Assembly: GCA_016929635.1 (NCBI GenBank)
Contig: JAFGIL010000039.1
Span: 3,251-67,250, forward strand
Length of the DNA: 64,000 nucleotides
Direction of reading: 5' to 3'
Source of the DNA: Endomicrobiales bacterium
GTDB taxonomy: Bacteria; Elusimicrobiota; Endomicrobiia; Endomicrobiales; JAFGIL01
The position numbers were made by a program, and so were the translations under genes. Below, piece after piece: positions 1 through 64,000 of the stretch. Below the pieces are notes generated by a model. The model saw nothing but the letters and a program-made list of their open reading frames with translations, did no database searches and was not told where the DNA came from. Each line of letters begins with the position of its first letter. The stretch's first letter is position 1.

Positions 1-2721
1 GTTGTTTTAAGGCCTGCTTATACGCTCGGCGGAACAGGCGGAGGTATTGCATATAACGTGGAAGAATTAAGGATCATCGTAGCAAGAGGGCTTGCTGCAA
101 GCATGATACACCAGGTACTCGTGGAAGAGTCCGTGCTCGGCTGGGAAGAGCTGGAGCTTGAGGTCGTAAGGGACGCCAAAGGCCAGAAAATCACTGTGTG
201 TTTCATTGAGAACATCGACCCGATGGGAGTGCACACAGGTGACAGTTTCTGCGTTGCGCCAATGCTTACGATTTCCCAGGAGCTTCAGGACAAACTGCAG
301 GAGATGTCTTACAGCATCGTGGACGCAATAGGCGTCGTGGGAGGCACCAACATTCAGTTCGCGCACAACCCCGAAGACGGAAGGATTGTAGTTATAGAAA
401 TCAACCCGAGGACGTCCCGTTCATCAGCATTGGCTTCCAAGGCAACGGGTTTCCCCATAGCGCGCGTATCCGCAAAACTTGCAATAGGTTTGAACCTGGA
501 CGAGCTTCCATACTGGAAGGAAGGGACTCTGGAAAAATACAAACCGAGCGGGGATTACGTGGTGTCGAAATTTGCCAGGTGGGCGTTTGAAAAGTTCCCC
601 GAAGCTGAGGACAGGATAGGCACTCAGATGCAGGCAGTAGGCGAGGTTATGAGCATAGGGAAAGATTTCAAGGAGGCCTTCCAGAAATCCATCCGCTCGC
701 TTGAAATCAAAAGGCACGGGTTGGGCGGGGCAAAAAAATTCTCTCTTTTGACTTTAAACGAGCTGAAAACAAAGCTGGTCAACCCCTCGAGCGAACGGTA
801 TTTCCTTATGTATGAAGCGCTTAGAAAAGGAATAACGGTTGATGAGCTGTTCCAGATGACAAAAGTCAAGCACTGGTTCATAGAACAGATGAAAGAGCTG
901 GTCCTTATCGAAGAAGAACTAAAAACATATAAAGAAAAAAATCTGCCTGATAAGATGCTGATTAAAGCAAAGGAAAACGGTTTCTGCGACAGATACATAG
1001 CGTGGCTGCTTGATAAGCCGGAAACGGAAATCCGCGGCCAGCGTCTTAAACTTAACAAGAAAGAATGTTATGACATAGTCCCGGTAAGCGGGTCAAAAGG
1101 CGAGTACTATTATTCAACATATAAATCCGGAGACAAAGTCGAGGTTTCAGAGAAAAAAAAGGTAATGATTCTGGGCGGCGGGCCGAACAGGATCGGCCAG
1201 GGAATAGAGTTCGATTATACCTGCGTACACGCGGCATTTGCGCTGCGCGAAGAAGGCATAGAATCCGTGATGGTAAACTGCAACCCGGAAACCGTATCTA
1301 CCGATTACGACACTTCGGACAAGCTTTATTTTGAACCTCTTACTGTTGAAGATGTTTTAAGCATCTATGAAAAGGAAAAACCGGAAGGCGTGATTGTACA
1401 GTTCGGCGGGCAAACCCCTTTAAACATTGCGCAGGAGCTTGCGGATGCAGGTTTAAAAATTTTAGGAACAAGCACGGAAAGCATTGCGCTGGCCGAAGAC
1501 AGGGAAAAATTCAGGGAGATAATGACAAAGCTCGGCATACCCCAGCCGGAAAGCGGCACTGCACGCTCGGTGGAGGAAGCCCTTGAGGTAAGCAAGAAAA
1601 TAGGATATCCCCTGATGGTCAGGCCTTCGTTTGTTCTCGGAGGCAGGGGCATGCAGATAGTTTACAACGAGAAGATGCTGCTTGATTACGTGAAACTTGC
1701 AGCGGACGTTTCCCCTGAATACCCTATGCTGATTGATAAATTCCTTGAACAGGCAATCGAAGCCGAAGTGGATGCCATAAGCGACGGCAAGAATGCGGTT
1801 ATCCCTGCCATTATGGAACACATTGAGCTTGCAGGGGTGCATTCCGGAGACTCGGCATGCGTGATACCTGCTCTGAGCATCTCCAAGGAAGCCAAAAAAA
1901 CCATGGAGGAATATTCGATAAAAATCGCAAAAGAGCTTAACGTTGTCGGGCTTATGAATATTCAATATGCGATTGCAAACAACAAGGTGTACATCCTTGA
2001 AGCAAACCCTCGCGCGTCCAGGACAGTTCCCCTTGTCAGCAAGGTCGTAGGAATCTCCATGGCCAAGATAGCAACAAAAATAATGCTCGGGAAAAAACTC
2101 GCAGAAGTTCTTGGTACGTATAACAAAAATATCAAACACGTAGGAGTAAAAGAAGCGGTGTTTCCTTTTAACATGTTCCCTGCGGTTGACCCTGTACTGG
2201 GCCCTGAGATGAAAGCAACCGGTGAAGTTCTGGGTATCGCGCCTTCGTTCGGCATAGCCTTCTATAAAGCCGAGGAAGCTGCGGGAATGAAGCTGCCGAC
2301 AGAGGGAGCCGTGTTTGTTTCAGTAGCCGATAAGGATAAAAAATATATATTGAAAATCGCTAAAAAACTTACTGACCTCGGGTTTAATATTCTTGCCACA
2401 AAAGGAACAAAGGAGTATCTGGAAAACAATAATATAAAAACAGAGCTGACGCTGAAAATGCATGAAGGAAGGCCTTCTATATTCGATGAAATCTTAAACA
2501 GGCGGGTAAGCATGCTTATTAACACGCCCATCGGAGAGGGAGGCAAACACGACGACAGCTATATCAGGAAAGCCGCTATACAGCAGAAAATACCCTATAT
2601 TACTTCCATAGCTGCGGCTGTTGCTGCCGTAAACGGAATCGAAACCATTAAGAACAAGGAAATCGAAGTAAAATCGCTGCAGGAATATAACAGGACTGAA
2701 GAGCTTATAACAGCGAAATAA
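1..2721 (+). CDS. carB: Carbamoyl-phosphate synthase large subunit, paralog 1 (5' end cut by window edge)
   Basis: Frame 1 is open from nt 1 ([19 protein letters not shown]...). Both ATP-grasp halves are present ([22 protein letters not shown]; [18 protein letters not shown]), followed by an MGS-like C-terminus. Confidence 0.9.
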   Translation, partial: VVLRPAYTLGGTGGGIAYNVEELRIIVARGLAASMIHQVLVEESVLGWEELELEVVRDAKGQKITVCFIENIDPMGVHTGDSFCVAPMLTISQELQDKLQEMSYSIVDAIGVVGGTNIQFAHNPEDGRIVVIEINPRTSRSSALASKATGFPIARVSAKLAIGLNLDELPYWKEGTLEKYKPSGDYVVSKFARWAFEKFPEAEDRIGTQMQAVGEVMSIGKDFKEAFQKSIRSLEIKRHGLGGAKKFSLLTLNELKTKLVNPSSERYFLMYEALRKGITVDELFQMTKVKHWFIEQMKELVLIEEELKTYKEKNLPDKMLIKAKENGFCDRYIAWLLDKPETEIRGQRLKLNKKECYDIVPVSGSKGEYYYSTYKSGDKVEVSEKKKVMILGGGPNRIGQGIEFDYTCVHAAFALREEGIESVMVNCNPETVSTDYDTSDKLYFEPLTVEDVLSIYEKEKPEGVIVQFGGQTPLNIAQELADAGLKILGTSTESIALAEDREKFREIMTKLGIPQPESGTARSVEEALEVSKKIGYPLMVRPSFVLGGRGMQIVYNEKMLLDYVKLAADVSPEYPMLIDKFLEQAIEAEVDAISDGKNAVIPAIMEHIELAGVHSGDSACVIPALSISKEAKKTMEEYSIKIAKELNVVGLMNIQYAIANNKVYILEANPRASRTVPLVSKVVGISMAKIATKIMLGKKLAEVLGTYNKNIKHVGVKEAVFPFNMFPAVDPVLGPEMKATGEVLGIAPSFGIAFYKAEEAAGMKLPTEGAVFVSVADKDKKYILKIAKKLTDLGFNILATKGTKEYLENNNIKTELTLKMHEGRPSIFDEILNRRVSMLINTPIGEGGKHDDSYIRKAAIQQKIPYITSIAAAVAAVNGIETIKNKEIEVKSLQEYNRTEELITAK

Positions 2722-2828
2722 GATTGCCTCGTCATCCCGCTGCGCGGGATTCCCCGCCTGCCCTACAGCAGGCGGGCAAAGACACTACGTCATTGCGAGC
2801 CGCATTAGGCAGAGAAGCAATCTCGCAG
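2722..2828. repeat. GC-rich cluster of three short hairpins; shares the acgtcattgcgag / gaagcaatct words with the element at 58555..58651
   Basis: Hairpins atcccgc-tgc-gcgggat and ccgcctgc...gcaggcgg. The 13-mer acgtcattgcgag (2787..2799) and 10-mer gaagcaatct (2814..2823) recur at 58555..58567 and 58580..58589. Confidence 0.6.
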
Positions 2829-2829
2829 T

Positions 2830-2858
2830 TTGACAATCTGATATAATTGTGGTATATT
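2830..2858 (+). promoter_or_regulatory. Sigma70-like promoter candidate (TTGACA-N17-TATATT)
   Basis: TTGACA at 2830..2835, a 17-nt spacer, then TATATT at 2853..2858, in the carB1-carB2 spacer. Confidence 0.3.
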
Positions 2859-2900
2859 AATTGCTAATTATAACGAAGACAAAGGGGTCTTCATATTACT

Positions 2901-2937
2901 GGCACCGACGTCAGCTCTGGAGTGGTGCCTTTTTTTT
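2901..2937 (+). terminator. Rho-independent terminator-like hairpin (carB1 terminator or carB2 attenuator)
   Basis: GGCACC (2901..2906) pairs with GGTGCC (2924..2929) and is followed by a run of 8 T (2930..2937). Confidence 0.55.
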
Positions 2938-2939
2938 AT

Positions 2940-3009
2940 GTAGTGTAGCCCCTTATGGGCGTAAAAATATTGAAAATTAATTGTTGCGGGCATAAAGCCC
3001 TACACTACA
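2940..3009. repeat. GTAGTGTAG...CTACACTAC structured element, short copy
   Basis: A 9-bp outer stem gtagtgtag/ctacactac encloses small gccc/gggc hairpins. The 5' half (gtagtgtagccc-tt-tgg-cgtaaaaatat) is nearly identical to 26910..26940. Confidence 0.6.
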
Positions 3010-3044
3010 AAACTATTAACGAATATTAACTAAGGAGTTATACC

Positions 3045-6000
3045 TTGCCCAAAAGGACTGACATACACAAAATATTAATAATCGGCTCAGGGCCTATCGT
3101 AATAAGCCAGGCGTGCGAGTTTGACTATTCGGGAACCCAGGCATGCAAAGCGCTTAGGGAAGAAGGTTTTAAAGTCGTGCTAATCAATTCTAACCCCGCC
3201 ACTATCATGACTGACCCGGAAATGGCAGACGCTACCTACATAGAACCAATCACCCCAGAGTTCCTGGAAAAAATAATCGAAAAAGAAAGGCCGGACGCGA
3301 TTCTTCCCACCCTCGGAGGACAGACAGGGCTTAACACGGCAATGAAAATCGTTGAAAACGGCGTGCTCGAAAAATACAACGTGAAGATGATAGGAGCCGA
3401 CTATAACGCAATAAAAAAAGCCGAAGACAGGGAACACTTTAAAAAAGCCATGCAGAAAATAGGGCTTGACCTTCCTAAAAGCGCCCTCGCTTACAACATG
3501 GAAGAAGCAAAACAGGCTTTGAAAAAAATAGGGCTGCCCGTAATCATAAGGCCCAGCTTTACTCTGGGCGGGACCGGCGGAGGAATAGCGACAACTCAGG
3601 AAGAGTTTGAAAGAATCGCAGACCTCGGATTAAAGAACAGCATGATAAACGAAATACTGGTGGAAGAAAGCGTGCTGGGATGGAAAGAGTTCGAAATGGA
3701 AGTAATGCGGGATAAAAACGACAACTGCGTAATAATATGCTCCATTGAAAACTTCGACCCTATGGGTATTCATACGGGCGACTCGATAACCGTAGCGCCC
3801 GCGCAGACACTGACCGACAGGGAATACCAGAAAATGAGGGATGCGTCAATTGCAATATTAAGGGAGATCGGAGTTGAAACCGGCGGCTCTAACGTCCAGT
3901 TTGCGATAAATCCCAAAGACGGCAGAATGGTCGTAATCGAGATGAACCCGCGTGTATCCAGAAGCTCTGCGCTTGCAAGCAAGGCAACGGGTTTTCCCAT
4001 AGCGAAGTTTGCGGCAAAACTTGCTGTCGGGTACACTCTTGATGAGATAAGAAACGACATAACCAAAGAAACCCCGGCCTCTTTCGAGCCGATGATAGAT
4101 TACTGCGTAGTCAAAATACCCAGGTTCACGTTCGAAAAATTTCCCGAAGCAGAGGACGTACTCGGTATATCAATGAAATCCGTGGGCGAAACAATGGCAA
4201 TAGGAAGGACTTTCAAGGAAGCCCTTCAAAAAGGATTAAGAGGGCTTGAAATCGGGCACTCGGGGCTGGACAACAAATTGAAGTTTACCCATATCTCGGA
4301 TGAAAAAATCAGGCACAGGCTGCAGGTGCCGAATGCTTCCAGGATATTCTACATAAAATATGCCCTGCAAAAGGGGTACAGCGTCAATGAAATAGTAGAG
4401 CTTACGGGAATAGACCCGTGGTTCATACACAATATGAAAGAAATCGTGGACCTGGAAAACGAAATAATAGACAGCAGAGAAAAAATGCTTTCTAAAACCT
4501 CAAAAAGGCAACATAGCAAATCCCAGACATATCATATACCGTTTGAATTAATGAAGAAGGCAAAACAGTACGGTTTCAGCGACAAGCAGCTTGCTCATCT
4601 GCTTAATTCCACCGAGCTGCATATAAGAAAACTAAGAAAAAAGCACGGAATAAAGGCAACCTTTAAACTAGTGGACACGTGCGCTGCCGAATTCGAGGCG
4701 TATACCCCCTATTATTACTCGACTTACGAGGAAGAGGACGAGGCAAGGGTATCCAGGAAGAAAAAAATAATGATTCTTGGCGGCGGGCCGAACAGGATCG
4801 GCCAGGGAATAGAGTTCGATTACTGCTGCTGCCATGCTTCGTTTGCCTTAAGGGAGCTCGGCTTTGAGACCATAATGGTTAACTCAAACCCCGAGACGGT
4901 CTCTACGGATTATGACACGTCTGATAAGCTTTATTTCGAACCCCTGACGTTCGAAGACGTGATGAATATAATCGACAGGGAAAAACCGCACGGGATAATA
5001 GTCCAGTTCGGGGGCCAGACTCCGCTTAACCTTGCAAGGCAGCTGGAAGATGCGGGAGCGCCCATTATAGGAACCAGCGTTGAATCCATAGACGTAGCCG
5101 AAAACAGGGAAAAATTCGCCAGGGTTTTAAAGAAGCTTAAAATCAACCAGCCGCCAAACGGCTCAACAAACTCCAGAAGCGAGGCAATAAAAATCGCAAG
5201 AAGCATCGGTTACCCGGTTCTGGTCAGGCCTTCTTACGTCCTGGGCGGCAGAGCGATGAGGATTGTGTATGACGAAACAGCGCTGCAGGAATTCATATGG
5301 GAAGCAAAAGAAATTTCACCCGAGCACCCGATTTTAATCGATAAGTTCCTGGAAGATGCCGCGGAAGTCGACGTGGATGCAATATCAGACGGCAAGAAAA
5401 CCGTAATCGGCGGAATTATGGAGCATATAGAGGAAGCAGGAGTGCATTCCGGAGACTCGGCGTGCGTGCTTCCCCCTCATACGCTGACCGATGAGATAAT
5501 CGATGTAATAAAAAAACAAACGTATGCGATATCAAAGGAATTGCAAGTAAAAGGCCTGATCAATATACAGTTTGCGGTAAAAAGCGACAAGGTATATATT
5601 CTTGAAGTGAATCCAAGGGCATCAAGGACGGTTCCCTTTGTAAGCAAATCAACAGGAGTACCCCTTGCAAAAATCGCGGCAAAGGTAATGGTCGGGAAAA
5701 AACTCCCGGAGCTGGGCATAATCAGGGAAAAACAGGTCGGGCATATATCGGTAAAGGAATCCGTGCTTCCTTTTTCAAGGTTTTCCGGTGTTGATATACT
5801 TCTGGGCCCTGAGATGAAATCAACCGGCGAAGTGATGGGAATAGACAGGACATTCGGGACATCCTTTTATAAATCCCAGTTGGCATCAGGACAGGTTCTT
5901 CCCAAAAAAGGCAGGGTTTTCCTGAGCGTTAAAAGCGACCATAAAAGAAACATAGTGTTTATTGCAAAAAAACTGTATGACATGGGTTTTAAAATAACCG

Positions 6001-6302
6001 CAACGGAAGGCACTCACAAGGTGCTTAAATCCAACAATATCCCTGCGGAAATAGTGGGCAAGATAGGAGAGGGAAGCACCAAAATTCTTGATCTTATCAA
6101 AAGTGACAAAATCAATCTTATAATAAATATCCCTTCAGGACGCGGCGGAAGGCATGACATGAAGCCCATGAGGAACCTTGCTGTCCTGCATGGCGTTCCG
6201 TGCATAACGACTATCCAGGGCGCGCAGGCAGTCGTCAACGGGATGGAGTCCGTATTAAAAGAGAGTTTTTCGGTTAAGTCGATACAGGAATACATAAAAT
6301 AA
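3045..6302 (+). CDS. carB: Carbamoyl-phosphate synthase large subunit, paralog 2 (full length, TTG start)
   Basis: Canonical N-terminus [31 protein letters not shown] Shine-Dalgarno (SD) sequence, taaggag, lies upstream of the TTG. 1085 aa with both ATP-grasp halves. Confidence 0.95.
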
Positions 6303-6420
6303 TTCAAAAATTAAAATTAAAAATGTAAAATTACGGTATCCCTCCTTGGCGGGATTATTTAAATAAGAAACCGCAGGCGACACATTAACTTTGATTTTTG
6401 CATTTTGATTTTTGAATTTT
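6301..6420. repeat. Long imperfect hairpin built from A-rich/T-rich heptamer words, with a central GC mini-hairpin
   Basis: The left arm aattcaaaaattaaaattaaaaatgtaaaatta is approximately the reverse complement of the right arm ttaactttgatttttgcattttgatttttgaatt. The centre carries atccc...gggat. It lies between the carB2 stop and the pyrG SD. Confidence 0.55.
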
Positions 6421-6432
6421 ATAAGAGGTATT

Positions 6433-8010
6433 ATGGCTAAATACATTTTTATTACAGGCGGGGTTGTTTCTTCTCTGGGAAAAGGCATTACCGCAGCATC
6501 TGTCGGAGCAATCCTTAAAAGCTGCGGATTAAAAGTCACTGTAATCAAGATTGACCCCTACCTTAACGTTGACCCCGGAACTATGAGCCCTTTCCAGCAC
6601 GGCGAGGTATTTGTAACCGATGACGGGGCCGAAACAGACCTGGATTTAGGGCATTATGAAAGGTTCATGGACATAAGCGTAACAAAAGACTGCAACTTCA
6701 CATCCGGAAGCGTCTATGACTCCATCATAACAAAAGAGCGCAAAGGCGAATTTCTCGGTGGGACCGTCCAGGTGATACCCCACGTTACAAACGAAATAAA
6801 ATCCAGGATAAAGAAACTGGACTCTAAAAACGACGTCGTGATTGTAGAAATCGGCGGCACAACCGGAGACATCGAAGGCCTGCCTTTTCTTGAAGCGATA
6901 CGACAGCTGAAACAGGAGATGGGGCCGCGCAATACGTGTTCGGTACATGTCACGCTTATCCCGTACATCCGTGCTGCCGCAGAGATGAAAACAAAACCCA
7001 CCCAGCAGAGCGTTGCAAAGCTGAGAGAGATAGGAATCCAGCCGGATATAATCGTATGCAGGACGGAGAAGCCCCTGAACTACGACCTTAAGAGAAAAAT
7101 CGCCCTTTTCTGCAACGTCAGGGAGGAAGCGGTAATAGAAGAAAAGGACGTGGATTACACCATTTACGAAGTACCCCTGGTCCTGAAAGAACAGAGGATG
7201 GATAAGCTTATAATGGACATACTTGATTTAAAAAAGAGGTCAAGCAATTTGAAGGTGTGGAGCGACCTGCTTGACAGGATAAAAAATCCGAAAGGAAGCG
7301 TAAACATTGCAATCGCGGGAAAATACACTGAGCTTAAGGATTCATACAAAAGCATCTGGGAAGCCCTGGAACACGCGGCTATCGCAAACAACGTGGAGAT
7401 AGACATTAAATATATAGACGTTGAAAAAAGGAATTTTAAGCAGGTATTGAGGGATATTGACGGCATTCTTGTGCCGGGCGGTTTCGGGGACAGGGGAATA
7501 GAGGAAAAGATCGAAGTTGTACATTTCGCAAGGGAAAACAGAATACCGTTTCTCGGTTTATGCCTCGGAATGCAGTGCGCTGTAATCGAGTTTGCAAGAA
7601 ACGTGTGCGGATTAAAAAATGCCAACAGCACAGAGTTTAACTCCAAAACGCCTTACCCGGTAATTGACCTGATGCTTGAACAGAAAAAAGTTACCAAAAT
7701 GGGCGGAACCATGAGGCTGGGCAAGTATCCATGCAAGCTGAAAAAGAACTCCCTGGCGCATAAAGCCTATAAAAAGGACTTGATTTATGAAAGGCACAGG
7801 CACAGGTATGAGTTCAACAATAAATACAGAAAGAAACTGGAAAAGACGGGGCTTAATATTACTGGAGTATATCAGAAAGGGAATCTTGTTGAGATAATAG
7901 AGCTGAAAAATCACCCGTGGTTTCTTGCAGTGCAGTTCCACCCGGAATTCAAGTCCAGGCCCAACAAAGCCCATCCATTATTCAAAGAGTTCATCAAAGC
8001 TTCCAAGTAA
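6433..8010 (+). CDS. pyrG: CTP synthase
   Basis: [20 protein letters not shown]-terminus and a glutamine amidotransferase C-terminus (GLCLGMQ, HRHRYE). The start is moved to the ATG at 6433, which follows aagagg. Confidence 0.95.
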
Positions 8011-8015
8011 AAAGA

Positions 8016-8070
8016 GGGACAGACACCATTTTTTATGTGTAAAAAATGGTGTCTGTCCCCTTTTTTCTTT
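8016..8070. terminator. Bidirectional intrinsic terminator between convergent pyrG and the V-ATPase operon
   Basis: Perfect 19-bp stem GGGACAGACACCATTTTTT (8016..8034) / AAAAAATGGTGTCTGTCCC (8041..8059) with a 6-nt loop. T-rich tracts follow the hairpin in both reading directions. Confidence 0.8.
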
Positions 8071-8071
8071 T

Positions 8072-9067
8072 TTAGCTTTCCTCGTCTATCATCTGGTCGT
8101 AGAACTCCAGGTAGTTGTTCTTTTTATCTCCCGAACGCAGCTTTATTGCTTCCCTGGGATGCATGTTTAACTGCCCGGTTATCATATAAGGAAGGCTGTA
8201 GCCCCAATCCAGCTTTTCCCTGAGAGGGAGAAAGTATTTCTCTACACATTCGATAACAGGCCTTAACTTGAAACGCGGGTTCTTAAGGAAACCTATTAAT
8301 AACTCCATAGGACAGTTCCCTGCGCCGCGCCCCATACCTTTTATGGTAACATCCAGCCGTGTTGCACCGACAATCAGAGCTTCAATGACGTTTGCATATG
8401 CCAGCTGCTGGTTATTATGCGTATGAACACCCACTTCCTTGCCGGTTCCTTTTAAAATATCAAGGAATTTTTTTGTCAGGTCCCTGATTTGCTCGGAATA
8501 AAGGGCTCCAAAGCTGTCAACGAGGTAAACAGCGCTGACAGGAGTCTGGGCCAGCACCTTTAATGCATCCTCCAGCTCGCGGTCCTTTACAACGGAGATT
8601 GCCATAAGCTGCATGATCGTTTCATAACCTTTATCATGCGCGTCTTTAATCATATCTATGGCAGTAGGTATCTGATGTATATATGCCGCAACCCTTATGG
8701 CGTCGAGTACGCTTTTTTCCTTAGGAAGTATGTCAGTATGATAATCCGTCCTTTCCGCATCCGCCATAGCACTCAGTTTAAGAGACGTTTTATTCTCGCC
8801 TACTATCTTCCTGATATCATCTTCGTCACAGAACTTCCATTTGCCGAATTTATCCGGGGAAAATATCTTTTTTGAAGCCTTATACCCCAGTTCCATGTAA
8901 TTAATACCTGCAGCGACACAGGTTTCATACACGGCTTTTACCAGCTGATCATCAAACTTATGGTCGTTTATGAGGCCTCCGTCCCTGATAGTACAATCCA
9001 GCAACTTGATTTCAGGCCTGTATGTAACCCATGAATCCACCTTCTGTTGTTGTTTCTCCTGAGTCAT
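8072..9067 (-). CDS. HMGL-like / pyruvate carboxyltransferase-fold (DRE-TIM) aldolase family protein
   Basis: LLDCTIRDGG near the N-terminus and a VGVHTHNN metal-ligand motif. A GGAGG SD is present. It is the last gene before the terminator. Confidence 0.6.
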   Translation of the reverse strand: MTQEKQQQKVDSWVTYRPEIKLLDCTIRDGGLINDHKFDDQLVKAVYETCVAAGINYMELGYKASKKIFSPDKFGKWKFCDEDDIRKIVGENKTSLKLSAMADAERTDYHTDILPKEKSVLDAIRVAAYIHQIPTAIDMIKDAHDKGYETIMQLMAISVVKDRELEDALKVLAQTPVSAVYLVDSFGALYSEQIRDLTKKFLDILKGTGKEVGVHTHNNQQLAYANVIEALIVGATRLDVTIKGMGRGAGNCPMELLIGFLKNPRFKLRPVIECVEKYFLPLREKLDWGYSLPYMITGQLNMHPREAIKLRSGDKKNNYLEFYDQMIDEES

Positions 9068-9098
9068 CTAAAATCTACCTCCGTTTCTTTATCCCGTC

Positions 9099-9683
9099 TT
9101 ACCAGGTAACAATATATATGCAGGAATCATCCGCATTTTTCCTGCAGGCTTTTTCTTTTTCCTCTTTCAAATTGATGTTCATTGAATCCTTCGGTTTGAA
9201 TTTTTTTGCAACAGCCAGAATAATCCCCTTATCGAAATCGCAGGGGTACGGATTGTTGCATGTCATTGTAACTTCTTTGTCCCCTGTTTTCTTAAACCCG
9301 TAATGCCCTATGCCTTCCTCCATCGAACCGTTTACAGGATTAAACAAGACCTTACCGCTGACCCTGTGGTTCATGTGATATGCAACGTCAATGGAAGCCA
9401 GGGCATCCTCAATAGTCTTAACCTGAGGCGGCCAGTCGGCATTCTCTGGAATTTTCGAGCCTATCTGCTGGAGCGTGTACGGCCCCAGCCTCTCTGCTAT
9501 CGTTTTAAATGAATCCAGCCATGCCTGCTGGGAATACCACCTTAAAGGCTGTGGGTCGTCTATCCCGTTACTTTTAAGGATGTCCAAAGCCAGCTGTTTG
9601 AACTCGCCCATACCCTGTACTACCGAAAGAATCGTCTGACCGTTTACTTCAACTCCGGATGTAAAAGCAATAAACTGTGCCAT
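9099..9683 (-). CDS. Hypothetical protein (194 aa), co-oriented with and tightly linked to the V-ATPase genes
   Basis: A clean ORF with an AAGGAGG SD 23 nt after the atpK stop. I recognise no family. Confidence 0.5.
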   Translation of the reverse strand: MAQFIAFTSGVEVNGQTILSVVQGMGEFKQLALDILKSNGIDDPQPLRWYSQQAWLDSFKTIAERLGPYTLQQIGSKIPENADWPPQVKTIEDALASIDVAYHMNHRVSGKVLFNPVNGSMEEGIGHYGFKKTGDKEVTMTCNNPYPCDFDKGIILAVAKKFKPKDSMNINLKEEKEKACRKNADDSCIYIVTW

Positions 9684-9706
9684 AATAATCCTCCTTTTCT
9701 AATTAA

Positions 9707-10147
9707 TTATCCCTTTGGTATTGCTGTAAGAAGAAAAACCATCACGAACAAAGCAACGGTTTCAATAACACCTAATACCATTATGTAGTTACCAAACCCT
9801 TTTCCTGTTTCGCTGAACGCATCGCACGCCTTTGCGCCCGCGCAGCCCTGCATCCATGCGGATACACCCATGGCTATGCCTCCGAAAAGGCCCAGCAGTG
9901 CCTGCTGCAGCCATGCTTCAGGCGGCATGTTAGCGTTTCTTATTGCATTGCGCAGTATCATACCATAAATAGTCTGAGACAAAGGAGCGCCGACAAACGC
10001 GATTATTATAAAAGCAGCTGCTTTATTCTGTATAAAAGCTTTTTTCCAGGCCCCGATAGCTGACATGCCTGCGGCTCCTGCTCCAAGCCCTGATCCGACA
10101 GCAGCCAGAGACAACGAAAGCCCTAAATCTCCTAATCCACTAATCAT
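9707..10147 (-). CDS. ntpK: V-type ATPase proteolipid subunit K (c-ring)
   Basis: 146 aa, Gly/Ala-rich, four predicted helices. The carboxylate sits in the last helix (GVIETVALF). Motifs align to Enterococcus hirae NtpK. Confidence 0.85.
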   Translation of the reverse strand: MISGLGDLGLSLSLAAVGSGLGAGAAGMSAIGAWKKAFIQNKAAAFIIIAFVGAPLSQTIYGMILRNAIRNANMPPEAWLQQALLGLFGGIAMGVSAWMQGCAGAKACDAFSETGKGFGNYIMVLGVIETVALFVMVFLLTAIPKG

Positions 10148-10523
10148 TTTTCTGTCCTCCCTTTAATTTATGTTCTACGGCAGTGATGAATTTTTTTAAC
10201 TCGATAGGTTTATGCAGTACGTCATTAATATCATAACCGAGCGCTTCCAAATCCTGCCTATAGGTGTTTACAGCCATACTGGCGGTAAACACGATAACCG
10301 GAACGCCCTTCTTTCTGGTTTCTTTAATGACTTCAATGCCGTTCACTTCAGGCATTTTTAAATCAACAACCGCCAAATCGATTTTTCCTTCTGTATTAAT
10401 TTTCTCTATGGCCTCTGCGCCTCCGTAAGCTTCAAGGATTTCGTAATCATACCTTCTTAAAAACCTTCCCATGACCTCAACTATCCTTGGCTCGTCATCA
10501 ACCAAAAGAATTCTTTCTCCCAT
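10140..10523 (-). CDS. Stand-alone CheY-like response-regulator receiver domain
   Basis: LLVDDEP acidic pair, VVDLKMP phospho-acceptor Asp, VFTAS Thr and HKP Lys are all present. The SD is GGGGGAAG. It overlaps the ntpK start by 8 nt. Confidence 0.85.
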   Translation of the reverse strand: MGERILLVDDEPRIVEVMGRFLRRYDYEILEAYGGAEAIEKINTEGKIDLAVVDLKMPEVNGIEVIKETRKKGVPVIVFTASMAVNTYRQDLEALGYDINDVLHKPIELKKFITAVEHKLKGGQKND

Positions 10524-10538
10524 AGTATTTGCTTCCCC

Positions 10539-12317
10539 CTAACCCTTGAAAGGTTTATACTCCGTCCCTGACCACTGCATATTTAAATGCCCGGAAAACT
10601 CAAGCATGTTGAGCCTGATCCCATGCACTATCACTGCCATACCGCCCAGAACTATGTTTAACCCGTGCCCGAACAGCAGTATAAGCGCGAAACCAAGCCC
10701 GCTTAAAATATTTCCCCAGCCAAGGCTTAAAGCCATGTCGTTGAAACTGCTTGCAATGGTAACTGACGCATAACCCACGGCAAAAAGCCTTAAATAGGAA
10801 ACTATGTGTGCAAAAGAGTTTACGAAATTGTTAAGCAGGTTCCCCAAACCCGAGAATATGCCTTTTATAACGTTCTTTCTGTTAAACTCAGAAAATAGTA
10901 TTACCAAAACAGCGCCTGATATCAGCAGCCACTTGGCTATTTCAGGAAACTGTTTATTCAAAACAACATTGCCTGCAAGAAAATAAAGGCCCCACAGGAC
11001 TAAAATCCATCCAAGCTGCCCGATTATTTTCAGGGTTTTCCTCAAACGCAGGCCGACCATCAGATGAGCGATGCTTAACTGAATCAATCCGATGATAAAA
11101 TTCAGCTTTATAATGTTCTCCATGTTTGAATCGATGTAACTGTTAACGCTGTCTACAATAAATAATTTAAAAAAAGGCATCCCGGCTATTTTTTCATACC
11201 CGAACCAGGTGCCTGAAAGGGCTCCCCAGATTACCGTGCTGAAAGACAATATGTAAAAAAGCAGGAAAGGCTCGGCCGGCGCCTTGGAAAATTTGCGCCT
11301 CAGAATAAAAGTCGCCAGGACAAACAGCAAACCATAGCCAGCATCGCCTATGAGCATAGCGAAAAATACGCTGAAAAATATCAGAAATACCTGGCTTATG
11401 TCATACTCCCTGTAACCGGGGACGGTTCCCATAAAATCAAAAACCGGCTTAATAACACGGCTTAAAAAAGAATCTGATAAAAGGACAGGGGCTTCCTCGT
11501 TTTCATCCAAATCCTGCACCAGCAATCCCCATTTGTTGCCTGACGCTGCCTGTTTAAGGGATTTGATTCTTGTAACCGGGCAGTAGCCCTGCATATAAGA
11601 AAACCCTTCCTCGATGCCCATGCTGTTCTGAACCAGGCTGAACTCAAGCGATTTTTCCAGCTTTTCCTTTTCTTTAACCAGTATATCGCGGAACCCCGCA
11701 AGCTCCGAAATTTCTTTTTCTGTCAGTTTGATATCCAGAGTATTTGCTTTTAACTCTTCCTGCAGCTCATCCAGGCTTTTTTCAGGAATGCTTATTTCAT
11801 TGAACGGCAAGGCCTCATCGGCTTCTCTTGCAACCAGGACGAAATATATAATGCTCCCCTTTTGATTTATTATTCTGACTATTTTATCTTCCGGGATCTT
11901 CTTAAACTCCTTTTTTGTACAGGAATACAGTTTAAAAAAGACTCCGCTTTCATTCAGCATCTTAGCATCTCTAGGCGAGAAAGACCCCCAAATTTTTTGT
12001 TCTGCGATCTTGTCCTTGATGTCTTTTTCGTTCTGGATGAATCTTTTTCTTCTTTCTTCCATAGTTAAAATGCTTCTCGTTATATCGGTATAATCAACAC
12101 CCTTTGAATATTCCTTTTGGTTATCAACCCCTTCAGGAAGGACGTTTATGGCTTTTTCATAATTGAGCAGCTTTGACTTCAGCTCATCAATGCTTTCCGC
12201 TGCGGGCGGCTTGACGTAGCTTACGTGCAAAACGCCTTCCTGCCTGAGCGTAAGGAGGGCGTTCTCCGCTTTTGATTGCGATATTAACAAAGTAACTTTT
12301 TTCATTTCTACAATCAT
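10539..12317 (-). CDS. ntpI: V-type ATPase subunit I (a-subunit, stator/ion channel)
   Basis: 592 aa with a coiled-coil soluble N-terminal half and a polytopic C-terminal half containing the conserved LRL Arg region (HIVSYLRLFAVG). Confidence 0.85.
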   Translation of the reverse strand: MIVEMKKVTLLISQSKAENALLTLRQEGVLHVSYVKPPAAESIDELKSKLLNYEKAINVLPEGVDNQKEYSKGVDYTDITRSILTMEERRKRFIQNEKDIKDKIAEQKIWGSFSPRDAKMLNESGVFFKLYSCTKKEFKKIPEDKIVRIINQKGSIIYFVLVAREADEALPFNEISIPEKSLDELQEELKANTLDIKLTEKEISELAGFRDILVKEKEKLEKSLEFSLVQNSMGIEEGFSYMQGYCPVTRIKSLKQAASGNKWGLLVQDLDENEEAPVLLSDSFLSRVIKPVFDFMGTVPGYREYDISQVFLIFFSVFFAMLIGDAGYGLLFVLATFILRRKFSKAPAEPFLLFYILSFSTVIWGALSGTWFGYEKIAGMPFFKLFIVDSVNSYIDSNMENIIKLNFIIGLIQLSIAHLMVGLRLRKTLKIIGQLGWILVLWGLYFLAGNVVLNKQFPEIAKWLLISGAVLVILFSEFNRKNVIKGIFSGLGNLLNNFVNSFAHIVSYLRLFAVGYASVTIASSFNDMALSLGWGNILSGLGFALILLFGHGLNIVLGGMAVIVHGIRLNMLEFSGHLNMQWSGTEYKPFKG

Positions 12318-12320
12318 TTT

Positions 12321-12923
12321 TTAACTCGCAGCTTTGTTTACCAGCTTTGTTTTTGCTATTTTCCCGCGCACAACGCCGGCTGTCTGTTCATCGCCCAGGA
12401 ATATGTTAATCACGCGTATATTGTCCCTGCTTTCAGGAATTTTAACTTTTTCAAACAGGTTTACGCGCTGTGTTGTTGTACGCAGCTCTTCCCGAAGCAG
12501 ATTTATCTGCTGTTCGATAATCTCTCTTTCTTTTTTCAATGACAGAAACTCCTTAAAAACCTCAACTGCACGGTCTATCCATAACGGTAATCGGAAAATA
12601 TCATATTTTTTTATTGTGAAATTAGCTTTCTTGAAAACCGGGATATCAACACCTGCAATGCTTGCAGCATCCGTCTCAATGTTATCGAGCTTAACGATAT
12701 CCGTAAAACCAACTTCCTCTCCGAAAACCTCCACCCACGACATTATCTCGTTCTTCATATCCGATTCTTTGTCAGAAACAACCTGATAGTTGTTCCTCAC
12801 TCTGTTTATCTCGGTCTGGAGCTGTTTTCTTTTCAGCTCCAAAGTAGGCAGATACCTTGAAAACCTTTTCAATGCATCTTTCTGCTTCTTCAGTTCGTTT
12901 TTTGTATATTTTATTTTGGACAT
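12321..12923 (-). CDS. ntpD: V-type ATPase subunit D
   Basis: 200 aa. N-terminus KNELKKQKDALKRFSRYLPTLELKRKQL, typical of V/A-type D subunits, and the expected operon position. Confidence 0.85.
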   Translation of the reverse strand: MSKIKYTKNELKKQKDALKRFSRYLPTLELKRKQLQTEINRVRNNYQVVSDKESDMKNEIMSWVEVFGEEVGFTDIVKLDNIETDAASIAGVDIPVFKKANFTIKKYDIFRLPLWIDRAVEVFKEFLSLKKEREIIEQQINLLREELRTTTQRVNLFEKVKIPESRDNIRVINIFLGDEQTAGVVRGKIAKTKLVNKAAS

Positions 12924-12924
12924 T

Positions 12925-13005
12925 TTTAAGTTGTAAGTCCTAAGTCGTAAGTGATAACTACATAATAATTTTTTTTTACAACTTACCGCTTATCACTTAA
13001 GGCTT
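12925..13005. repeat. Heptamer-word inverted module (xxTAAGT x4 ... ACTTAxx-type x3-4)
   Basis: tttaagt tgtaagt cctaagt cgtaagt (12925..12952), a 25-nt A/T spacer, then acaactt accgctt atcactt (12978..12998). It fills the whole 73-nt ntpB-ntpD gap. Confidence 0.6.
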
Positions 13006-14295
13006 TTTCGGCCAGAATTTGTTAATCAGGTCCGAGCGGAAGCTCGTCTCCATCGGGTCAAAGCATTCAGCAAGTATCTCCCATCCCGTATCCAATGCCT
13101 TCTCTAAAGGTATATTCACGGAAAGAGACATCAGCCTGGACTCGAACATCTCGCCGTACTTTAATAACTTGTTGTTCCACGCACTCATGCGGAAACCCAT
13201 TGCCTTCTTCTCAAGGGTCTCCTTGAACTGGGCATACAGCTGTATCATGCCGTCCATTATTGCGCGGTGATCCTCGCGCGACTTTTTATTGACTAACTGT
13301 TTCAGCCTGCTCAAGGAACCGAAAGGCTCTATGCGTTTGTTCCTTAAATAAAACTGCCCCTCTGTAATGTATCCTGTATTGTCCGGAACAGGGTGCGTCA
13401 CGTCATCGCCCGGCATGTTCGTAACGGAGATAACCGTTATGGAACCGCTTCCCTCAAAATCCACTGCTTTCTCGTATCTCTGTGCGAGCTGGGTATAAAG
13501 GTCTCCGGGATATCCCCTGTTCGAAGGCACCTGCTCCATTGTAATAGCTATCTGCTTTAAAGCATCAGCAAAATTCGTCATGTCGGTCAAAAGAACAAGC
13601 ACTCTTTTGTTCTTCAATGCAAAACCTTCTGCAACGCTCAGGCACATATCAGGGACCATAAGTCCCTCGACTATGGAATCAGAAGCGGTATGGACGAAGA
13701 AAACAGACCTGGATAAAGCTCCGCCCTGTTCCAGCTGGCTCCGAAAATATAAATACTGGTCATACTTAAGCCCAATTCCGCCAAGTATGATTATGTCAAC
13801 CTCTGCCTGAAGCGCTATGCGCGCAAGAAGCTCGTTGTACGGCTCGCCCGATACGGAAAAAATAGGTATCTTCTGGGACTCGACCAGCGTATTAAACACG
13901 TCAATCATCGGGATGTTCGTGCGTATCATTTTGCTGGGTATTATTCTTTTTGCGGGATTTACTATAGTACCGCCGACTTCGATAAAATTTTCGTTAAGTT
14001 CAGGGCCGTTATCCATTGGCTCGCCAATACCGTTAAAAATTCTTCCGAGCAGGTTTTCGGAAAATGAAACCTGCATCCTGTGACCCAGGAAACGGACCTT
14101 GTCTCCCGTGGAAACGCCGCGGCTTCCCGAAAAAATCTGCAGGGAGACGTTTTCCCCGTCCATGCGGATAACCTGCGACAGGGACTTGCCGTGAGCCGAC
14201 GTCACTTCAGCCAGCTCTTTATACATTATGTCTTTTGCGTTGACGCTGACAACGTTCCCGACTATACTTTCGATTCTATTGTATATTTTTTTCAT
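12997..14295 (-). CDS. ntpB: V-type ATPase subunit B (non-catalytic)
   Basis: 432 aa homologous to A/V-type B subunits ([21 protein letters not shown]..., [20 protein letters not shown]), with no canonical Walker A motif. Confidence 0.9.
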
Positions 14296-14325
14296 TTAAG
14301 TTATCCTTGTTTTATACATGTTTTT

Positions 14326-14400
14326 CGTAGGGTAGGTTTACCTGCCCGTTCCCGCAACGGGACTAGTCCCGTTGCGGGAACGGGCAAAGCCTCGCCCTAC
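14326..14400. repeat. GC-rich nested palindrome; the core is a 42-bp perfect palindrome (14344..14385)
   Basis: gcccgttcccgcaacgggac-ta-gtcccgttgcgggaacgggc is self-complementary. Outer cgtaggg...gccctac arms flank it. It sits inside the operon between ntpA and ntpB. Confidence 0.8.
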
Positions 14401-14401
14401 T

Positions 14402-16129
14402 TCATTTTTTTTCCTCCAGCTTAGTGTTTATCTCTTTTTCCTTCTTTATAAATTCATCCGAATTGAAAGGCATATAGTTCCAGTCTATGAATAGCTGCCT
14501 TAACTCATAAAACGATACCCTTGCTTTTTCTTTATCTTCAAATGAAAACTTCTTTTTTAAAACGTCTACAACCTTTGCAAACATATACTTTTGCCTGTCA
14601 GCAGTCGTTGATGCATCAACGGGATCAAACCCGTTCTGCTGTATGTAAACGTCGTCCAAAAACTCGCTTTTGAGATAAATAATGAAATCATCTATCGAAG
14701 TGCCTTCTTCGCCGACAACGGTCATCATCTGTTTTACCTCGTTGCCCCTGAATAATATATTCTTTGCGTAAGCAACCAGGCCTTCATCCACAAAGGATTT
14801 GTATTTGCTCCAGCTTTCAAGAGGGTCAACTGAGGGAAATTTTCTTGCGTTGGCACGGTCGCGGGACAATCCGTGGAACGCGCCTACCACTTTCAGGGTG
14901 CTCTGGGTAACCGGCTCCTCGAAGTTTCCTCCTGCAGGGCTTACAGTACCGCCGATCGTAAGTGTGCCGTTTTCATTATTATTAAGCTTCACGCTTCCCG
15001 CCCTTTCGTAAAATTCAGCGATTCTTGATTCAAGGTAAGCAGGATATGCTTCCTCTCCGGGTATCTCTTCCAGTCTTCCGGACAGTTCCCTCATTGCCTG
15101 GGCCCATCTTGAAGTAGAATCAGCAAGAAGCAGCACGTTTAATCCCATCTGGCGGTAGTACTCAGCTATTGTAATTGCAGTATATACGCTGGACTCTCTT
15201 GCCGCAACGGGCATTGAGCTAGTATTGCAGATAATAACCGTCCGCTCCATAAGAGACTTTCCTGTCCTGGGGTCAGTAAGTTTCGGGAACTCCCTGAGGG
15301 TCTCGACAACCTCTCCTGCCCTCTCGCCGCAGGCTGCTATGATAACAATATCCACTTCCGCGTGCCTGCTTGTAATCTGCTGCAGAACGGTTTTTCCTGC
15401 CCCAAACGGGCCGGGAATACAGTATGTCCCTCCTTTGTTTACGGGAGAAAACGTATCTATCAAACGTATCTTCGTAACGAGCGTTTCGCTCGGCGCCAGT
15501 TTTTCCTTGTATGCCTTTACGGGGAGTTTTACGGGCCATTCAAACATCATTGTTAAATCAAGCTCATTGCCGTCTTCATCTTTTACTTTCGCGATTTTAT
15601 CATTTACTTTGTATTTTCCTTTCGGAACAATTTTTTCTATCTTATATTTTCCTTTTAAATAAAACGGCACCATCACCTTGTGGTCGAAAATCCCTTCCGG
15701 CACCCGCCCCAGAAAATCGCCGCCTGTCACGACGTCGCCGGCCTTGCAGAGAGGGTTGAACTCCCATGTTTTTTTCATATCAAGGGCATTTTTAAAAACG
15801 CCTCTCGGCAAAAAGAAGCCGTATTCGTCTGCTATATGAACCAGGGGGTTCTGTAAACCGTCGTATATCTGGCTTAATAATCCCGGGCCAAGCTCAACCG
15901 ATAAGAGCTCTCCGGAAAACTCCACCTTGTCTCCAACTTTCAGCCCTGAAGTCTCCTCATAAACCTGAAGGTCCGCAATGTTTTTCCTTACGCGCACAAC
16001 CTCGGATTTTAAACGCGTCTTTCCTTCAAGGAACGCGTAACCGACTTCATTCTGCAGAACGTCGCCGTCAAACTCCACGGATATCATGTTTCCGCTTATA
16101 AACCTGACAACTCCCTGTGTTTTGTTCAT
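14402..16129 (-). CDS. ntpA: V-type ATPase catalytic subunit A
   Basis: 575 aa with Walker A GPFGAGKT and the non-homologous insert typical of A subunits. Confidence 0.95.
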   Translation of the reverse strand: MNKTQGVVRFISGNMISVEFDGDVLQNEVGYAFLEGKTRLKSEVVRVRKNIADLQVYEETSGLKVGDKVEFSGELLSVELGPGLLSQIYDGLQNPLVHIADEYGFFLPRGVFKNALDMKKTWEFNPLCKAGDVVTGGDFLGRVPEGIFDHKVMVPFYLKGKYKIEKIVPKGKYKVNDKIAKVKDEDGNELDLTMMFEWPVKLPVKAYKEKLAPSETLVTKIRLIDTFSPVNKGGTYCIPGPFGAGKTVLQQITSRHAEVDIVIIAACGERAGEVVETLREFPKLTDPRTGKSLMERTVIICNTSSMPVAARESSVYTAITIAEYYRQMGLNVLLLADSTSRWAQAMRELSGRLEEIPGEEAYPAYLESRIAEFYERAGSVKLNNNENGTLTIGGTVSPAGGNFEEPVTQSTLKVVGAFHGLSRDRANARKFPSVDPLESWSKYKSFVDEGLVAYAKNILFRGNEVKQMMTVVGEEGTSIDDFIIYLKSEFLDDVYIQQNGFDPVDASTTADRQKYMFAKVVDVLKKKFSFEDKEKARVSFYELRQLFIDWNYMPFNSDEFIKKEKEINTKLEEKK

Positions 16130-16148
16130 ACCTCTAGATTTTCCTTTA

Positions 16149-16694
16149 TTATTGTAATGTCCTATCCGAATCTAATACTGCTTTCTGGAAATATGTTGTG
16201 CCTCTTTCCTTTGTAAACCTGTTTAACCTTTCAATCAGCTGCAGTTTTAAAAAATAAATTATAAGATAACCCGCATCAAAATGATGGTCTGATTCAAGCA
16301 TGTCCAGAAAATTCCATCTTAATCCGATTAACTTGCGCTCTGCCGTAAACGGAGATCTTTCCTGGCTTATCTCTGTGACTTTCTGCTCAAGAGCGCCGTC
16401 CAAGTCATCGCCGGACCTAGTAAAATGTTTTACCTCAAGCCCCAGTTTTTTTGCCCTGCTGACAACCAGTGTGTTCCTGAGATTTTTTTCAAAATCACTC
16501 CACCTTCTCAACACCTCGTGCGAAGGACCCTTTAAAAACGGTTCTTCTATGCTTGCCCCTGAGACCATGGACAGGTCCTTTTTCCCCACCCACGGCTCAC
16601 AAAGCCCGATAAAATCCGAAGAAGTTATGGAAGGCTCTTCGTTAATCTTCAATAAAGGCAAACTTGAGACAAGATAATAGTATTGCACAGCCAT
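16149..16694 (-). CDS. DUF2764-like V-ATPase accessory protein (occupies the slot of the subunit-C/d-like hypothetical gene in Chlamydia-type operons)
   Basis: 181 aa between ntpE and ntpA, matching the order E-hyp-A-B-D-I-K known from Chlamydia and spirochaetes. The family assignment is from memory of that synteny. Confidence 0.5.
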   Translation of the reverse strand: MAVQYYYLVSSLPLLKINEEPSITSSDFIGLCEPWVGKKDLSMVSGASIEEPFLKGPSHEVLRRWSDFEKNLRNTLVVSRAKKLGLEVKHFTRSGDDLDGALEQKVTEISQERSPFTAERKLIGLRWNFLDMLESDHHFDAGYLIIYFLKLQLIERLNRFTKERGTTYFQKAVLDSDRTLQ

Positions 16695-16697
16695 TTT

Positions 16698-17303
16698 CTA
16701 TTTTTTATCCAGGATTTCTCTTAACTTCGGATTCAGATACTCCTTAAGCATCTCGCTTATTCCCGCATCCGTAATGTCGTAATAAACGTTGCTGCCCTTA
16801 AGCCCTATCATGAATCCTTTTTTAATCTCTTTTACTGGTTTGAACTCAACCCCGTGCTTCATTTTAGCCGGAAGTGCCGAAGTCACCAGTTTCTCGATAT
16901 TTTTCTTGTCCTTATCGTTCAATAAAACTTCAATATCCCTGGTTTTTCCGTCTTTAAGCCAGTTGTCGAAAAATTTTATCAGGATCTCTTTAATAGTACT
17001 ATCAGATAAAACCTCTGCTGTTTTTTCCTTCAGCAGGTTGTCAAATACCTTTGTTATCTCGTTTTTCAATCCCAGAACAATGTTTCTTGCGGACTGCTCC
17101 AGAGCCTTTTCGGAGCTTGATTGAAATTTTTCCACTTCTTTTTTTGCGTTCTTTACGGTCTCTTCCGCATCCTTTTTTGCCTTAGATACTATCTCCGCAG
17201 ACTTATCCTCGGCCTGTCTAATAATTTTGGAAGACTCCTCTTTTGCCTTGGTAACGCCCTCTTCCTTAATCTGGGAAATCAATTCCTGTAGTTGAGATTC
17301 CAT
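16698..17303 (-). CDS. ntpE: V-type ATPase subunit E (peripheral stalk)
   Basis: 201 aa with a Lys/Glu-rich coiled-coil N-terminus (AEIVSKAKKDAEETVKNAKKEVEKF). It is the first gene of the operon. Confidence 0.75.
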   Translation of the reverse strand: MESQLQELISQIKEEGVTKAKEESSKIIRQAEDKSAEIVSKAKKDAEETVKNAKKEVEKFQSSSEKALEQSARNIVLGLKNEITKVFDNLLKEKTAEVLSDSTIKEILIKFFDNWLKDGKTRDIEVLLNDKDKKNIEKLVTSALPAKMKHGVEFKPVKEIKKGFMIGLKGSNVYYDITDAGISEMLKEYLNPKLREILDKK

Positions 17304-17321
17304 ATTAACACCTCGTTATGC

Positions 17322-17365
17322 AGACCGTTCCCGGAACGGGCCTAGGCCCGTTCCGGGAACGGTCT
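17322..17365. repeat. 44-bp perfect palindrome, same family as 14344..14385
   Basis: agaccgttcccggaacgggc-ctag-gcccgttccgggaacggtct. It shares the blocks cgttcccg / aacggg / ctag / cccgtt / cgggaacg with the 14344 copy. It lies between the metF stop and the ntpE start. Confidence 0.8.
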
Positions 17366-17379
17366 TTTTACTTTAACCG

Positions 17380-18243
17380 TTATTTGCTGTTTTCAATTAT
17401 CTCCGGTATGTATTCCTCCATACCGATTGCCATTATATGAACACCGTCAGCGAAACTTCTTAACTCTTTTATTATTTCGGAGCATATCTTCATGCCTTCT
17501 TTTAAAGGGTCCGATGCCTGCTCGATGCGGCGGACAATCTTATCTGGGATATTCACTCCCGGCATGTTCAAAAGGAACTTTATAAACTGCGCAGATTTAA
17601 TCAATATAACACCGGGCAGGATTTTTACTTTATGCTGACTGACCAGTTTCAAAAATCCTTTGTACTGCTCTATATCGTAAATCGGCTGTGTCTGAAAAAA
17701 AGCAGCTCCTGCCTGAGATTTCTTTCCCATCATAATAACCTGCAGGTCAACGGGAGAGGCTGTAGGATTAACAACAGCACCCAGACAAAACTTAGGAGAC
17801 CCTTTGAGGTGCTTGCCTACCATGTCAACTCCTGTTTCAAGCTGCTTTGCAACAGTCAACAGCTGGACCGTATCAAGGTCATAAACAGGTTTTGCATCTT
17901 TATACTCCCCGATTTTATTGTGGTCACCGCTTAGAATCAAAACATTCTCTATACCCAGGACGTAAGCGCTCAATAAATCCGACTGCAGCGCAATCCTGTT
18001 TCTGTCGCGGCACGTCATCTGAAGTATCGGTTCATAACCTTTTTCTTTAATAAGCCGGCAGATAGCCATTGAACCCAGGCGCATCGATGCGCGCTGATTG
18101 TCTGTAACGTTTATACCATCTACAATCGGGCCCAGCAAATCCGACTTCTTCATCAATGATTCTACATCTGTCCCCTTAGGAGGAAAAAGCTCGGCTGTGA
18201 TTACGAATTTATTTTTATTCAGCTTCTCGCAAAATTTGCTCAT
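17380..18243 (-). CDS. metF: Methylenetetrahydrofolate reductase (MetF, acetogen-type small form)
   Basis: 287 aa. The MTHFR-fold motifs TAELFPPKG, DGINVTDN and LQMTCRDRN are present. A 4-nt ATGA overlap links it to the upstream metV-like gene. Confidence 0.85.
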   Translation of the reverse strand: MSKFCEKLNKNKFVITAELFPPKGTDVESLMKKSDLLGPIVDGINVTDNQRASMRLGSMAICRLIKEKGYEPILQMTCRDRNRIALQSDLLSAYVLGIENVLILSGDHNKIGEYKDAKPVYDLDTVQLLTVAKQLETGVDMVGKHLKGSPKFCLGAVVNPTASPVDLQVIMMGKKSQAGAAFFQTQPIYDIEQYKGFLKLVSQHKVKILPGVILIKSAQFIKFLLNMPGVNIPDKIVRRIEQASDPLKEGMKICSEIIKELRSFADGVHIMAIGMEEYIPEIIENSK

Positions 18244-18884
18244 TTCTTCTCTTTGTTATTCAGTTTTACGGGTTTTGAATATGTTTTCGGGGCCATATAT
18301 TTTTTCAATATCCCCTCTTTCACGTTTTTCTTCTTGTTTTTCTCAAATATCAAAACCCAGACACAATCATTATCCCTGTCAACCTCGCATTTTCCTTCTA
18401 CCGCACCTCCACAGGGGCCGTTAAGCATGCCTTTCGGGCACCTCGATATGGGGCAGATCCCGCCAGTTTCGGCAAGTATACAGTCACCGCAAATCTTGCA
18501 GAACTCGTTGTATATACCTATTCTCTCAATTGTACCCAAAAAAACCGGGTTTAACGAAGGATAGAGCGGCATATCTATGACTCTCTCTACCGCCTGAACC
18601 CCTCCGCCGCAGGCCATAATCAGCAAAGCATCTGCTGCTTTGACTTCCGGGAGCCGTGATAAATCTTTTTTTACTATCCTTACATCACAGGGCGTATCCA
18701 AAACTTTATATCCCGTAACCTCTTTTTTATTCTTTTTTAAATCATCCGCCATTTTCTTTACTGCTTCCTCGCCGCCTGTCTGGCATTTGGTTGCACAGGC
18801 AGCGCAGCCGACAACAAATATCTTTTTATATTGTTTTAAACTCTCTATAATTTCTTCTAATGGTTTTTGTACGGTTATAATCAT
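18240..18884 (-). CDS. metV: MTHFR C-terminal zinc-ribbon domain protein (MetV-like partner of MetF)
   Basis: Cys-rich motifs CAACATKCQTGG, CKICGDC and CPKGMLNGPCGG, characteristic of the MetV/MTHFR_C family. Confidence 0.7.
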   Translation of the reverse strand: MIITVQKPLEEIIESLKQYKKIFVVGCAACATKCQTGGEEAVKKMADDLKKNKKEVTGYKVLDTPCDVRIVKKDLSRLPEVKAADALLIMACGGGVQAVERVIDMPLYPSLNPVFLGTIERIGIYNEFCKICGDCILAETGGICPISRCPKGMLNGPCGGAVEGKCEVDRDNDCVWVLIFEKNKKKNVKEGILKKYMAPKTYSKPVKLNNKEKK

Positions 18885-18902
18885 TTTAATTCAAGTTAAA
18901 AT

Positions 18903-19505
18903 TTATTTTAAACTATCTTCTTGTTTTATTGGAGTGTTAATCTTTGATGCGGCTTTCTCCATGCCTTCGGTTAATATCGTTTCAACTACTTTTACAGCTT
19001 CTTCAATTATTCTGCCTATATCGCTTTCTTCGGTGCTGGTAAAATTGCTCAACACATAATCCGAGTGATTTATATCCGAAGGCACCGGACCGATTCCAAG
19101 CCTTAAACGCGGGAAATCAGATGTGTTTATATGTTCAATAATCGATGTAAGCCCGTTATGTCCGCCTGATGAACCTGCAGAACGCAACCGTATTTTTCCG
19201 AAAACAAGGGAAAAATCATCGACGACAACAAGCAGCTCCTGCGGAGATATATTAAAATAATCAATCAGTTTTCTTACCGCAAGGCCGGAGTTATTCATGT
19301 ATTTCTGCGGTTTCGCCAAAGTTAGCTTATAACCCGGCTCAATTAAATCGATGGTGGAAGTCTTGGCTAATCTCTCCCAGTTCCTCCACTTCCCATCCTG
19401 CTTTTCCGCAAACTCATCAACAACGCGGAATCCGAGATTATGGCGAGTTTTTTTATACTCTTCCCCGGGATTGCCAAGACCGACTATTAGTTTTATATTA
19501 GCCAT
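18903..19505 (-). CDS. pth: Peptidyl-tRNA hydrolase
   Basis: LIVGLGNPGEEYKKTRHNLGF N-terminus and a GGHNGL motif. Confidence 0.9.
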   Translation of the reverse strand: MANIKLIVGLGNPGEEYKKTRHNLGFRVVDEFAEKQDGKWRNWERLAKTSTIDLIEPGYKLTLAKPQKYMNNSGLAVRKLIDYFNISPQELLVVVDDFSLVFGKIRLRSAGSSGGHNGLTSIIEHINTSDFPRLRLGIGPVPSDINHSDYVLSNFTSTEESDIGRIIEEAVKVVETILTEGMEKAASKINTPIKQEDSLK

Positions 19506-19522
19506 TTAACAATATTCTAATG

Positions 19523-20266
19523 TTATTCTTTTTTCCCTTTAGCTGCTTCTTTTGGTTTGGCCGCTGCTTTACCTGCTTCCGAAGCAGGAGCGGCACCTTC
19601 AGCGCCTTCCTCTCCTTCTTTCTCCTTCTTGCCTTTGCCTATTACTTCAGGTTCCTGAGGCAGCTCCCCAGCTGCTGCTGCTTCTGCTTCAGGCGTAACC
19701 TCTTCAATCTTTGTAGGAGCAACCACGTTAACAACCATGGATTGAGAATCTGCAAGAACCTCAACACCCTGAGGTATCGTTAAATCCTTTACCGCCAGGC
19801 TCTGGGTAATTTCAAGCTTCGAAACATCAACATCAATTGATTTCGGAATATCCCCGGGCAGACATTTTACTCTGAGCTCACGCAAAATATGCTCAAGAAT
19901 ACCGCCGGAATTTTTTACTCCCGGAGCAGTTCCTACTACGTGCAGAGGAACATTCACTTCTATTTTCTGCTTCATAGAAACAGCCAGAAGATCAATGTGT
20001 ATGGGGTTATGGGTGAAAATATTACGTTGAATCTCTTTGACTATGCAGGTCTTATTCTTGCCTCCAATATTGATATCAATCAAAGCATTTTTTCCCAATC
20101 CCGTATGAATCAGCTTGTCAAAGGCTTTTCCATTGACGACCAGATGCGTTGTTTTCTCGCCATGCCCGTAAAAGACGGCGGGAATTTTTCCCTCTTTGCG
20201 CAGCAACTTCAGATTTTGTTTATTCTCAATTTGCCTTGCCTCTACTTCCAAACTTAACCTTTCCAT
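19523..20266 (-). CDS. rplY: 50S ribosomal protein L25 / general stress protein Ctc, with an Ala/Lys/Glu-rich tail
   Basis: RKEGKIPAVFYG motif and a two-domain Ctc form. The C-terminus is low-complexity (EAEAAAAGE...KGKKE). Confidence 0.9.
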   Translation of the reverse strand: MERLSLEVEARQIENKQNLKLLRKEGKIPAVFYGHGEKTTHLVVNGKAFDKLIHTGLGKNALIDINIGGKNKTCIVKEIQRNIFTHNPIHIDLLAVSMKQKIEVNVPLHVVGTAPGVKNSGGILEHILRELRVKCLPGDIPKSIDVDVSKLEITQSLAVKDLTIPQGVEVLADSQSMVVNVVAPTKIEEVTPEAEAAAAGELPQEPEVIGKGKKEKEGEEGAEGAAPASEAGKAAAKPKEAAKGKKE

Positions 20267-20338
20267 ATTCAGCCTCCCTTGTTATTTTTACATAAAAAAT
20301 CAAAACAAATACCATATTAAGAATTTATTATGTTCGTA

Positions 20339-21268
20339 TTAAACAAACAGCTCGCTAACTGATTCACGGCTGTAGATTCTTTTGATTGCTTCTGCCAGAA
20401 GCGAAGCAACGCTCAGCACAGTTATCTTCTGGGATTTCTTTCCATTAATAGGAATAGAATCGGTTATTATCAACTCCTCCAGACAGGATTCGTTAATTCT
20501 TTCTATCGCTTTTCCCGAAAGAACTCCGTGCGAGCACGCAGCTAAAACACTTTTTGCCCCTTTCTTTTTTACTGCCTGGGCAACTTTCACCAATGTCCCT
20601 GCGGTATCCACCAAGTCATCGAGAATAATAGCAGTTTTATCCTTTACGTTACCGATAACGTGCATAATATCCGCTTCGTTTTCTTTTGGCCTGCGCTTAT
20701 CCGTGATAACCAATCCCGCATCTAATCTCTTGGCAAAAGCGCGTGCTCTCTCCGCTCCCCCGGCATCAGGGGCAACAATAACTATATCCTTCATCTTTTT
20801 TCTGTTAATATAGGATAAAAACACAGGCATGGCATATAGATGGTCAACAGGAATATCAAAGAATCCCTGAATCTGGCCGGCGTGCAAATCCATTGTCACA
20901 ACTCTTTTTACGCCGGACGCTGAAAGCAGATTCGCAATCAGCTTTGCCGTTATAGGAACGCGAGGCTCCGCTTTCCGGTCCTGACGGCCGTACCCGTAAT
21001 ACGGTATCACTGTTGTGATATTGCGTGCTGAAGCGCGCCTTAAAGCGTCAATAATAACCAGAAGCTCCATTACATGCTCGTTAACCGGCGCGCATGTGGG
21101 CTGGACCACAAAACAATCCACTCCCCTTACATTCTCCCTTATTTTTACCAGGACTTCACCGTCGCTGAAACGGTTAACCTCGGCTTTACCCAGGGGAACA
21201 CCCAGATGTTTTACTATTGATTTTGCCAATTCCTTATTTGCATTTCCTGAAAAAACTTTTAATTCCAT
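20339..21268 (-). CDS. prs: Ribose-phosphate pyrophosphokinase
   Basis: MELKVFSGNANKELA, a PRPP-binding loop IIVAPDAGG and DDLVDTAGT. The start is set at the second ATG (21268), which has GGAG 6 nt upstream. Confidence 0.9.
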   Translation of the reverse strand: MELKVFSGNANKELAKSIVKHLGVPLGKAEVNRFSDGEVLVKIRENVRGVDCFVVQPTCAPVNEHVMELLVIIDALRRASARNITTVIPYYGYGRQDRKAEPRVPITAKLIANLLSASGVKRVVTMDLHAGQIQGFFDIPVDHLYAMPVFLSYINRKKMKDIVIVAPDAGGAERARAFAKRLDAGLVITDKRRPKENEADIMHVIGNVKDKTAIILDDLVDTAGTLVKVAQAVKKKGAKSVLAACSHGVLSGKAIERINESCLEELIITDSIPINGKKSQKITVLSVASLLAEAIKRIYSRESVSELFV

Positions 21269-21318
21269 AAAAAACTCCATCTATATATTATTTTTTCCTT
21301 CCGGAAAATCTGTGTTAA

Positions 21319-22677
21319 CTACTTTTTCTTTTTAACTTTATTTACCTGCCTTGCACGGGCAATAGCCATGTGTTTCTTCGGGACGTTATTTGTAATTGTA
21401 GATCCTGCCCCGATTAAAGTCTCCGGCCCTATTTTTACCGGAGCAACGAAGTTAACGTTAGAGCCCACAAACGACCTGTCTCCAATAATTGTCTTATATT
21501 TTTTTACGCCGTCATAGTTGCAGGTAATAGTCCCTGCGCCGATATTTACGTGTTTGCCCAGATATGAATCCCCTATGTATGAAAGATGATTAACCTTGGA
21601 GCCTGCGCCGATCGTCGAGTTCTTTGTCTCGGAGAAATTCCCGACCTTTGCTCCCTCTTTAACTTTAGTGCCGGGCCGCAAATGCGAGAAAGGCCCGATT
21701 TTAACGCGTTTTGAAATACTGGAGCTGTAAATGTAGGAGCTGACAACTTCTACATTGTCCGCCAAAACCGAATCTTTTATATAAGAATAAGGGCCTATCC
21801 TGCAGTTTTTGCCTATTGATGTTTTTCCTTCTATGACAGTGCCGGGAAAGATTACAGTATCTGTTCCTATTTTAGCCTGGCTGGAAACATATGTGTTTTC
21901 CGGGTCAACAATAGTGACGCCGTTTAACATAAGGTTTTTTAAAATATTTCCGCGCACTATTTTCTCGGCCCGCGCGAGATCCGCACGGTTATTTATACCG
22001 AGTATTTCCTCAAATTTTGCATTCGGGTAAGCTCCGATATTTTCTCCCATATCACTCAAGAAGGAAATGGCATCCGTCAAATAATATTCTTTTTTCTTAT
22101 TATCAGATTTTATTTTCTTTAACGCATCCCAGATAACGGGGCTTGAAAAACAATATATCCCGCTGTTAATCTCTTTTATCTCCCTCTGGCGGTCCGTAGC
22201 ATCCTTTTCTTCGATTATGCCCCTGACCTGCCCTGAGGGCAAACGATAAATCCTGCCGTAGCTGAAAGGATTGTCTATCATGGAAGATAAAATAGTAGCT
22301 GCGTTATTCTGCTTTTTATGGATACTAACCAGATTGGACAATGTCTGCTTTTGTATCAACGGCACGTCGCCGCATAAAACAAGAATATTGCCTTTATACC
22401 TTTTGAGATACCTCTCTACCTGTTTTAAGGCATGCCCCGAGCCGAGCTGCTTTTTCTGTTCGACAAAAATAACCTTATCTTTCGATAACTCGCTGCAGAC
22501 CTGCTTTTTATCATGCCCGACAACTATATAGCTTTTGCCCGGTTTCAACGGCGCTACAGCAGATAAAACCCATCTTATCAGAGGCCTGCCGTTTAGTTTA
22601 TGCAAAACCTTCGGGAGAAAGGATTTCATCCTTGTGCCCTCGCCTGCTGCTAAAATGACTACAGTTAATTTATTCAT
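21319..22677 (-). CDS. glmU: Bifunctional UDP-N-acetylglucosamine pyrophosphorylase / GlcN-1-P acetyltransferase
   Basis: LAAGEGTRMKS N-terminus and left-handed beta-helix hexapeptide repeats in the C-terminal half. Confidence 0.9.
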   Translation of the reverse strand: MNKLTVVILAAGEGTRMKSFLPKVLHKLNGRPLIRWVLSAVAPLKPGKSYIVVGHDKKQVCSELSKDKVIFVEQKKQLGSGHALKQVERYLKRYKGNILVLCGDVPLIQKQTLSNLVSIHKKQNNAATILSSMIDNPFSYGRIYRLPSGQVRGIIEEKDATDRQREIKEINSGIYCFSSPVIWDALKKIKSDNKKKEYYLTDAISFLSDMGENIGAYPNAKFEEILGINNRADLARAEKIVRGNILKNLMLNGVTIVDPENTYVSSQAKIGTDTVIFPGTVIEGKTSIGKNCRIGPYSYIKDSVLADNVEVVSSYIYSSSISKRVKIGPFSHLRPGTKVKEGAKVGNFSETKNSTIGAGSKVNHLSYIGDSYLGKHVNIGAGTITCNYDGVKKYKTIIGDRSFVGSNVNFVAPVKIGPETLIGAGSTITNNVPKKHMAIARARQVNKVKKKK

Positions 22678-22702
22678 ATTTATACTTTAATTACTAAAAA
22701 TC

Positions 22703-22773
22703 CTCCGGGACCAGGATTCGAACCTAGACAAAGGGATCCAAATTCCCTTGTGCTACCATTACACCATCCCGGA
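22703..22773 (-). tRNA. tRNA-Gln (anticodon UUG); CCA not encoded
   Basis: The reverse complement folds as a cloverleaf: acceptor tccggga/tcccgga, anticodon stem aggga/tccct with loop aTTTGga, and T arm ctagg-ttcgaat-cctgg. Confidence 0.8.
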
Positions 22774-22847
22774 ATTATAAAACAACCTCAACATTATATT
22801 TAAAAGAGATCATACTTCGGCAGGAAGTCCTAAATTTTAATATATAC

Positions 22848-23108
22848 TTATGCGCCTTTTATTTTATCTTCATAAACTTCCAGAACTTTCTTTTCCAGCT
22901 CATGCCTGAAGTCGTTGGTAATGGGATGGGCTATATCCTTAAAGCTGCCATCCTGCATTTTCCTTGAAGGCATGCATACCATCAGACCCTTTTCACCTTT
23001 AACGATCCGGAGATTGTGAATAACAAAAACATCATCAAACGTTATTGCCGCGTACGCCTTCAGCTTTTGCTCATCCTTAGGAAAAATCCTCACTTCTGTG
23101 ATCTTCAT
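22848..23108 (-). CDS. spoVG: Septation protein SpoVG
   Basis: MKITEVRIFPKDE...LKAYAAITFDDVFVIHNLRIV is the canonical SpoVG N-terminus. The start is moved to the internal Met at 23108. Confidence 0.85.
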   Translation of the reverse strand: MKITEVRIFPKDEQKLKAYAAITFDDVFVIHNLRIVKGEKGLMVCMPSRKMQDGSFKDIAHPITNDFRHELEKKVLEVYEDKIKGA

Positions 23109-23197
23109 CCCGTAAGACCTCCTCAAAATTAGTAGAGAGCAGCTGCTTAAAAACAACGATGGATTTTCAAAGCTTTTTAATAGCTACTCTATAAGTT

Positions 23198-24040
23198 TCA
23201 GGGAACTGTTTTTACTACCCATATATCCCAAAAATCTTCATTAAATTTTGACTTTATTTTCTCCCCTTCGCTTCGGGACTTTATCAACGCAAAAACCGCA
23301 GAACCGGAGCCGGACAATAAATTAAAAAATCCCATATTTTTTAATTCATTTTTTATTTGTCTTATCTTTGCATAATTCAACAGAACCGGCTCTTCAAGGC
23401 GATTGAACAACAGCCGACCCCAGATGCTTGGCAAGGAACCGGCTTCCAATAGTTTTTTAATTTTAGTAATTTTTTGTTGTTTTGTCAATGGAAAACTCAA
23501 TTTTTTGTAAACGGATGCGGTAGGTATGGAAAACCTTGGAAAAATAAGCAAATACCAGGCTGGTTTCACATTATTAATCTTCTTGATTTTTTCACCTATT
23601 CCTGATGCAAAAGCCGTGCCTCCATAAAGAAAAAAAGGGACATCAGCCCCCAGTTTAACAGCTATTTTCAATAATTCCTGCTTTGGAATCCTTTTTTTCC
23701 AGAATTTCAGGAGCCCTTTCAGCACCGATGCGGCATCGCTGGAGCCGCCGCCCAGGCCTGCACCTGCAGGTATGTTTTTCTCCAAAATAATCTTTGCGCC
23801 ATGTTTTACCTTTAGTTTTTCTTTTAAAAGAAATGCGGCTTTAAGCGCTAGATTGTCCCTGCCTTTGGGTATACCCCTCTTACTGCATACCAAAGATAAA
23901 GCGTTTTTCTGCGGTAGAATTTTTATTTTATCGTACAGGCTTACGGTCTGGAAGATTGTTTCTAAGTTATGATACCCGTCGTTTCTTTTGGATACAACTT
24001 CTAGGAAAAGATTAATTTTGGCAGGGGCAAGAATCTGCAT
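23198..24040 (-). CDS. ispE: 4-diphosphocytidyl-2-C-methyl-D-erythritol kinase
   Basis: APAKINLFLEV N-terminus and the GHMP-kinase motif PAGAGLGGGSSDAA. Confidence 0.85.
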   Translation of the reverse strand: MQILAPAKINLFLEVVSKRNDGYHNLETIFQTVSLYDKIKILPQKNALSLVCSKRGIPKGRDNLALKAAFLLKEKLKVKHGAKIILEKNIPAGAGLGGGSSDAASVLKGLLKFWKKRIPKQELLKIAVKLGADVPFFLYGGTAFASGIGEKIKKINNVKPAWYLLIFPRFSIPTASVYKKLSFPLTKQQKITKIKKLLEAGSLPSIWGRLLFNRLEEPVLLNYAKIRQIKNELKNMGFFNLLSGSGSAVFALIKSRSEGEKIKSKFNEDFWDIWVVKTVP

Positions 24041-24094
24041 TTTTTTGATTGTTATTAACCCTCGCGCTTCAAAAACGGGAGTTTAGCATTTAGA

Positions 24095-26263
24095 TTACTC
24101 TGTTTTATTGCCTTCCAAAGGCTCAAAAACATTGTCCTTTATGGTTTCATTGAGAATAAAATTCTTAATTTTAATTTCCGCTGTCGTGTTTTCTCCCGGC
24201 AAGACTATATCTATGTCAGACGGCAGATAAAGGCCCTCAAACAGAGTCTGTTTCCGGAACTTCATTATTATCTGTTTTTCCTTTCTGTATTCCTTTATCA
24301 TGCCGATTTTTTTATCGATTAAAAGCGTCTTCTTGCCCAGTTTGTAAAGATAGTCGGAGCCTTTAACTGTAACCTCCGTATCCTCGGAATCAAACTGCTC
24401 CAGAAGGTCTGCGTTGAAATAATCCTTTATTCTGCTTAAATACTGAAGGTTCTCAACAGATATATTTCTATTCATAGCCTGGGGATATACGTTGATGTCA
24501 TGGTTCTCCATAATGACAATCTGGGGAGCAAACAGGTTGCCCAGAATATCTATCCGCCATTTATCGGGCCTGCTGTACTGGAATGTCCCGAACGATCTGT
24601 AGTTATATTCGGGGGTTTTGGCGGATATGGCGAAATTTGTTTTCAATGATTTTACCTGCAGAAGATTCCCCACGGCTCTTTTTAAAATCTTCCTGTGAAG
24701 TGTTTTCGGTAAAACAAATTTCTCCAGCTGGGAGATTTTTTTTGCAAGTATTTTATTGTTCGGGTCCAACTCCATTGCTTTTTGATAAGCGTCCCAGGCC
24801 TGGGACGTATTATCCAGTTTGAACCTTACATCACCCAGATGCTCCCAAACAATCGGGTCAGCTATTTTTCCGACGGCTCTATTTAATATCTCCTCCGCTT
24901 CCTTAAACGACCCTCTCCTGAAATAGACCCAGCCGAGTGAATCAATATATGCCCCGTTGTCCGGGTCGATTTTAAGCGCCTTGTTTATTAAATCCTCGGC
25001 TTCATCAAGTTTCATATTGCGGTCTGCATAGGAATATCCCAGATAGTTCAAGGCAGTTGCATTTTCCGGATTCAGGCTGATAACCTTTTCAAATTTAGAA
25101 ACAGCTTTATCGAACCTGCCCCAGCTGTCATAAAGCACTCCGAGATGAAAGTAGATTTCCTCAAAATCAGGTTTCAGCTCTATTGCTTTGAGGAAGTTTT
25201 TCTCGGCAGATTTGTATTTCTTCATATCAAAATAAGCCAAACCCAGCAAATAGTAAGAGTTCGGGTTATCGGGTTCAATCTCTGCCACTTTTTTCAGGTA
25301 CTTGATTGCCCGGGATACGTTTTTCATTGCGGAATAATAAAAACTCAACCTTGTTAAAACAACCGAACTCTCGTTTTTTTCCCTTATTAACTCGAAATGG
25401 CTTATTGCTTTTCTCCAATCCTGCCTTTGCTCGGCAAGTATCCCCAGCCAGAAATTTATGTTTGTGTCGATTGGATTTAGTTCAAGAGCACGGGTAAAAA
25501 CCTTCTCCGATTCCTCGAACCTGTTGAGCCTGAAGTACAATCCTCCCAGATAGAGCAGTACAGTCAGGTTGTCAGGTACTACCTCAAGATAATGCTCATA
25601 CTCCTTGATGGCAGCATCTGTTTCGCCCTTCTGTTCATAGATTCCTGCCAAGGACAAATGTGCTTCAGCTTCATTCGGTTCAAGGTCAACTGCTTTCTTG
25701 AATGAATCCTTTGCCTCTTCAAGATGCCCCAGTTTTTCGTGAGACGCGCCTAATTGATAATAACCCCTGGCGGAATCAGGCCTCTGTTTGATAAATTTCT
25801 CCCAGTATATGACAGCTTTTTCCGGATACCTGTCAGAATAATATGCTGCCAAATAAAGTATTGCAGTTTCGTTTTCAGGCTCTATTTCCAGAGCTGTCTC
25901 CCAGGCCTTTCTGGCTAATGCCGATTGCCCTGTCATTAAATAAAAACTTCCCAGGAACAGCTGTGTTTCTACCTGATCTCCGGCCAGTTCATTATATTTT
26001 TCGGCAGCATAAAAGGAATCATTAAACCTTCCGAACTGCCAGTAGAGATATGCCAGTTCGCGATACGCAAGCACTGCATTCTTGTCAAGCATAATTACTC
26101 GCTGATACTGTTCAAGCGCATATTTTAAATCCCCGGCCCTGCTTGCAAGCAGCCCTCTGACATAAAAGTGATATGCTTCTGTCGGAATAGCGTAAGCGCT
26201 TGCAGCAACCAGCAAATTGAATATCAAAATATAGGCAGTGATTTTTTTGAAATTTTTCAACAT
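24095..26263 (-). CDS. TPR-repeat protein with a LolB/DUF4292-like C-terminal domain; N-terminal signal peptide
   Basis: About 14 TPR-like 34-aa units (AxxxYxxAlelxPxn pattern) over roughly 480 aa, followed by a beta-rich C-terminal domain. Confidence 0.7.
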   Translation of the reverse strand: MLKNFKKITAYILIFNLLVAASAYAIPTEAYHFYVRGLLASRAGDLKYALEQYQRVIMLDKNAVLAYRELAYLYWQFGRFNDSFYAAEKYNELAGDQVETQLFLGSFYLMTGQSALARKAWETALEIEPENETAILYLAAYYSDRYPEKAVIYWEKFIKQRPDSARGYYQLGASHEKLGHLEEAKDSFKKAVDLEPNEAEAHLSLAGIYEQKGETDAAIKEYEHYLEVVPDNLTVLLYLGGLYFRLNRFEESEKVFTRALELNPIDTNINFWLGILAEQRQDWRKAISHFELIREKNESSVVLTRLSFYYSAMKNVSRAIKYLKKVAEIEPDNPNSYYLLGLAYFDMKKYKSAEKNFLKAIELKPDFEEIYFHLGVLYDSWGRFDKAVSKFEKVISLNPENATALNYLGYSYADRNMKLDEAEDLINKALKIDPDNGAYIDSLGWVYFRRGSFKEAEEILNRAVGKIADPIVWEHLGDVRFKLDNTSQAWDAYQKAMELDPNNKILAKKISQLEKFVLPKTLHRKILKRAVGNLLQVKSLKTNFAISAKTPEYNYRSFGTFQYSRPDKWRIDILGNLFAPQIVIMENHDINVYPQAMNRNISVENLQYLSRIKDYFNADLLEQFDSEDTEVTVKGSDYLYKLGKKTLLIDKKIGMIKEYRKEKQIIMKFRKQTLFEGLYLPSDIDIVLPGENTTAEIKIKNFILNETIKDNVFEPLEGNKTE

Positions 26264-26274
26264 GTTTTATTTAG

Positions 26275-26772
26275 TTATGTTTTGGATAATTGACAATCCG
26301 GATTTGCAGTTTGTTTGGAATTTGATTTGAAATCTTTTATATTTTTTTCCATAAGGACTGCATTTTCTGTTCCGTAGTACTTCGGCCTTAATCCAGTTAC
26401 GTTAAAACCCATTGAAATATAAAGTCTTTTTGCTGCTTCATTGCTTTCACGGACTTCCAAAAGTATTTTTTCAATATCCTGTTGAGTTACATTATTAATT
26501 ACATAAGCCAGAAGTTTTCTTCCCAGCCCCATTCCTCTGTATTCCGGATGAATGGCAAGATTAGTCAAATGTGCCTCATTAAGAATCTTCCAATAGCCTG
26601 TATAACCGACAATCCTGTAATCAGTTTTTGCAATAAAAAAACGGGAAATCGGTAAAGAGATTTCCCTTTCAAACATCTCTCGCGACCAGGGTTCCGGAAA
26701 CGACAGGTTTTCTATACTCAAAACTTCCGGTATATGTTCCTTTCCAAAAGGCAAAAATTTAAGTTCTGGCAA
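26275..26772 (-). CDS. rimI: Ribosomal-protein-alanine N-acetyltransferase (GNAT), TTG start
   Basis: GNAT motif A is present (HPEYRGMGLGRKLL), with a RimI-like N-terminus (ENLSFPEPWS). Confidence 0.75.
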   Translation of the reverse strand: MPELKFLPFGKEHIPEVLSIENLSFPEPWSREMFEREISLPISRFFIAKTDYRIVGYTGYWKILNEAHLTNLAIHPEYRGMGLGRKLLAYVINNVTQQDIEKILLEVRESNEAAKRLYISMGFNVTGLRPKYYGTENAVLMEKNIKDFKSNSKQTANPDCQLSKT

Positions 26773-26831
26773 TTAAACAACCCCCGAGCATTTCTTAGAC
26801 CGAAGATTTCATTAAAAACAACCCTATGCAA

Positions 26832-26860
26832 ATTATAACAAAAAGTTATAGATTTTTCAA
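26832..26860 (-). promoter_or_regulatory. Sigma70-like promoter for the rimI-TPR-ispE unit (TTGAAA-N17-TATAAT)
   Basis: On the minus strand, TTGAAA lies at 26860..26855 and TATAAT at 26837..26832, separated by 17 nt. This is about 55 nt upstream of the rimI start. Confidence 0.45.
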
Positions 26861-26909
26861 GGATTTTAAGTGAAATATTTGCAAAATTGTAATGAAATAC
26901 AAATTCTTT

Positions 26910-27017
26910 GTAGTGTAGCCCTTGTGGACGTAAAAATATCGTAAACCAATTATTACGGGGACCCATTCGACAAGCTCAGGGCACTGAGCAAAGTCGAAGT
27001 GCAAGCCCCTCCACTAC
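26910..27017. repeat. GTAGTGTAG...CCACTAC structured element, long copy with an inserted ttcgac-gctcag...ctgagc-gtcgaa hairpin
   Basis: The 5' 31 nt nearly match 2940..2970. The internal nested hairpin is ttcgacaagctcagggcactgagcaaagtcgaa. It lies 18 nt beyond the giant ORF stop. Confidence 0.6.
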
Positions 27018-27034
27018 AATTGAGTGTTGATTGA

Positions 27035-30000
27035 TTAGCCTGCGGCATTGATGGCTTGTTGAAGTGCGGCAATGGCTGCCTGCGGTGCTTCCTCTACTAT
27101 GAAAGGTTCCTGGCGCTGATAGTGCGTAAAAAGAATATTTAAAAGGTCTGTAACTAAAACACCTCTACCTCTATCACCCCATGTCCTAATATCACCAAAA
27201 TTACCAATATAAGGAGCTATTATTTGATGAGGTGATTGTCTCTGAAGCCTTTCAGGTAGAGTGTGTTCGTATTCAACCGAAGTAACTCTTTTTAATACTT
27301 CATTGATATCTATTCCTTCATCTAGGTTTGCTATTTCTATTAGCAGAAGTTTCAAGAAAGCAGATTCATATTCCGGAGCCTCGAACTTTATATCACTAAT
27401 ATATCTTGCTTTTGCCATAGCACATGCTATTCCAACTAAAAATCCTCTAAACTCAGCATATGCATTTACTTGTTCTTCCATATCATCATTATGTCTAATT
27501 CTATCAACTAGCCTATCGAACTCCTGTCTGATACGCCCTTCTTCAGCAAACATTTCAGGCACTTCTATTAACAATCCCTCATCTATTATTTCATTTTCTA
27601 AACACATATCGGAAATCTCGCACAGACGCTTGAATTTATCCGGATAGAAATCCATGTTAACGTCAAGAAGTTCCCCGCTCCGTTTCATGAAAAACGCCTC
27701 TCCGCTTTTACTGCTTTGCTCGAAGCACTCCTGAGGATTTTGCGGCTCATAACGCGTGATTAACCTCATTATTTTTGTCCTGACACCTATTGTAGTAACT
27801 CTTTCTCCTTTTTCCGCCTGACTTAAAGCTCTTTCATAATAATCGCTCGGGATAACGACGCATTTCATATTAACAGCCCTGCTTTTTACCATCCTTATCA
27901 TCCTGTCAAGCTCCCGCGGGCTTTCTATCATAACAGCGTTGTCCTCGCTTAAATCCTGCAGCCCTTGAGGCAATACAAAATATACCTTCTTTATGGGAAG
28001 CTTTGATAAAACTTCCCTGCTGAAACCCTGATACCAGGTTCTGACCGCCTGCTGCTGTGCCGGTGCTGTCATAGCCCTAAAGTCCAGATAGACTTCATCG
28101 TAAGCTATGCCGTTTAATCCCGCAGTCAACATATTGGTGATAAGGTTATTTAATCCCTGCCCCTGCAGCTGCTCCTCCTTAGTTACACGGACAGGCACAG
28201 AAACTTTTATCTTTGCTTGTTTTAATTTTGTCACGGCTGCCTGCAGCTCTGCCGTTTTTTCTGCAATCTCCGGAGTTAAAACTCCCGGAGAATCTTCAAC
28301 GTAAATATCCCGCAGCATTAAAGTGCTTAACGGTGTCCACATGGAATTATCCCTGTCCCTGAGTTCTGTAATACGTTCTGCCAGATTGGAAACGCCAAAT
28401 TCATCCACGCTCATATCCATAACTAAAGCTACTTCCCAGCTTGTTACGGATTGAATAGTATTAGTTAAAAATCCCTGCCATATCTTACGGAATCTTTGCA
28501 TAAAAGACATTCCTCTTTCAAGGACAAGATTAACTCTTCTGGATGCTTTTGCCTGCCTTACAAAACCTTGCATATTTTCGTGCACTCCGGAGGCATCAGC
28601 TATGACTTCCGCATCTCTTAATAAATCTTCTGCTTTATCAACATCCGGAAAAGTGACTTTCAGAGCATCGAAAGAAAGCGTCACGCTTCCATCTTCGTTA
28701 TAAACAGGATTAAATGACTGAAGCGCCTCGCCCGGGACCATGCCCATATTATCGATAAAAATAACTTCGGGCAAGCTCTGCCTGTTGCTTGCCCGACTTT
28801 TTGGCTGGCCCGCAATCAGCATTTCATTTACATCATCGTCTATAATTCCTCTGTAAAGCAGCTGGCATGTAAGCAAATACAGCGTCAATGCTTCCTGGTT
28901 AACAAGCCGCCTTTGTATCAGAATCATGCCCGTAGATTCATTCTTCCAGACATCTATTGGTACACTTCTATCGTTGATTCTCACAACAAGGTTCGGAATC
29001 CCGGTTTGTTTCCTGAATCCGTTCTTCCTTAAATTATAACCTTTAGGTATAAACCCTACTCCGTGAGCGTTCACCCCGGCTTCTTTTAAAGCTGCCAGTT
29101 CCTTCTGCTTGGACTCCAGATTCCTTTCATCATAAACAATGTGGACAGTATCCCTGTTAACCGCGTAAGGATACTGCTGCCTCAACCCAGAAAACCCGTC
29201 CATTTGTGCCTCAACACTTTCCCGGGCTATCCTATTAACATTCGCTGTCCTTCTTGCAGCAAACAGCGCTCTTCTAATTATGTCTCTAATTACATTAGGT
29301 AATATAGAAATTGAGCCAATCACCTGATTAGTATAAGGCGCAACTTCGGCTCTCCATCCGCTTTTCTTTTCTTTATCTCCTGCATTAACTTCATCTCGAA
29401 TAGTACTTACATTTCCATTAGCTACTTCTACCATGTTGCTGGGCATAGCCATATGGTCTCTAAGAATATTCCAGTCAAACTGTTCTCTGCTTAGTTTATG
29501 ATACTCTTGCTTAACACGATATACTATACAATCATCATCCCGCCCCACTCTTTCCAGTATTCCTGCATCGACAAACTCCTGCGCTATGTCCAGAAGCACC
29601 CATTCCCTTTCAATAATAAGGAACTCCTTATTCCATGAAGGGTCATCAACTGCGATTATAGAAAGGATATGATTTCTTGCTTTATCCCAGAAACCAGCAG
29701 TGAACGAATCCCGCAATAAATGTATTGCTTTATCCTTAATTGAATCGATTAATTCAGCTCTGTCATACATTCCTGCATAACCTGCAAGATCTGTTATCAT
29801 TCTTAAGACTATGTCCAAACTCATTAAATCCATATCCACTATATCGAAGTTTACGGGCTTTGCAGTGGCAAGATCCCGCAAATGGCCGTTAATAGAAATA
29901 TTCTGCCTGCTTATCATCCCGTGCGTATAACCCTTTTCATACCACAAAGCGACCTGGCTTGTAACATTTTTTAACAAGAAATCAATATATAAGTCAAACA

Positions 30001-33000
30001 GGGTTTTCTTATCTATTTTCTTTCTGAACATTCCTTTTTTAATAACGCCTTTTTTCTCCAGCAACGACCTTATCACTCTTTCCTGCATCTCAGCAGGCAT
30101 TTCCAGGACATCTTCCAGTGTTATTATATCTTCCAAAGGCTGGGGCTTGTAACTTACAAAAACAGGGTCTACCCAATCAGTATTATTTTTTTCTCCCGGA
30201 ATAAAAAAGTCACCCAGATCTTCAACTCCCACTAAGCCCGTGTTTCTTGACCATACATGTTCCAAGCCAACAATACTGTCAACTTCAGGAATAATTACTG
30301 CAGAGTCAGCACTTGTTAGCTTTTTAGACATGTCACTTCGTTTTTCTGCTTCATCGCGCGCCATAAAACCGGAATAAACCGGGCCTACCGCAAAATTTCT
30401 GCCCGGATTATGGACAAAAGAAGGAGTAAGCCCGATACCATGGTAACAAATGAATCTGTCTTCGCCCTCAATAGTACAGGGATGGAAAAGTGCCCTGCCC
30501 TGATAACCAACCAATTCACCTTCTCTATTCTCAAAAGCTGTCTCAAATAAAACCGAAACTTGATATTTTTCAGGTGAGTCATAAACCCTTCTTGCTTCCT
30601 CTGAATCGGAAGATATAACGAAATATGCCTGTTTCCCGTCTGAGTTAGGCTTTGCCAAAACATAAACAGGATTAAACCAGGGATATTTTTTGCTGATTTT
30701 TGCACCATACTTTACAAGTTCATCGAAGTCCGTTCCACTGCCTTTCCTTGCAACCGGGGGCAGGATGTCAGCAAACTGTCTAAGATGCACGGCTTCATGT
30801 TTTTCTATTATGTGCTTTTTCAGGTATTCCGGCAGCAGGCCAAAGGCAAGAGCATCGATATAAATAACTTTGCGCCTTTTCTCATCAACCAGATTGTTTG
30901 GATCAATACCCGCAATACCGTCGATTTTTTCACCCGGCGGGTTCTCTCTATCCTCGAAATCCCTGAACACATACCCCTGCTTTTCATATTTTTTATTTAA
31001 TTCTTCTATGACTTCCCGGATTTCCAGATTAAGTTCTTCCTGCTTCCGGGATATTGCATCATTATTTCTTTTTGAATCAGAAATGTTTATAGCGTCCTTT
31101 ATATACCCGGACTGATTCATCATTGCTAAAGAACCGGAAATTAAAACCAAGCCTGCGCTTATAGATAATGCCCTGATTAAATACATAATCCACGGCACTC
31201 CTATCCAGTTTCCAACAAGCCACAGAATTACAGGAACCAAAACTGCTCCGATTCCCGATATTACAGCTGCTATTTTTGAACCTCTGGCTGATGCAGGCAA
31301 ATTTGACATCTCTGACTGCATGGCAGCTATTTTTTCCGCTGTTTCTATATCCTCTATGTTTGCAGCAGCTTCCGGGGAAGGTTCGGTTTCAAGCCATGCT
31401 TTAATGATTTCCAGAACTTCATCAATGTGCACACTCTTATCATCTTCAGTGAAAATACGTCCACCTAAAGCTATAACATTTGCATCAAATTTTTCCCTTG
31501 CAACTACTGCAGCATCCACATTGTTTGTTACTACTCCTCTCATACCGGCAAATTTTTCCAAAGACATACAAATCCCAAATCCGGTACCACACTGAACTAT
31601 ACCCAAATCGCTTTCTCCTGATAAAACTATTCGCGCAACTTTTTGGCCGTACTCCGGATAATTTATGTTTTCACCTGCAGCTTTCTTGCTGGCTATTGTA
31701 TCCCTGTCAACACCAACAGGCTGTAAAACTATTTCTATGCCACGTTCCTTTAAAGATAGACCTAATTCTTCCACTAGTTTTTCCTGTAACGCTTCCATTA
31801 ACTCAATGGCTCCATGGTCGCAGCCAATTGCAATCCTTGTCTTACCCGCCTGCTTTTTTGCTGTCGGGCTTGGAGGAACCGGTTCCGGTATTTCCATAAA
31901 CATATCCAATCTTTCCTGGTGCCTTGGCTCTTCTATACCCTCATATGCAGTTTCGAGCCACTCCTTTTCAATCTGCGCTCTTTCTTCCGCAGTGCCTTTG
32001 CTTCTGTCTATTATCAAAATATTTGTGTCATTATGAGCCCTGCTGAGAACGGTTGTGTTTCTTTTGTCATAAGTTATAGTTGGAGTCAGATCCGCAATTA
32101 CAGCCCTGACTGCGCGGAATTTGTTTGCAGCAACAAATGTACCTATAGCCTGTTCTGTTGTGTCGCAATAAATAATCGCCCTTTCTCGTTCCCCTCTTGA
32201 TACTTCCTGCGCAACTTCTACTGCATGCCTTATGTAATCATGATTTATTTTATTGATCAGAGTCTGTAAGGACTCTGCCATGCTATTAGCAACAGGTTCA
32301 GTTTCAGTCTTTAAAGGAAAGGTAACTTTAATGGTATAGTTCTTTTTCCCGCGTTTAGTAACCGCTAGTGCACCGCCCAACTCTTCAAGCACAGCATCTA
32401 TAAAATCAGCTCCTATTTGTTTAAATCTTGTAGGGCTGAATACATTGTTTGTGTCTATTTGAATAACCAGATTTCCATCTTCATTATATGTATTGATATA
32501 AAACTCAAGCCCATTCTGGTTCCTGAAGGGTACGAACAAAGCTAATAAAAGATAAGCAAGTTTATCCTGAGATACATCCAACTCGCCTTCCGCGCGCAAT
32601 CCGGTTCTCACTGTTATATCATAACGATCTGCATAGTATTTTGAGAAAACCAATCCGGATATTTTTGACACAACATCATTTACATCAACAGATCCTCTGG
32701 CTTTATGCTCAAGCAGAAGTTTTATTCCATCTGCAAAATTGCTGACATCTTCCATGCCTTCAATTATTTCTTCAACATTGTCAGGCTCCTGTTCTATTAA
32801 GGCTTTAAGAATGTATAAATTTCTTTCTATATAATCTATTATCTCCTTAAAATGCTCTATAGCACCTTTGCTGTCAACTTTCCCCAGAGATATCTTCTTA
32901 TCCCGGTTGGCAGCAGGTGAGATGTAATCCCATTGAGCCCTGAGTTCTTTAAATACTTTTTTAGCCTTTAAACCTTGTACTTGTAAATCTTCATTGTTGA

Positions 33001-36000
33001 CGATTAACTGACTACCGAAACCATACAAATAAAGGTATTCCAGATAATCCTGATGAGGGAAAATTTCCAGAAGCGCGCGGCGGTCAACATTGGTCGATAC
33101 TGATTTACCCGCTTTTGACCCGGCTAAAGCAAACAAGCCGAAAAGTCTGGCTATAACGTTGTTCCAGACAAGGTGCAAAACAAAAATTGATACAAACAAT
33201 CCAGGAATAGTTAAAAACTGAGGAAGTAAAATGGGAAGCAAGGATGATATGTTTATCCCAAATATGTGAAGCAGTACAGGCGTATGTATTGTTAATGCTC
33301 CTATTAATCCAACACCGAATCTGGCAGGTATACTTGCTGGTTTTTCATCCGGTAGCCACTCCACTAAATCTCTATTGTATCTGAATAATCTTTTATGTAA
33401 CAAACCAAATATTGTATTTAATCCTGCATAAAGCACTAACCTGAAAGTCTTACTCATTAATACATCTTTTATGCTCAAAACAATGCTTGCATCCACTCCT
33501 AAAAACCCGAGAATCAAAGGCACACCGTAAACCACACCTATATAACCAATCCAGAAACCCAAAGATTCAAACAGCGGTTTCCATAAACGGATGAGTCTGT
33601 CCGATCGCTTTTTTTCTTTCATTCCATTTTCGGTTACTGCGAATGCACTGTAAATACACAGCGCCTTCCATAATTCAGTTGCCGGGTTGTTTGCATTAAT
33701 CGCACCTAAATCCCGGTCTTGACTATTATATGAATTGCCTATCATTAGTCCGTTACGCGGACTCTTCTTCCTGAAATACTCTCTTTTTGGATCCAATTCC
33801 TCTAACGTTTCCAGAGAAAGTATTTCAACTTCGGAACCGGGAAACATGGAATGGAGTCTTTCCATGGCTTCCTCATCCTGTGAAGCAACGTCTTCTGCAT
33901 GCTGGCCGCTTAAGAAATAAACAAGCTGGTCTGCCATTAATTGCCATCCTTCATCACCAATGACAGAATCCAACCCGGATATTTCACTTCCACTGAAATC
34001 AACAAATGCCTGATTAAAAGTATCTTTTAAGGAAACAGCCAATTTCTGTCTCCTATCCTCTGCACCTAAATAAACAAAAGGCTCTTCAGTATCCATCCAC
34101 GACAATCTTGTCAGCACAAGAGAAAGTAAATATGCTCCAAAATAGTAGTAAGCTATCTTTTTCGGATCAGCACCTACTAAACCCGTATCTGTCCTATCAT
34201 GGGGCCTTTCGCGCCCTACCGTGGAGAAATACCGACGATTATATCGGCCTTCGGAGATTGCAGAAATTGTTGTAAGTTTTTCAACGTCCGCAAATCCTGC
34301 TAACCTATAATTTGAGAACCTGGCCGATTTCAACGGTGCAGACATCCTGCCGAACAGCATCCAGTTCCAAGAAGCCTCGTCAAGCCTGTTTGCCGCTGTG
34401 TTTGCGCCGGTTCTTGCTCTCTCTTCCCCCCGAAGCATTAATTCTTCATGGTATAAATAAATTGTATCCGGATGTACTATCCCGTATTCTAAAAGCTTCA
34501 TCATATCATTAATAATCATCCTGTTTGCATTTTCAAATTGTGTCGAATCAATATCTTCTCCAAGAAGTTCCCTGACTAACTCCATGTCTGCCTTACTACT
34601 GTCCATTCCGGCTGATCCATCAAGATACATAAGAGTCTCTCTGGTTTCTTCAAGTACCAAAACAGTGTAGTAACCATCTGCCTGTGCTAGGCTGATTTGC
34701 TCCCCGGTCTTAGTCACGGTTTCACTTTCCGGAATTCTTACACGATAAATGCTCCCATCGTTTCCTGCAGGTCTTGCCCATTCTCCTTTTAAACCATCTT
34801 TTATACCCGCTGCCCGTTCCCTGTCTTTAAGGGCATGCAGGAACTCCAGATTATTTCTTTCCCTGGCCAATGCTTCGACATCTTCGTCTTCTTTTTGAAT
34901 CTTAAGGGAAAAATATGTGCCATCCTGCCTTTTATACAGGACTTTACGCCCCCATGTTGTAACATAAGTCCCCATGCGTTCAACCCCTTCTGCAGCATCT
35001 ATAGTTTTAAAAAGACTGTTTACATCCTCATATGCCGGCAATAAATCGGCATCAACGGGTTCGGGTTCTTCCGGAAATTTCACACCCCTGGGCAATGGCT
35101 TGAACTTCAATGATGGGGAGTTACGCAACAGGGAGCGAGTAAATTCATACCAGTTTTCCCTTGCCTGCCCCTCAGCTCTTAAGACTATCGATTGCAAACG
35201 CAAAAACCGTCTTAATACATCCGATCTTACAGTTTGAATAATCTCTCGGACCCCTCTGTTTGCCGGAGCATTAATAATCCTGTTTACTGTTGACAGAGTG
35301 ATATTACCTGACACGGTTCCGATTCTTGCCCTCAGGTTTGCATTGTCAAGCGGAACGCTTTCCAGAATCTCTGCAAGATAAGGGACAGCAGCCTGATCCC
35401 CGATTCTTTCCAATGCACCAACCGCATACATTTTTACTGTATTATCTTCATCATATCTTACCCTGTCAAGCAGAGGACCTACTGCTTCTGTAGTCCTTAT
35501 TTCCCCCAAAGCGTCCGCCGAAGCGAGCCGCACGTCGGGACTCTCATCTGTAGATAATTTTTCAATCAGAATTGAAACAGCCCTTGGACTTCTAATCAGC
35601 CCCAATGACTTAGCTGAAACTGTTCTTACCTTATAGTCCTCATCATTGCGCAGCCTCTCAACAAGATAATCAACCGCTTTCGGACTTCCCTGCTCTCCTA
35701 AAGCCTCGGCAGCAGAAACTCTAACCTCACTGATCGGGTCATTTAACAGGCTATTAGCAAGAGCTTTAAATACTTTTGATTTTCTTACTTTACCCAGCGC
35801 AGCGGCAGCTTTTGCCCGCACATCACCACTTTGATCATTCTCCAGTAGCTCAATAATGAAATCAGTTTCTCTTCTAATATCGGCTTCGCGCATATGCCCG
35901 ATTAAAACGCTTCTTTCATTATCTTTCTTGCCGCTATTATTCTTCAACCAGGCAATTAACTCAGGGAACATAGGCCTATTAAAATCAAGAATGCCATATA

Positions 36001-39000
36001 ACGTAAGATAAAAACCTTCATCCAATAACTCAACGGCAAATTCGGCAACCCTTTGGGTCCCTATGCCGGCAAGGGCATAACCAATAACATAAGATAAGTC
36101 TTTGCTCGGGATTCCGATTGATAAATTCCTATGGAACAAATCTATTATAGGCCCTACTGCTTTTTCATCATTTATTTCTCCCAATAATCGAACGGCAAAA
36201 ATCTGCACGACGATGGCTTCATCTTCATTCACTCTCTCAATAATGACATCAACCGCTTTCGGATATTTCATTTTTACTAATGATTCCATGGCTTCGTTTC
36301 TAACAAACGGATCTGAATCATTTCTCAACCTGTCTAAAAGAATCTCATATGCTTCATCTGTTTCCATGCCAGCCATTGATTTTAGAGTTAGATAACGTAT
36401 ACTTGCATCATCTTTACTTTCAATATATCTGCTTAATATAAATTTATGTATCGCGGTGTCTTTCTTATCCTGTATTCTTCCTATGGCTCTTACCGTTCGC
36501 TGGATAACTTCGCTATCCTTTTCTTCCTTCACTATTTCGCCGAATACGTCAAGGGCTTCCTTATAATTATTTTCTCCCAACCAATCAACAGCCAACATTC
36601 TGGCTTCTTTTTCCTTATTATGCGTTTGTCTCAGCCATTCGATGATAACTGGAACCGCAGGTCTGCCTAATTCAAAAAGGTCGCGAAGTATTTTTAAGGG
36701 ATATCTGCTTGCTATTAATTTCTCAGATAAATTTTGCAGGCGTTTCTCCAATTTCTCGTCTTTTAATTCCTGAATGCGCCTTCTTCTCCATGCCATGAAC
36801 TCATACCAGCTTATCAAAGCAGTAATTACAGGAATAGAAACTGCTATTGCTATCAGTACCCAAACACCCGATGCAAATCCGCTAAAGACTAAAATCATCC
36901 CTATGCCGGCTCCTAAAAATACTGGCAATATGCGGTTAATCAAATATGCCGGGAACTCAATTTTTAAGGTACTTTTTGATTTATCTGGATGGATTAAATG
37001 ATATGCTTCGAATCCTATAATGCCTTGTGCATAAAGAAATGCTTTACCCAATCTCGGGTATTCTGAAAGGATTGCATGTACGAAAGGATTAACATGAATT
37101 GTATTTTTACTTGCTTCCGGAACTTCAAAGAAACCTGTTTTTTCTCTTGAAACGAATTTTATGCCCTCTATGCCTTTTATTAATGTTTCCTTTCCTTCAG
37201 GGCTTGCTCTCATTCCAAGAGCCCGAGTTATCCATACTACTACGTTACTCCTGCCCATAAACCATACCGGCCATAATAAAAGGGCTGCGGTTAATAATAT
37301 GACAAGAGGTAAAGAAGCGGCAGAAGCCATCGATATTTCCTGTGTTGCAAAATATCCACCTTCTCTTTCCTTAACGGAAACAATTCCGTCATTGCCCGGC
37401 CCGTCAAACCAGTAAAGTATCTTGTAATCCCCCGTTCTTTCATCATGAACACCTGCTCTTACTGTATATTTGAATGTTCCGGTTTCAAGCGGCGTAAAGG
37501 TAATCCCATACTGCCATACTTCGCGGCCTTCGATGCTGCTTATCTGTCTTAAAGGTGTCATCTTATGAGCCCGCCATTCTCCCGTGAAATTAGACCACAG
37601 CTCCACGGTTGCAGCGCGCGGCGATAAATCATGAATTCCTAAATCAACCGTTACGGTTACTTCTCCCCCCTGCTCCACATTGGTTATTACAGAACGGCCC
37701 GGCTGCATATTTTCTAGAGAATCAATTTTCCCGGCTTTGTATACCGGCAGGTATAAATGATTGTAATAATCCTTAACCATTCTTACCGCAGACATTTCGC
37801 CTTCGCTTGATTTAAACGCATTCCAAGAGACATCTCTCCATGCGTCTGCATCGTTATAATAAATATCTGATATCTTCCTCAGCATGTCCATTAGTGCTTC
37901 CCTGTTGTCTTGGGCCATCATAAAACCGTTCCCATTGCCTGTTTCAGGATCAAACTCTTTAATATGCTCAAGAGGCGCTCCGTCCTGAGAGTTAGCTGAA
38001 GGCACCCCGTTTATCGAAGCCATCTGGAAGCTTGTACCTGATGCTTCTTCCCTGAGCCTCGGTATATGTAATATGAAATCTCCTCCGGCAAACAACATAC
38101 GGTTAACGGATAAATCGCCTTCGTCATATCCGGGAATATATACTATTTTTCCGGGATACTTTTCCTGTAACGATTTTATTGATTTAATCATCCACAATCC
38201 GTAATCTCCATAGGGATTTCCTGCAACCACAAGCTGCATGCCAAGCCCGCCTTCCTCTTTATCCTTTAACATAAGATCTACAATCCCATCATCACTTAAT
38301 ATCATCCACAACCTTTTGTACTCCACCATCCTTCTGGTAAACAAAGCAACCGGTTTATCTTCGTCAAGTTCCACGCCGGTGAGCTCTTTTACTCTTCCAA
38401 TCATATCTCCTTTTAATCTCTTTTTGACTTCAGCCAGCTTTGCTTTACTCCTCACCTTTTTCAAATCAGGATGCCTCCAGAATCCTATGTGAGACCCGTT
38501 TGTTACTGAATGAATGACGTGAGAAAACTCCGGGAACATGTCGCGAGAAACTTCTTCGTGTTTTTCGCTAACCCCATAAATCATACCATGATCACCCTGC
38601 ATCAGGTTCATAGCTCCCTGGGTTAGCTGCATCCTGCCGTCTCTTACAAATGCTCCCCTGTACTTATCAGGTATTCCTGTCCGGTTCCACCAGCCTTCTT
38701 CATAGCTTCTTAATGCTGCTTTTACAGGGGTATGCGTGGCAAATACATATCGTGTATCTTTGAAATGCTCATCATCCATAGCAAAAGGCGCTGTAAATGA
38801 GGTAGCTGCTTCATTCATATGTATTACTGTAGGTTGAATTTGTAATGCTTTTAAAACCTCCACGGAACCCTTACCGAGAAGCAGCTCCTGCCTGAATCTA
38901 TCCCAAGGCCAATCCGGGTACAATTCATAGTTGATACTCGGACAATCAAGATAATATACGGTTGAAGCACCTTTTTCTCCTTTTATTACCTGTTTCCATA

Positions 39001-42000
39001 CTTTTACCTTTATTTTTTCACCAGTTATATCTAACTCCACTTCTAACGGAACTTCTTCGCCTCTTTCATCACGTGCCATTACCTGTTCTATTCCATCTAC
39101 CTTGCTGTAATCTGATTTATAGAAACCCCTGGTATATGTACCATTTTCCTGTTCTACCGGATGCCTTCCTCCCTGATATAAAAGTGTCATAAATATCATG
39201 TTCGAATCAGCAACGTCTGATGCGGCATAAGCTGTATCAGCTGCCAGCTTCCCGAGCCCGCCGGCAAAAACCGTATTTTGTATGGCTATTTCTGAGGTTA
39301 CATATACAATCGGTTTCTGCTTTAGTTCATTAGGTATGCCTGCGATCAACCTGTTTTTTATAGAGTTGTATAGAGGATTAATTATTACATTAAAAGTCAT
39401 ACCTACCAAACCACCTACAAAGTTTATCACAGGCACTACCGGCAACAGGATTATATTCACTGCATAATGCGGGACTACTGTGAGGGATTCAAAGAATGTC
39501 AGGTCCATTTTCAAATTTATGATTCCTAATAAAATCATGTATATAAATGAACCTATCCATAAACCAGGCGAGATTCCTGCTAAACCTGCACTTACCAATG
39601 TAGCTACACTTACTATGGGCAGAGCTATGCTTAATCCGTATATTACTAATGTTACAAGCCCAAGCCACCCGGCATACAAAACTGATAATTTTTCCCCTTC
39701 ACGGGCATGGCCTTGTATAAACTCCCTAAAATTCCATATCTTCGGAGCTTCATGAACGCCTGCAATGCTGAACGAAACAATGCCAACCACTGCTTTGAAC
39801 AATGCATAAACCCACAAATTCAATCTTGCAGGCGGTTGTTCTATATCAACATCTGTATTTCGTTGCACCCATTGCCAGAATTTTGAATTTAATACAATTT
39901 CTTCGGCTTGGTACTTTGTATCAGTCTGAATCCCGTATCCAGCAACACGTGATTCTTCTGAAGTAATAATAGTGACTTTAAGCCCTATCTTTTTTCCTTC
40001 ATCTAAACCCTGCAGAACATATGAATTCCACATCGATTTAATATACGATTGAAAACCCTGTACATTTCCTCTTTTTGAATTGACAATGACTTCAATGGTC
40101 CCCCTGGGATATCTGGACGTCCTGGCCCATTTTACATCATATACCTTTACAAACATTCTTCTGGCTAAATCCTTAATTACCGCTGTAGCTTTTTTAAGAA
40201 CAAGTGCTTTTTCTTCCGGGCCGAAATCTTTTATTTCTTCAGTTCTTTTTGAAACAGGGCGCGCTTGAGGTGTTCTATCAGATAACTCGCCGGTTTTTTC
40301 TAAATATTTAATTACTCCATTAAAAGTAATGTCATCCCTTATAGAGCTGAGCAGATATCCTGCAGGCCAGTCTTCCTTATCCAGAGAGCCGTCTTCTAAA
40401 AGCTTTACATAGAACGGATGCTCTTCCCATTCCCACTCGATACCTTCAAGATCAATCCCATGCCTTTCAACAATTATGCCATACTTCTTCTCCTGAGCGT
40501 ACTTTGTCAAACCATCTGTTTTTATATCTACCAGACTAGGGCTTGAGGCTAAACCATCACGTCTAAGCAGGATATTGAATGGCTCTGAAACAACATCCTC
40601 CATTCTTGTCTCTTCCCTGAAATACTCAAAAACTGCAGACACAAAAAGAGGGGTCTTGCCTGAACCAAAAGTATCTACAAACTTTACCCTTTTCCTTCCT
40701 GAAGCAAGAACCCCTGTGTCCAGAATCTGCCTGTAGAGCCTGCTCGCCTGTTCAAAAGCCTCCAGGTCGCTATCAAACAATCTTTTGGCCCGTGCATTAA
40801 ATTCTTTTTGAAACGCAGCAAAGTCATCTTCCCCAATATCTTCCTTAACCGATAAATATACACCATGCATTTTAGAGTATATCTCTTGTTCATTTTTAAA
40901 CGGATAAACTAATCCGGCCCTTTTCGGTCCGTCTCTGATCTCCTGCATATAAACATCGGTTTCAAATAAATAGCCTGCATCTCTGGCTATATAAACAGCA
41001 AACACTTCATCAGAACCTTCATGTATTATATTATCAACAACTGCTGCTGCTTGCCTTGATTTTTCAACCGTTCCATCTAAATCCGTAAAATCATCCATAG
41101 AGGCAACAAGTGAAAAGCAATCTCTAAACCTTTCCGGGGAAACACCCTTCCTGTCCAGATAATCTTCTACAAACCCATCAATAATGCTGCTAAGGATTGT
41201 CTTACCACCAAAAATCTCTCCCATAATCTCCTGAACTATTCCGACTTCCAGTCTTTCTTGTTCAGTTATGTCTCCGGCTCTTACTTCGGCCAGTTTCCTG
41301 CGAAATCTTTTTCTCATTTCTGTTCTGTTTATTGCATTCCTTCTGCCTTTTGATATCTCAGCAGCTAATCCCGTATAAGCATCTTCAAGCTCTTTATGAT
41401 TCATATTCGCCGTTACAGGAACATCCCACGGTTCTGAAGGGAAACATTCCTTTCTTATTACTTCAAGCATAAAATACAGTTTTCCAAATCCCCTTAATAC
41501 AACATCTGCAACACTAGGCAATAAATCCAATGTCTCCGTTCCTGTGTACAACTCGAGAAATCCCCGCGCTCCTGCAATCGAAGTCCTTGACCAATGGCTG
41601 AAGTGACTCAAAAATTCATCCATATTTAAAACTTCGCCTATTGCCACTATATTTGCAAACTCAAAATTTATTCTATCTATTGCAACAAGCAGATCATTAA
41701 CACTCTGCCGAATTAACTCCATATCAGCGGCTTTGCCCCTGCTACTCTCTGCCAATATTCGGTTTATGGTTTCTTCAACGACAGATGTTTCCTTCTCAAT
41801 ATAAGAGATTAACTCGTTTAATCCATTCCTTAAATCGCTTTCTTCCCATGCCCTGCCGTAATACTGCGTAAACCACAGCAAAAACCACTGGCCGGCAAGC
41901 CTTTCTGCAAGCTTAATATTCTCCGGGTAGTACTCGGCAAGTTTTCTTTGCATCTCTAATTCATGGAGGAACTCAATAAAATGATGGAAATTATCAGTGG

Positions 42001-45000
42001 TTCTTGACTGGGAAAGCTGCCCCGGGTTTACTCTCAATTCTTTCAAGAGATATTCATCAAACAATCTTCTGTTTGATGACCCTTCAATGTTTATCGCCAT
42101 GTATTCGTCTGCTTCATGCTGTCCGTTTAATTTTGCAAATTGAAGGTTACGATGTTCTGTATCCATTCTTGTATCTTTATATCTCTTGTTCCATAGCTCC
42201 GGAGAACCGATATTTTTTAACCGATCAATAAACTCTGTATTCTCTAAAATCTCAACTCTTTGCTCTGAAACTTTTCTTGTAACAGTTGCAATGCCGCCAT
42301 TTTGCGCTGTGCCCATAAGATTTTCTGTTTCGCTGAATTTGACCTCAACTTCACTTATCGGGCATGCAGCTTCACCTTCAAACACTTCCATTGCGCCCTT
42401 TTGTAAAGCCTCTTCAAAAGAAGCCAATTCCGCTGTCGTATCTATTAGCCCATATTCCATAATCGCAATAGCCGCATTATATATGAATCCGCGGTGAGTT
42501 TTATCGTATTTAGACAAAGCTTCTGCAAACTCTTCAACTGTGCCGACATCTCTTCTAATGTCTCTTAACTCGTAAAACAGCTGCGGAGAGAATATATGTA
42601 AAAAATACAGTATATCTGTATCACCGGAAATAGAAAATGTAAACTCCGCTACTTTTAACGCCATATTCCATGCCAATGCTACTGGCTCTGCTTTTGGTGT
42701 TGAGGTACCGAGATCATTTTTTGATTCTTCTTTATCTAGTAATATCCCCAGAAGCTCTGAAGTCTCCCTTGGGCCGGAGACCCATGCACAATAAACTCCG
42801 GTTTTAAACACATCCCGTGCAGCGCTACCTCTGTGCATCGAACCATCAAAGTATATTGCACTCTTCCTGCTAAATCCATTATACCTGAGCGTTCTTAAAA
42901 TTGTATCTGCCTTATTAGTCAGGCTAATCTGAATATAATCATGCATCGGGGATATGAGGGGCATTGCATGATAAATTTCCACCATTGCAGACATTGCCAG
43001 TTCAAGCTCATCTTCTGATAAATCATAGTGCTGGAGCATCTCTTCTCTTTGAGAGGACATAAAGCTGCTGACTTCTTCGAGAAAATCATCAGGATCAGTT
43101 CCCGGACGCTCTCTTTCAAGTGCTTCCTGATTCAGATATATTCTGCCTTCATAACCCATTCTATCGTCTCTTCTAAAGAATTGCCCGTATTCTGATTCCA
43201 ATACTGCCTGAATTATATCCTGCTTAAGTGCCCCAAATAAAAACTCATTAGTATCCACCCGCATTATTGGTATAGTTCTTTCTTCTATCTCGCTTAACTC
43301 GCCCAATTGAGTGACCCTGTATACTTTTAAGCCTGATTCTGCATGCAAAGAAAACAATGAACGAAATTCTTCTTTATCTTTAATATATTTAATAAATTTA
43401 TCCAGATATACATATATATACGAGGCCCGAGGAGTATCTGTTTCAAATGCTGCTGTTGTTACTATCTCAACTTTTATCCCCTGTCTCATTAGTTCAAGCA
43501 TTAGTTCAAAGTTGGGATTATCCTTACGCATATACATAAATTCATAATCGTAACCACCCACCAAAGTCCCGTCCAAATCAAAAAATGCTACTTTAACACC
43601 TCTTGCTTTTGCCGCCGCAACATTTAAAAAGTTATAATTTCTTTGCCTTTCATCTTTTGATACTAAGCCTTCCCTTATCGATTTCACCCCCAATGCCATT
43701 GGATTAAAATGTTTATCAGTTCTACCGATTTTTATTAATTCACGATTGAGGGATATCAAATCTTTCAGCTCGGAATCATTCATATCGCTTCTTGGTTTAA
43801 ATGGAACCTGACGCAGGTAAAAAGCAATATTAAATACATACTCTTTTAAAGCATATGTTTCTGCATATTCGGAAAGTTTTTGGATTACTGCATTATCTAT
43901 ACGCTGGTCCTGGAAAATATTAATAAGCGCCATTACTTCATCCACGTTCCACGTCCCGGGGGTTGTTAGTAATATATTGAAAATTCCTTCATGTATTGCG
44001 TATCTTTCATTTACTGTTTTTAAAAAATCTAATACCTGCTGGCCATGTTTATCCTTAACCTGCCTCCACTTCTCTTCCAATTCAGTTTGCGATGTGCCAA
44101 AAACCTGTATCTCAATAATCCTCGCTAACTCCTCTTCTCCGATTTCCTCCGGATCAAAAATATCTAGTAAATCTTCAATAGATTTTCTTAATTCAGGCCC
44201 AAAAATTCTCGGCGACTCACCCCTGTTTAGTTTATATTTATAGTCAACGTATAAATTACGTATCTTAGTCTGTAATTCTACTTCTCCTAAAATATGTGCT
44301 AAAAATGCTAATCTTTTTAATGATTTAAGCCAATCCTCAACCGGTTTGTCTTTATTTGATAACTTGAAACCATTAGTATAGTTTCTTTTATAATGAGCTA
44401 TTACATTATTTATAATCTCATCTCTGCTCATCTGTTGAATTGACTCATTCAGGATAGTTAAATCCCCATAATAACCTGCAAATGGATCAATATACGGTTT
44501 TTTTGAAACCCCGATATCTATTGTTAGTTCTGGAATCCCCCTGCCTGACACGGTTACATTCGCACCTTTTTCCCCAATTGTTACTTCAAAACCAAATAAA
44601 CGCAATTGATTTGCAAACTCCTTTGCCAGCTCCACGCGTAATTCATTCATCAATACTTTAGTTAATTCGACATCTTCTAATCTTAAACAAATCCTTGTAT
44701 CAAGATCACTAATATAATCCCAATCAATCTGATCATCTGAATTTATATCAGTATATGCGCTCCCGAATACCTCAATAAAAAATCTTCCCTTGAAATTATA
44801 TCCTTCCAGCAACTTGTTAACGGATGTCTGCAATATTTCAACCACCCTTACATCCCCATCCTGAGATTCTTTAACCGGCAACATATAAGCTTCATTAATT
44901 GAGACTGTTTCGATATACCCTATTGGAGTGCCATCAAGGGAAGTCTCTATCCGTTTTGCCCTGACATGATATGTATCAACCGAACGGATAGCAGGCGGTG

Positions 45001-48000
45001 CTATATCAAGAAGTTCTTTTTTTGTGGCTTTAGGCCTTTCAATTCCCGGTAAAGCCGGAATATAAACAAAACCGGCATCGGGTGAATCATCATCAATAAT
45101 TCTGAAGTCTGCATCAATATGTGTGGAGATTGGATTAAAACAAGGTAGAATGACTAAATCCTGCTCAATACTTAAATCTGCAGGCACTTGCGCTAACTCA
45201 ACTAACACAGGAGGGCCTCTAACATCCTTGCTATCTTCTAACCATTTCAGCATATTTGCTTTTATATCATCACTAACAACGCCTGCAATCCAGTAAAATA
45301 AATCAGGATAATTATTATAAAGCGCTTCGTAGATTTCCGGATTATACGGATCATTCTCTACCATTTCTAAGAATTTTTTGACATCTCTGCCCCTCTCACC
45401 TTTTTTCATAAGAGATTCTGGTGTTATGCTTAAAACCATGCGGATCGGCTCTTCACCGGTGAGGATATTTTTAAGAAATCTTCTGCTTTTTGACGAGTCA
45501 CTATCAAAAAATAATCTTGTAAATTCCCTTTTCATCGTACGGTTGGAAGGGTCATTCAGCGTTTCTATAAATTTAATAACTTTGCCATATTTTAAGCCAT
45601 ACTCAGAGTGTTCGATTAATTCCTTTGCTGTATTTGTAGTACTTACAACATAGTTTTTTATTTCTATAAAATATAACTGGCCGTCCTTCCTTGCCACAAT
45701 ATCTATTTCCGCTGTAACCATAGATAATCCCAGGTATATTATTTCAAAACCGGCTCCTTCAAGGGCTTCTGCGTGTTTAAGCTCCCCCAATTCTCCGAAT
45801 ATACTTGTACTTCTTTCATAAACAACGCTCAACCCTGATTCTATCCTGAATATCTTATTTTCCATGCCAGGAACATTTACAAATTTTTCTATAAGGCTAA
45901 AACTTTCTTCGCTTAACACATCAGAATGATAGATATTTCTCGACGCCTTTAATAATTTCAGAATTAATGCATATTGTCTATTTTCAAGTATTTTCCTAAA
46001 CCAGTCAGCTTTCGCCATTTTTAACAAGAATAATAACAGTCTAACCGATGATGTTTTTTCCGGTATGTCTATTAATTTTTCCAACGTCTCCAGTTCTTCT
46101 ATATCTCCTGACAAAATAGCAGCAGCGAATCTTGCTTCTTGGTCTTTTTTAACTAATCCGCTTTCTCTTAATAGATCAAAAATCCGATCCAGGATTTCAT
46201 ATGCTGTTTCCAGTTTTGTAGATGATAGTTTTGTCCCATCCAAATTTTCTATTATTGATTTTTTATAAGGTCCTTCAGGTATAGCATGTAAATCCAAAAA
46301 TTCTCTCAATTTTTCTTCCATATTTGGATTAAGATTTCTTCGGAATATTATTCTACACTGCCTAACCTGCTCTTTAGAAAGTCCTAATTTATGTACAATT
46401 CTCATAAAATCTACGGTTTTCTGTTTAAAACTAGACAACAGAGCTTGACTTTTTTGTGCTTCAGAAAAGATTATAGGAGAATCTGATAGGCTGGATTCCC
46501 TCTCAATTAGCGTAATAAAACTTGATACTAAAGCCGCTCTTCTTTCAACTTCTGCAATGGTTTTTGAATTTTTCAAAATATATCCTATCTCCTCTTTATA
46601 TTTAACCTCAATTCCTAGCTCTGCTAATTTTTGTCTAATTTTATGTTCATTGCTTGTAGGCAATGTTGAAGCAACTTTCATCCACTTGGGGAGTTTGCCA
46701 ATTGAAACCAGATACAAATATAATGAATTCCATATAAAATGCGCTAATGTGCTTGCTATGTAAGATATTAAAGGCGAAAGCAGGGGTGATATTGGCAGGG
46801 TAATATACGAAACTAAAATATAAACTGAGGTAAATATAGTAGCAGGTATAAAAATCAATAAATCTCCAGCTGTTGGAGGTTCTTTCTCAACTATCCATCT
46901 GACAATTATATGTATTGCTGAAAAAACTATTATGCTTGCTGCCCAGGATATTAAATAACTGTATGCGTTCGCTCCCAATAAAGAGAAAATGCCTTGTATT
47001 ATTAAACCTCTGAGCAAATACTCTTCCCAGAAAGGCGCTGCCAGAATAGTTGCAATATGAGCTTTTGTGCCTTCCCCGAGCCATCTCTTTGCTATCGGGT
47101 CAACCACCGAACCGGGTTTGGAAGTGATACGAGCAATTAAATCAGCCAGCCTGCTGCCAGTCCCTGGAATGGAATCTGATATATCATCAAGACCGGTAGC
47201 CTGATATATGTCTGTCTTTTGTTCTGTTTCGGGATCAAACTGGTTTATGTCTCCGGTTTCGATGCTGTAAATAAAAGTTTCCGGGTTCTGGAGATCGCTG
47301 CAGGTAACCGTAATTAATATTGAATCATCCCCTTTTTCTTCCAGTCCTATATTTAAGCCTGAGCCCTTAAAAGTCACATCCAATATCTCCTGAACTTTTT
47401 CTATACCTCCTTTTTTGACTTCGGCCCCTAACTTTTTTACGTTCTCTAAAACCTCTTTATCAAGAATTGTTTTGGTATAGACCCTGCCCGCTAAAACCTT
47501 TTCTCCGGGAGATGACTCGTCGGTATGCATTAATCTTGTTAACGTTTCAAGCGCCAGCATGTCAACAGGTGCTGGCCCGGAGATATTAGACAAAATCCTG
47601 CTTTGCTGCTGAATCAAATCAGAATATACTGATTCGGCAAATGTTGTATCCTCCGTTACATTTGGAGTGATTACAATATATGGAACACCTTTTTCTTTAA
47701 ATATCCCCTTTAAACCTGATGTATGGAAACCACCGGTAATAAGCACAACCACATTCTCGTAATCAGTAACTGGTAATCGGTCATCAGTTTGTATTTGTTG
47801 ACTGATTACTGATGACTGATGACCGATTACTTTGCAGTTTGCAAACAGGCAGTCATTTCTTTTCAAGTTTACCGCATAGTAATCATTTAAAAGTTGCAAA
47901 TATGCTGAGATTCCGGAAAGTTTGCCGTTACCAACGTAACGCGTCCATAATAGCTCAAATTTTGCGAAGTTTTTATTTATATATTCATAATCTTCGGCTG

Positions 48001-49171
48001 ATATTTTATATGACAAATAATCCCCAAGATAACGCGTAAATTCAATAAGAAACAATATCTCGCGCTCGCTTTCTTTTTGCGCCAGGCGCAACCTGATCTC
48101 ATCCAATAATCTCTGTTCCTCTTTAATAAGCTCAAGAGGATTGATTCTTTGATTTAAATCAAGATTTGCAAAAAACGTCTTAAGATTCGGGAATTTATCT
48201 AATACCGAAGGTTTTTTATCTGCTATCCTGGAAAGATATATATAAAGCTCATTTGCTTTCGAAAAATTCGCAGTCCTTTCAATTAATAAGCTGTAAGTGT
48301 TATAAGGAAGCTTGCTCTTTAAAAAAATAATGAATTCCTTCATCTCCCTTGCAACAGCTTTATAATCGACTCTCTTCGATGTTTCAATCGAATCCGTAAA
48401 ATCAGACAGATTTTTGAAAGAACCAAGATCCACACCCAGCTTTTCAGCTTTTCTAATAAGGTAGTCATAATATTTTTCAGGTTTTAATTTTCCGGCTTTA
48501 AACTTCTTAACTACTTTATTCAGTTTTTTATTACTTCTGTTATAGTACCTGTCTTCCAGCCCGGTTAAATCGTCTTTGATGTCTTCTAACTTTTCTTTTA
48601 TCTGCGGCTGCTCCCTAACAATCCTGCTCAGCCTTAACATATTTTCCGTATGCAATTTTTTATTTTCCACTCCGATTAAAAGGTCATTTCTCTCTGACAC
48701 GGCAGCATAATGCTCGGCACCTGTAAGTTTACCGCTGTTTAGAAGCGCATCCAGAATTTCATTTCTAAGTTTTTTATCCCTGATACGGGTAAGCCAGGAA
48801 GTATTGAGCGCACCGCAGCTCCCTTCTATGTACACGTTCTTCAATGAATACTTTTTGTCCAGCACTTCCAATATTTTAGAAATATTTCTTTGCACCTCGG
48901 GGTGGCAATGCAGGTCTTGGATGTTTACTACTAGCGTAGAGCGTTTAGCGGATAGTGGATAGTTATCCTCCCCTATACGCTCTACGCTCTCCGCTATCCG
49001 CTGTTCTGTGATTCTCCCATATGAGGAAGGAAGCACAAAGCTGTCAAAAACATCTTTGTATCCGTTTATAGCACGCCTTTTTTCGACAACCGCATGTAAA
49101 GGCTGGCTTATTATAAACGTAAACGTGAAACAACTTATGGTTAATAGTGCGATGATTTTTTTATAGTTCAT
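27035..49171 (-). CDS. Giant (7,378 aa) signal-anchored polytopic multidomain protein of unknown function
   Basis: A single open frame of 22,137 nt. Every other frame across the interval is broken, and the longest competing ORF is 139 aa. Several independent conserved motifs fall in the same frame (see the sub-features). Confidence 0.9.
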   Translation of the reverse strand: MNYKKIIALLTISCFTFTFIISQPLHAVVEKRRAINGYKDVFDSFVLPSSYGRITEQRIAESVERIGEDNYPLSAKRSTLVVNIQDLHCHPEVQRNISKILEVLDKKYSLKNVYIEGSCGALNTSWLTRIRDKKLRNEILDALLNSGKLTGAEHYAAVSERNDLLIGVENKKLHTENMLRLSRIVREQPQIKEKLEDIKDDLTGLEDRYYNRSNKKLNKVVKKFKAGKLKPEKYYDYLIRKAEKLGVDLGSFKNLSDFTDSIETSKRVDYKAVAREMKEFIIFLKSKLPYNTYSLLIERTANFSKANELYIYLSRIADKKPSVLDKFPNLKTFFANLDLNQRINPLELIKEEQRLLDEIRLRLAQKESEREILFLIEFTRYLGDYLSYKISAEDYEYINKNFAKFELLWTRYVGNGKLSGISAYLQLLNDYYAVNLKRNDCLFANCKVIGHQSSVISQQIQTDDRLPVTDYENVVVLITGGFHTSGLKGIFKEKGVPYIVITPNVTEDTTFAESVYSDLIQQQSRILSNISGPAPVDMLALETLTRLMHTDESSPGEKVLAGRVYTKTILDKEVLENVKKLGAEVKKGGIEKVQEILDVTFKGSGLNIGLEEKGDDSILITVTCSDLQNPETFIYSIETGDINQFDPETEQKTDIYQATGLDDISDSIPGTGSRLADLIARITSKPGSVVDPIAKRWLGEGTKAHIATILAAPFWEEYLLRGLIIQGIFSLLGANAYSYLISWAASIIVFSAIHIIVRWIVEKEPPTAGDLLIFIPATIFTSVYILVSYITLPISPLLSPLISYIASTLAHFIWNSLYLYLVSIGKLPKWMKVASTLPTSNEHKIRQKLAELGIEVKYKEEIGYILKNSKTIAEVERRAALVSSFITLIERESSLSDSPIIFSEAQKSQALLSSFKQKTVDFMRIVHKLGLSKEQVRQCRIIFRRNLNPNMEEKLREFLDLHAIPEGPYKKSIIENLDGTKLSSTKLETAYEILDRIFDLLRESGLVKKDQEARFAAAILSGDIEELETLEKLIDIPEKTSSVRLLLFLLKMAKADWFRKILENRQYALILKLLKASRNIYHSDVLSEESFSLIEKFVNVPGMENKIFRIESGLSVVYERSTSIFGELGELKHAEALEGAGFEIIYLGLSMVTAEIDIVARKDGQLYFIEIKNYVVSTTNTAKELIEHSEYGLKYGKVIKFIETLNDPSNRTMKREFTRLFFDSDSSKSRRFLKNILTGEEPIRMVLSITPESLMKKGERGRDVKKFLEMVENDPYNPEIYEALYNNYPDLFYWIAGVVSDDIKANMLKWLEDSKDVRGPPVLVELAQVPADLSIEQDLVILPCFNPISTHIDADFRIIDDDSPDAGFVYIPALPGIERPKATKKELLDIAPPAIRSVDTYHVRAKRIETSLDGTPIGYIETVSINEAYMLPVKESQDGDVRVVEILQTSVNKLLEGYNFKGRFFIEVFGSAYTDINSDDQIDWDYISDLDTRICLRLEDVELTKVLMNELRVELAKEFANQLRLFGFEVTIGEKGANVTVSGRGIPELTIDIGVSKKPYIDPFAGYYGDLTILNESIQQMSRDEIINNVIAHYKRNYTNGFKLSNKDKPVEDWLKSLKRLAFLAHILGEVELQTKIRNLYVDYKYKLNRGESPRIFGPELRKSIEDLLDIFDPEEIGEEELARIIEIQVFGTSQTELEEKWRQVKDKHGQQVLDFLKTVNERYAIHEGIFNILLTTPGTWNVDEVMALINIFQDQRIDNAVIQKLSEYAETYALKEYVFNIAFYLRQVPFKPRSDMNDSELKDLISLNRELIKIGRTDKHFNPMALGVKSIREGLVSKDERQRNYNFLNVAAAKARGVKVAFFDLDGTLVGGYDYEFMYMRKDNPNFELMLELMRQGIKVEIVTTAAFETDTPRASYIYVYLDKFIKYIKDKEEFRSLFSLHAESGLKVYRVTQLGELSEIEERTIPIMRVDTNEFLFGALKQDIIQAVLESEYGQFFRRDDRMGYEGRIYLNQEALERERPGTDPDDFLEEVSSFMSSQREEMLQHYDLSEDELELAMSAMVEIYHAMPLISPMHDYIQISLTNKADTILRTLRYNGFSRKSAIYFDGSMHRGSAARDVFKTGVYCAWVSGPRETSELLGILLDKEESKNDLGTSTPKAEPVALAWNMALKVAEFTFSISGDTDILYFLHIFSPQLFYELRDIRRDVGTVEEFAEALSKYDKTHRGFIYNAAIAIMEYGLIDTTAELASFEEALQKGAMEVFEGEAACPISEVEVKFSETENLMGTAQNGGIATVTRKVSEQRVEILENTEFIDRLKNIGSPELWNKRYKDTRMDTEHRNLQFAKLNGQHEADEYMAINIEGSSNRRLFDEYLLKELRVNPGQLSQSRTTDNFHHFIEFLHELEMQRKLAEYYPENIKLAERLAGQWFLLWFTQYYGRAWEESDLRNGLNELISYIEKETSVVEETINRILAESSRGKAADMELIRQSVNDLLVAIDRINFEFANIVAIGEVLNMDEFLSHFSHWSRTSIAGARGFLELYTGTETLDLLPSVADVVLRGFGKLYFMLEVIRKECFPSEPWDVPVTANMNHKELEDAYTGLAAEISKGRRNAINRTEMRKRFRRKLAEVRAGDITEQERLEVGIVQEIMGEIFGGKTILSSIIDGFVEDYLDRKGVSPERFRDCFSLVASMDDFTDLDGTVEKSRQAAAVVDNIIHEGSDEVFAVYIARDAGYLFETDVYMQEIRDGPKRAGLVYPFKNEQEIYSKMHGVYLSVKEDIGEDDFAAFQKEFNARAKRLFDSDLEAFEQASRLYRQILDTGVLASGRKRVKFVDTFGSGKTPLFVSAVFEYFREETRMEDVVSEPFNILLRRDGLASSPSLVDIKTDGLTKYAQEKKYGIIVERHGIDLEGIEWEWEEHPFYVKLLEDGSLDKEDWPAGYLLSSIRDDITFNGVIKYLEKTGELSDRTPQARPVSKRTEEIKDFGPEEKALVLKKATAVIKDLARRMFVKVYDVKWARTSRYPRGTIEVIVNSKRGNVQGFQSYIKSMWNSYVLQGLDEGKKIGLKVTIITSEESRVAGYGIQTDTKYQAEEIVLNSKFWQWVQRNTDVDIEQPPARLNLWVYALFKAVVGIVSFSIAGVHEAPKIWNFREFIQGHAREGEKLSVLYAGWLGLVTLVIYGLSIALPIVSVATLVSAGLAGISPGLWIGSFIYMILLGIINLKMDLTFFESLTVVPHYAVNIILLPVVPVINFVGGLVGMTFNVIINPLYNSIKNRLIAGIPNELKQKPIVYVTSEIAIQNTVFAGGLGKLAADTAYAASDVADSNMIFMTLLYQGGRHPVEQENGTYTRGFYKSDYSKVDGIEQVMARDERGEEVPLEVELDITGEKIKVKVWKQVIKGEKGASTVYYLDCPSINYELYPDWPWDRFRQELLLGKGSVEVLKALQIQPTVIHMNEAATSFTAPFAMDDEHFKDTRYVFATHTPVKAALRSYEEGWWNRTGIPDKYRGAFVRDGRMQLTQGAMNLMQGDHGMIYGVSEKHEEVSRDMFPEFSHVIHSVTNGSHIGFWRHPDLKKVRSKAKLAEVKKRLKGDMIGRVKELTGVELDEDKPVALFTRRMVEYKRLWMILSDDGIVDLMLKDKEEGGLGMQLVVAGNPYGDYGLWMIKSIKSLQEKYPGKIVYIPGYDEGDLSVNRMLFAGGDFILHIPRLREEASGTSFQMASINGVPSANSQDGAPLEHIKEFDPETGNGNGFMMAQDNREALMDMLRKISDIYYNDADAWRDVSWNAFKSSEGEMSAVRMVKDYYNHLYLPVYKAGKIDSLENMQPGRSVITNVEQGGEVTVTVDLGIHDLSPRAATVELWSNFTGEWRAHKMTPLRQISSIEGREVWQYGITFTPLETGTFKYTVRAGVHDERTGDYKILYWFDGPGNDGIVSVKEREGGYFATQEISMASAASLPLVILLTAALLLWPVWFMGRSNVVVWITRALGMRASPEGKETLIKGIEGIKFVSREKTGFFEVPEASKNTIHVNPFVHAILSEYPRLGKAFLYAQGIIGFEAYHLIHPDKSKSTLKIEFPAYLINRILPVFLGAGIGMILVFSGFASGVWVLIAIAVSIPVITALISWYEFMAWRRRRIQELKDEKLEKRLQNLSEKLIASRYPLKILRDLFELGRPAVPVIIEWLRQTHNKEKEARMLAVDWLGENNYKEALDVFGEIVKEEKDSEVIQRTVRAIGRIQDKKDTAIHKFILSRYIESKDDASIRYLTLKSMAGMETDEAYEILLDRLRNDSDPFVRNEAMESLVKMKYPKAVDVIIERVNEDEAIVVQIFAVRLLGEINDEKAVGPIIDLFHRNLSIGIPSKDLSYVIGYALAGIGTQRVAEFAVELLDEGFYLTLYGILDFNRPMFPELIAWLKNNSGKKDNERSVLIGHMREADIRRETDFIIELLENDQSGDVRAKAAAALGKVRKSKVFKALANSLLNDPISEVRVSAAEALGEQGSPKAVDYLVERLRNDEDYKVRTVSAKSLGLIRSPRAVSILIEKLSTDESPDVRLASADALGEIRTTEAVGPLLDRVRYDEDNTVKMYAVGALERIGDQAAVPYLAEILESVPLDNANLRARIGTVSGNITLSTVNRIINAPANRGVREIIQTVRSDVLRRFLRLQSIVLRAEGQARENWYEFTRSLLRNSPSLKFKPLPRGVKFPEEPEPVDADLLPAYEDVNSLFKTIDAAEGVERMGTYVTTWGRKVLYKRQDGTYFSLKIQKEDEDVEALARERNNLEFLHALKDRERAAGIKDGLKGEWARPAGNDGSIYRVRIPESETVTKTGEQISLAQADGYYTVLVLEETRETLMYLDGSAGMDSSKADMELVRELLGEDIDSTQFENANRMIINDMMKLLEYGIVHPDTIYLYHEELMLRGEERARTGANTAANRLDEASWNWMLFGRMSAPLKSARFSNYRLAGFADVEKLTTISAISEGRYNRRYFSTVGRERPHDRTDTGLVGADPKKIAYYYFGAYLLSLVLTRLSWMDTEEPFVYLGAEDRRQKLAVSLKDTFNQAFVDFSGSEISGLDSVIGDEGWQLMADQLVYFLSGQHAEDVASQDEEAMERLHSMFPGSEVEILSLETLEELDPKREYFRKKSPRNGLMIGNSYNSQDRDLGAINANNPATELWKALCIYSAFAVTENGMKEKKRSDRLIRLWKPLFESLGFWIGYIGVVYGVPLILGFLGVDASIVLSIKDVLMSKTFRLVLYAGLNTIFGLLHKRLFRYNRDLVEWLPDEKPASIPARFGVGLIGALTIHTPVLLHIFGINISSLLPILLPQFLTIPGLFVSIFVLHLVWNNVIARLFGLFALAGSKAGKSVSTNVDRRALLEIFPHQDYLEYLYLYGFGSQLIVNNEDLQVQGLKAKKVFKELRAQWDYISPAANRDKKISLGKVDSKGAIEHFKEIIDYIERNLYILKALIEQEPDNVEEIIEGMEDVSNFADGIKLLLEHKARGSVDVNDVVSKISGLVFSKYYADRYDITVRTGLRAEGELDVSQDKLAYLLLALFVPFRNQNGLEFYINTYNEDGNLVIQIDTNNVFSPTRFKQIGADFIDAVLEELGGALAVTKRGKKNYTIKVTFPLKTETEPVANSMAESLQTLINKINHDYIRHAVEVAQEVSRGERERAIIYCDTTEQAIGTFVAANKFRAVRAVIADLTPTITYDKRNTTVLSRAHNDTNILIIDRSKGTAEERAQIEKEWLETAYEGIEEPRHQERLDMFMEIPEPVPPSPTAKKQAGKTRIAIGCDHGAIELMEALQEKLVEELGLSLKERGIEIVLQPVGVDRDTIASKKAAGENINYPEYGQKVARIVLSGESDLGIVQCGTGFGICMSLEKFAGMRGVVTNNVDAAVVAREKFDANVIALGGRIFTEDDKSVHIDEVLEIIKAWLETEPSPEAAANIEDIETAEKIAAMQSEMSNLPASARGSKIAAVISGIGAVLVPVILWLVGNWIGVPWIMYLIRALSISAGLVLISGSLAMMNQSGYIKDAINISDSKRNNDAISRKQEELNLEIREVIEELNKKYEKQGYVFRDFEDRENPPGEKIDGIAGIDPNNLVDEKRRKVIYIDALAFGLLPEYLKKHIIEKHEAVHLRQFADILPPVARKGSGTDFDELVKYGAKISKKYPWFNPVYVLAKPNSDGKQAYFVISSDSEEARRVYDSPEKYQVSVLFETAFENREGELVGYQGRALFHPCTIEGEDRFICYHGIGLTPSFVHNPGRNFAVGPVYSGFMARDEAEKRSDMSKKLTSADSAVIIPEVDSIVGLEHVWSRNTGLVGVEDLGDFFIPGEKNNTDWVDPVFVSYKPQPLEDIITLEDVLEMPAEMQERVIRSLLEKKGVIKKGMFRKKIDKKTLFDLYIDFLLKNVTSQVALWYEKGYTHGMISRQNISINGHLRDLATAKPVNFDIVDMDLMSLDIVLRMITDLAGYAGMYDRAELIDSIKDKAIHLLRDSFTAGFWDKARNHILSIIAVDDPSWNKEFLIIEREWVLLDIAQEFVDAGILERVGRDDDCIVYRVKQEYHKLSREQFDWNILRDHMAMPSNMVEVANGNVSTIRDEVNAGDKEKKSGWRAEVAPYTNQVIGSISILPNVIRDIIRRALFAARRTANVNRIARESVEAQMDGFSGLRQQYPYAVNRDTVHIVYDERNLESKQKELAALKEAGVNAHGVGFIPKGYNLRKNGFRKQTGIPNLVVRINDRSVPIDVWKNESTGMILIQRRLVNQEALTLYLLTCQLLYRGIIDDDVNEMLIAGQPKSRASNRQSLPEVIFIDNMGMVPGEALQSFNPVYNEDGSVTLSFDALKVTFPDVDKAEDLLRDAEVIADASGVHENMQGFVRQAKASRRVNLVLERGMSFMQRFRKIWQGFLTNTIQSVTSWEVALVMDMSVDEFGVSNLAERITELRDRDNSMWTPLSTLMLRDIYVEDSPGVLTPEIAEKTAELQAAVTKLKQAKIKVSVPVRVTKEEQLQGQGLNNLITNMLTAGLNGIAYDEVYLDFRAMTAPAQQQAVRTWYQGFSREVLSKLPIKKVYFVLPQGLQDLSEDNAVMIESPRELDRMIRMVKSRAVNMKCVVIPSDYYERALSQAEKGERVTTIGVRTKIMRLITRYEPQNPQECFEQSSKSGEAFFMKRSGELLDVNMDFYPDKFKRLCEISDMCLENEIIDEGLLIEVPEMFAEEGRIRQEFDRLVDRIRHNDDMEEQVNAYAEFRGFLVGIACAMAKARYISDIKFEAPEYESAFLKLLLIEIANLDEGIDINEVLKRVTSVEYEHTLPERLQRQSPHQIIAPYIGNFGDIRTWGDRGRGVLVTDLLNILFTHYQRQEPFIVEEAPQAAIAALQQAINAAG
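29750..30560 (-). other. Giant protein: SelO/YdiU-like or other protein-kinase-fold module (tentative, aa ~6204-6474)
   Basis: YTHGMISRQNISINGHLRDLA aligns position by position to SelO HGVMNTDNMSILGLTIDYG. Upstream, ICYHGIGLTPS...GR......G.MARDEAEK resembles LQLKGaGrTPys..GDGR....ssiREfl.sEA. Confidence 0.3.
31120..31285 (-). other. Giant protein: hydrophobic cluster (2-3 TM helices, aa ~5963-6018)
   Basis: SKIAAVISGIGAVLVPVILWLVGNWIGVPWIMYLIRALSISAGLVLISGSLAMM. Confidence 0.5.
31385..31850 (-). other. Giant protein: RpiB/LacAB-family sugar-phosphate isomerase-like module 2 (aa ~5774-5929)
   Basis: RIAIGCDHGAIELMEAL (IAIGsDHaG.eLKe), YPEYGQKVARIVLSGESDLGIVQCGTGFGICMSLEKFAGMRG, and AREKFDANVIALGGR. 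Confidence 0.7.
31940..32190 (-). other. Giant protein: partial RpiB/LacAB-like module 1 (C-terminal half of the fold only)
   Basis: AIGTFVAANKFRAVRAVIA......VLSRAHNDTNILIIDRS parallels RpiB GiG.SIAANK..GIRAA......a...ReHNdaNVL.lG.R. Confidence 0.4.
33120..33600 (-). other. Giant protein: degenerate CPBP-like membrane domain 2 (aa ~5191-5351)
   Basis: Hydrophobic helices carry IFGLLHKRL (FxxxH) and FVLHLVWNN (HxxxN). The EExxxR position is reduced to FESLGFW. Confidence 0.4.
35360..36650 (-). other. Giant protein: HEAT / PBS-lyase-type repeat array (aa ~4174-4604)
   Basis: The unit D..VR..AA.ALG.i....Av..Li..L.d is repeated at least 8 times, for example DPISEVRVSAAEALGEQGSPKAVDYLVERLRND and SPDVRLASADALGEIRTTEAVGPLLDRVRYD. 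Confidence 0.7.
37370..37700 (-). other. Giant protein: beta-sandwich (E-set/CBM-like) module after the GT35 domain (tentative)
   Basis: GGEVTVTVDLG...ATVELWSNFTGEW...MTP......WQYGITF.PLETGTFKYTVRAG has the alternating beta-strand pattern of carbohydrate-binding or E-set domains. Confidence 0.3.
37740..39315 (-). other. Giant protein: alpha-glucan phosphorylase (GT35, GlgP-type) domain lacking the PLP lysine (aa ~3286-3811)
   Basis: Collinear family motifs are present: SEIA..GGLGKLAAD, IHMNEAATSF, FATHTPV, GVSEKHEEVSRDMF, VTNGSHIGFW, FTRRMVEYKR and EASGTSFQMASING. The last is canonically EASGTSGMKAALNG. Confidence 0.75.
39330..39825 (-). other. Giant protein: hydrophobic cluster (about 5-6 predicted TM helices, aa ~3116-3281)
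   Basis: LNLWVYALFKAVVGIVSFSIAGV ... LVTLVIYGLSIALPIVSVATLVSAGLAGI ... FIYMILLGIINL ... VNIILLPVVPVINFVGGLVGMTF. Confidence 0.5.
42780..43600 (-). other. Giant protein: HAD-superfamily-like hydrolase module (aa ~1860-2130)
   Basis: Motif I is VAFFDLDGTLVGG (D1865-x-D1867). A motif II-like EIVTTAAF follows. The distal AIYFDGSMHRGSAARD is only loosely like motif IV. Confidence 0.45.
44500..44850 (-). other. Giant protein: possible Pol-beta-type nucleotidyltransferase-like module (weak)
   Basis: FIEVFGSAYTDINSDDQIDWDYISDLDTRICL has a G-S ... D-x-D arrangement, but the 17-aa spacer is longer than the usual 9-13. Confidence 0.2.
45645..45800 (-). other. Giant protein: YraN/UPF0102-like PD-(D/E)xK nuclease-fold module (aa ~1125-1175)
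   Basis: GELGELKHAEALEGAGFEIIYLG...AEIDIVARKDGQLYFIEIKNY matches the YraN pattern G.GE..A...L...G..I......GEIDlia......fVEVK. Confidence 0.45.
46690..47090 (-). other. Giant protein: CPBP (CAAX/Abi-type) intramembrane protease-like domain 1 (aa ~695-825)
   Basis: All three family motifs sit in hydrophobic helices: FWEEYLLRG (EExxxR), FSAIHII (FxxxH) and AHFIWN (HxxxN). Confidence 0.6.
47670..48931 (-). other. Giant protein: ChaN / TraB / Tiki / EreA-superfamily-like domain (tentative, aa ~81-500)
   Basis: VVNIQDLHCHPEVQRNISKILEVLDKK..NVYIEG resembles the ChaN N-terminal pattern (vvllGE.Hdnp.hH..q...L....lalE). VVVLITGGFHTSGL resembles the C-terminal vvv.G.gH..G motif. Confidence 0.3.
49091..49171 (-). 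other. Giant protein: N-terminal signal peptide / signal anchor (aa 1-27)
   Basis: MNYKKIIALLTISCFTFTFIISQPLHA has a basic n-region, a hydrophobic core and an A-x-A-like end. Confidence 0.6.
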
Positions 49172-49700
49172 TTTTCTGCAAATAAAAAACCCGATTTATT
49201 AAGGAATAAATCGGGTTTGCATATCTTTTATTCAAAAATGACATAATAATGCTATCTATTGCACCTCGCGGTAAAAGATAAAACAGCAACATAAATAAAG
49301 TAAAAAGCCATAGTTCCTGCTTGTACCTTGATTTTGGTATAACCTCTATATTAAAAAGATCCCGGGAGCAATCGGCGTATTTAATAAAGCCATCTGCTTT
49401 ATTAATCCTGGATGCCTTGAGAATCAAGTTATTCGTATTGGGAACTAAACAAGAATCTTTTTCAGGTTTTACCGGCTTCCTTGAGTGTTTGCCTTTTTCC
49501 TGATTGGGTAAAGAACTCTCTTCCATCATCGAATCCAGCATTTTAACTGCTATATCTGATATGTACTTTGAAAGGAAGAAGCTTGTCCCCAGCGATGACG
49601 GGTTGGAAACAGTATCAACCTGAAAATCAACCGACAGAAGGGTTGAGAAAGGATTAAGTATCAAACAGGAAATAATGACTAATATAAGTTTTTGTTTCAT
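49161..49700 (-). CDS. Hypothetical bitopic membrane protein (179 aa) overlapping the giant ORF start
   Basis: An N-terminal signal sequence (MKQKLILVIISCLILNPFSTLLS) and a C-proximal TM helix (LWLFTLFMLLFYLL). The stop TAA at 49163..49161 overlaps the giant start (AUGAACUAUAA). Confidence 0.6.
   Translation of the reverse strand: MKQKLILVIISCLILNPFSTLLSVDFQVDTVSNPSSLGTSFFLSKYISDIAVKMLDSMMEESSLPNQEKGKHSRKPVKPEKDSCLVPNTNNLILKASRINKADGFIKYADCSRDLFNIEVIPKSRYKQELWLFTLFMLLFYLLPRGAIDSIIMSFLNKRYANPIYSLINRVFYLQKNEL
49176..49218 (-). terminator. Intrinsic-terminator-like hairpin plus U-tract immediately upstream of the giant ORF start, inside the 3' end of the upstream ORF
   Basis: Minus-sense RNA reads AAACCCGAUUUAUU-CCUU-AAUAAAUCGGGUUU, then UUUAUUUG. 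The stem is a perfect 14 bp with a CCCG/CGGG base. The giant ATG is at 49171. Confidence 0.5.
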
Positions 49701-49736
49701 AAACTGGTCTATTATATAGTATTTAATATTATTATA

Positions 49737-49764
49737 ATTATAAACAAAATTTATGAAATTTCAA
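49737..49764 (-). promoter_or_regulatory. Sigma70-like promoter candidate for the small-ORF + giant-ORF unit (TTGAAA-N16-TATAAT)
   Basis: On the minus strand, TTGAAA lies at 49764..49759 and TATAAT at 49742..49737. This is about 37 nt upstream of the ATG at 49700. Confidence 0.35.
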
Positions 49765-49819
49765 GGGAATTTTTGTGAAATCTTTGTAAAAGTTATTGAA
49801 TTGGCAGGCTATTTTTGAT

Positions 49820-50767
49820 TTAGGTGTGTTTTTGGCACATATATGAGGCCAGTTTGATCGCTTCAATCATTGGTTTGGGGTCAGCGGTGTTCTTGCCTGC
49901 TATATCAAAACCTGTTCCGTGACCCGGGGATGTGCGTATAAAAGGGATTCCTGCTGTTACGTTTACAACTTTTCTTGGATCCAGGCACTTTAATCCTATC
50001 ATTGCCTGGTCATGATACATAGTGACCAATAAGTCAAACTCACCTTTTTTCATCTTAACCCAGGCGCTGTCACAGGGGATCGGCCCTGAAATATTCAATC
50101 CCAGATCCTTCAAAATATTTACAGCGGGTAAAATGAACATCCTGTCTTCTTTTCCTAAAATACCGCCCTCTCCTCCGTGAGGATTTAAGGAACATACTGC
50201 AATTTTAGGGTTCCTTATGTTCAATCTTTTTTTGAGGAATTCTGAACTCATAAGAGTCGTATTTTTTATTTTATCTATTGTAAGGTTCCTGCCCACCTCT
50301 GAAACAGGCATGTGCCGCGTAACCATGGCTGTCCGGAGCTTACCGGCAATCATTAACATCGCAAACTCTTTTGAGCTTGTTATGGCTGCCAAAAGTTCGG
50401 TCTGCCCGGGATAATTAACCCCCGCCAGTTTCATTGCTTCCTTCGAAACTGGGGCGGTGACCATGGCGTCCGCAACTCCGTTTTCTGCGACCTCAACTGC
50501 TTTAAGCAAAAGTTCATATGAATACCTGCCCGACTCTTTGGAGATTCTGCCCGGCTTAATTCTTTCCTTGTTATCAAAAGAGACTTCCAAAAAGTTTAGT
50601 TTGAATTTTTTCTTTATGTTTTGATAGTTCGGAATTAACTGGCGGTCACATATTACGATTGGTTTGCATGCTTTGTAGATATCTTTGCTGGAAAGAGATT
50701 TGCTTACAACTTCAGGTCCAATACCTGCCGGATCTCCTATGGTAATTGCTATGCGGGGAAGTAACAT
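49820..50767 (-). CDS. pdxA: 4-hydroxythreonine-4-phosphate dehydrogenase
   Basis: IAITIGDPAGIGPEV N-terminus, plus HDQAMIGLK and TSPGHGTGFDIAG motifs. Confidence 0.9.
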   Translation of the reverse strand: MLLPRIAITIGDPAGIGPEVVSKSLSSKDIYKACKPIVICDRQLIPNYQNIKKKFKLNFLEVSFDNKERIKPGRISKESGRYSYELLLKAVEVAENGVADAMVTAPVSKEAMKLAGVNYPGQTELLAAITSSKEFAMLMIAGKLRTAMVTRHMPVSEVGRNLTIDKIKNTTLMSSEFLKKRLNIRNPKIAVCSLNPHGGEGGILGKEDRMFILPAVNILKDLGLNISGPIPCDSAWVKMKKGEFDLLVTMYHDQAMIGLKCLDPRKVVNVTAGIPFIRTSPGHGTGFDIAGKNTADPKPMIEAIKLASYMCQKHT

Positions 50768-50772
50768 CTTTT

Positions 50773-50843
50773 TAGATACTTAATTCTCGATTCTCGATTT
50801 CAAAAACTTAGCATCGAGCATCTGGCATCGAGTATCGAGTATC
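50773..50843. repeat. Heptamer-word inverted module (t-x-GAT-x-C x4 ... g-y-ATCGA x4)
   Basis: tagatac ttaattc tcgattc tcgattt, a spacer caaaaactta, then gcatcga gcatctg gcatcga gtatcga gtatc. It lies between the pdxA start and the surA-like stop. Confidence 0.6.
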
Positions 50844-50849
50844 TATACG

Positions 50850-51902
50850 TTATTCGAGTTCGTTTATTTTAATAGTTGCCTTTGATCTTAGTTTTTCAAT
50901 CCACTTTTCGTATTTTTTCTGAGCATTTTTCTGATATAAATACTGCTGCAGGTCAGGTTGGGCATCTTCATATTTAAACTTGCGGCTGGCTCTTTTCTCT
51001 TCCACCTTGATAATGTGATATCCAAAATCAGTCAATACGGGTTCTGAAATCCCGCCAACGTCAAGGGAAAACGCGGCTTTTTCAAATTCCGGGACCATAT
51101 CGCCCTTGGCAAAATACCCCAAATCACCGCCGCGGTTTGCAGAACCTGAATCCTCTGAGTATTCTTCCACCATATCCCTGAAATCAGCTCCATTATCAAG
51201 TTTCCTTTTAATCTCCTTTATCTTCTTGAGAGCCGCGGATTTCTCCTTCATGGACGCATTTTTATCCAGCTGAATTAATATATGGCTTGCCCTGATTTGT
51301 TCAGACGTCGCACGCTTAAAGATCTGGGCCAGCTTTTCAAGATCCTCTTCATCCTCTTTTTTCAATCCCAGGTTCTTTCCGTCCATTTTTGCCTTAATCT
51401 GGTCAAACAATTTCTTGGTCTGTTCTTCGGTCGGCGTTTCAGTCTTTGCTTTTATCTCCTGTTCGGTCAGTTTCATAACCATCAGCTGTTCCTTGATTCT
51501 TTTTTCGAACTCAACCATTGAGATATCTTCTTTTTTTAACTCGCTTTGAAACTCGGATTCCGTTGTAAAACGGCTTTTCACCTGCTTTATGCCTTCCTCA
51601 ACATCCCTTTTTGAAACCCTTATCTTCTGGTTCCTGGCTTCCTGTTTCAGAATCCTGTCATCTATCATCTGGTCGAGGAGCCTCTGTTTCAACTCCCGGG
51701 TTTTCTCGGGAGTCTGTTCTCCAAGGGGTGTTGCCATTTTATATTGTTCAAGTACCGGCTCGACAATTTTATCAAACTCAGATAGCATAATTGCCTCACC
51801 GTTTACTATAGCCAGCGTCCTGTCAACGACCTTGGCGCTCAGATAATTAAAGGAAAATATAAATAATAATAAAGCCAGAAACAAATAACGTAAAACAAAC
51901 AT
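50850..51902 (-). CDS. surA: SurA-like periplasmic chaperone / parvulin-type peptidyl-prolyl isomerase
   Basis: Signal peptide, SurA_N-like helical region and a PpiC parvulin domain (ASHILI...GGDLGYFAKGDMVPEFEKAAF...GYHIIKV). The synteny surA-pdxA is conserved. Confidence 0.7.
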   Translation of the reverse strand: MFVLRYLFLALLLFIFSFNYLSAKVVDRTLAIVNGEAIMLSEFDKIVEPVLEQYKMATPLGEQTPEKTRELKQRLLDQMIDDRILKQEARNQKIRVSKRDVEEGIKQVKSRFTTESEFQSELKKEDISMVEFEKRIKEQLMVMKLTEQEIKAKTETPTEEQTKKLFDQIKAKMDGKNLGLKKEDEEDLEKLAQIFKRATSEQIRASHILIQLDKNASMKEKSAALKKIKEIKRKLDNGADFRDMVEEYSEDSGSANRGGDLGYFAKGDMVPEFEKAAFSLDVGGISEPVLTDFGYHIIKVEEKRASRKFKYEDAQPDLQQYLYQKNAQKKYEKWIEKLRSKATIKINELE

Positions 51903-51927
51903 TTATGCCCTCCCGAAAATTCAAAAA

Positions 51928-52842
51928 TTATTCTTCAGTTTTATATTCTGCGCCCATCTCATCTTCATCAATCGATTCAGATTCAAACGGTATCTGTGCA
52001 ATTGCATCATTGTCGATTTTCATGTTATATCTTTCTTTAACCAGCTCAAGCCATGCGTCAAACTTGTTTTTTTCCAAAACTTTAATAATTTCGTCTCTCG
52101 CATCTTCCAATGAACGCTCAGGCAAGACCTTTTCGCTTATTTTTTCAATAATATGATATCCAAACTGCGTCTCTACTACATCCGAAATCTTTCCTTTTTT
52201 TAAAGGAAAAACCACTTTTTCGAATTCAGGTATCAAATCACCCTTCCTGAAAGGGCCGATCTCCCCTCCGCGGCTGGAAGATATGGGATCAATGGAAAGC
52301 TCCCTGGCAACCTTCCCGAAATTTTCGCCGGATTTTATTCTAGACAATGCTTTTTCTGCATCTTCCCTTGTTGCCAGGAGAATATGCCTTGCTTTTATCT
52401 CCAGGGGCTTTTTATATTCAGCTTCATGTTCCTGGTAGTACTTCTCGATTTCATCGTCGGATGAACTGATCTCCTGTTCATGCAAATCCTTTATAAAAAG
52501 CTCAACAAGGAGGCTCTCTTTATATTCTTCAAACTGTTTTTTCTGGTCTTTTTCGAAACCTTCAACAGCTTCCTTATAATCTTTCCTTTTATCGTACTTC
52601 TTTTGTCTGGCTGCCTCAACAACAGCTCTTTCCCTGGATAACAAGTCAATAAACTGCTTTCTCCCGGCAGAGGTATTCAAATAGCTCTTTAATGTTGACG
52701 GGGCGTTATTTATACGTTCTTCAACCATCTCCAGTGTCATTTTATCGTTGCCTACCTGCAAAACAACTTTTTTCTTATCAGACTTGGCGCAAGCCGATAA
52801 TATAACCATAAATAAACAGCTAAAATATAAATATTTTGACAT
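51928..52842 (-). CDS. PrsA/PpiC-type parvulin peptidyl-prolyl isomerase lipoprotein
   Basis: A lipobox-like ILSAC, then a parvulin domain ARHILL...GGEIGPFRKGDLIPEFEKVVF...GYHIIEK. Confidence 0.7.
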   Translation of the reverse strand: MSKYLYFSCLFMVILSACAKSDKKKVVLQVGNDKMTLEMVEERINNAPSTLKSYLNTSAGRKQFIDLLSRERAVVEAARQKKYDKRKDYKEAVEGFEKDQKKQFEEYKESLLVELFIKDLHEQEISSSDDEIEKYYQEHEAEYKKPLEIKARHILLATREDAEKALSRIKSGENFGKVARELSIDPISSSRGGEIGPFRKGDLIPEFEKVVFPLKKGKISDVVETQFGYHIIEKISEKVLPERSLEDARDEIIKVLEKNKFDAWLELVKERYNMKIDNDAIAQIPFESESIDEDEMGAEYKTEE

Positions 52843-52900
52843 TAATTAATCCCCTTTATTTATTAGTGAGTTTTTATATTAACATATTTATATATTAAAG

Positions 52901-55093
52901 TCAAATAATTTTCTTAAATCTGTACCACCATTGAAAACTCAGCAATTTCAGCAAAAAAAACAGCAATAATGTCCTACCGAGGCCCCAGGCGGGCATTAAA
53001 ACTGCGCTTCCAATAAGGCCTGCTGCCCATCCGCCAATTAAATCAGCGGCGTAAATACCCCCTGCAACCGCCCCTTCCTTCACATTTAAAAACCTTGACT
53101 TTGCTGATACGATAAGCGGAAACTCAAGCCCCAAAATCATTCCGGAACCGCATGAGAAAACAAATAATAACGGCCAGCTAACCAGGAAAACCTTTATGGC
53201 AACCCACCAAACAACGATCCAGAGACAAAAAACAGACTCTAGATTCATCAATATTTTGAAAACCGGCCGCCCTAAATCAACTTTCCTGATTATTCCTGAA
53301 CCCAGAGCCAGTCCAGCCATAAAAACAGCGCTTAAAAGACCTATCCAGTAATAGATGTTTCCGCTGTAAACCTGCAGAGCCCATATGCTGGCCATCTGCA
53401 ACCCCATACCAGCAGCGCCTGATGTAAATGCAGTTCCTGCAAACCCGATCCTGTTTGACAGCAGCCACAAAAACACTAGTATCCAAAAAATCCATGAATA
53501 TTTTATGATTAAGCTGTAGATTTTAGAGAATTTCGGCGAGAAAACCGACTGCCAGTCAGAAAGAGTATAGAGCAGCGCAAAAGGAGCAAAATCCCTGTTT
53601 ACCAAATTATAGGGTTTCCCTGTATAGTCCTTTAATCTTGAGTTCAGCCATTCCTCTTTCTCTGGATCCAGCCTGTATTTTATATATGTATCGGATATAA
53701 ACTCCGTTTTCAGATTCCTTTCCAAAAATCTGTTTATGACTGTCCGGTTTTCTGCAATGCCGGAATCATTGGAAGCAATAAATATTGTATTTTCACCCGG
53801 TATTATTTTTAAGGAGGCAAATACCTGTTCGATGGTTCTTCTCATTAGGGAAAAAAGTTTTGCCTGGTTATCATTGATATAAACCAGTGAGCCCGGCAAT
53901 TTAAAAGCGAATAAACCGTTATCTTTTAGTCTATTTTTTATTAACTTGAAAAATTCAACTGAAAAAAATCTATTTAACGATAGGGTCGCAGGCGATGAAA
54001 CCCCCAGCAATATAACATCAAATTTATTTTCAGTCTTTTTAAGGAAATTCCTGCCGTCAGAATAATGTATCTCAAGACGCTGATTCTCAAACTCGTTTTC
54101 CATGCCTTCCGGCCGGTTATTCTTTAGTGTCTTTATAAGCCAGGGATCCTGCTCAACGTAGTCTATCTTACCTGCAGAGTGGTTTAATATCGCAGGAATA
54201 TATTTAGCTGCCCCGCCTATCAACAATACGCTTTCGGGGTTGCTGTGAAATAACAGGGTAAGGTGACCGAATTCCTCAATACCTGCAACATCCCTGTAAG
54301 GAAAGGTAAGCAAAGGCAGGCTGTTTGACAAAAAATACTTTTCGCTGTCTTTTTGGGCAACAACAATCTGGGAATAAGGCGAGTTTACCAGCTCTTTAAC
54401 CTCGTAATTTCTGTATAATCTAGAAATAGTTATATCTTCGAGCTTTGCAGATATGAAAGGTATGATTATACTTGCAGCTAATACAACCAAATTCATAATA
54501 TTGCGGATCCTTCTCTGTTCAATCAGCCGTATAGCCATAAAAACACATAAAAACATCAGTATTAAAACTGTTGTTGAGGCATTGCTAAATTTCAGGAATA
54601 TAAATGTAAAGCAGACCCCTCCTGCAAGATAACCCAGAGACTCCCATAAATAAATTCTTCCCGCAGGTAGCTTTGTTTCATATTCCTCTATCCATCTGAC
54701 CCCCAAACTAAATTGTGCTCCTATAAACGCACTCAAAGAAAACAAAACAACAAATGAGCTCCATATTGTATCGCCAAGAGAAATCCCTTCTCCCGGGAAT
54801 AATCTGAGCACGTAACGCAGATTCCTTATCAGAATAAAAGAGAAAAAAACATTCGCAGCAATCAATAAAAAAGTTATTATCAACCCGGTTCTTGGCTTTA
54901 TTCTTTTACTGAAAAAAGAAGAGCCTGCGATAAAACTTCCCGAAGCCACCCCTATAAGCCAGTTTGACAGAATCACCCCTATTGAAAGCTCGTTGCCGCA
55001 GAAAATAACCAGCATCTCCCGCAGGAACAGGGTTTGAATGATTACAGAAATAAATCCCGCAAAAAAGAATATTAAATTTGGCATAATCCCCAT
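52901..55093 (-). CDS. Polytopic membrane protein fused to a spermidine/spermine synthase-like methyltransferase-fold domain
   Basis: About 7 TM helices at the N-terminus and about 5 at the C-terminus flank LLIGGAAKYIP....IDYVEQDP...DVILLGVSSPATLSLNRFFSVEFF, which resembles the aminopropyltransferase core. Confidence 0.6.
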   Translation of the reverse strand: MGIMPNLIFFFAGFISVIIQTLFLREMLVIFCGNELSIGVILSNWLIGVASGSFIAGSSFFSKRIKPRTGLIITFLLIAANVFFSFILIRNLRYVLRLFPGEGISLGDTIWSSFVVLFSLSAFIGAQFSLGVRWIEEYETKLPAGRIYLWESLGYLAGGVCFTFIFLKFSNASTTVLILMFLCVFMAIRLIEQRRIRNIMNLVVLAASIIIPFISAKLEDITISRLYRNYEVKELVNSPYSQIVVAQKDSEKYFLSNSLPLLTFPYRDVAGIEEFGHLTLLFHSNPESVLLIGGAAKYIPAILNHSAGKIDYVEQDPWLIKTLKNNRPEGMENEFENQRLEIHYSDGRNFLKKTENKFDVILLGVSSPATLSLNRFFSVEFFKLIKNRLKDNGLFAFKLPGSLVYINDNQAKLFSLMRRTIEQVFASLKIIPGENTIFIASNDSGIAENRTVINRFLERNLKTEFISDTYIKYRLDPEKEEWLNSRLKDYTGKPYNLVNRDFAPFALLYTLSDWQSVFSPKFSKIYSLIIKYSWIFWILVFLWLLSNRIGFAGTAFTSGAAGMGLQMASIWALQVYSGNIYYWIGLLSAVFMAGLALGSGIIRKVDLGRPVFKILMNLESVFCLWIVVWWVAIKVFLVSWPLLFVFSCGSGMILGLEFPLIVSAKSRFLNVKEGAVAGGIYAADLIGGWAAGLIGSAVLMPAWGLGRTLLLFFLLKLLSFQWWYRFKKII

Positions 55094-55127
55094 ATGTACT
55101 CCTCAATTATTTGAAACTTAAAGAAAA

Positions 55128-55198
55128 CACGTAGGGACAGGCGCTTGCCTGCCCGCTTTTTCGTTCATTTTCAGGGCGACCAAGGTCGCCACTACGTG
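55128..55198. repeat. GC-rich nested-hairpin element (cacgtaggg...ccactacgtg), related to 14326..14400
   Basis: It shares cgtaggg and cctgcccg with the 14326 element and has an inner hairpin gggcgacc-aa-ggtcgcc. It lies in the divergent intergenic region. Confidence 0.55.
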
Positions 55199-55256
55199 CT
55201 TAAAGATCAAAATGAAAAAACTGCTCTATTCCCTATTCTATCAAAAATTAATTGTA

Positions 55257-55284
55257 TTGAAAACAATTTATATTTTGCTATAAT
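55257..55284 (+). promoter_or_regulatory. Sigma70-like promoter (TTGAAA-N16-TATAAT) ending 9 nt before the radical-SAM ATG
   Basis: TTGAAA at 55257..55262 and TATAAT at 55279..55284; the ATG is at 55294. No SD lies between them. Confidence 0.4.
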
Positions 55285-55293
55285 ATAAATACA

Positions 55294-56370
55294 ATGAGCA
55301 CAAAGAAAAAAATCACGATATCCTTCACTATTTTGTTCCTTTTTTCAGTTTCCGCAGCCCTTTCAAAAGAAGCCAAATATTACGAAAAACTGCCGTCAGG
55401 AGAGGTTCAATGCCTTTTATGCCCAAGGGAGTGCCTGATAAAGGAAGGGCAGGTCGGCAACTGCCGGGTAAGAAAAAACGTAAACGGAGTGCTTGAATCT
55501 ATTGTATATGCCAAACCCTGTTCCGTAAACCTTGACCCTATCGAAAAAAAACCCTTGTTTCATTTCCTGCCCGGCACGCCTTCCTTGTCAATAGCTACTG
55601 TCGGTTGCAACTTAAGATGTGTGTTCTGTCAGAACTGGAGCATATCACAGGTCGAACCTGATGATGTGAGATATACCAAATTGTTTCCTGAAGACATAGT
55701 TAAAATCGCAAAGGATAAAGGTGCTCCTTCAATATCATACACGTACAGCGAGCCAACCTCATTCTTCGAATATATGTACGACTGCTCACTTTTGGCAAGA
55801 AAAAACGGCATAAAAAATGTCTGGATAACATGCGGATACATTAATCAGGATCCTCTAAAGGAGCTCTGCACCGTGCTGGACGCTGCCAACGTTGACATTA
55901 AAGGCTTTTACAACAAAACGTACCGCTGGATTGCAGGGGCAAAAATAGACCCCATACTTGAAACCCTGAAAACCTTAAAGGAAAAGGGGGTCTGGCTTGA
56001 GGTTGGATACCTGGTGATACCCACAGTAAACGACAGCGACGAGGAAATAGATGCAATGCTTGAATGGTTTATCCAGAATCTGGGGCCGGATGTCCCGCTC
56101 CATTTCCTGCGTTTTTTTCCCCAGCATAAACTCACCAACCTGCCCCCTACTCCGATAACCACGCTCGAAAAGATATACGAGAAAGCGAAAAAATCAGGCA
56201 TTAACTATGTATATATAGGTAACGTGCCCGGACATAAGGCAAATCATACATACTGTCCTAAATGCAAAAAAATGATAATAGAGAGGAAAGGGTATTTCCT
56301 GAAGCAATTCAATATAAAAAACGGACGGTGTAAGTACTGCGGACAAAAAATTTCAGGAGTATGGGAATGA
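55294..56370 (+). CDS. amrS: AmmeMemoRadiSam system radical SAM enzyme with an N-terminal hydrophobic signal/anchor
   Basis: CNLRCVFCQNW radical-SAM cluster motif and an upstream Cys-rich QCLLCPRECLIKEGQVGNCRVR. It is adjacent to the Memo/AMMECR1 gene. Confidence 0.85.
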   Translation: MSTKKKITISFTILFLFSVSAALSKEAKYYEKLPSGEVQCLLCPRECLIKEGQVGNCRVRKNVNGVLESIVYAKPCSVNLDPIEKKPLFHFLPGTPSLSIATVGCNLRCVFCQNWSISQVEPDDVRYTKLFPEDIVKIAKDKGAPSISYTYSEPTSFFEYMYDCSLLARKNGIKNVWITCGYINQDPLKELCTVLDAANVDIKGFYNKTYRWIAGAKIDPILETLKTLKEKGVWLEVGYLVIPTVNDSDEEIDAMLEWFIQNLGPDVPLHFLRFFPQHKLTNLPPTPITTLEKIYEKAKKSGINYVYIGNVPGHKANHTYCPKCKKMIIERKGYFLKQFNIKNGRCKYCGQKISGVWE

Positions 56371-57947
56371 AATCCACGGGATTGCATAAAATTTTAAGCT
56401 ATAATATATTTAATAGACACAGATTTATTGTCTTTTTGCTGCTTTTGTCCCTTTTTGGATGCACGTATGCGGGCGATAAATCTGAAAATGTAAGGGCACC
56501 TGCTGTTGCAGGAAGGTTCTATCCGGGAAGCGCATCGGAACTCACCATTGCCGTTGATGACTTTCTTGGCAGAGTCCCTGACCAGAAAATAAAAGGTAAA
56601 CTCATAGCCCTGGTTTCCCCGCATGCAGGTTATGTATACTCCGGGCAAACAGCAGCGTACAGTTTCCAGCTCCTTAAAGATAAAAATATCGATACAGTGA
56701 TACTTATAGGAAACAGCCACAACACACTTTTAGACAAGGGGGCTGTATATACAAAAGGAAGTTTTAAAACGCCCCTGGGCAATGTACCAATTGACGAAAA
56801 GCTTGCCGCCAGTTTAATAAACAAGACTGATTTACTTGAGAAAAATACATATCCCCATAAACCCGAACACTCACTGGAAGTCGAGCTTCCTTTCCTGCAG
56901 CGCACGCTCAAAGAGTTTAAATTTGTACCGATACTTTTAAGCGGAAATTTTTCAATGGACGAATGTAAAAGACTGGGAAACGCGATATCCGAAGTCCTGA
57001 ACGAACTTAAATTAGCAAATAAGACAATTTTAGTCTGCTCTACGGACATGTCTCATTACCCCGCATGGGCAAACGCAAACATGTGTGACGGAAAAGCTTT
57101 AAAAGCAATAGAAAAATTCGACCCAGTATACCTGAAAAACGTTATCTCTGATATTATGGCTTTAAGAATCTCGAATTTAGCCTGCGTATTCTGCGGCGAG
57201 GAAGCTTTATACACTACAATGTATGCGGCAAAAAACCTTGGCGCAGACACCGTAAAAGTTCTGAATTATTCCAATTCGGGGGATATCTCCGGTGACAAAT
57301 CGCGCGTTGTCGGGTACGGAGCTATAGCATTACTAAATTCAAAAGAAAAAAATTCGGTTCTTGGAAGCAGTACAAGGAAAAAGGAGGGGAATGTGGACGA
57401 GTTTAAAATCAGTGAAAAAAATCAGAAAGAACTTCTAAAAATTGCAAGGGAGTCCATAAAGCAATATCTGACTACAAGAAAACTTCCAAAATTTGACACT
57501 AAAGATCCGGAATTATCTACCCCCAGGGCAGTTTTTGTCACTTTAAATAAAAATAAAAGACTTCGCGGATGTATCGGCACAACCGAACCGCAGGCTCCGT
57601 TGTGCGAAGCTGTAAGCCAGATGGCAATAGCTGCTGCTGTACAGGATTACCGTTTCCCTAAAGTAACTTTAGACGAACTGGACGATATACACATTGAAAT
57701 CTCAATTCTATCCCCGATGACCCGCACAAAAAACCCCGATGATATAATACCGCACAAACACGGCGTGGTTGTGCGCAGCGGCATGAGCCGCGGCGGCCTT
57801 TTTCTCCCTCAGGTCTGGGAGCATTTTGAAAACAAAGAGGACTTTATGGGAGAACTGTGTTCCCAAAAAGCGGGCTTGAGCAGAAATGCCTGGAAAGACC
57901 CTGCAACACAGCTTTATATTTTCACAGTCTTTGCCTTTGAAGAATAA
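56361..57947 (+). CDS. Fusion of AmmeMemoRadiSam protein B (MEMO1-like) and protein A (AMMECR1 domain); predicted lipoprotein signal
   Basis: The Memo part has AGRFYPG, SPHAGYVYSG and STDMSHY. The AMMECR1 part has FVTLNKNKRLRGCIGT and GLFLPQV. The N-terminus FLLLLSLFGC is lipobox-like. There is a 10-nt overlap with amrS. Confidence 0.8.
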   Translation: MGMKSTGLHKILSYNIFNRHRFIVFLLLLSLFGCTYAGDKSENVRAPAVAGRFYPGSASELTIAVDDFLGRVPDQKIKGKLIALVSPHAGYVYSGQTAAYSFQLLKDKNIDTVILIGNSHNTLLDKGAVYTKGSFKTPLGNVPIDEKLAASLINKTDLLEKNTYPHKPEHSLEVELPFLQRTLKEFKFVPILLSGNFSMDECKRLGNAISEVLNELKLANKTILVCSTDMSHYPAWANANMCDGKALKAIEKFDPVYLKNVISDIMALRISNLACVFCGEEALYTTMYAAKNLGADTVKVLNYSNSGDISGDKSRVVGYGAIALLNSKEKNSVLGSSTRKKEGNVDEFKISEKNQKELLKIARESIKQYLTTRKLPKFDTKDPELSTPRAVFVTLNKNKRLRGCIGTTEPQAPLCEAVSQMAIAAAVQDYRFPKVTLDELDDIHIEISILSPMTRTKNPDDIIPHKHGVVVRSGMSRGGLFLPQVWEHFENKEDFMGELCSQKAGLSRNAWKDPATQLYIFTVFAFEE

Positions 57948-57949
57948 AA

Positions 57950-58543
57950 ATGTTAAAAGGACTTCTGCTTGGACTTGCCAACAATATCGGATGTTTGACC
58001 GTATGCTCACCCATACTCCTGCCTTTCTTGCTTTCTGAAAAAACAAAGCCTGTAATGCCCATCTTGAAATTTATGGCAGGCAGATTAATCGCCTATTTGT
58101 TCTTCTCTGCAACCTTTGGTTACATAGGGCTGTATTTCGAAGGAAGGATAAACCCGAAGATATTCTCTTTTTTTCTGATTATCCTGAGCATCTGGCTCAT
58201 CGGATATTCATTATCCAAAACAAATCTAAATATACCTTTATGCAGCTGGTTAAGTAAATATTTTTCGGGACAGAATTTTCCTCTATTTGCAGGCATTGTG
58301 ATGGGACTAAACATATGTCCGCCGTTTTTAATCGGCTTGAGCCAGACCCTGGTTCTGGGAAGCGTATTCAAGTCAGTTATTTTTTTCATCGGATTCTATA
58401 TTGGTTCAAGCGCATGGCTGGTTCTGTTTCTTCTGGCAGGACCGTTATCCAGTAAAAAAGCAATAAGGATTACGGGTCAGGCGTTAACTTTAAGTGTAGG
58501 ATTATGGTATTTATACAAAGGGATTATCATTCTAATTGAATGA
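57950..58543 (+). CDS. Integral membrane protein, DsbD_2/CcdA-like (tentative)
   Basis: 197 aa with about 6 TM helices and a Cys pair in the first helix (GCLTVCSPILLP). It starts 3 nt after the Memo-AMMECR1 stop. Confidence 0.35.
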   Translation: MLKGLLLGLANNIGCLTVCSPILLPFLLSEKTKPVMPILKFMAGRLIAYLFFSATFGYIGLYFEGRINPKIFSFFLIILSIWLIGYSLSKTNLNIPLCSWLSKYFSGQNFPLFAGIVMGLNICPPFLIGLSQTLVLGSVFKSVIFFIGFYIGSSAWLVLFLLAGPLSSKKAIRITGQALTLSVGLWYLYKGIIILIE

Positions 58544-58554
58544 TTCCCCGTTAA

Positions 58555-58651
58555 ACGTCATTGCGAGGAGCATAGCGACGAAGCAATCTATCTTTGAAGA
58601 ACAAGATTGCTTCCTGTCTGCCGGCGGGCACGGCGCTACGCTCGCAATGAC
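58555..58651. repeat. Long GC-rich hairpin element (gtcattgcgag...ctcgcaatgac); probable bidirectional terminator
   Basis: The outer 11-bp perfect stem is gtcattgcgag/ctcgcaatgac and the inner stem is gaagcaatct/agattgcttc. It lies between convergent genes and shares words with 2787..2823. Confidence 0.6.
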
Positions 58652-58677
58652 ATAACTTTTCATCTTAAAATCAGGTT

Positions 58678-59253
58678 CTAGTAATTCTCGCAGAACAATT
58701 CGTAATATGCTCTCGGATGAGCGCATGCAGGACACTCTTCAGGGGCTTCTGGCCCTTCATGAATATATCCGCAGTTCCTGCATTTCCATTTTACTTTCTG
58801 TTCCCGCTTAAACACTTTTCCTGACTCCAGGTTATTAAGCAGCTTTAGGTATCTTTTCTCATGCGCAACTTCAACTAATGCTATTTCCCTGAAAATCTTT
58901 GCAATTTCCGGGAAACCTTCCTCATCAGCAACTTTTGCCGCTTCCGGATAAAGCTTAGTATGCTCTTCGTTCTCGCCTGCAGCAGCAGCTTTCAGGTTAT
59001 CTTTAGTCTTTCCGATAACTCCGGCCGGAAAAATACCTGAAATCTCAACAGCTCCTCCTTCAAGAAACTTAAAGAATTTCTTTGCGTGCTCTTTCTCGTT
59101 ATCCGCGGTCTCAATAAAAAAGCCCATTATCTGCTCGTAACCCTCCTTTTTAGCAGCAGATGCAAAATAAGTATAGCGGTTCCTTGCCTGAGACTCGCCT
59201 GCAAATGATGCTAAAAGATTTTTTTCTGTTTTTGTTCCTTTAACGCTCTTCAT
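58678..59253 (-). CDS. rbr: Rubrerythrin
   Basis: A ferritin-like diiron domain (EGESQARNRYTYFA, ENEEH) plus a C-terminal rubredoxin motif (CRNCGY...CPACAHP). Confidence 0.9.
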   Translation of the reverse strand: MKSVKGTKTEKNLLASFAGESQARNRYTYFASAAKKEGYEQIMGFFIETADNEKEHAKKFFKFLEGGAVEISGIFPAGVIGKTKDNLKAAAAGENEEHTKLYPEAAKVADEEGFPEIAKIFREIALVEVAHEKRYLKLLNNLESGKVFKREQKVKWKCRNCGYIHEGPEAPEECPACAHPRAYYELFCENY

Positions 59254-59268
59254 ACCATCCTCCTTTTA

Positions 59269-60171
59269 CTATTTTTTTCTTGTTATATAATTAAATGCCG
59301 ACAACGTTGCTTTTGTTCCTTCCCCGCACGCAGTTACTATTTGTTTAGCCGGTACGTTCGTTACGTCGCCGCATGCAAATATTCCTTCAATATTGGTCCT
59401 GCATCCGCAATCAACGAATATTTCGCCCGCTTCATTCTTTAACACGCCTTTTGTAAAATTCGATGATGCGACGGAACCTGCCTCAATAAAAACACCCTGC
59501 ACCTTCAGATCGCTGGTTTTACCCTTTATATCGAGCTTTACGCCGCTTACAAGTTTTTCTCCGTATATCTCTTTAAGCGAACTATTGTTGTAAATCCTTA
59601 CTTTTTCGTTATTCTTTATCTTTTCAACCATTATAGGATCAGCTTTAAGCTGTGAATCAATGTCTGCTATATACACCTTATTTGCTATTTTCATTAACTG
59701 AATAGCAGCGTCAATCGCTGCATTACCGCCGCCAACCACTAAAACATCCTTACCTGCAAACATCGGGGCATCGCAGGTTGCGCAGTATGCAACTCCTTTA
59801 TTCCTGAACTCCTCTTCCCCTTTGACACCCAGTTTTCTCGGGGTTCTCCCCGATGCTATAATAACTGCTTTGGTTTTATATTCATTTTTTTCAGTAATTA
59901 CTTTTATAAAATCTTCTTCTTTTTCAACAGCCGTAACGCTTTCAAATTCCTTTATCTGAATATTAAACCTCTTAAGGTGTTCGCTGAATTTCTTGACTAA
60001 ATCGTCCCCGGTAATAAACAAGTATCCCGTATAGTTTTCGATGTTCTTGGTCCAGTTGGTCTGGCCGCCAATGTCTTTTGAAATAACCAAGAAATTCATT
60101 TTCTTCCTTGCAGCATATATGCTTGCAGTAATACCCGCAGGCCCGGCACCTATTATTATTAAATCATACAT
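59269..60171 (-). CDS. Thioredoxin-reductase-family FAD/NAD(P)H disulfide oxidoreductase
   Basis: MYDLIIIGAGPAG FAD motif, redox-active CATCD and VVGGGNAAIDAA NAD(P)H motif. The start is set at the internal Met (60171); the ORF extends to 60210. Confidence 0.75.
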   Translation of the reverse strand: MYDLIIIGAGPAGITASIYAARKKMNFLVISKDIGGQTNWTKNIENYTGYLFITGDDLVKKFSEHLKRFNIQIKEFESVTAVEKEEDFIKVITEKNEYKTKAVIIASGRTPRKLGVKGEEEFRNKGVAYCATCDAPMFAGKDVLVVGGGNAAIDAAIQLMKIANKVYIADIDSQLKADPIMVEKIKNNEKVRIYNNSSLKEIYGEKLVSGVKLDIKGKTSDLKVQGVFIEAGSVASSNFTKGVLKNEAGEIFVDCGCRTNIEGIFACGDVTNVPAKQIVTACGEGTKATLSAFNYITRKK

Positions 60172-60181
60172 ACGTTTTTCT

Positions 60182-60424
60182 CTATTGTTGTATTCCCAGC
60201 TCTTTTGCAATCTTTTCCTTGTTGAAACCGATAATTATTTTCCCTTCGATATCCAGGACGGGAACGCCCATCTGCCCTGACTTGGTTATCATTTCCTGCG
60301 CCTTTTGCTGGTCTTTGCCTACATCCAGGTTTTCAAATACGATGTTGTTTTCATTTAAGTATTCCTTTGCCCTTCTGCAATAAGGGCAAGTCTCAGTCGA
60401 ATATACTTTTACGTTTTTAGTCAT
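60182..60424 (-). CDS. Glutaredoxin-like (NrdH/YruB-type) small redox protein
   Basis: VKVYSTETCPYCRRAKEYL CPYC active site and a GVPVLDIEGKIIIGF motif. GGAGG lies 6 nt upstream of the ATG at 60424. Confidence 0.7.
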   Translation of the reverse strand: MTKNVKVYSTETCPYCRRAKEYLNENNIVFENLDVGKDQQKAQEMITKSGQMGVPVLDIEGKIIIGFNKEKIAKELGIQQ

Positions 60425-60445
60425 TCTGCACCTCCATACCACTTT

Positions 60446-60946
60446 TTAGTTGGTTCTTCCCGAACTTTTCAATAACTCAAGTTTTAAATTTGTTAGCTTC
60501 GCAAAATGCTCCTGTTCCTGTTTAATAACCTCATCCAAGGCAGGAATCTTTCTTCCCAATATGAGCCCTTTCATTTCATAATAGAATATTATGGAGTCCT
60601 TCTCTATCCCTATAGCAAAATCAATTATATCTATATCGTTCTTTAATGATTTAACTATTGCTTCCGCATTTTTGCTTTTTGTAAAAACATGTTCTCCTGC
60701 CAGAATTTTAAGGTATGAAAAATACTCAGGCGTATATGATTCGGAAGGCTCATAATTCTCAATCTGTGAAAGGACTTTTTGAAAAGCATCGATATGCTTT
60801 TTTTCCTCTTCAGCCAGGTATTTAAATGTTTCCCTGTTCGTCTCATTTTGCGTGTTCTTTGCAGCTGAACTATAAAAATCCCTGCCGTTTTTTTCTATCT
60901 GCACAGCCATCTCAACTACTTCGTTTACTGAAAATTCTTCTGCCAT
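60446..60946 (-). CDS. Ferritin-like / rubrerythrin-family diiron four-helix-bundle protein (no rubredoxin domain)
   Basis: AVQIEKNGRDFY and LAEEEKKHIDAF (ExxH) in the first half, and GIEKDSIIFY...EQEH in the second. An AAGGAGAAG SD precedes the ATG at 60946. Confidence 0.65.
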   Translation of the reverse strand: MAEEFSVNEVVEMAVQIEKNGRDFYSSAAKNTQNETNRETFKYLAEEEKKHIDAFQKVLSQIENYEPSESYTPEYFSYLKILAGEHVFTKSKNAEAIVKSLKNDIDIIDFAIGIEKDSIIFYYEMKGLILGRKIPALDEVIKQEQEHFAKLTNLKLELLKSSGRTN

Positions 60947-60956
60947 TTTCTTCTCC

Positions 60957-62678
60957 TTATACAAATTTTGCAAAATACTTCTCGGCTTCTTCCTTGGATT
61001 TTATTTTATAAAAACTATCCAACATCTCTCTATCCTTTAATTCCTTTACATGCAATAATTCACACTTAATATCAGAAAACTTGGAGACAGAAACACTGAA
61101 ACTTTTCAGGCCTATCTTTAAGAAAAGCGGATAGAACTCCTCAAACGAAGCCGCCTCGCCGCAAAGACATATTTCTTTTTTTGCTTTTTTTCCTTCCTTT
61201 ACAACCAGCTCCAGCAATCTGACAAGCGCGGGATGAAGGATATGATACCTCTTTTCCGCCAAAGCATTCCCGCGCGATGCTGCCAAAGTATACTGAAGCA
61301 AATCATTTGAGCCGACATTAATGAAATCCGCGTTTTTTAAAAGCTCATCAGCCATTATGACTGCCGCAGGGGTTTCAACCATAACCCCTTCCTGAATATC
61401 TTTATTGTAAAATTTCACATTTTCTTTCTTAAGTATTTTTTTCGCTTCATTAAGGGCACTTCTGTATGTATTTATATCATTAACATCCGCAACCATTGGA
61501 TACAATAATCTTAAGTTTCCATTTTCGTTTGCCCTTAATAATGCTTTAAACTGGGCAACATAAATATCCCTGAACATATCTACCGCCATCGCTCCCCGAA
61601 AACCCAGATCATTTCTCGAGTCAACAGACGATTCCAGGTATGAAGGAAGTTTGTCGTTGCTTAAATCCAGTATCCGGGCCGTAACGGGGCCTTTAACCTC
61701 ATCCAATATTTTCCTGTAAACCTGGTATTGTTCTTCTTCAGACGGCGCTTCATCCTTCTTTATAAACAGAAATTCCGTTCTTAAAAGGCCGATGCCGTCA
61801 TGAGGCAACCCTGCAATCAGGTTTAATTCATCGGGTATGCTTACATTCAGTTTTAGCGTAATGTTTTTTCCTTCTTTTGTACGTGCATGAACTTTTTTAT
61901 CCACTGTATCGCATACAAATTTCTTTTTTTTAATATTTTCTATTTTTTTGTCATAATAACTTTCTGTTTTTTCATCCGGAGAAATAATGACCTTGCCGAT
62001 TGAACCGTCAACAATAGCATTTGTGCCGCAGTCGAGCTCTTTCTCGACATCTATGCCAAAAACAATCGGGACCCCGTATGAGCGGGCAAGAATAGTTGCA
62101 TGGCTTGTAATCCCTCCTTCTCTGGATACAAAAGCCAGGACATGCTCCCTTGGTATGTTTAAAACCATCGAAGGGGTCAGCAGATTTGCAGCAACTATAA
62201 CCGGTTTCTGTTCGCCAACAGAACACCTGAAATGCCCGGTTTCCATATTAAACGACATTAAAACCCTTTCTCTTGTATCAACAAGGTCATGGACCAGCTC
62301 CTTAAAATGCCCTTCAGCTTTACTGTATTTATCTATGTAAATCTCAAACACATCGCTTACTGCATGCTCTGCGTTTATATTTCTTGTCCTTATTAAATCC
62401 GTAATTTTGTCAAAAAGGCCTTTGTCTCCCAGCATCATTAAATGTATGCCGAATATCTCCTGGGCATTTTTGTCACTTTGAGATTTGGCCTTTTCAATCA
62501 TATCCCGCATTTCGGTTTTTGCGTGCTCAAAAACTTCTTTTAACCGTTCAATTTCACGCTCTACCTGATTCGGTTCGATATTATAGTGCGGAACCGTATC
62601 TTTCACTTTATTATCGTAAATACAAACTACCCCTCTTACAATTCCGCTTGCTGCTGTCGTTCCTTTCAACGTTTTCAT
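60957..62678 (-). CDS. ptsI: Phosphoenolpyruvate-protein phosphotransferase (PTS Enzyme I family)
   Basis: GGITSHATILARSYGVPIV phospho-His loop, plus LLRTEFLF, FINVGSNDLLQYTLA and CGEAAS motifs. Confidence 0.85.
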   Translation of the reverse strand: MKTLKGTTAASGIVRGVVCIYDNKVKDTVPHYNIEPNQVEREIERLKEVFEHAKTEMRDMIEKAKSQSDKNAQEIFGIHLMMLGDKGLFDKITDLIRTRNINAEHAVSDVFEIYIDKYSKAEGHFKELVHDLVDTRERVLMSFNMETGHFRCSVGEQKPVIVAANLLTPSMVLNIPREHVLAFVSREGGITSHATILARSYGVPIVFGIDVEKELDCGTNAIVDGSIGKVIISPDEKTESYYDKKIENIKKKKFVCDTVDKKVHARTKEGKNITLKLNVSIPDELNLIAGLPHDGIGLLRTEFLFIKKDEAPSEEEQYQVYRKILDEVKGPVTARILDLSNDKLPSYLESSVDSRNDLGFRGAMAVDMFRDIYVAQFKALLRANENGNLRLLYPMVADVNDINTYRSALNEAKKILKKENVKFYNKDIQEGVMVETPAAVIMADELLKNADFINVGSNDLLQYTLAASRGNALAEKRYHILHPALVRLLELVVKEGKKAKKEICLCGEAASFEEFYPLFLKIGLKSFSVSVSKFSDIKCELLHVKELKDREMLDSFYKIKSKEEAEKYFAKFV

Positions 62679-62705
62679 TTATGATTCATCCTTAATGAAA
62701 TTAGT

Positions 62706-63149
62706 TTACAAATCCACTTCGCTTATCCAGGCACCGTGGATGTTGCATTTCTCTATTGCAGTAAATTTTCCATTTTTAACCTTCAAGTGCAAGCCCGCTG
62801 CCGGGTATAACCTTCCCGCGGTGAGATGTGTTCTGGATAAGAACTTTTTATCAACATAACAGTCAATATACATAATATGATGCTCAGGAAGTATGGGGTG
62901 TGTTATTTCTCCGATTTTAACATTAACATCCACACATCCTTCGGGAATCAATTCACACTTTTTATTTACTGTAATCTTTGGTATATGCTTTTTATTTGCT
63001 TCAACCTTATCCGTAGCATCGCTCGGAGTTACTATGGCATCCTCTTTTTCCTTAAACGCCTTTTTTGGAGCTCCGCAAACCGGGCATGCCTCCGGCGTGC
63101 TCCCGTCTATTGAAATAAACCCGCAAACCGAACAAACTATTCCTTTCAT
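62706..63149 (-). CDS. Superoxide reductase (neelaredoxin-type centre II) with an N-terminal rubredoxin-like CxxC...CxxC domain
   Basis: The N-terminus is CSVCGF...CPVCGAP. The SOR ligand motifs KKHIPKI, THPILPEHHIMYID and CNIHGAW are present. Confidence 0.75.
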   Translation of the reverse strand: MKGIVCSVCGFISIDGSTPEACPVCGAPKKAFKEKEDAIVTPSDATDKVEANKKHIPKITVNKKCELIPEGCVDVNVKIGEITHPILPEHHIMYIDCYVDKKFLSRTHLTAGRLYPAAGLHLKVKNGKFTAIEKCNIHGAWISEVDL

Positions 63150-63170
63150 CTTATTCCTCCTTTTTCAAAT

Positions 63171-63398
63171 TTATTTTTTCTTTACATATCCTTTTAAAAC
63201 AGCGCCTTCCTTCTTGATTTCAAGAAACTGGTGTCCTGTAACCTTGCACCACGCAGGTAAATCTTTTTCAAAACCGGGGTCATCGGCAATTATTTCGATT
63301 ATATCACCGGAGTTTATTTTTTCAATCTCCGTCTTCGCATTAATTATGGGCATAGGGCAGAAAAGCCCCGTACAATCTAATGTTTTATTTGGTTTCAT
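63171..63398 (-). CDS. tusA: TusA-like sulfurtransferase
   Basis: LDCTGLFCPMPI active-site motif in a 75-aa protein. Confidence 0.75.
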   Translation of the reverse strand: MKPNKTLDCTGLFCPMPIINAKTEIEKINSGDIIEIIADDPGFEKDLPAWCKVTGHQFLEIKKEGAVLKGYVKKK

Positions 63399-63411
63399 AT
63401 ACCACCTGTTG

Positions 63412-63888
63412 TCATATAAATAAATTTACTTTTGATTTTCTGGCTTCTTCTATATAAGTCATTGCGCCGGCAAATTCATCGACATCTTCAATCAAATTTT
63501 CCTTGTTTAATCCCATAACCCCACAGCTCGTTGTACACGCTATATACTTCACATTGAGCTGTTTGGCTATCTTCATCAAATCTTCCAAGGATGCCATTTT
63601 GGATTTTTTCATTAATCTCTTCATCATCCATGGCCCCAACCCGAACATATTCAGCTTTGAGATCGGAAGCTTTGAAGTACTAAAAACGTTAAACATTTTT
63701 TGCAGGATATTCTGGGCTCTTGTTATAGAAAGTTTTGTTTTCTTTAAAACATTTAATCCCCAAAAAGTAAAATATATGGTTACATCCATGTTGCTGGAAG
63801 CAGCGGTAGTTGCAAGTATAAACGCAGCTATTGCTTTATCGAGTTCACCTGAAAAAAGAATAATGGACATTTTCTCTTTTTGATCCAT
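63412..63888 (-). CDS. DsrE/DsrF-like family protein
   Basis: KMSIILFSGELDKAIAAFILATTAASSNMDVTIYFTFWGL and YIACTTSCGVMG. The start is set at MDQKEK (63888); the open frame continues to 63984 near the window edge. Confidence 0.6.
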   Translation of the reverse strand: MDQKEKMSIILFSGELDKAIAAFILATTAASSNMDVTIYFTFWGLNVLKKTKLSITRAQNILQKMFNVFSTSKLPISKLNMFGLGPWMMKRLMKKSKMASLEDLMKIAKQLNVKYIACTTSCGVMGLNKENLIEDVDEFAGAMTYIEEARKSKVNLFI

Positions 63889-64000
63889 CTTTATTTCCCG
63901 CAACCCGGACAGACGCCGGTCCTGCTGCTGTGCAGCTTCCCGCATTTTGCGCACCTTATCAACTCCGCATGGCACGGCTCGCAAAACATAGGTTGAAAAC

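Follow-up and report, generated by a model that had tools for sequence, protein, structure and literature searches.

Paired arrays of degenerate heptanucleotides at gene junctions and inside a giant reading frame of an Endomicrobiales genome

Introduction

What are the short inverted-repeat modules, built of seven-nucleotide words, that lie between and within genes of an Endomicrobiales MAG, and what keeps them there? The initial annotation of a 64-kb stretch of this genome (the whole stretch analysed, hereafter the window) had described three intergenic modules and two coding copies, each with a word of its own. We analysed their statistics, placement and folding, and their counterparts in other loci and lineages.

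Results

Period-7 arrays in the window form five paired modules

Autocorrelation was scored over 21 nt at a time (at least 16 matches), comparing lag 7 with other lags and with 30 dinucleotide shuffles. This analysis revealed seven lag-7 arrays against a shuffle mean of 0.07 (maximum 1), while non-7 lags gave 0-3 arrays and the lag-14 harmonic five. The 16 intergenic gaps alone (2.7 kb) hold five arrays where 0.10 are expected, a number that 0 of 200 shuffles reached. The annotated heptamer phase thus survives formal autocorrelation, and so does its enrichment over shuffled intergenic sequence. Eight arrays in the 64 kb (about 1 per 8 kb) fall into exactly five loci, both arms being present at all five (Table 1), and a lower-threshold scan of the window returned no copies beyond these. 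TRF period-7 calls (6301-6333, 6390-6420, 12934-12952, 47799-47831, 48969-49002, 50783-50799 and 50810-50843) confirmed the annotated positions of the three intergenic and two coding modules, as did an inverted-repeat search, in which all five rank with the longest repeats listed for the window (I2, I7, I8/I11, I9/I20 and I19). Each of the five folds as a long, nested and imperfect hairpin, with z from -2.4 to -6.2 relative to shuffles. Within the window the proposed constant design also held, namely a 7-nt period, arms of about four degenerate units, complementarity of the second arm to the first and a word that differs per copy; the modules have no sequence in common. They are hairpin-forming pairs of short degenerate heptanucleotide arrays, far beyond chance.

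Table 1. Positions and sequence of the module arms and of the reading frame that hosts Modules C and D
Feature	Position	Strand	Sequence or content	Detected by
Module A 5' arm	6301..6335	+	A-rich heptamers AATTCAA AAATTAA AATTAAA AATGTAA AATTA	TRF, inverted repeat I2, autocorrelation, fold
Module A centre	6336..6386	+	51 nt, small G+C-rich stems; hairpin cargo or loop	fold
Module A 3' arm	6387..6424	+	T-rich heptamers TTTGATT TTTGCAT TTTGATT TTTGAAT	TRF, autocorrelation, fold
Module B ntpD-side arm	12921..12959	-	xxTAAGT x4 on + strand; mRNA 3' arm	TRF, autocorrelation, fold
Module B ntpB-side arm	12971..13005	-	AxxxCTT-type heptamers on + strand; mRNA 5' arm	inverted repeat I19, fold
Giant ORF, 7378 aa	27035..49171	-	signal-peptide-like N-terminal start; host of Modules C and D	
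Module C left arm	47762..47789	-	TCAGTAA CTGGTAA TCGGTCA TCAGT	inverted repeats I8, I11
Module C right arm	47799..47833	-	TGACTGA TTACTGA TGACTGA TGACCGA TTACT	TRF, inverted repeats, autocorrelation, fold
Module D left arm	48932..48963	-	TAGCGTA GAGCGTT TAGCGGA TAGTGGA	inverted repeats I9, I20; autocorrelation
Module D right arm	48968..49012	-	TATACGC TCTACGC TCTCCGC TATCCGC	TRF, inverted repeats, autocorrelation, fold
Module E pdxA-side arm	50772..50800	-	TAGATAC TTAATTC TCGATTC TCGATTT on + strand; mRNA 3' arm	TRF, inverted repeat I7, autocorrelation, fold
Module E surA-like-side arm	50809..50847	-	GCATCGA GCATCTG GCATCGA GTATCGA GTATCTA on + strand	TRF, autocorrelation, fold

The initial annotation had further read the complementary blocks as interleaved, X..Y..rc(X)..rc(Y), with pseudoknot-like pairing as one possibility. 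Such blocks are present in Module D (I9, I20), but any pair of tandem arrays yields this order, and nested and unit-order-preserved arm comparisons scored equally in 16 of 16 modules; the interleaved order is therefore a by-product and not a design feature. The minimum-energy folds are plain nested hairpins and lend the pseudoknot no support.

Intergenic modules run from stop codon to start codon, and coding modules are read in frame

Modules A, B and E each fit exactly between two genes, reaching from the stop codon of the first to immediately ahead of the start codon of the second. The 5' arm of Module A starts inside the carB stop codon (6300-6302) and its 3' arm ends just upstream of an AAGAGG ribosome-binding site (6423-6428), with the pyrG ATG at 6433. 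Module B fills the entire 73-nt ntpB-ntpD gap: the ntpB stop codon (12999-12997) lies inside its mRNA 5' arm, and its mRNA 3' arm ends 3 nt short of the ntpD AUG (12923-12921). Module E occupies 76 nt of the 82-nt surA-like/pdxA gap, starting 4 nt past the surA-like stop codon (50852-50850) and ending, with its mRNA 3' arm, 5 nt before the pdxA AUG (50767-50765). Most window genes have a Shine-Dalgarno sequence, but none follows the module ahead of ntpD or pdxA. The same stop-to-start placement recurs in L008, L049, L012 and L141 (16939-17033). Among relatives, for which the nearest homologues compared are only 56% (PdxA) and 77% (PyrG) identical, most of the 25 examined have 0-25 nt between ntpB and ntpD, and TAGATG-type junctions, in which stop and start abut, occur there; in L090 and L092 about 0-30 nt separate surA from pdxA.

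Both coding modules are translated in frame within variable protein loops of the giant ORF. Module C, whose arms pair as a perfect 16-bp stem, lies in a variable linker, and Module D lies about 55-80 residues from the N-terminus, where its stretch measures 24 residues against about 9 in six of eight homologues (some 15 longer); two of the eight carry a different insert at this site. Compared with homologues, at least Modules B and D are inserted DNA.

Unpaired arrays predominate in other loci

The architecture recurs in other genomes. A census of the window and 161 loci (2.06 Mb) yielded 112 arrays, 33 of which (about 30%) have an inverted partner at a threshold of at least 17 of 21 matches, against 4-10 for reverse, complement and direct controls. 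Pairing as a constant of the design therefore stands for five of five window loci but fails for most arrays of the census. Likewise, the role of gap filler fits the three intergenic modules but not the roughly 30% of arrays in census loci that are in-frame insertions within ORFs. Arrays occur at 1 per 7.9 kb in Omnitrophota-labelled loci and are very rare in spirochaete loci, at 1 per 559 kb; 882 kb of metagenome loci hold 80 lag-7 arrays against 2-24 at other lags (63 at the lag-14 harmonic). Array G+C is 34% compared with 47% in the host sequences, and the dozens of distinct words are mostly A+T-rich. Arms can be separated by up to about 420 nt, with a gene enclosed. In one conserved pair upstream of ribE, a promoter-like site has its -35 region under the left arm, which is therefore probably outside the transcript.

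Arrays turn over rapidly and can bracket cargo

In other lineages the arrays are hypervariable, slip by single units and can bracket cargo, leaving a short hairpin behind after cargo loss. In L145, L148 and L149 about 65 aligned pdxA bases are identical and divergence starts at the first array unit. At the pdxA/ksgA junction, the inserts of 94%-identical genomes differ, although their boundaries are identical: in L141 a four-helix-bundle gene lies between AGAATTx x4 and xAATTCT x4; L117 has an insert of 161 nt in a gap of 182 nt, its arms being 8-mers; L112 has these same arms but no inner hairpins; and L134 is an internal-deletion derivative. L090 and L091, with 99%-identical flanks, have ACTATCA x4 and CGCTCAT x4, respectively, at the purM site, along with 21-, 30- and 33-nt hairpin indels in nearby coding sequence. 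A 21-nt hairpin insert lies within the AAAACGG array of L091. A single word can also occupy two loci of the same genome (L141, 10090 and 16958; L165, 3261 and 13551). PyrK of L012 contains five in-frame array inserts, one inverted pair there having 150 nt of genuine coding sequence between its arms. In L082 the Module C orthologue is built on a different word, with four perfect AAGATGC units, and is out of frame by exactly one heptamer.

Discussion

Origin and persistence of the modules

The reading we favour, to which we give about an even chance, is that the modules are products of heptamer slippage or insertion at the DNA level, and that they are tolerated because folding into a hairpin maintains the coupling of adjacent cistrons. 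They would be the Endomicrobiales form of the STRR or 'long SSR' heptamer arrays of cyanobacteria, Xanthomonas and Beggiatoaceae. A word could arise by 7-nt replication slippage (polymerase slippage is offered in the literature as the rationale for 7 nt) and be copied onto the other strand via template switching, or a small pre-formed cassette could arrive whole. The two arms do not mirror each other at their variable positions, which argues against a simple fold-back copy, and nested order is no better than unit-order-preserved. Stepwise slippage hardly accounts for the replacement of all units between 99%-identical strains, for which cassette exchange or gene conversion seems the better model; moreover, an insert in an essential gene must have a length divisible by 3, which steps of 7 nt do not provide, yet PyrK of L012 has five. 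Persistence may depend on selection at the landing site. Between tightly coupled cistrons, self-complementary inserts alone would be tolerated because folding, as we propose, rejoins the stop codon with the next start, and the folded insert might thereby keep termination-reinitiation coupling and perhaps mRNA stability. Within genes, the survivors would be in-frame, stop-free inserts in loops. Any function is then likely to be structural, that of an intercistronic mRNA hairpin, and word-independent. The preservation of coupling is putative, and the weak strand bias, with the sense strand more stable in only 11 of 16 modules (mean difference -0.96 kcal/mol), counts against it. A further point against the favoured reading is the ribE pair, with its arm over a promoter-like site.

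Possible, but distinctly doubtful, is a mobile origin, in which each module would be a tiny non-autonomous cassette (MITE-, REPIN-, RPE- or SDR-like) with inverted heptamer-array ends, able to insert at cistron junctions and in frame in genes, at times carry cargo and decay to a short hairpin. The pdxA/ksgA insert series, the words repeated within L141 and within L165, the whole-array swap with its neighbouring indels, and the PyrK inserts all point this way. However, the five window copies have no common sequence, target-site duplications were not seen by eye at the window modules or the pdxA/ksgA inserts, and genes for a transposase, RAYT, integrase or reverse transcriptase are missing from the 64 kb. 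Across the 2 Mb of DNA examined the indel sequences each occur only once, the four-helix-bundle cargo is limited to one orthologous site, and the majority of arrays are unpaired.

We consider it unlikely that the hairpins were individually selected as cis-regulatory RNAs, whether as RNase III-type processing sites, 3'-exonuclease barriers or translational dampers that would set the expression ratio of neighbouring cistrons (e.g., three copies of NtpB to one of NtpD). The exact stop-to-start placement suits such a role, as do the sense strands of the three intergenic window modules, which fold 1.5-3.2 kcal/mol better than the antisense, the independent hairpin gains at the ntpB-ntpD junction in L018 (with a different word) and L035, and a complementary double change in the outermost unit of Module E (GTATCGA to GTATCTA with TCGATAC to TAGATAC). 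Set against this, strand asymmetry is missing overall, unit-specific covariation is absent, neither an Rfam match nor a terminator signature was found for the modules, the architecture is also found within genes and at a promoter, and most relatives have no module at the same junctions.

A role as contingency loci for the coding copies, and perhaps for others, with gain or loss of one heptamer shifting the frame and switching a giant secreted protein on or off by phase variation, seems improbable. Loss of one unit or gain of two would reopen the L082 frame to the contig end, and the N-terminus of the host protein resembles a signal peptide, but a pseudogene or an assembly consensus could account for what L082 shows. 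The window copies are in frame, and their units are degenerate, with no adjacent identical units in Modules C and D, so slippage is disfavoured there; the intergenic copies and the second arm would be left unexplained. Least probable is recognition by a repeat-reading DNA- or mRNA-binding protein (S1, Csp or CsrA-type), as proposed for TAACTGA repeats: the arrays adjoin start codons in regular 7-nt register and the Module C word TxACTGA is one mismatch from TAACTGA, but five unrelated words in five modules, and dozens across loci, fit no single sequence-specific binder, and arrays also lie inside ORFs.

Comparison with known repeat systems

REP, BIME and REPIN elements are short imperfect palindromes in co-directional operon gaps, and their mRNA hairpins can stabilise upstream cistrons. 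The modules resemble them as palindromic inserts in operon gaps, but REPs form high-copy, RAYT-mobilised families of conserved sequence, whereas the present modules lack a common sequence and an accompanying RAYT and have arms made of tandem arrays. Rickettsia palindromic elements (RPE) are tolerated in frame within protein-coding genes and between genes, like the present modules; unlike them, they are 100-150 bp families of conserved sequence without heptamer periodicity. The SDR elements of Nostoc, 21-27 nt long, reportedly lie within tandem heptamer repeats. The 21-nt hairpin insert of L091 looks similar and offers a lead, although SDRs are conserved-sequence families and this insert has a single copy in 2 Mb.

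The annotated likeness to cyanobacterial STRR is apt, these and the Nostoc GGGGA(C/T)T repeats being lineage-typical intergenic tandem heptanucleotide arrays, as here. STRR families use a few fixed words (CCCCAGT, TTGGTCA and CAACAGT), whereas each window module has its own, and few paired repeats were found among the Nostoc heptamers. TAACTGA direct repeats of Beggiatoaceae, cyanobacteria and Bacteroidetes form arrays of 2-6 units that mostly lie between genes, immediately ahead of start codons, with 7-nt-step indels between strains and shorter, repeat-free gaps in relatives (MacGregor 2015, PMC4679880). Placement by start codons and shorter gaps in relatives are shared with our modules, but TAACTGA is a single word, a proposed protein-binding site with 169 direct sets and only one indirect repeat (PMC4679880), whereas the window has many words in inverted pairs.

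Contrary to the initial annotation, the paired-array design is not undescribed. The (GGGANTN)n arrays of Xanthomonas have mostly four units with five conserved and two variable positions, are 89-93% intergenic, mainly between co-directional ORFs, adjoin or overlap the upstream stop codon, and include 70-75 convergent inverted pairs capable of forming stem-loops; their length and sequence differ between close species, and their function is unknown (Rehm et al. 2015, PMC4692102). Our modules share the arrays of about four heptamers, the 5+2 conservation, the proximity to stop codons and the inverted pairs. Xanthomonas, however, uses one G-rich, quadruplex-prone word genome-wide, whereas here each module has its own, mostly A+T-rich word, the lineages are Elusimicrobiota and Omnitrophota, many copies are in frame within genes, and some pairs bracket cargo. 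What is new, relative to the poorly understood heptamers of Xanthomonas and cyanobacteria, is a many-worded variant of such arrays.

Heptamer inverted pairs of the window

The module feature is real and non-random. Lag-k autocorrelation (21-nt window, at least 16 matches), with dinucleotide shuffles as controls, returned seven lag-7 arrays, i.e., tandem repeats of a 7-nt word, across the 64-kb window against a shuffle mean of 0.07 (maximum 1), and the heptamer phase claimed in the initial annotation thus holds under formal analysis; other lags gave 0–3 arrays each, the lag-14 harmonic 5. Enrichment over shuffled intergenic sequence was borne out as well, with five arrays in 2.7 kb of intergenic gaps where 0.10 were expected and none of 200 shuffles reaching five. 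The arrays make up exactly five loci, modules A–E, with both inverted arms at every locus, and a laxer autocorrelation scan of the window found no additional copies. The three intergenic modules (A, B and E) read as originally described, and the two coding copies (C and D) were confirmed. Tandem Repeats Finder reported period-7 arrays at all five loci, all five rank among the longest inverted repeats of the window in an inverted-repeat search, and all five modules fold into long imperfect nested hairpins (z -2.4 to -6.2). Each arm has ~4 units, and the words (AAATTAA, xxTAAGT, TCAGTxA, GCGxAxA and TCGATxC) are mostly A+T-rich, with no G-tracts in any of the five. No common sequence was found when the five modules were compared.

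The complementary blocks had initially been described as interleaved, in the order X..Y..rc(X)..rc(Y). This order is present in copy D, but it does not stand as a design: in 16 of 16 modules the arms score equally in nested and in unit-order-preserved order, so that interleaving is a consequence of tandem repetition alone and a pseudoknot-like architecture was rejected. The equal scores also mean that neither arm mirrors the other at its variable positions, and comparison of the 16 modules revealed neither unit-specific covariation between arms nor any sign of simple fold-back copying of an arm. Folding energies show no consistent strand difference: the sense strand folds better in 11 of the 16 (mean difference -0.96 kcal/mol), and by 1.5–3.2 kcal/mol in the window's three intergenic modules; with the sense strand more stable in only 11 of 16, RNA-level selection via G-U asymmetry left no signal and was discarded.

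Coordinates of modules A–E, of inserts at the pdxA/ksgA junction and of further features in the window and in related loci (L-numbers)
Feature	Position	Upstream stop, first arm or content	Downstream start or second arm	Gap
Module A	window 6301-6424	carB stop 6300-6302, module begins within stop	pyrG ATG 6433, AAGAGG before it	130 nt
Module B	window 12921-13005	ntpB stop 12999-12997, within module	ends 3 nt before ntpD AUG	73 nt
Module C	window 47762-47833	within giant ORF		
Module D	window 48932-49012	within giant ORF		
Module E	window 50772-50847	surA-like stop 50852-50850, begins 4 nt after stop	ends 5 nt before pdxA AUG	82 nt
Giant ORF	window 27035-49171 (-)	7378 aa		
44-nt palindrome	window 14343-14386	TGCCCGTTCCCGCAACGGGACT + reverse complement		106 nt (ntpA/ntpB)
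44-nt palindrome	window 17322-17365	AGACCGTTCCCGGAACGGGCCT + reverse complement		76 nt (17303-17380)
pdxA/ksgA, empty				22-50 nt
pdxA/ksgA, with cargo	L141 10084-10585; L131 9974-10470; L103; L109; L150	AGAATTx x4, four-helix-bundle gene	xAATTCT x4	
pdxA/ksgA, internal-deletion derivative	L134	gene mostly lost, arms kept		129 nt
pdxA/ksgA, plain hairpin	L112	8-mer arms		109 nt
pdxA/ksgA, nested hairpins	L117 5016-5200	L112's arms + ~73 nt nested small hairpins		
L090/L091 differing sites	L090 1820-1883; 13871-14035; 4745-4944			
PyrK gene	L012 2819-3784	321 aa		
PyrK gene	L021 4338-5105	255 aa		
Inverted pair upstream of ribE	L117 3194-3290; L141 8290-8370	ATTGAxx	xxTCAAT	
Arrays after apparent tRNA 3' end	L094 113-150; L100 4011-4052; L102 252-295; L143 2635-2669; L099 7241-7275			

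Modules span operon gaps or lie in-frame within a giant ORF

PyrG of the window matches a protein of an Endomicrobiales MAG at 100% identity. The neighbouring genes are housekeeping genes (two carB copies, pyrG, a V-type ATPase operon, pdxA and surA-like genes), and modules A, B and E each span the entire gap between two co-directional cistrons. Shine-Dalgarno sequences are absent for ntpD and pdxA and present for most window genes. Modules C and D lie in-frame and stop-free within the giant ORF, and conserved protein sequence resumes on both sides of them. This ORF has a signal-peptide-like start, its residues 1–600 are without a Pfam match, and only eight homologues were found, all from Endomicrobiales/Elusimicrobiota MAGs or unlabelled metagenomes.

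A Pfam search of essentially all window ORFs yielded no transposase, integrase or reverse transcriptase, and a local driver gene was therefore rejected; nor was a RAYT (IS200/IS605-like) transposase found within the 64-kb window. Rfam 15 at gathering score matched no module, its sole match in the window being a tRNA (22703-22773). For A and B an intrinsic terminator was rejected, as no G+C stem followed by a T run was found at them in a scan of 6000-14500, which did recover a textbook bidirectional terminator at 8016-8059.

Other features were also observed. The window carries a tandem of carbamoyl-phosphate synthase large-subunit genes (58-2721 and 3045-6302, the first overrunning the window start), and a stand-alone response-regulator receiver gene (10140-10523) sits inside the V-type ATPase operon. 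Two perfect G+C-rich palindromes of 44 nt fill two other gaps that are widened in this string of genes; both contain the core CCGTTCCSGSAACGG, which has 8 matches where 0.11 are expected, and every arm is itself a small hairpin. These palindromes represent another type of intercistronic hairpin insert, unrelated to modules A–E.

Comparison with homologues points to insertion

Alignment with homologues indicates that at least modules B and D are insertions, i.e., extra DNA. The ntpB-ntpD gap measures 0–25 nt in most of 25 relatives, often with TAGATG-type abutting junctions, and at the same junction two loci (L018 and L035) carry other hairpin inserts with other words. The module D stretch encodes 24 residues versus ~9 in six of eight homologues (~15 longer), and the two closest homologues hold an insert of like length and different sequence at this site. 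The linker that hosts module C is variable in length in every homologue, and its orthologue in L082 carries another heptamer inverted pair, with a word unrelated to that of module C (AAGATGC x6, then ATCxTGx x4). For module E the evidence for insertion is weaker, with a surA-pdxA gap of ~0–30 nt in L090 and L092, and for module A the PyrG relatives (75–77%) lack carB-pyrG synteny. One locus (L081) is of the same strain as the window and identical to it; the closest relatives reach at most 78% identity in NtpB (genome contigs scan) and at most 56% in PdxA (metagenome scan).

Heptamer arrays are dense across related lineages

The window copies do not stand out within a phenomenon that spans the lineage. 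Together with 161 further loci, the window amounts to 2.06 Mb and 112 arrays, and lag-7 density in Omnitrophota-labelled loci (1 per 7.9 kb) equals that of the window, versus 1 per 559 kb in spirochaete-labelled loci. Metagenome loci around PdxA relatives (882 kb) contained 80 lag-7 arrays, against 2–24 at other lags and 63 at the lag-14 harmonic. No arrays were found in one 21.6-kb Elusimicrobiota locus (L163). The arrays have a median length of 5.3 units, most with 3–4 invariant positions, and a G+C content of 34% compared with 47% for their host sequences; 78 of the 112 lie outside long ORFs and 34 inside. A long-ORF stop codon lies within 10 nt of 29 arrays (10.5 under random placement). 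An inverted partner, defined as at least 17 of 21 matches within 600 nt, exists for 33 of the 112, whereas reverse, complement and direct controls gave 4–10; pairing is therefore strongly enriched, not obligatory.

An inverted pair, ATTGAxx/xxTCAAT, is conserved between a divergent gene and ribE in L117, L141 and ~8 related loci; its left array overlaps -35-like hexamers (TTGATT/TTGACG), which precede a conserved TATAAT by 17 nt, and for this reason probably lies outside the ribE transcript. In G+C-rich (57–62%) metagenome loci, A+T-rich arrays (xCGATTTT, GGATTTT) directly follow an apparent tRNA 3' end (…CCACCGCCA). A single word, AGTGAAT/AGTGAGT, forms arrays at 3261-3320 and 13551-13581 of L165 (PyrG 74% identical), 10 kb apart.

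Arrays vary in unit number and word and colonise genes

Unit number varies within coding sequence. The L082 gene (array at 1565-1670) is out of frame by exactly one heptamer and split into two called ORFs; removing one heptamer or adding two restores a single continuous frame, and with one removed the ORF runs to the contig end. One extra unit accounts for this frameshift, and the window copies keep the frame free of stops; translational bypassing and RNA excision of the coding modules were considered and, on these grounds, set aside.

Words are also replaced between close strains. At the same purM site, L090 carries ACTATCA x4 and L091 CGCTCAT x4, with flanks ~99% identical, a length difference of 3 nt and extra substitutions over the next 20 nt, and hairpin-forming indels (21, 30 and 33 nt) separate the two in nearby coding sequence. 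In the same pair, the 21-nt hairpin insert lies within an AAAACGG array, and a 200-nt rewritten intergenic patch holds many CTGTAAT words. A search of 2 Mb found no second copy of the strain-specific 21-, 30- and 33-nt inserts or of the module A core. L145, L148 and L149 show no difference over ~65 aligned bases of pdxA and diverge from the first array unit on. Near-identical locus pairs gave no clear surplus of indels in multiples of 7, in a small sample whose alignments break at arrays.

Housekeeping genes can be colonised repeatedly, as in PyrK, the dihydroorotate dehydrogenase electron-transfer subunit, where the length difference between L012 and L021 consists of five in-frame array-encoded peptides in L012. 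One inverted pair of L012 encloses 150 nt that are genuinely coding; at this site L021 carries the right-hand array alone, and the words of the two genomes are related (GAACTAT, CAACTAT).

The pdxA/ksgA junction displays natural intermediate states

Interchangeable inserts with identical boundaries occupy the pdxA/ksgA junction, which thereby provides natural intermediate states: empty, filled and with cargo lost. The cargo is a four-helix-bundle gene of 129–136 aa, by eye only of the 23S rRNA intervening-sequence or Avd-like type. In L141 the same word, AGAATTx, recurs at a distance of 7 kb, where it fills another cistron gap of 95 nt. A phmmer search over all ORFs in 2 Mb placed the gene at one orthologous site only, in five loci; the cargo is thus one case, not the rule, and the arms were rejected as general ends of four-helix-bundle cassettes.

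Origin and persistence of the modules

We favour, with middling confidence, a composite explanation in which the modules originate by slippage or insertion and survive where coupling is preserved. Its descriptive part is secure: the modules form hairpins, lie in-frame or between stop and start, are lineage-typical and hypervariable and, for B and D at least, are extra DNA relative to homologues. The steps of origin and coupling are not secure. Arrays would arise through slippage of replication in 7-nt steps; among long simple repeats, heptamers are the most abundant in many bacteria, and a rationale based on the polymerase footprint has been put forward for them (Mrazek 2007, as summarised in later papers). 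The second arm could stem from template switching, or the whole module might arrive as a cassette. Abutting ntpB and ntpD without a separate ribosome-binding site in relatives implies termination-reinitiation coupling, and a self-complementary insert may fold so as to bring the stop codon back next to the following start, which would make this type of insertion tolerable at a coupled junction. Within genes, only in-frame, stop-free loop inserts would persist. By analogy with REP elements, the modules may possibly take on an added role as putative intercistronic mRNA stabilisers or processing sites.

Exchanges at exact boundaries, reuse of words and the presence of cargo would suit very small mobile cassettes, a reading we find doubtful given that the modules come without shared sequence, without target duplication and, in the window, without an enzyme. 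We hold it unlikely that the inverted arrays are the ends of word-agnostic, very small insertion cassettes that are active in Elusimicrobiota, Omnitrophota and unlabelled sediment lineages, insert with precision at cistron junctions and, in-frame, into housekeeping genes, occasionally carry cargo (such as the Avd-like four-helix-bundle gene), are swapped between near-identical strains and decay to short hairpins of the window type. Individually selected regulatory RNA hairpins would fit the placement at cistron gaps, but they are decidedly unlikely in view of the coding copies, the promoter copies (the left arm over the -35-like site upstream of ribE) and the lack of covariation and of strand asymmetry. 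It is very improbable that the coding copies act as phase-variation switches, and an explanation by protein-binding arrays is hardly credible.

If the preservation of coupling assumed in the composite explanation is true, it would offer a simple rule for which insertions are tolerable at operon junctions. The modules matter for metagenome-assembled genomes, in which they make proteins longer and produce split genes and frameshifts that are only apparent; alignments and structure prediction are distorted as well, and assemblies probably break at these modules. In the window and its relatives, the arrays occur at high density in Elusimicrobiota and Omnitrophota, and the lineage-wide phenomenon, judged by the relatives, is odd enough to merit genome-scale study. 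In many bacteria no long simple repeats are more over-represented than heptamer arrays, and the reason for the 7-nt unit and the role of the arrays are an old question in the field.

Comparison with known repeats

Like STRR/LSSR repeats, the arrays consist of head-to-tail 7-nt units above chance, are mainly intergenic and are lineage-typical. The cyanobacterial STRR1-3 have the fixed words CCCCAGT, TTGGTCA and CAACAGT, from which the window words differ. REP/REPIN elements have a conserved palindrome sequence across copies and MITEs a family sequence, both lacking here, although inverted arms are present as in MITEs; by eye, no target-site duplication flanks modules A, B and E or the pdxA/ksgA inserts. 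In-frame insertion into an ORF (C and D) is shared with Rickettsia palindromic elements (RPE), which, unlike the modules, form a conserved family of 100–150 bp. Cyanobacterial STRR and the TAACTGA repeats (PMC4679880) are heptamer arrays of the same type, in which pairing is rare.

The closest resemblance is to Xanthomonas, where (GGGANTN)n arrays, mostly of four units with five conserved and two variable positions, lie intergenically between co-directional genes, at or overlapping stop codons, and form 70–75 convergent inverted pairs per genome with no known function (Rehm et al. 2015, PMC4692102). The paired-array design, which the initial annotation took to be undescribed, had therefore already been reported, with one G-rich word per genome. 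Arms of ~4 units with conserved and variable positions, convergent pairs and stop-codon adjacency all recur here, whereas Xanthomonas employs one quadruplex-forming word (GGGAATC) genome-wide and the window five words. Full-text literature searches on Omnitrophota tandem repeats and intergenic heptamer repeats retrieved no report of such arrays in Elusimicrobiota or Omnitrophota, and locus-specific words, colonisation of housekeeping coding sequence, cargo and strain-level exchange are not reported for Xanthomonas or cyanobacteria. New here are the use of one word per locus, the A+T-rich arrays, their occurrence in Elusimicrobiota/Omnitrophota, the dense in-frame colonisation of housekeeping genes, the arms that bracket cargo and the exchange of arrays at strain level.

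Follow-up and report, generated by a model that had tools for sequence, protein, structure and literature searches.

A giant Endomicrobiales protein with a conserved head and tail is probably an envelope-anchored modular polyprotein

A 22-kb gene located in a 64,000-nucleotide stretch of Endomicrobiales DNA (hereafter the window) encodes a protein of 7,378 aa. The protein belongs to a very large and little-studied family of giants, which occurs in Elusimicrobiota and Omnitrophota and is diversifying rapidly. The family build comprises a conserved N-terminal head, a hypervariable body of shuffled enzyme modules with transmembrane (TM) clusters and a conserved C-terminal tail. The giant protein is probably an envelope-anchored, self-processed modular polyprotein, the function of which we infer here. 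The whole account, in which the head, body and tail are combined with a partner gene, a hairpin, presumed membrane stitching, self-processing and an envelope role, we regard as reasonably probable.

The giant gene and its surroundings

27035..49171, minus strand: giant ORF, 7,378 aa (translation; identity to MBN1621709.1)
49161..49700, minus strand: small partner gene, 179 aa, overlapping the start of the giant gene by 11 nt (sequence)
49187..49218, minus strand: hairpin with a perfect 14-bp stem and a 4-nt loop, followed by a T-run and ending 15 nt before the giant ATG
49737..49764, minus strand: promoter-like TTGAAA-16-TATAAT upstream of the small gene (11 of 12 matches, consensus match only)

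The giant gene is confirmed as a real, single and complete ORF. Both the ORF listing and our own translation give an ATG start and zero internal stops, in agreement with the unbroken 22,137-nt minus-strand frame of the original prediction. Since base composition gives a stop probability of 0.073 per codon, the probability of 7,378 codons remaining open by chance is about 1e-241 (log10 P = -241). The other five frames contain 222-656 stops each over this interval. Their longest stop-to-stop run is 159 codons, of the same order as the maximum of 139 codons claimed earlier for a rival frame, and the ORF listing has no competing start-to-stop ORF of 150 aa or more overlapping 27035..49171.

The source is a metagenome-assembled genome (MAG), which lends some weight to an artefact, be it a chimeric assembly or separate genes joined by chance or sequencing error. 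We consider this highly improbable: besides the negligible probability of a chance open frame, the composition does not change along the gene, which also lacks the long internal repeats that could drive mis-joins. The same protein comes from two sources: NCBI MBN1621709.1 (Endomicrobiales MAG) is identical to the product, and a Logan assembly has it as well. The family head and the family tail coincide with the two ends of the ORF, the latter with its last residue, and the same head-to-tail build is found in hundreds of relatives, one of them from a single-cell genome.

On one side the gene is flanked by prs, glmU, ispE, a TPR protein gene and rimI (the downstream gene), on the other by pdxA, two genes for SurA-like PPIases and a speE-like gene. 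These neighbours are as described previously, when the gene was placed between surA-pdxA and rimI-ispE-glmU-prs and away from any obvious island. No integrase or other island marker was seen within the window and the nearest tRNA gene (tRNA-Gln) is 4.3 kb off. An island reading was not supported, there being no adjacent tRNA gene or integrase and GC3 of the gene being only about 1.5 SD under the window mean. A defence-system reading was rejected, the PADLOC match being to the HEAT repeats only.

In the protein encoded by the small gene, a signal-like segment is located at the N-terminus and a TM segment, followed by LPRGAIDS, at the C-terminus. A hairpin and a gene for a small two-TM membrane protein were shown to recur ahead of giant genes in Elusimicrobiota relatives. 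A co-oriented small ORF is located upstream in 57 of 72 related loci, and 31 of these ORFs are homologues according to jackhmmer; it is the sole conserved neighbour found in these loci. In four relatives (P0007, P0008, P0037, and P0039) the small partner is fused to the giant protein, and in two Omnitrophota loci it is not evident. Of 69 related loci, 32 have a similar hairpin with a T-run in the 100 nt preceding the start, vs. 8 of 391 control windows. We read the hairpin as a putative terminator- or attenuator-like leader element; it may also be simply the terminator of the small gene. The small and the giant gene would be transcribed from one promoter, and the hairpin would limit read-through into the 22-kb gene.

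Conserved ends of a shuffled protein family

49091..49171, minus strand: signal peptide or signal anchor, N-in, aa 1-27 (hydropathy, sequence, family charge statistics)
47579..48946, minus strand: family-defining head, aa 76-531 (alignment, AF2, signature residues)
27038..27172, minus strand: conserved C-terminal tail ...VTDLLNILF...IAALQQAINAAG, aa 7334-7378 (motif among family proteins)

The alignment shows the head to carry the putative catalytic signature of TIKI/erythromycin-esterase hydrolases. D86, H88, E116, R438, and H483 are invariant among 33 aligned head sequences from two phyla. The TIKI superfamily, taken here to include Tiki1/2, TraB/PrgY, ChaN, erythromycin esterases, Bcr135 and RRSP of MARTX toxins, has a signature of two His, two Glu and a basic residue (PMC6254334). 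The head likewise has an acidic-x-His, a Glu at +28, an Arg and a second His after G-G-F, and its H88-to-E116 spacing of 28 is that of Bcr135 (H85/E113) and RRSP (H3902/E3930) (PMC6254334). It differs in that the first acidic residue is Asp rather than Glu, that the TIKI/erythromycin-esterase-like alpha/beta core is interrupted by some 275 aa of helical insertion and that the domain heads a multi-kaa protein. The AF2 model (pLDDT 80.5 overall, over 90 in the core) places the signature residues at strand ends.

No Pfam or NCBIfam model covers the family head. The ChaN model (PF04187) matches 2 of the 33 head sequences (best E = 8.4e-4), leaving the giant protein itself unmatched, and the head of the latter has no significant HMM match. 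A search of PDB sequences with the head profile found no relative, and Foldseek gave no significant match, EreC and 3B55 being among the non-significant ones. The N-terminus had been described as ChaN/Tiki-like, and the alignment signature, the AF2 core, the weak ChaN matches and these two Foldseek matches all point the same way.

Across the family, the N-terminal segment has a net charge of +3.1 on its N side and -0.2 on its C side, with N exceeding C in 185 of 202 proteins. The positive-inside statistics favour the N-in orientation in 185 proteins vs. 4. We therefore favour an N-in anchor, which would make the head, a domain of about 450 aa, extracytoplasmic. Tiki, PrgY, and ChaN are likewise located outside the cytoplasm on a membrane anchor.

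The family is large. The module corresponding to aa 1-530 is N-terminal in 120 of 120 homologues among the matches listed. A head profile search found 10,121 cluster representatives (50% identity) at E <= 1e-3 and 7,178 at E <= 1e-30, the domain being N-terminal in 150 of 150 among the profile matches listed. In GTDB species genomes 545 family loci were confirmed; the best 80 of these 545 all belong to Elusimicrobiota (one single-cell genome included), often several per genome. The head was also found, at 22-26% identity, in large Omnitrophota proteins. The Endomicrobiales MAG has at least four members totalling at least 25.5 kaa: the giant protein and paralogues of 7,833 aa, 7,449 aa and at least 2,891 aa. 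In Ca. Liberimonas magnetica at least five members were confirmed, and there are probably seven.

Between the ends there is little constancy. Paralogues within one MAG have only the head and the tail in common, the best non-self match covers 17% of aa 1-5000 of the giant protein, and no collinear orthologue was found even in close relatives. Searches with aa 831-3120 and aa 6020-7378 gave zero matches and missed the query protein itself, which makes them uninformative. Body modules are common to family members piecemeal and at differing positions, showing that modules are swapped between them. Thus, a TM module (aa 3948-4122) also occurs in P0010 and P0032, a module at aa 4611-5210 in P0143 and P0202, and a SelO/kinase-like module in the same-MAG paralogue P0003 (36% identity) and in P0142.

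The tail of about 45 aa ends in hydrophobic-L-x-A-A(G). This apolar end motif is shared by 106 of 245 family proteins, the chance rate being 0.6% per position. The tail evidence is at the motif level, as jackhmmer seeded with the last 300 aa found one relative only. AlphaFold2 of aa 6179-7378 run without an alignment gave a pLDDT of 34.7, a value that is of no use and says nothing on disorder. The features which define the family had been left out of the first reading of the locus, namely the conserved head and C-terminal tail together with the small gene upstream and the hairpin ahead of the start codon.

Enzyme-like modules and membrane clusters of the body

46700..47062, minus strand: CPBP/Rce1-like intramembrane protease core, four TMs, aa 704-824 (PF02517, motifs)
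45611..45814, minus strand: YraN/NERD-like PD-(D/E)xK module (EIDIVA...FIEIK), aa 1120-1187 (HMMs below curated cut-offs)
43292..43609, minus strand: HAD-like module, aa 1855-1960 (weak HMM matches only; motif I)
39386..39814, minus strand: TM cluster, about four helices, aa 3120-3262 (hydropathy, sequence)
37733..39319, minus strand: alpha-glucan-phosphorylase/starch-synthase-like GT-B, aa 3285-3813 (TIGR02094, Glyco_transf_5)
36806..37330, minus strand: TM, loop of about 110 aa and two TMs, then RRRR, aa 3948-4122 (hydropathy, sequence)
35327..36622, minus strand: HEAT-repeat array, aa 4184-4615 (HEAT_2 HMM, up to 3.5e-59)
33542..35341, minus strand: module without family assignment, aa 4611-5210 (weak match to a SidJ-related pseudokinase model)
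33131..33550, minus strand: TM cluster, aa 5208-5347 (hydropathy, sequence)
31862..32314, minus strand: RpiB-family copy 1, LacA-like, aa 5620-5770 (HMM, residue comparison)
31316..31837, minus strand: RpiB-family copy 2, LacB-like, aa 5779-5952 (HMM, residue comparison)
31124..31273, minus strand: TM cluster, aa 5967-6016 (hydropathy, sequence)
29492..30841, minus strand: SelO/kinase-like module (HGMISRQNI...RDLA), aa 6111-6560 (weak HMM; motifs intact, aa ~6376-6440)

HMM searches and motifs bear out the earlier picture of a mosaic in which the folds are of the type seen in cytoplasmic enzymes, not adhesin repeats. The GT35 phosphorylase-like module, the HEAT array of about 430 aa and the tandem RpiB copies are well supported by HMM searches, while the YraN-like PD-(D/E)xK, HAD and SelO-like modules have weak matches with intact diagnostic motifs (for HAD, motif I FFDLDGT at aa 1861-1869). 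The GHKL-ATPase-like stretch once proposed at aa 5507-5627 had to be dropped: no search gave it HMM support and it has no clear Bergerat motifs.

The core at aa 704-824 scores just below the PF02517 cut-off (E = 3.7e-4; 21.2 bits vs. 22.4). As in CPBP/Rce1-like (Abi) proteases, EExxxR, FxxxH, and HxxxN are located on a four-TM core, in the intact forms EEYLLR (716), FSAIH (750) and HFIWN (811). Unlike these proteases, it has a minimal set of four helices and forms part of a giant protein; by a strict motif search it occurs in about 10 of 120 family members, a minority.

The GT-B module matches TIGR02094 at 1e-47 (162.9 bits vs. a cut-off of 191.7) and Glyco_transf_5 at 4.4e-6. It has neither the PLP-lysine motif EASGT(S/G)xMK nor the curated score expected of a GT35 member, the lysine being replaced by Met (EASGTSFQM vs. 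EASGTSGEK in PDB 9l6i).

The tandem RpiB region (aa 5620-5952) is matched by HMMs with E-values down to 1.4e-42, exceeding the cut-offs of both PF02502 (145 bits vs. 24.7) and NF004051 (137.9 vs. 135). In an alignment with a hand-entered E. coli RpiB sequence, copy 1 keeps HND and R-H-x-x-R and lacks the D-H pair, while copy 2 keeps GCDH and CGTG and lacks H/N and both Arg. Copy 1 thus has the LacA residues (H, N, R, H, R) and copy 2 the LacB residues (D, H, C, T) of LacAB galactose-6-phosphate isomerase. Key residues had been said to be lost from several catalytic modules; in the RpiB copies the missing residues are complementary, exactly as in LacA and LacB, and the tandem is a fused LacA-LacB-type pair with one predicted composite active site. 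Unlike in LacAB, both halves are fused in one chain, between TM clusters.

It had been proposed on the basis of lost catalytic residues that the protein serves as a scaffold or sensor and consists chiefly of inactive enzymes. The absence of the PLP lysine, scores below curated family cut-offs for most modules and the role of HEAT arrays as protein-binding scaffolds agree with this proposal. Nevertheless, the catalytic motifs are intact in the head (TIKI-like residues), the CPBP core, the PD-(D/E)xK module and HAD motif I, and the RpiB tandem would reconstitute a full LacAB-type site. The pseudoenzyme reading is therefore only partly right, holding for the GT35-like module, and for the protein as a whole we find it very unlikely.

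Hydrophobic clusters were defined by the Kyte-Doolittle scale (19-aa window, score >= 1.6). About 15 hydrophobic segments form six clusters spread along the protein: aa 6-24, 739-803 (704-824 by sequence), 3121-3264, 3948-3966 together with ~4079-4120 (by sequence), 5208-5347, and 5967-6016. All six clusters of the polytopic protein described before were recovered. They share no mutual similarity in a self-BLAST of the giant protein. Hydropathy and the positive-inside rule resolve the topology for the N-terminal segment and are ambiguous elsewhere; published topology predictors also disagree on giant proteins of the Omnitrophota type.

The polypeptide would be inserted co-translationally via the signal anchor, with the TM clusters stitching it into the inner membrane. 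Because of this stitching, modules would be located on both sides of the membrane. The TIKI-like head and the CPBP core, as two putative built-in proteases, may process the polyprotein, its tail or the small partner, and the modules may serve at the cell envelope, with glucans and sugar phosphates as their substrates.

Alternatively, the protein could be a resident metabolic scaffold facing the cytoplasm, with the TM clusters tethering glycogen and sugar-phosphate enzymes and HEAT repeats for the cell's own carbon metabolism. The central-carbon cargo would suit this role (GT35/GT5-like, LacAB/RpiB-type isomerase and HAD phosphatase modules here; PFK, PGM, PGK, PGI, and PPDK in relatives), as would the location of the gene amid housekeeping genes and the reading of 46% of Omnitrophota giants as TM-only proteins with cytoplasmic domains (Nielsen and Lui, 2026, bioRxiv 10.64898/2026.06.07.730766). 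However, a family with no collinear orthologues and with same-MAG paralogues alike only in head and tail does not evolve like a housekeeping metabolon, the head is oriented outward and the GT35-like module is devoid of its cofactor lysine. Such a scaffold thus seems unlikely to us, and the envelope-anchored polyprotein remains our preferred reading.

Relation to described giants and toxins

Two kinds of giants described in Omnitrophota are relevant: Archaeovorins of at least 30 kaa (West-Roberts et al., 2023, bioRxiv 10.1101/2023.11.21.568195) and "multi-enzyme metabolic cluster" giants (Nielsen and Lui, 2026). Elusimicrobiota are also reported to be enriched in proteins above 5,000 aa. The Archaeovorin inventory includes HEAT repeats (the most frequent), GT5/GT1, sugar-phosphate enzymes, HAD and peptidases (West-Roberts et al., 2023); PPDK and many TM helices also occur in described Omnitrophota giants, as do N-terminal regions "lacking identifiable domains." The giant protein shares with both kinds the many TM regions breaking up long soluble stretches, the divergent HEAT, starch-synthase-type GT-B, HAD, sugar-phosphate isomerase and kinase/ATPase-like domains, an N-terminal signal followed by an "unannotated" region and a sequence-unique body. 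Its design is that described for the Archaeovorin/multi-enzyme giants.

There are also differences. At 7,378 aa the Endomicrobiales (Elusimicrobiota) protein is 4-10x shorter than Archaeovorins, and it has no SecA_DEAD, C39 or S8 domain. SecA_DEAD (PF07517), present in most Archaeovorins, gave no match at E <= 0.01, nor at E <= 1 in segment scans. The head is nevertheless shared with SecA_DEAD-bearing Omnitrophota proteins: the relatives P0099, P0117, and P0118 combine this head and SecA_DEAD in one protein. The Archaeovorin and multi-enzyme papers describe neither this head and tail nor the small partner gene or the leader hairpin.

The original prediction did not recognise the architecture. 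TM-punctuated HEAT/GT/HAD/isomerase/kinase giants have been described in Omnitrophota, and at least three paralogues exist in the same MAG. Since the protein belongs to the head/body/tail giant family, its architecture is a known oddity rather than a new one.

Toxins offer another comparison. MARTX and PMT toxins include TIKI domains among their effectors, RRSP being a TIKI-fold MARTX module (PMC6254334). Like MARTX toxins, the giant protein is multi-kaa, with conserved ends, a variable enzyme array (strain-variable in MARTX) and built-in, here putative, proteolytic processing. Unlike them, it has TM clusters between the modules, and the TIKI domain, which is cargo in MARTX, is its conserved head.

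The protein could also be a polymorphic effector-delivery protein akin to MARTX or the large clostridial toxins: its conserved ends would serve export and translocation, its hydrophobic clusters would enter a target membrane and its proteases would free the variable enzyme effectors into another cell. This would agree with the conserved termini, the hypervariable shuffled middle, the many paralogues per genome and the extreme diversity, with the two protease-like modules adjoining the head, with the use of TIKI domains as effectors and with the up-regulation of a giant of V. archaeovorus in cells attached to larger host cells. However, Pfam/NCBIfam scans and the neighbour genes revealed no RTX or glycine-rich repeats, CPD domain, T1SS genes or known toxin domain. 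The layout of a polymorphic toxin is missing too: the C-terminus is a conserved tail instead of a variable toxin tip, rimI follows in place of an immunity gene, the small ORF is the only conserved neighbour and PADLOC found nothing relevant. The cargo itself looks metabolic or signalling, not cytotoxic. Effector delivery is thus improbable, about as much as the metabolic scaffold.

Under the preferred envelope-anchored reading, we expect the giant protein to be a part of a variable apparatus for surface or inter-cell interactions rather than of core metabolism. In some Elusimicrobiota and Omnitrophota, several percent of the genome is given over to giant TM-rich multi-enzyme proteins, which are suspected to act in predation or symbiosis. 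The hydrolase-signature head, the C-terminal tail, the partner gene and the leader hairpin provide testable handles for the family and make its biogenesis, processing and regulation open to experiment. A member of 7.4 kaa is also much more tractable than Omnitrophota proteins of 40-150 kaa.

More tentatively, and with low confidence, we speculate that the head, tail, partner and hairpin constitute a previously undescribed self-contained biogenesis system, in which the head or the CPBP core would recognise the tail or the partner, cleave or ligate it and thereby export, anchor or release the modules. If true, over 10,000 protein clusters of the two phyla would use a new sorting or processing pathway, and the making and deployment of giant proteins by bacteria would be explained.

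The giant reading frame and its surroundings

The giant gene begins with ATG and runs through 7,378 codons with no internal stop, according to both the ORF listing and an independent translation. With the gene's own base composition, such a stop-free run would be expected by chance with a probability of about 1e-241; the other five frames contain 222-656 stops across the gene, and none of them stays open for more than 159 codons. The single unbroken 22-kb minus-strand ORF of the original prediction is therefore confirmed, and the six hydrophobic clusters it described were recovered by Kyte-Doolittle analysis (aa 6-24, 704-824, 3121-3264, 3948-4122, 5208-5347 and 5967-6016). The housekeeping flanks, surA-pdxA and rimI-ispE-glmU-prs, are also as claimed:

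22702-22774: tRNA-Gln, the sole RNA gene in the window
24095-26263, minus strand: 722-aa TPR protein, second gene on the downstream side of the giant gene
downstream flank: prs, glmU, ispE, the TPR protein, rimI
27035-49171, minus strand: giant gene
49161-49700, minus strand: small ORF of 179 aa, overlapping the start of the giant gene by 11 nt
upstream flank: the 179-aa ORF, pdxA, two SurA-like PPIases, a speE-like gene
50850-52842 and 52901-55093, minus strand: two adjacent SurA/PrsA-like PPIase genes, then a 730-aa protein

The 730-aa protein has a membrane region fused to a spermidine-synthase-like domain, and together with the PPIases it provides the small ORF and the giant gene with envelope-biogenesis neighbours. 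The top match of the 722-aa TPR protein is the PrsT model of the PEP-CTERM system, below the cut-off of that model; TPR proteins can bind C-terminal peptides.

A rival explanation for the giant ORF is an assembly artefact. Its product is similar in amino-acid composition to the housekeeping proteins on either side, a charge-hydropathy plot puts 86% of its 100-aa windows in the folded region, GC content by codon position is even along the gene, and no long direct DNA repeats able to drive a mis-join were found in it, all of which argues for a real, folded giant protein. The ORF is complete, since its two ends are occupied by the head and the tail of the family. Third-position GC is 0.354 in the giant gene and 0.367 in the small ORF, with a mean of 0.446 (sd 0.06) for the remaining 33 ORFs of the window. 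The deviation is slight, about 1.5 SD, and does not clearly signal foreign origin.

A family of giants with shuffled bodies

The giant protein is identical to MBN1621709.1 from an Endomicrobiales MAG, annotated as 'HEAT repeat domain-containing protein'. A homology search with aa 1-5000 returned 138 other proteins, and the 119 of them listed are 2.8-7.8 kaa long. None of the listed matches is collinear with the query (top coverage 17%). By BLAST, the part in common spans query aa 1 to ~530 and is always found at the relative's own N-terminus. Judging by sequence, the family proteins are built of three parts: this conserved head, a body of variable enzyme-like modules and a conserved tail. Pfam content of the bodies, tallied by hand from the listed matches, differs between relatives: PPDK_N was found in 27 proteins, LMW phosphatase and HD/HD-GYP in 12 each, phosphoglucomutase in six and PFK in four. 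Radical SAM, AAA, TPR and HATPase_c domains also occur, as does SecA_DEAD in three Omnitrophota members.

At E <= 1e-3 the head profile matched the representatives of 10,121 clusters (50% identity), 7,178 of them at E <= 1e-30, and the head was N-terminal in all 150 representatives listed. At least 545 family loci were confirmed in GTDB species genomes, many of which have several. The best 80 of these loci belong to Elusimicrobiota without exception (termite-gut Endomicrobium, rumen lineages and environmental MAGs), one single-cell genome being included. Going by accession numbers, three paralogues come from the same MAG as the giant protein: P0002 (7,833 aa), P0003 (7,449 aa) and P0011 (at least 2,891 aa). 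In Candidatus Liberimonas magnetica, at least five family members were confirmed and the total is probably seven.

Individual body modules reappear in other members at different positions; for example, aa 6111-6560 are 36% identical to aa 4550-4861 of P0003. We interpret this as shuffling of body modules among family members. Two word-index searches, each with an inner stretch of the giant protein, gave no matches and missed the protein itself, although it is in the database, so negatives of this kind are not to be trusted.

The original prediction did not recognise the architecture. This uniqueness is not borne out, as a head found in 10,121 clusters and a described class of giants show. Archaeovorins, the giant proteins of Omnitrophota, contain many TM regions; HEAT is their commonest domain, followed by GT5 glycogen-synthase-like domains (West-Roberts et al., bioRxiv 10.1101/2023.11.21.568195). 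A 'multi-enzyme metabolic cluster' class was defined among giant proteins, and 94% of the very long proteins catalogued have TM helices or a signal peptide (Nielsen and Lui, bioRxiv 10.64898/2026.06.07.730766). Elusimicrobiota are enriched in proteins >5,000 aa, which are still unassigned. Proteomics detected the giant protein of V. archaeovorus, and attached cells up-regulate it. The protein studied here resembles Archaeovorins and multi-enzyme giants in design and domain inventory, and shares its head with the SecA_DEAD-bearing Omnitrophota proteins, but it comes from another phylum than Archaeovorins, is of a different size and has no SecA_DEAD. It can therefore be considered a member of a known, uncharacterised kind rather than a formal Archaeovorin. 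No paper in the literature searched describes such giants as having TIKI domains, a partner gene, a leader hairpin or a conserved tail.

Head, body modules and tail

In an alignment of 33 heads from both phyla (21-51% identity), D86, H88, E116, G151, R438, G480, G481, H483, P503 and Y516 are invariant. The AlphaFold2 model built from this alignment (pLDDT 80.5 overall, >90 for aa 77-530) has a small alpha/beta core split by a ~275-aa helical insertion, and the invariant residues lie at the ends of the core strands (aa 77-86, 113-121, 165-168, 471-480 and 498-503). Their order is acidic-x-His, Glu at +28, a conserved Arg and a His after G-G-F. The TIKI-superfamily signature comprises E3900, H3902, E3930, R4001 and H4030 in RRSP, and H85 and E113 in Bcr135 (PMC6254334). 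The His-to-Glu spacing of 28 is equal in all three, and the head can be regarded as carrying a TIKI-superfamily hydrolase signature.

In 202 family proteins, the flanks of the N-terminal hydrophobic segment have net charges of +3.1 (N-terminal side) and -0.2 (C-terminal side), the N-terminal side being the more positive in 185 proteins and the C-terminal side in four. This bias predicts a head outside the cytoplasm, where Tiki, PrgY and ChaN are likewise placed. A rival reading, the giant protein as a cytoplasm-facing metabolon, has to be weighed against this predicted location.

The main assignments behind the head are:

aa 3285-3813: alpha-glucan-phosphorylase/starch-synthase-like GT-B module, strong (TIGR02094 1e-47; PF08323)
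aa 4184-4615: HEAT array, strong
aa 5620-5952 (31316-32314, minus strand): two RpiB/LacAB domains, strong
aa 7334-7378 (27038-27172, minus strand): tail, ending ...IAALQQAINAAG

Four other modules score weakly with HMMs and have intact motifs: a CPBP/Rce1-like four-helix core (EEYLLR, FSAIH, HFIWN), YraN/NERD PD-(D/E)xK (EIDIVA...FIEIK), HAD motif I (FFDLDGT) and a SelO-like stretch (HGMISRQNI...RDLA). The GHKL-ATPase-like stretch suggested earlier found no support. A TM-loop-TM-TM module at aa 3948-4122 (36806-37330, minus strand), with FEAYHLIHPD and, at its end, WRRRR, is also kept at different positions in two related giant proteins, P0010 and P0032; no family assignment was found for it.

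Lost key residues had been taken as a sign of pseudoenzymes, and a pseudoenzyme sensor is a rival reading of the whole protein. The loss holds for the GT35-like module, which has EASGTSFQM in place of the EASGTSGEK of a solved relative, so that the PLP lysine is gone. In the RpiB tandem the losses are complementary. H-N and R-H-x-x-R are retained in copy 1, which lacks the D-H pair; copy 2 has lost H-N and both arginines and retains GCDH and CGTG. LacA and LacB split their active-site residues in the same way, with one composite active site per heterodimer (PMC3755991), and the NCBIfam hits follow this split, with LacA models for copy 1 and LacB models for copy 2. The tandem is probably an active, fused LacAB isomerase of the heterodimer type rather than two dead copies.

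An apolar C-terminal motif (MLAAA, ILSAA, ILGAA, xAAG) ends 106 of the 245 family proteins, against a chance rate of 0.6% per position; the giant protein and its paralogues have the variants INAAG, IEAAG and ITAAG. A short helix, A(I/V)N(T/A)(I/L)IE(L/I)I, precedes it, and Omnitrophota members have a related tail. Most proteins without the motif are probably cut by contig ends. The motif resembles C-terminal degrons of the ssrA/Tsp type.

The partner gene, the leader hairpin and a possible role

The product of the small ORF starts with a signal-like segment, and its C-terminal TM precedes the sequence LPRGAIDS; the TM and an LPR(G/S)xS-type motif are conserved in its homologues. It matched no NCBIfam family. 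Homologues of it directly precede most of the Elusimicrobiota giant genes: 57 of 72 related loci have a small ORF of the same orientation there, and jackhmmer united 31 of the 57 with that of the window. In several relatives the small ORF is fused to the giant protein. No other conserved neighbour was found in these loci, and the partner gene was not evident at two Omnitrophota loci examined. At one related locus, L001 (1-2951; JGI 3300040998, contig Ga0395526_000034), the small ORF and giant gene are directly preceded by another very large gene, which extends past the locus (2,219-aa product), and by a histidine kinase paired with a GGDEF response regulator.

A promoter-like site precedes the small ORF, and the 3' end of this ORF contains a hairpin (49187-49218, minus strand) with a perfect 14-bp stem and a T-run, ending 15 nt ahead of the giant ATG. 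Of 69 relatives, 32 have a terminator-like hairpin at the equivalent site, compared with 8 of 391 control windows. These hairpins differ in sequence, and their stems end a median of ~30 nt ahead of the start. An attenuator or terminator separating the two genes therefore seems to be conserved.

We propose that the small ORF and the giant gene are co-transcribed, and that attenuation at the hairpin would leave the small protein in excess over the giant one. The signal anchor would be inserted by Sec/YidC, and the TM clusters would stitch the giant protein into the inner membrane; a rival reading makes it a MARTX-like effector-delivery protein. In the membrane-stitched arrangement, built-in proteases may cleave the polyprotein, its tail or the partner, and glucans and sugar phosphates at the envelope may be the substrates of the modules. 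With no collinear orthologue and such diverse paralogues, a rapidly evolving role in interactions or at the surface is favoured over one in core metabolism. This giant is one among thousands, and for a class of giants that is still an open problem the analysis supplies family-wide, testable features.

Follow-up and report, generated by a model that had tools for sequence, protein, structure and literature searches.

A GT35-like domain lacking the cofactor lysine is conserved within giant or multidomain proteins of Elusimicrobiota and Omnitrophota

Before 2024, textbooks presented glycogen phosphorylase as the standard example of an enzyme strictly dependent on lysine-bound pyridoxal phosphate (PLP). 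The locus described here encodes a phosphorylase fold from which this lysine, and a sugar-binding histidine with it, are gone. In the window (the whole stretch of 64,000 nucleotides that was analysed, from an Endomicrobiales bacterium), the ORF list contains a giant minus-strand frame (27035..49171) of 7,378 amino acids (AA). Its product is identical to the public protein MBN1621709.1, 'MAG: HEAT repeat domain-containing protein [Endomicrobiales bacterium]', an annotation that misses the GT35-like domain. The 22-kb ORF around this domain is intact.

The segment encodes an intact GT-B domain, which belongs within GT35 to the short 'alpha-glucan family phosphorylase' (GP1 / TIGR02094-like) branch. 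The domain was delimited by its HMM envelope (AA 3270–3813, 37733..39364, minus strand) and recognized by HMM, PDB match, AlphaFold and Foldseek. Its profile scores lie below the curated cut-offs (169.8 bits for TIGR02094, cut-off 191.7; 19.8 bits for PF00343, cut-off 27), and its best PDB sequence match is 9l6i (E 1e-18). The AlphaFold model is a confident GT-B fold (pLDDT 87.8, mostly >90; pTM 0.83), for which Foldseek returned 9l6i as top match (E 6e-41); the leading pair 9l6i/20yr stands at E ~1e-40, and E. coli GP and MalP come next. The GT35-type fold proposed in an earlier sequence-only reading is thus borne out, while the end points given there, 37740–39315, are one base out of frame (the codon boundaries are 37739 and 39316). 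That reading had also placed a beta-sandwich after the fold and transmembrane (TM) clusters on both sides, and this is the arrangement found on the minus strand: a hydrophobic cluster upstream of the domain, predicted by a Kyte-Doolittle scan only (AA 3117–3264, 39380..39823), an Ig-like/E-set beta-sandwich in the AlphaFold model and Foldseek matches (AA ~3815–3934, 37370..37729), and beyond it a single hydrophobic segment predicted by the same scan (AA 3945–3975, 37247..37339). The beta-sandwich is also carried by the relatives P0122, P0130, P0142 and P0147. It matched no family in a Pfam search, and its Foldseek matches are generic Ig-like/E-set domains, those to carbohydrate-binding modules being weak (CBM21 of PTG, E 4e-4, TM-score ~0.43; GlgE N-domain, 1e-3).

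All motifs quoted in the sequence-only reading are present in the frame of the giant ORF: the glycine loop GGLGKLAAD (AA 3304–3312, 39236..39262), HMNEAA (AA 3451–3456, 38804..38821), FATHTPV (AA 3477–3483, 38723..38743), GVSEKH (AA 3533–3538), VTNGSH (AA 3556–3561), FTRRMVEYKR (AA 3611–3620, 38312..38341) and the 14-residue cofactor motif EASGTSFQMASING (AA 3709–3722, 38006..38047), all on the minus strand. The last had been assigned to 38021..38062, a span that encodes PRLREEASGTSFQM. In this motif F3715-Q3716-M3717 replace G-M-K, and M3717 (codon ATG, 38021..38023) occupies the position of the Schiff-base lysine. HMMER aligns it residue for residue, without gaps, to K609 of the Segatella copri phosphorylase (ScGP, PDB 9L6I), the residue that carries PLP (9l6i paper), and the alignment finds no lysine within the EASGTS cofactor motif. 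The histidine of NEGH, equivalent to rabbit His377, is lost as well: A3456 (38804..38806) aligns with the His of HCNEGH in ScGP, and A3455 and A3456 are encoded by GCA and GCT (38804..38809). Both substitutions had been read correctly. By this alignment, the domain lacks the canonical attachment point for PLP. The other ligands are kept: H3480 is the counterpart of H316 in ScGP, which contacts the substrate, and R3613, R3614, Y3618 and K3619 are those of its phosphate/substrate ligands R507, R508, Y512 and K513. ScGP, an active 'clade 2' / TIGR02094 enzyme, is the best match in both sequence and structure, with the same GT-B core and with GGLG, HTP, TNG, RRxxxYK and EASGTS in common, at 20% identity in the structural alignment. 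However, it has PLP on K609 and an intact NEGH in place of M3717 and A3456, and it is a free-standing 852-AA pentamer with an N-terminal helical domain, whereas the window's domain spans ~545 AA inside a 7,378-AA membrane protein.

These substitutions are shared by a clade (K->M) of about ten relatives, 40–61% identical, that come from MAGs of Elusimicrobiota and Omnitrophota; all have EASGTS[FY]Q[MI] and NE[AS]A and keep GGLG, HTP, TNG, RRxxxYKR and EASGTS (the lysine-less signature is present in P0001, P0002, P0122–P0124, P0126, L002, L004 and L005). They were compared with 186 lysine-bearing relatives defined by a GMK/GQK motif, in which the lysine is fixed by this selection. The cofactor-column lysine is present in 0/10 members of the clade, and the NEGH-column histidine in 0/7 vs 98% of the 186. 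Among the 544 positions, 120 are invariant in the clade, and 50 of these hold residues that are at least 90% conserved in the lysine-bearing relatives, including GGLG, H3480, T/N/G 3557–3559, R3613, R3614, Y3618, K3619, R3620 and E3709–S3714. In the alignment, the clade shows no variation at any of the residues that hold orthophosphate or the glucosyl unit in phosphorylases of solved structure; despite the lost Lys and His, purifying selection clearly acts on the phosphate and glucose site, which argues for a working pocket. Another 15 clade-invariant residues depart from otherwise highly conserved ones (NGV to YGV, WLN to ILH and DGWW to DGAP among them), which suggests that the active-site pocket has been remodelled. 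The residue after GGLG differs by group and so varies in step with the cofactor-lysine column: it is M/V/I in lysine-bearing relatives, F/Y in the lysine-less T/S clade, and lysine (K3308, 39248..39250) in 8/8 members of the K->M clade covering this column. The GT35-like domain is the only segment that can be aligned between these otherwise unalignable giant or multidomain proteins of the two phyla, and their best-conserved part. Judged from its sequence, it is a conserved cofactor-free variant rather than a broken enzyme, since the remaining active site is kept, and it reads as a PLP-free functional module for alpha-glucan and phosphate binding.

The loss of the lysine is no proof of inactivity, given what is known of other lysine-less phosphorylases. 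The Methanococcus maripaludis enzyme (MmGP) has Thr in place of the lysine and is an active glycogen phosphorylase without PLP, covalent or not; bulky residues fill its pyridoxal pocket, and a second phosphate has been proposed (bioRxiv 10.1101/2024.09.29.615707). Lysine-less phosphorylases have been reported as a natural clade that includes Bacteroidota and Akkermansia proteins (PMC13324651). The claim of the sequence-only reading that GT35 catalysis strictly needs lysine-linked PLP is therefore outdated. The MmGP type ('GP1 clade VIII', with K->T/S/G/A, in Bacteroidota, Akkermansia and others) resembles the window's domain in its short GP1-type fold, in the absence of the Schiff-base lysine with phosphate and glucose ligands kept, and in the bulky pyridoxal-pocket residues proposed for both. 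In contrast, the replacement is Met (or Ile) in the window's clade and Thr/Ser in the T/S clade, the preceding G-M has become F/Y-Q only in the former, and NEAA and GGLGK stand against an NE[AG]H histidine and F/Y after GGLG (in the K->T/S proteins sampled, NEGH is found in 118/119 and GGLG[FY] in 119/119). T/S proteins are also stand-alone, of ~550 AA, and not modules of giant proteins. In a neighbour-joining tree, bootstrap values were 100 for the M clade, 100 for the T/S clade, 0/100 for their union and 92 for the M clade with a K->R clade ('EACGTS-x-Q-R') from Omnitrophota multidomain proteins, its sister. On the evidence of this tree, the K->M clade lost the lysine independently of the T/S (MmGP-type) lineage, so the MmGP precedent applies by analogy only. 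It would be a second, independent lysine-less lineage, also devoid of the sugar-binding histidine, to be added to the K->T lineage shown since 2024 to be active without PLP.

Our preferred reading, to which we give a probability of about 0.4, is that of an intact, PLP-free GT-B domain, membrane-tethered and probably still able to bind phosphate and glucan and to transfer glucosyl units. The new bulky side chains would fill the pyridoxal pocket, and the domain would still bind the terminus of an alpha-1,4-glucan chain together with phosphate (or glucose-1-phosphate), a free phosphate possibly standing in for the 5'-phosphate of the cofactor, as proposed for PLP-free MmGP. By analogy with that enzyme, glucosyl transfer without PLP is most likely retained, although the lack of the O6-binding histidine has probably altered or weakened it. 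Held between the predicted TM clusters and beside the beta-sandwich, the domain may process or hold a glycogen-like glucan at the membrane, within a large multi-enzyme polypeptide. The fusion partners of its relatives, which are found among Omnitrophota MAG proteins of 1.7–7.7 kAA, also point to glucan metabolism: they include the start of GH13, GlgA-like GT5/GT1 domains and PTS EI+HPr, and some of these proteins are named amylo-alpha-1,6-glucosidase or glycogen/starch synthase. The link to alpha-glucans suggested earlier is thus plausible.

A serious competitor, which we also hold tentatively, is that turnover has been lost and only the cleft for alpha-glucan and/or phosphate/glucose-1-phosphate kept, the domain serving either as a glycogen dock for the giant membrane protein or as a ligand sensor. 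Two independent active-site ligands, K and H, are gone together, many further conserved positions are remodelled, and the adjoining Ig-like beta-sandwich is weakly similar to the glycogen-targeting CBM21 and to the GlgE N-domain; P0142 carries a separate, fused GlgA-like catalytic domain, so that catalysis need not fall to its GT35-like part. Ligand-binding residues are often retained in pseudoenzymes. However, MmGP stays active despite its lost lysine, the histidine is also absent from relatives that keep the lysine (P0134, P0135, P0162, P0056 and P0257), the phosphate-binding residues are strictly invariant as a full set, beyond what glucan docking alone would need, and the beta-sandwich, with its weak Foldseek matches, is a candidate carbohydrate-binding module only. 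The non-catalytic fold put forward in the sequence-only reading accordingly stands as a possibility, in keeping with the loss of Lys and His, and not as something that the sequence implies.

It is improbable that PLP is still bound, non-covalently or through a relocated lysine: K3308 is a candidate, being invariant where other groups have M/V/I or F/Y, and the residues that bind the 5'-phosphate of PLP are retained, but bulky F/Y3715 and M3717 stand at the pocket in place of G and K, and MmGP contains no non-covalent PLP. A cationic residue at GGLG+1 need not be compensatory, since Arg occupies this position in the phosphorylases of rabbit and E. coli, alongside a normal lysine. We give equally little credence to a shift to a Leloir-type, glycogen/starch-synthase-like transferase using ADP- or UDP-glucose, with the nucleotide in the place of PLP. 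The GT5 synthases (A. thaliana SS4, 6GNE; E. coli GS, 2QZS) have a compact GT-B fold of similar size, are strong Foldseek matches (TM-score 0.73–0.81, normalized to the target), and share with the window's domain the Gly loop, the Arg/Lys pair, the catalytic-loop Glu and a Glyco_transf_5 match on the N-terminal half (26.9 bits, above the gathering score of 22.7). TIGR02095 (GlgA) also matches across the domain (E 8e-17), and NCBI names relatives 'glycogen/starch synthase'. However, TIGR02095 reaches 61 bits (cut-off 328) vs 169.8 for TIGR02094, the C-terminal EASGTS motif is of the GT35 form, and the Pfam search gave no Glycos_transf_1 (PF00534) match on the C-terminal half. The Glyco_transf_5 match (PF08323) is not discriminating, as ordinary short GP1 phosphorylases carry it too. 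Moreover, the KxGGL lysine and the HDWH histidine of GT5 synthases are here Phe (F-A-G-G-L) and Ala (NEAA). In favour of a functionless relic or a sequencing or assembly artefact, K->M takes a single base change (AAG to ATG). However, several MAGs and metagenomes yield about ten independent sequences in which these substitutions are fixed, the ORF is intact, no other part of these proteins is as well conserved as the domain and its fold is confidently predicted; conservation effectively refutes this explanation.

A broader proposal, which we consider unlikely although less so than bound PLP or a Leloir-type shift, is that the K->M and sister K->R clades form one undescribed lysine-less branch, conserved at the core of giant, membrane-anchored proteins with several enzyme domains in Omnitrophota and Elusimicrobiota, with a chemistry unlike that of characterized GT35 enzymes. 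This chemistry might be a PLP-free glucosyl transfer in a -1 subsite remodelled without the O6-binding His and acting on a different sugar or glucan, or might use a cofactor on the relocated, clade-specific K3308. Very long membrane-anchored Omnitrophota proteins (bioRxiv 10.64898/2026.06.07.730766) resemble the window's protein in being long, TM-studded and multidomain, with sequence-unique regions and few recognizable domains; the latter comes from Endomicrobiales (Elusimicrobiota) and, at 7.4 kAA, falls below the 10-kAA threshold used there. The only phosphorylase mentioned in the passages of that preprint covered here is methylthioadenosine phosphorylase, so the GT35-like module is not described in them. 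As the only conserved module of these giant proteins, in two candidate-rich phyla, the ~670-AA soluble module provides an experimentally tractable handle on their function. Relatives are inconsistently named in public annotation, as phosphorylase, glycogen/starch synthase or hypothetical protein.

The GT35-like (glycogen-phosphorylase-like) domain of the giant membrane protein lies within a single, intact ORF of 7,378 amino acids (27035..49171, minus strand), and all the motifs quoted in the sequence-only reading are present in its translation: GGLGKLAAD (AA 3304–3312), HMNEAA (AA 3451–3456), FATHTPV (AA 3477–3483), GVSEKH (AA 3533–3538), VTNGSH (AA 3556–3561) and FTRRMVEYKR (AA 3611–3620), all on the minus strand. 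The cofactor motif, EASGTSFQMASING (AA 3709–3722, minus strand), is encoded at 38006..38047 rather than at 38021..38062, and the end points reported for the finding were off frame by one base; both slips are trivial, and the codons for M3717 (ATG, 38021..38023) and for A3455 and A3456 (38804..38809) are where they had been placed. The top PDB sequence match of the domain is Segatella copri glycogen phosphorylase (9l6i, E 1e-18). EASGTSFQM of the window aligns without gaps with EASGTSGEK of this enzyme, which places M3717 opposite K609, the PLP-carrying residue (PMC12912991), and A3456 opposite the histidine of HCNEGH, so that the PLP lysine and the NEGH histidine are both absent, as had been claimed. 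An alignment shift that would put another lysine into the motif is ruled out: the match is ungapped, and the search for a neighbouring lysine in the PLP site proposed earlier finds none between E3709 and G3722. A MAFFT alignment of 272 domains shows His in 98% of the 186 lysine-bearing sequences at the histidine column; this subset was picked by its GMK/GQK motif, so that Lys is fixed in it by selection. In the S. copri enzyme, substrate or product is contacted by H316, R507, R508 and K513 (PMC12912991), and their equivalents in the window (H3480, R3613, R3614 and K3619) are kept in all four cases.

The domain scores 169.8 bits with TIGR02094 (NCBIfam alpha-glucan family phosphorylase), under the 191.7 cut-off, and 19.8 bits with Pfam Phosphorylase, under the cut-off of 27. 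For the N-terminal half Pfam Glyco_transf_5 exceeds its threshold (26.9 vs 22.7), and GlgA models match weakly (61 bits). An AlphaFold2 model built on a 121-sequence alignment has a pLDDT of 87.8 (mostly above 90 in the catalytic core) and a pTM of 0.83, and Foldseek places 9l6i at the top (E 6e-41), followed by E. coli GP, MalP and GT5 starch/glycogen synthases. Given these family scores and structural matches, the domain has the short GP1-type phosphorylase fold in a compact and divergent form, near the GT35/GT5 boundary. The beta-sandwich noticed behind it is real (pLDDT 84.8 in a separate model); its Foldseek matches are generic Ig-like/E-set only, with CBM21 and the GlgE N-domain among the weak ones, and a carbohydrate-binding role for it is putative. 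The flanking TM regions were also recovered in a crude hydropathy scan, which predicts a cluster at AA 3117–3264 and one segment at AA 3945–3975.

About ten relatives with 40–61% pairwise identity share the altered site and form what we call the K→M clade: P0001, P0002, P0122, P0123, P0124 and P0126, L002 from an Elusimicrobia MAG, and L004 and L005 from Omnitrophota MAGs. All of them have EASGTS[FY]Q[MI], and NE[AS]A is found in every one that covers the histidine site. Scans for further members yielded four loci from genomes and one close locus from metagenomes, mostly on short contigs. The clade is invariant at 120 of 544 positions. Of these, 50 are residues at least 90% conserved in lysine-bearing relatives, every named phosphate or glucose ligand included; 15 others are clade-invariant yet unlike the otherwise conserved residue, for example Y→F before GGLG, PAGHD→KAALR after HTP, NGV→YGV, WLN→ILH and DGWW→DGAP. 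Judged from this conservation, the pocket has been remodelled and thereafter kept fixed in the clade. Sequencing error or a pseudogene is ruled out, as about ten sequences share the substitutions and nothing interrupts the ORF. Two tryptophans, those of DGWW and a downstream GW (columns of AA 3733 and 3750), are at least 95% conserved in lysine-bearing enzymes and give way to other residues in each of the three lysine-less lineages (M, T/S and R); they may be residues tied to the cofactor pocket. The public record of the window's protein, MBN1621709.1 from an Endomicrobiales MAG, calls it only a 'HEAT repeat domain-containing protein'; relatives that carry the domain go under phosphorylase, glycogen/starch synthase or hypothetical protein, an inconsistent set of names.

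The premise that GT35 catalysis strictly needs lysine-linked PLP is overturned by the Methanococcus maripaludis enzyme (MmGP), which has Thr at the lysine position, is PLP-free by absorbance, fluorescence, cyanohydrin assay and mass spectrometry, and still phosphorolyses glycogen; in its authors' model bulky residues fill the pyridoxal pocket and a second orthophosphate takes the place of the cofactor phosphate (bioRxiv 10.1101/2024.09.29.615707). A 2026 phylogeny describes Thr, Gly or Ala for the lysine in a GP1 clade of ~550-aa proteins hosted by Flavobacteria, Cytophagia, Chitinophagia, Akkermansia and Gastranaerophilales (PMC13324651). Our counts agree with these reports: in the 272-domain set, where relatives of the domain are over-represented, the lysine column has K 192, R 32, T 17, M 12 and S 9, and among 119 proteins related to one K→T protein, 118 have GMT or GMS with a retained histidine. 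A search seeded with P0206 returned Bacteroidota-type proteins only, and no M. maripaludis sequence with which to place its F26 on the window. In a neighbour-joining tree (100 bootstraps) the K→M and K→T/S clades are each monophyletic (bootstrap 100) and their union has a bootstrap of 0, which rules out a common lineage with the published K→T/S phosphorylases. The sister of the K→M clade is a K→R clade (bootstrap 92), and the two group with lysine-bearing proteins that are already aromatic before the lysine (YQK, YMK, FMK), including a Sulfolobales MAG protein (bootstrap 97); the deep branching order is provisional, since the tree is distance-based and its branches are long. The K→M clade is a new, independent variant of the recently recognized lysine-less phosphorylases, set apart by Met at the lysine site, by the histidine loss and by its role as a conserved module of giant membrane proteins. 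The K→R clade (P0127–P0129, P0136, P0142, P0147, P0160, P0177, P0179, P0204, P0217, P0246 and others, all outside the window) has Arg at the PLP-lysine position in the motif EACGTS-x-Q/M-R and keeps the NEAH histidine. These proteins come largely from Omnitrophota MAGs and span 0.5–7.7 kaa, many being multidomain (1.7–7.7 kaa), and no description of them was found in the literature searched.

Several relatives join the domain to glucan enzymes. P0122 (motif FQI) continues with a beta-sandwich and then the beginning of a GH13 alpha-amylase catalytic domain, and P0142, of the K→R clade, has a GlgA-like GT5/GT1 pair behind the domain. Among the names given by NCBI to K→R relatives are 'glycogen/starch synthase' and 'amylo-alpha-1,6-glucosidase'; the names are mixed, PRPP-synthetase-like being also among them. 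In L005:1-5835 (Omnitrophota MAG JAHKAP010000003.1) one reading frame carries a K→M-type domain, PTS Enzyme I (PEP-utilizers), HPr and a methyltransferase, and E. coli GP is known to be regulated by HPr (PMC13324651). In the window PtsI is encoded by a gene of its own (60957..62678), 12 kb upstream of the giant ORF. Glycogen genes were looked for around the giant ORF and none was found, the neighbours being housekeeping genes.

Three observations speak for a working pocket and against a dead relic: none of the phosphate and glucose ligands has been given up, the domain forms the core that these proteins have in common, and it is fused to glucan enzymes. We favour, tentatively and with a probability of about 0.4, a PLP-free module in which binding of phosphate and of a glucan end would persist, probably together with glucosyl transfer. 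The interpretation given in the sequence-only reading is partly supported. The domain is without its cofactor lysine and a connection with glucan is probable, yet the sequence does not imply that it is non-catalytic: in view of MmGP the loss of the lysine is by itself uninformative, and the histidine is missing also from some lysine-bearing relatives. A purely non-catalytic role as a binder, as the sequence-only reading had it, or as a sensor is only slightly less probable.

The residue after GGLG bears on whether PLP could be retained by other means. It is M, V or I in lysine-bearing enzymes, F or Y in the K→T/S clade, and Lys in the eight K→M members that cover the column (8/8; K3308, 39248..39250, minus strand), and thus changes in step with the cofactor-lysine site. 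K3308 could be a relocated lysine or a ligand of free phosphate. PLP bound non-covalently, or held by this clade-specific lysine, would fit the co-variation; however, rabbit and E. coli phosphorylases have Arg at this column alongside a normal lysine, so that Lys there need not be compensatory, and we consider PLP retention improbable. That the domain has adopted nucleotide-sugar chemistry also seems improbable, set against a PLP-free phosphorylase-like module.

Comparison of the whole giant protein by BLASTP and phmmer with L004 (at least 3,873 aa), L002 (at least 1,990 aa), L005 (at least 1,945 aa) and P0122 aligned AA ~3275–3815 only, with the beta-sandwich added in P0122. P0122 (1,299 aa) and the K→R protein P0147 (4,313 aa) also share a weak N-terminal match with it (47597..48829, AA ~115–525, after a signal-like hydrophobic segment), for which Pfam and PDB gave no match; both contain the GT35-like domain, and the two domains may be a recurring pair. 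In the other ~6,700 aa, a PDB sequence search included, HEAT repeats and an RpiB-like domain alone were recognizable. The latter, an RpiB/LacB-like sugar-phosphate isomerase domain (31376..31834, AA 5780–5932, Pfam E 9e-41), keeps the CGTG cysteine and has AREKFDAN instead of the SREHNDAN of RpiB structures, so that its His-Asn pair is replaced; it may be a second altered enzyme domain of the giant protein. FFDLDGTLV (43559..43585, AA 1863–1871), in a region with no reported Pfam match, resembles HAD-phosphatase motif I (DxDGT).

A gene for PdxA, a PLP biosynthesis enzyme, lies two genes upstream of the giant ORF (49820..50767, minus strand) and adjoins two SurA-like PPIase genes (50850..52842). 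These genes probably represent the common surA-pdxA order, and their connection with the PLP theme is probably coincidental. P0130 (4,246 aa, metagenome), a lysine-bearing relative with the motif EACATSYAK, also holds PHP, UDP-glucose dehydrogenase (E 3e-65), GT2, PRPP-synthetase-like and HD domains, and long proteins of this kind look like concatenated metabolic enzymes. Two neighbouring carbamoyl-phosphate synthase large-chain ORFs lie on the plus strand, one of 887 aa (58..2721) with the oligomerization, second ATP-grasp and MGS-like parts only, followed by a full-length one of 1,085 aa (3045..6302).
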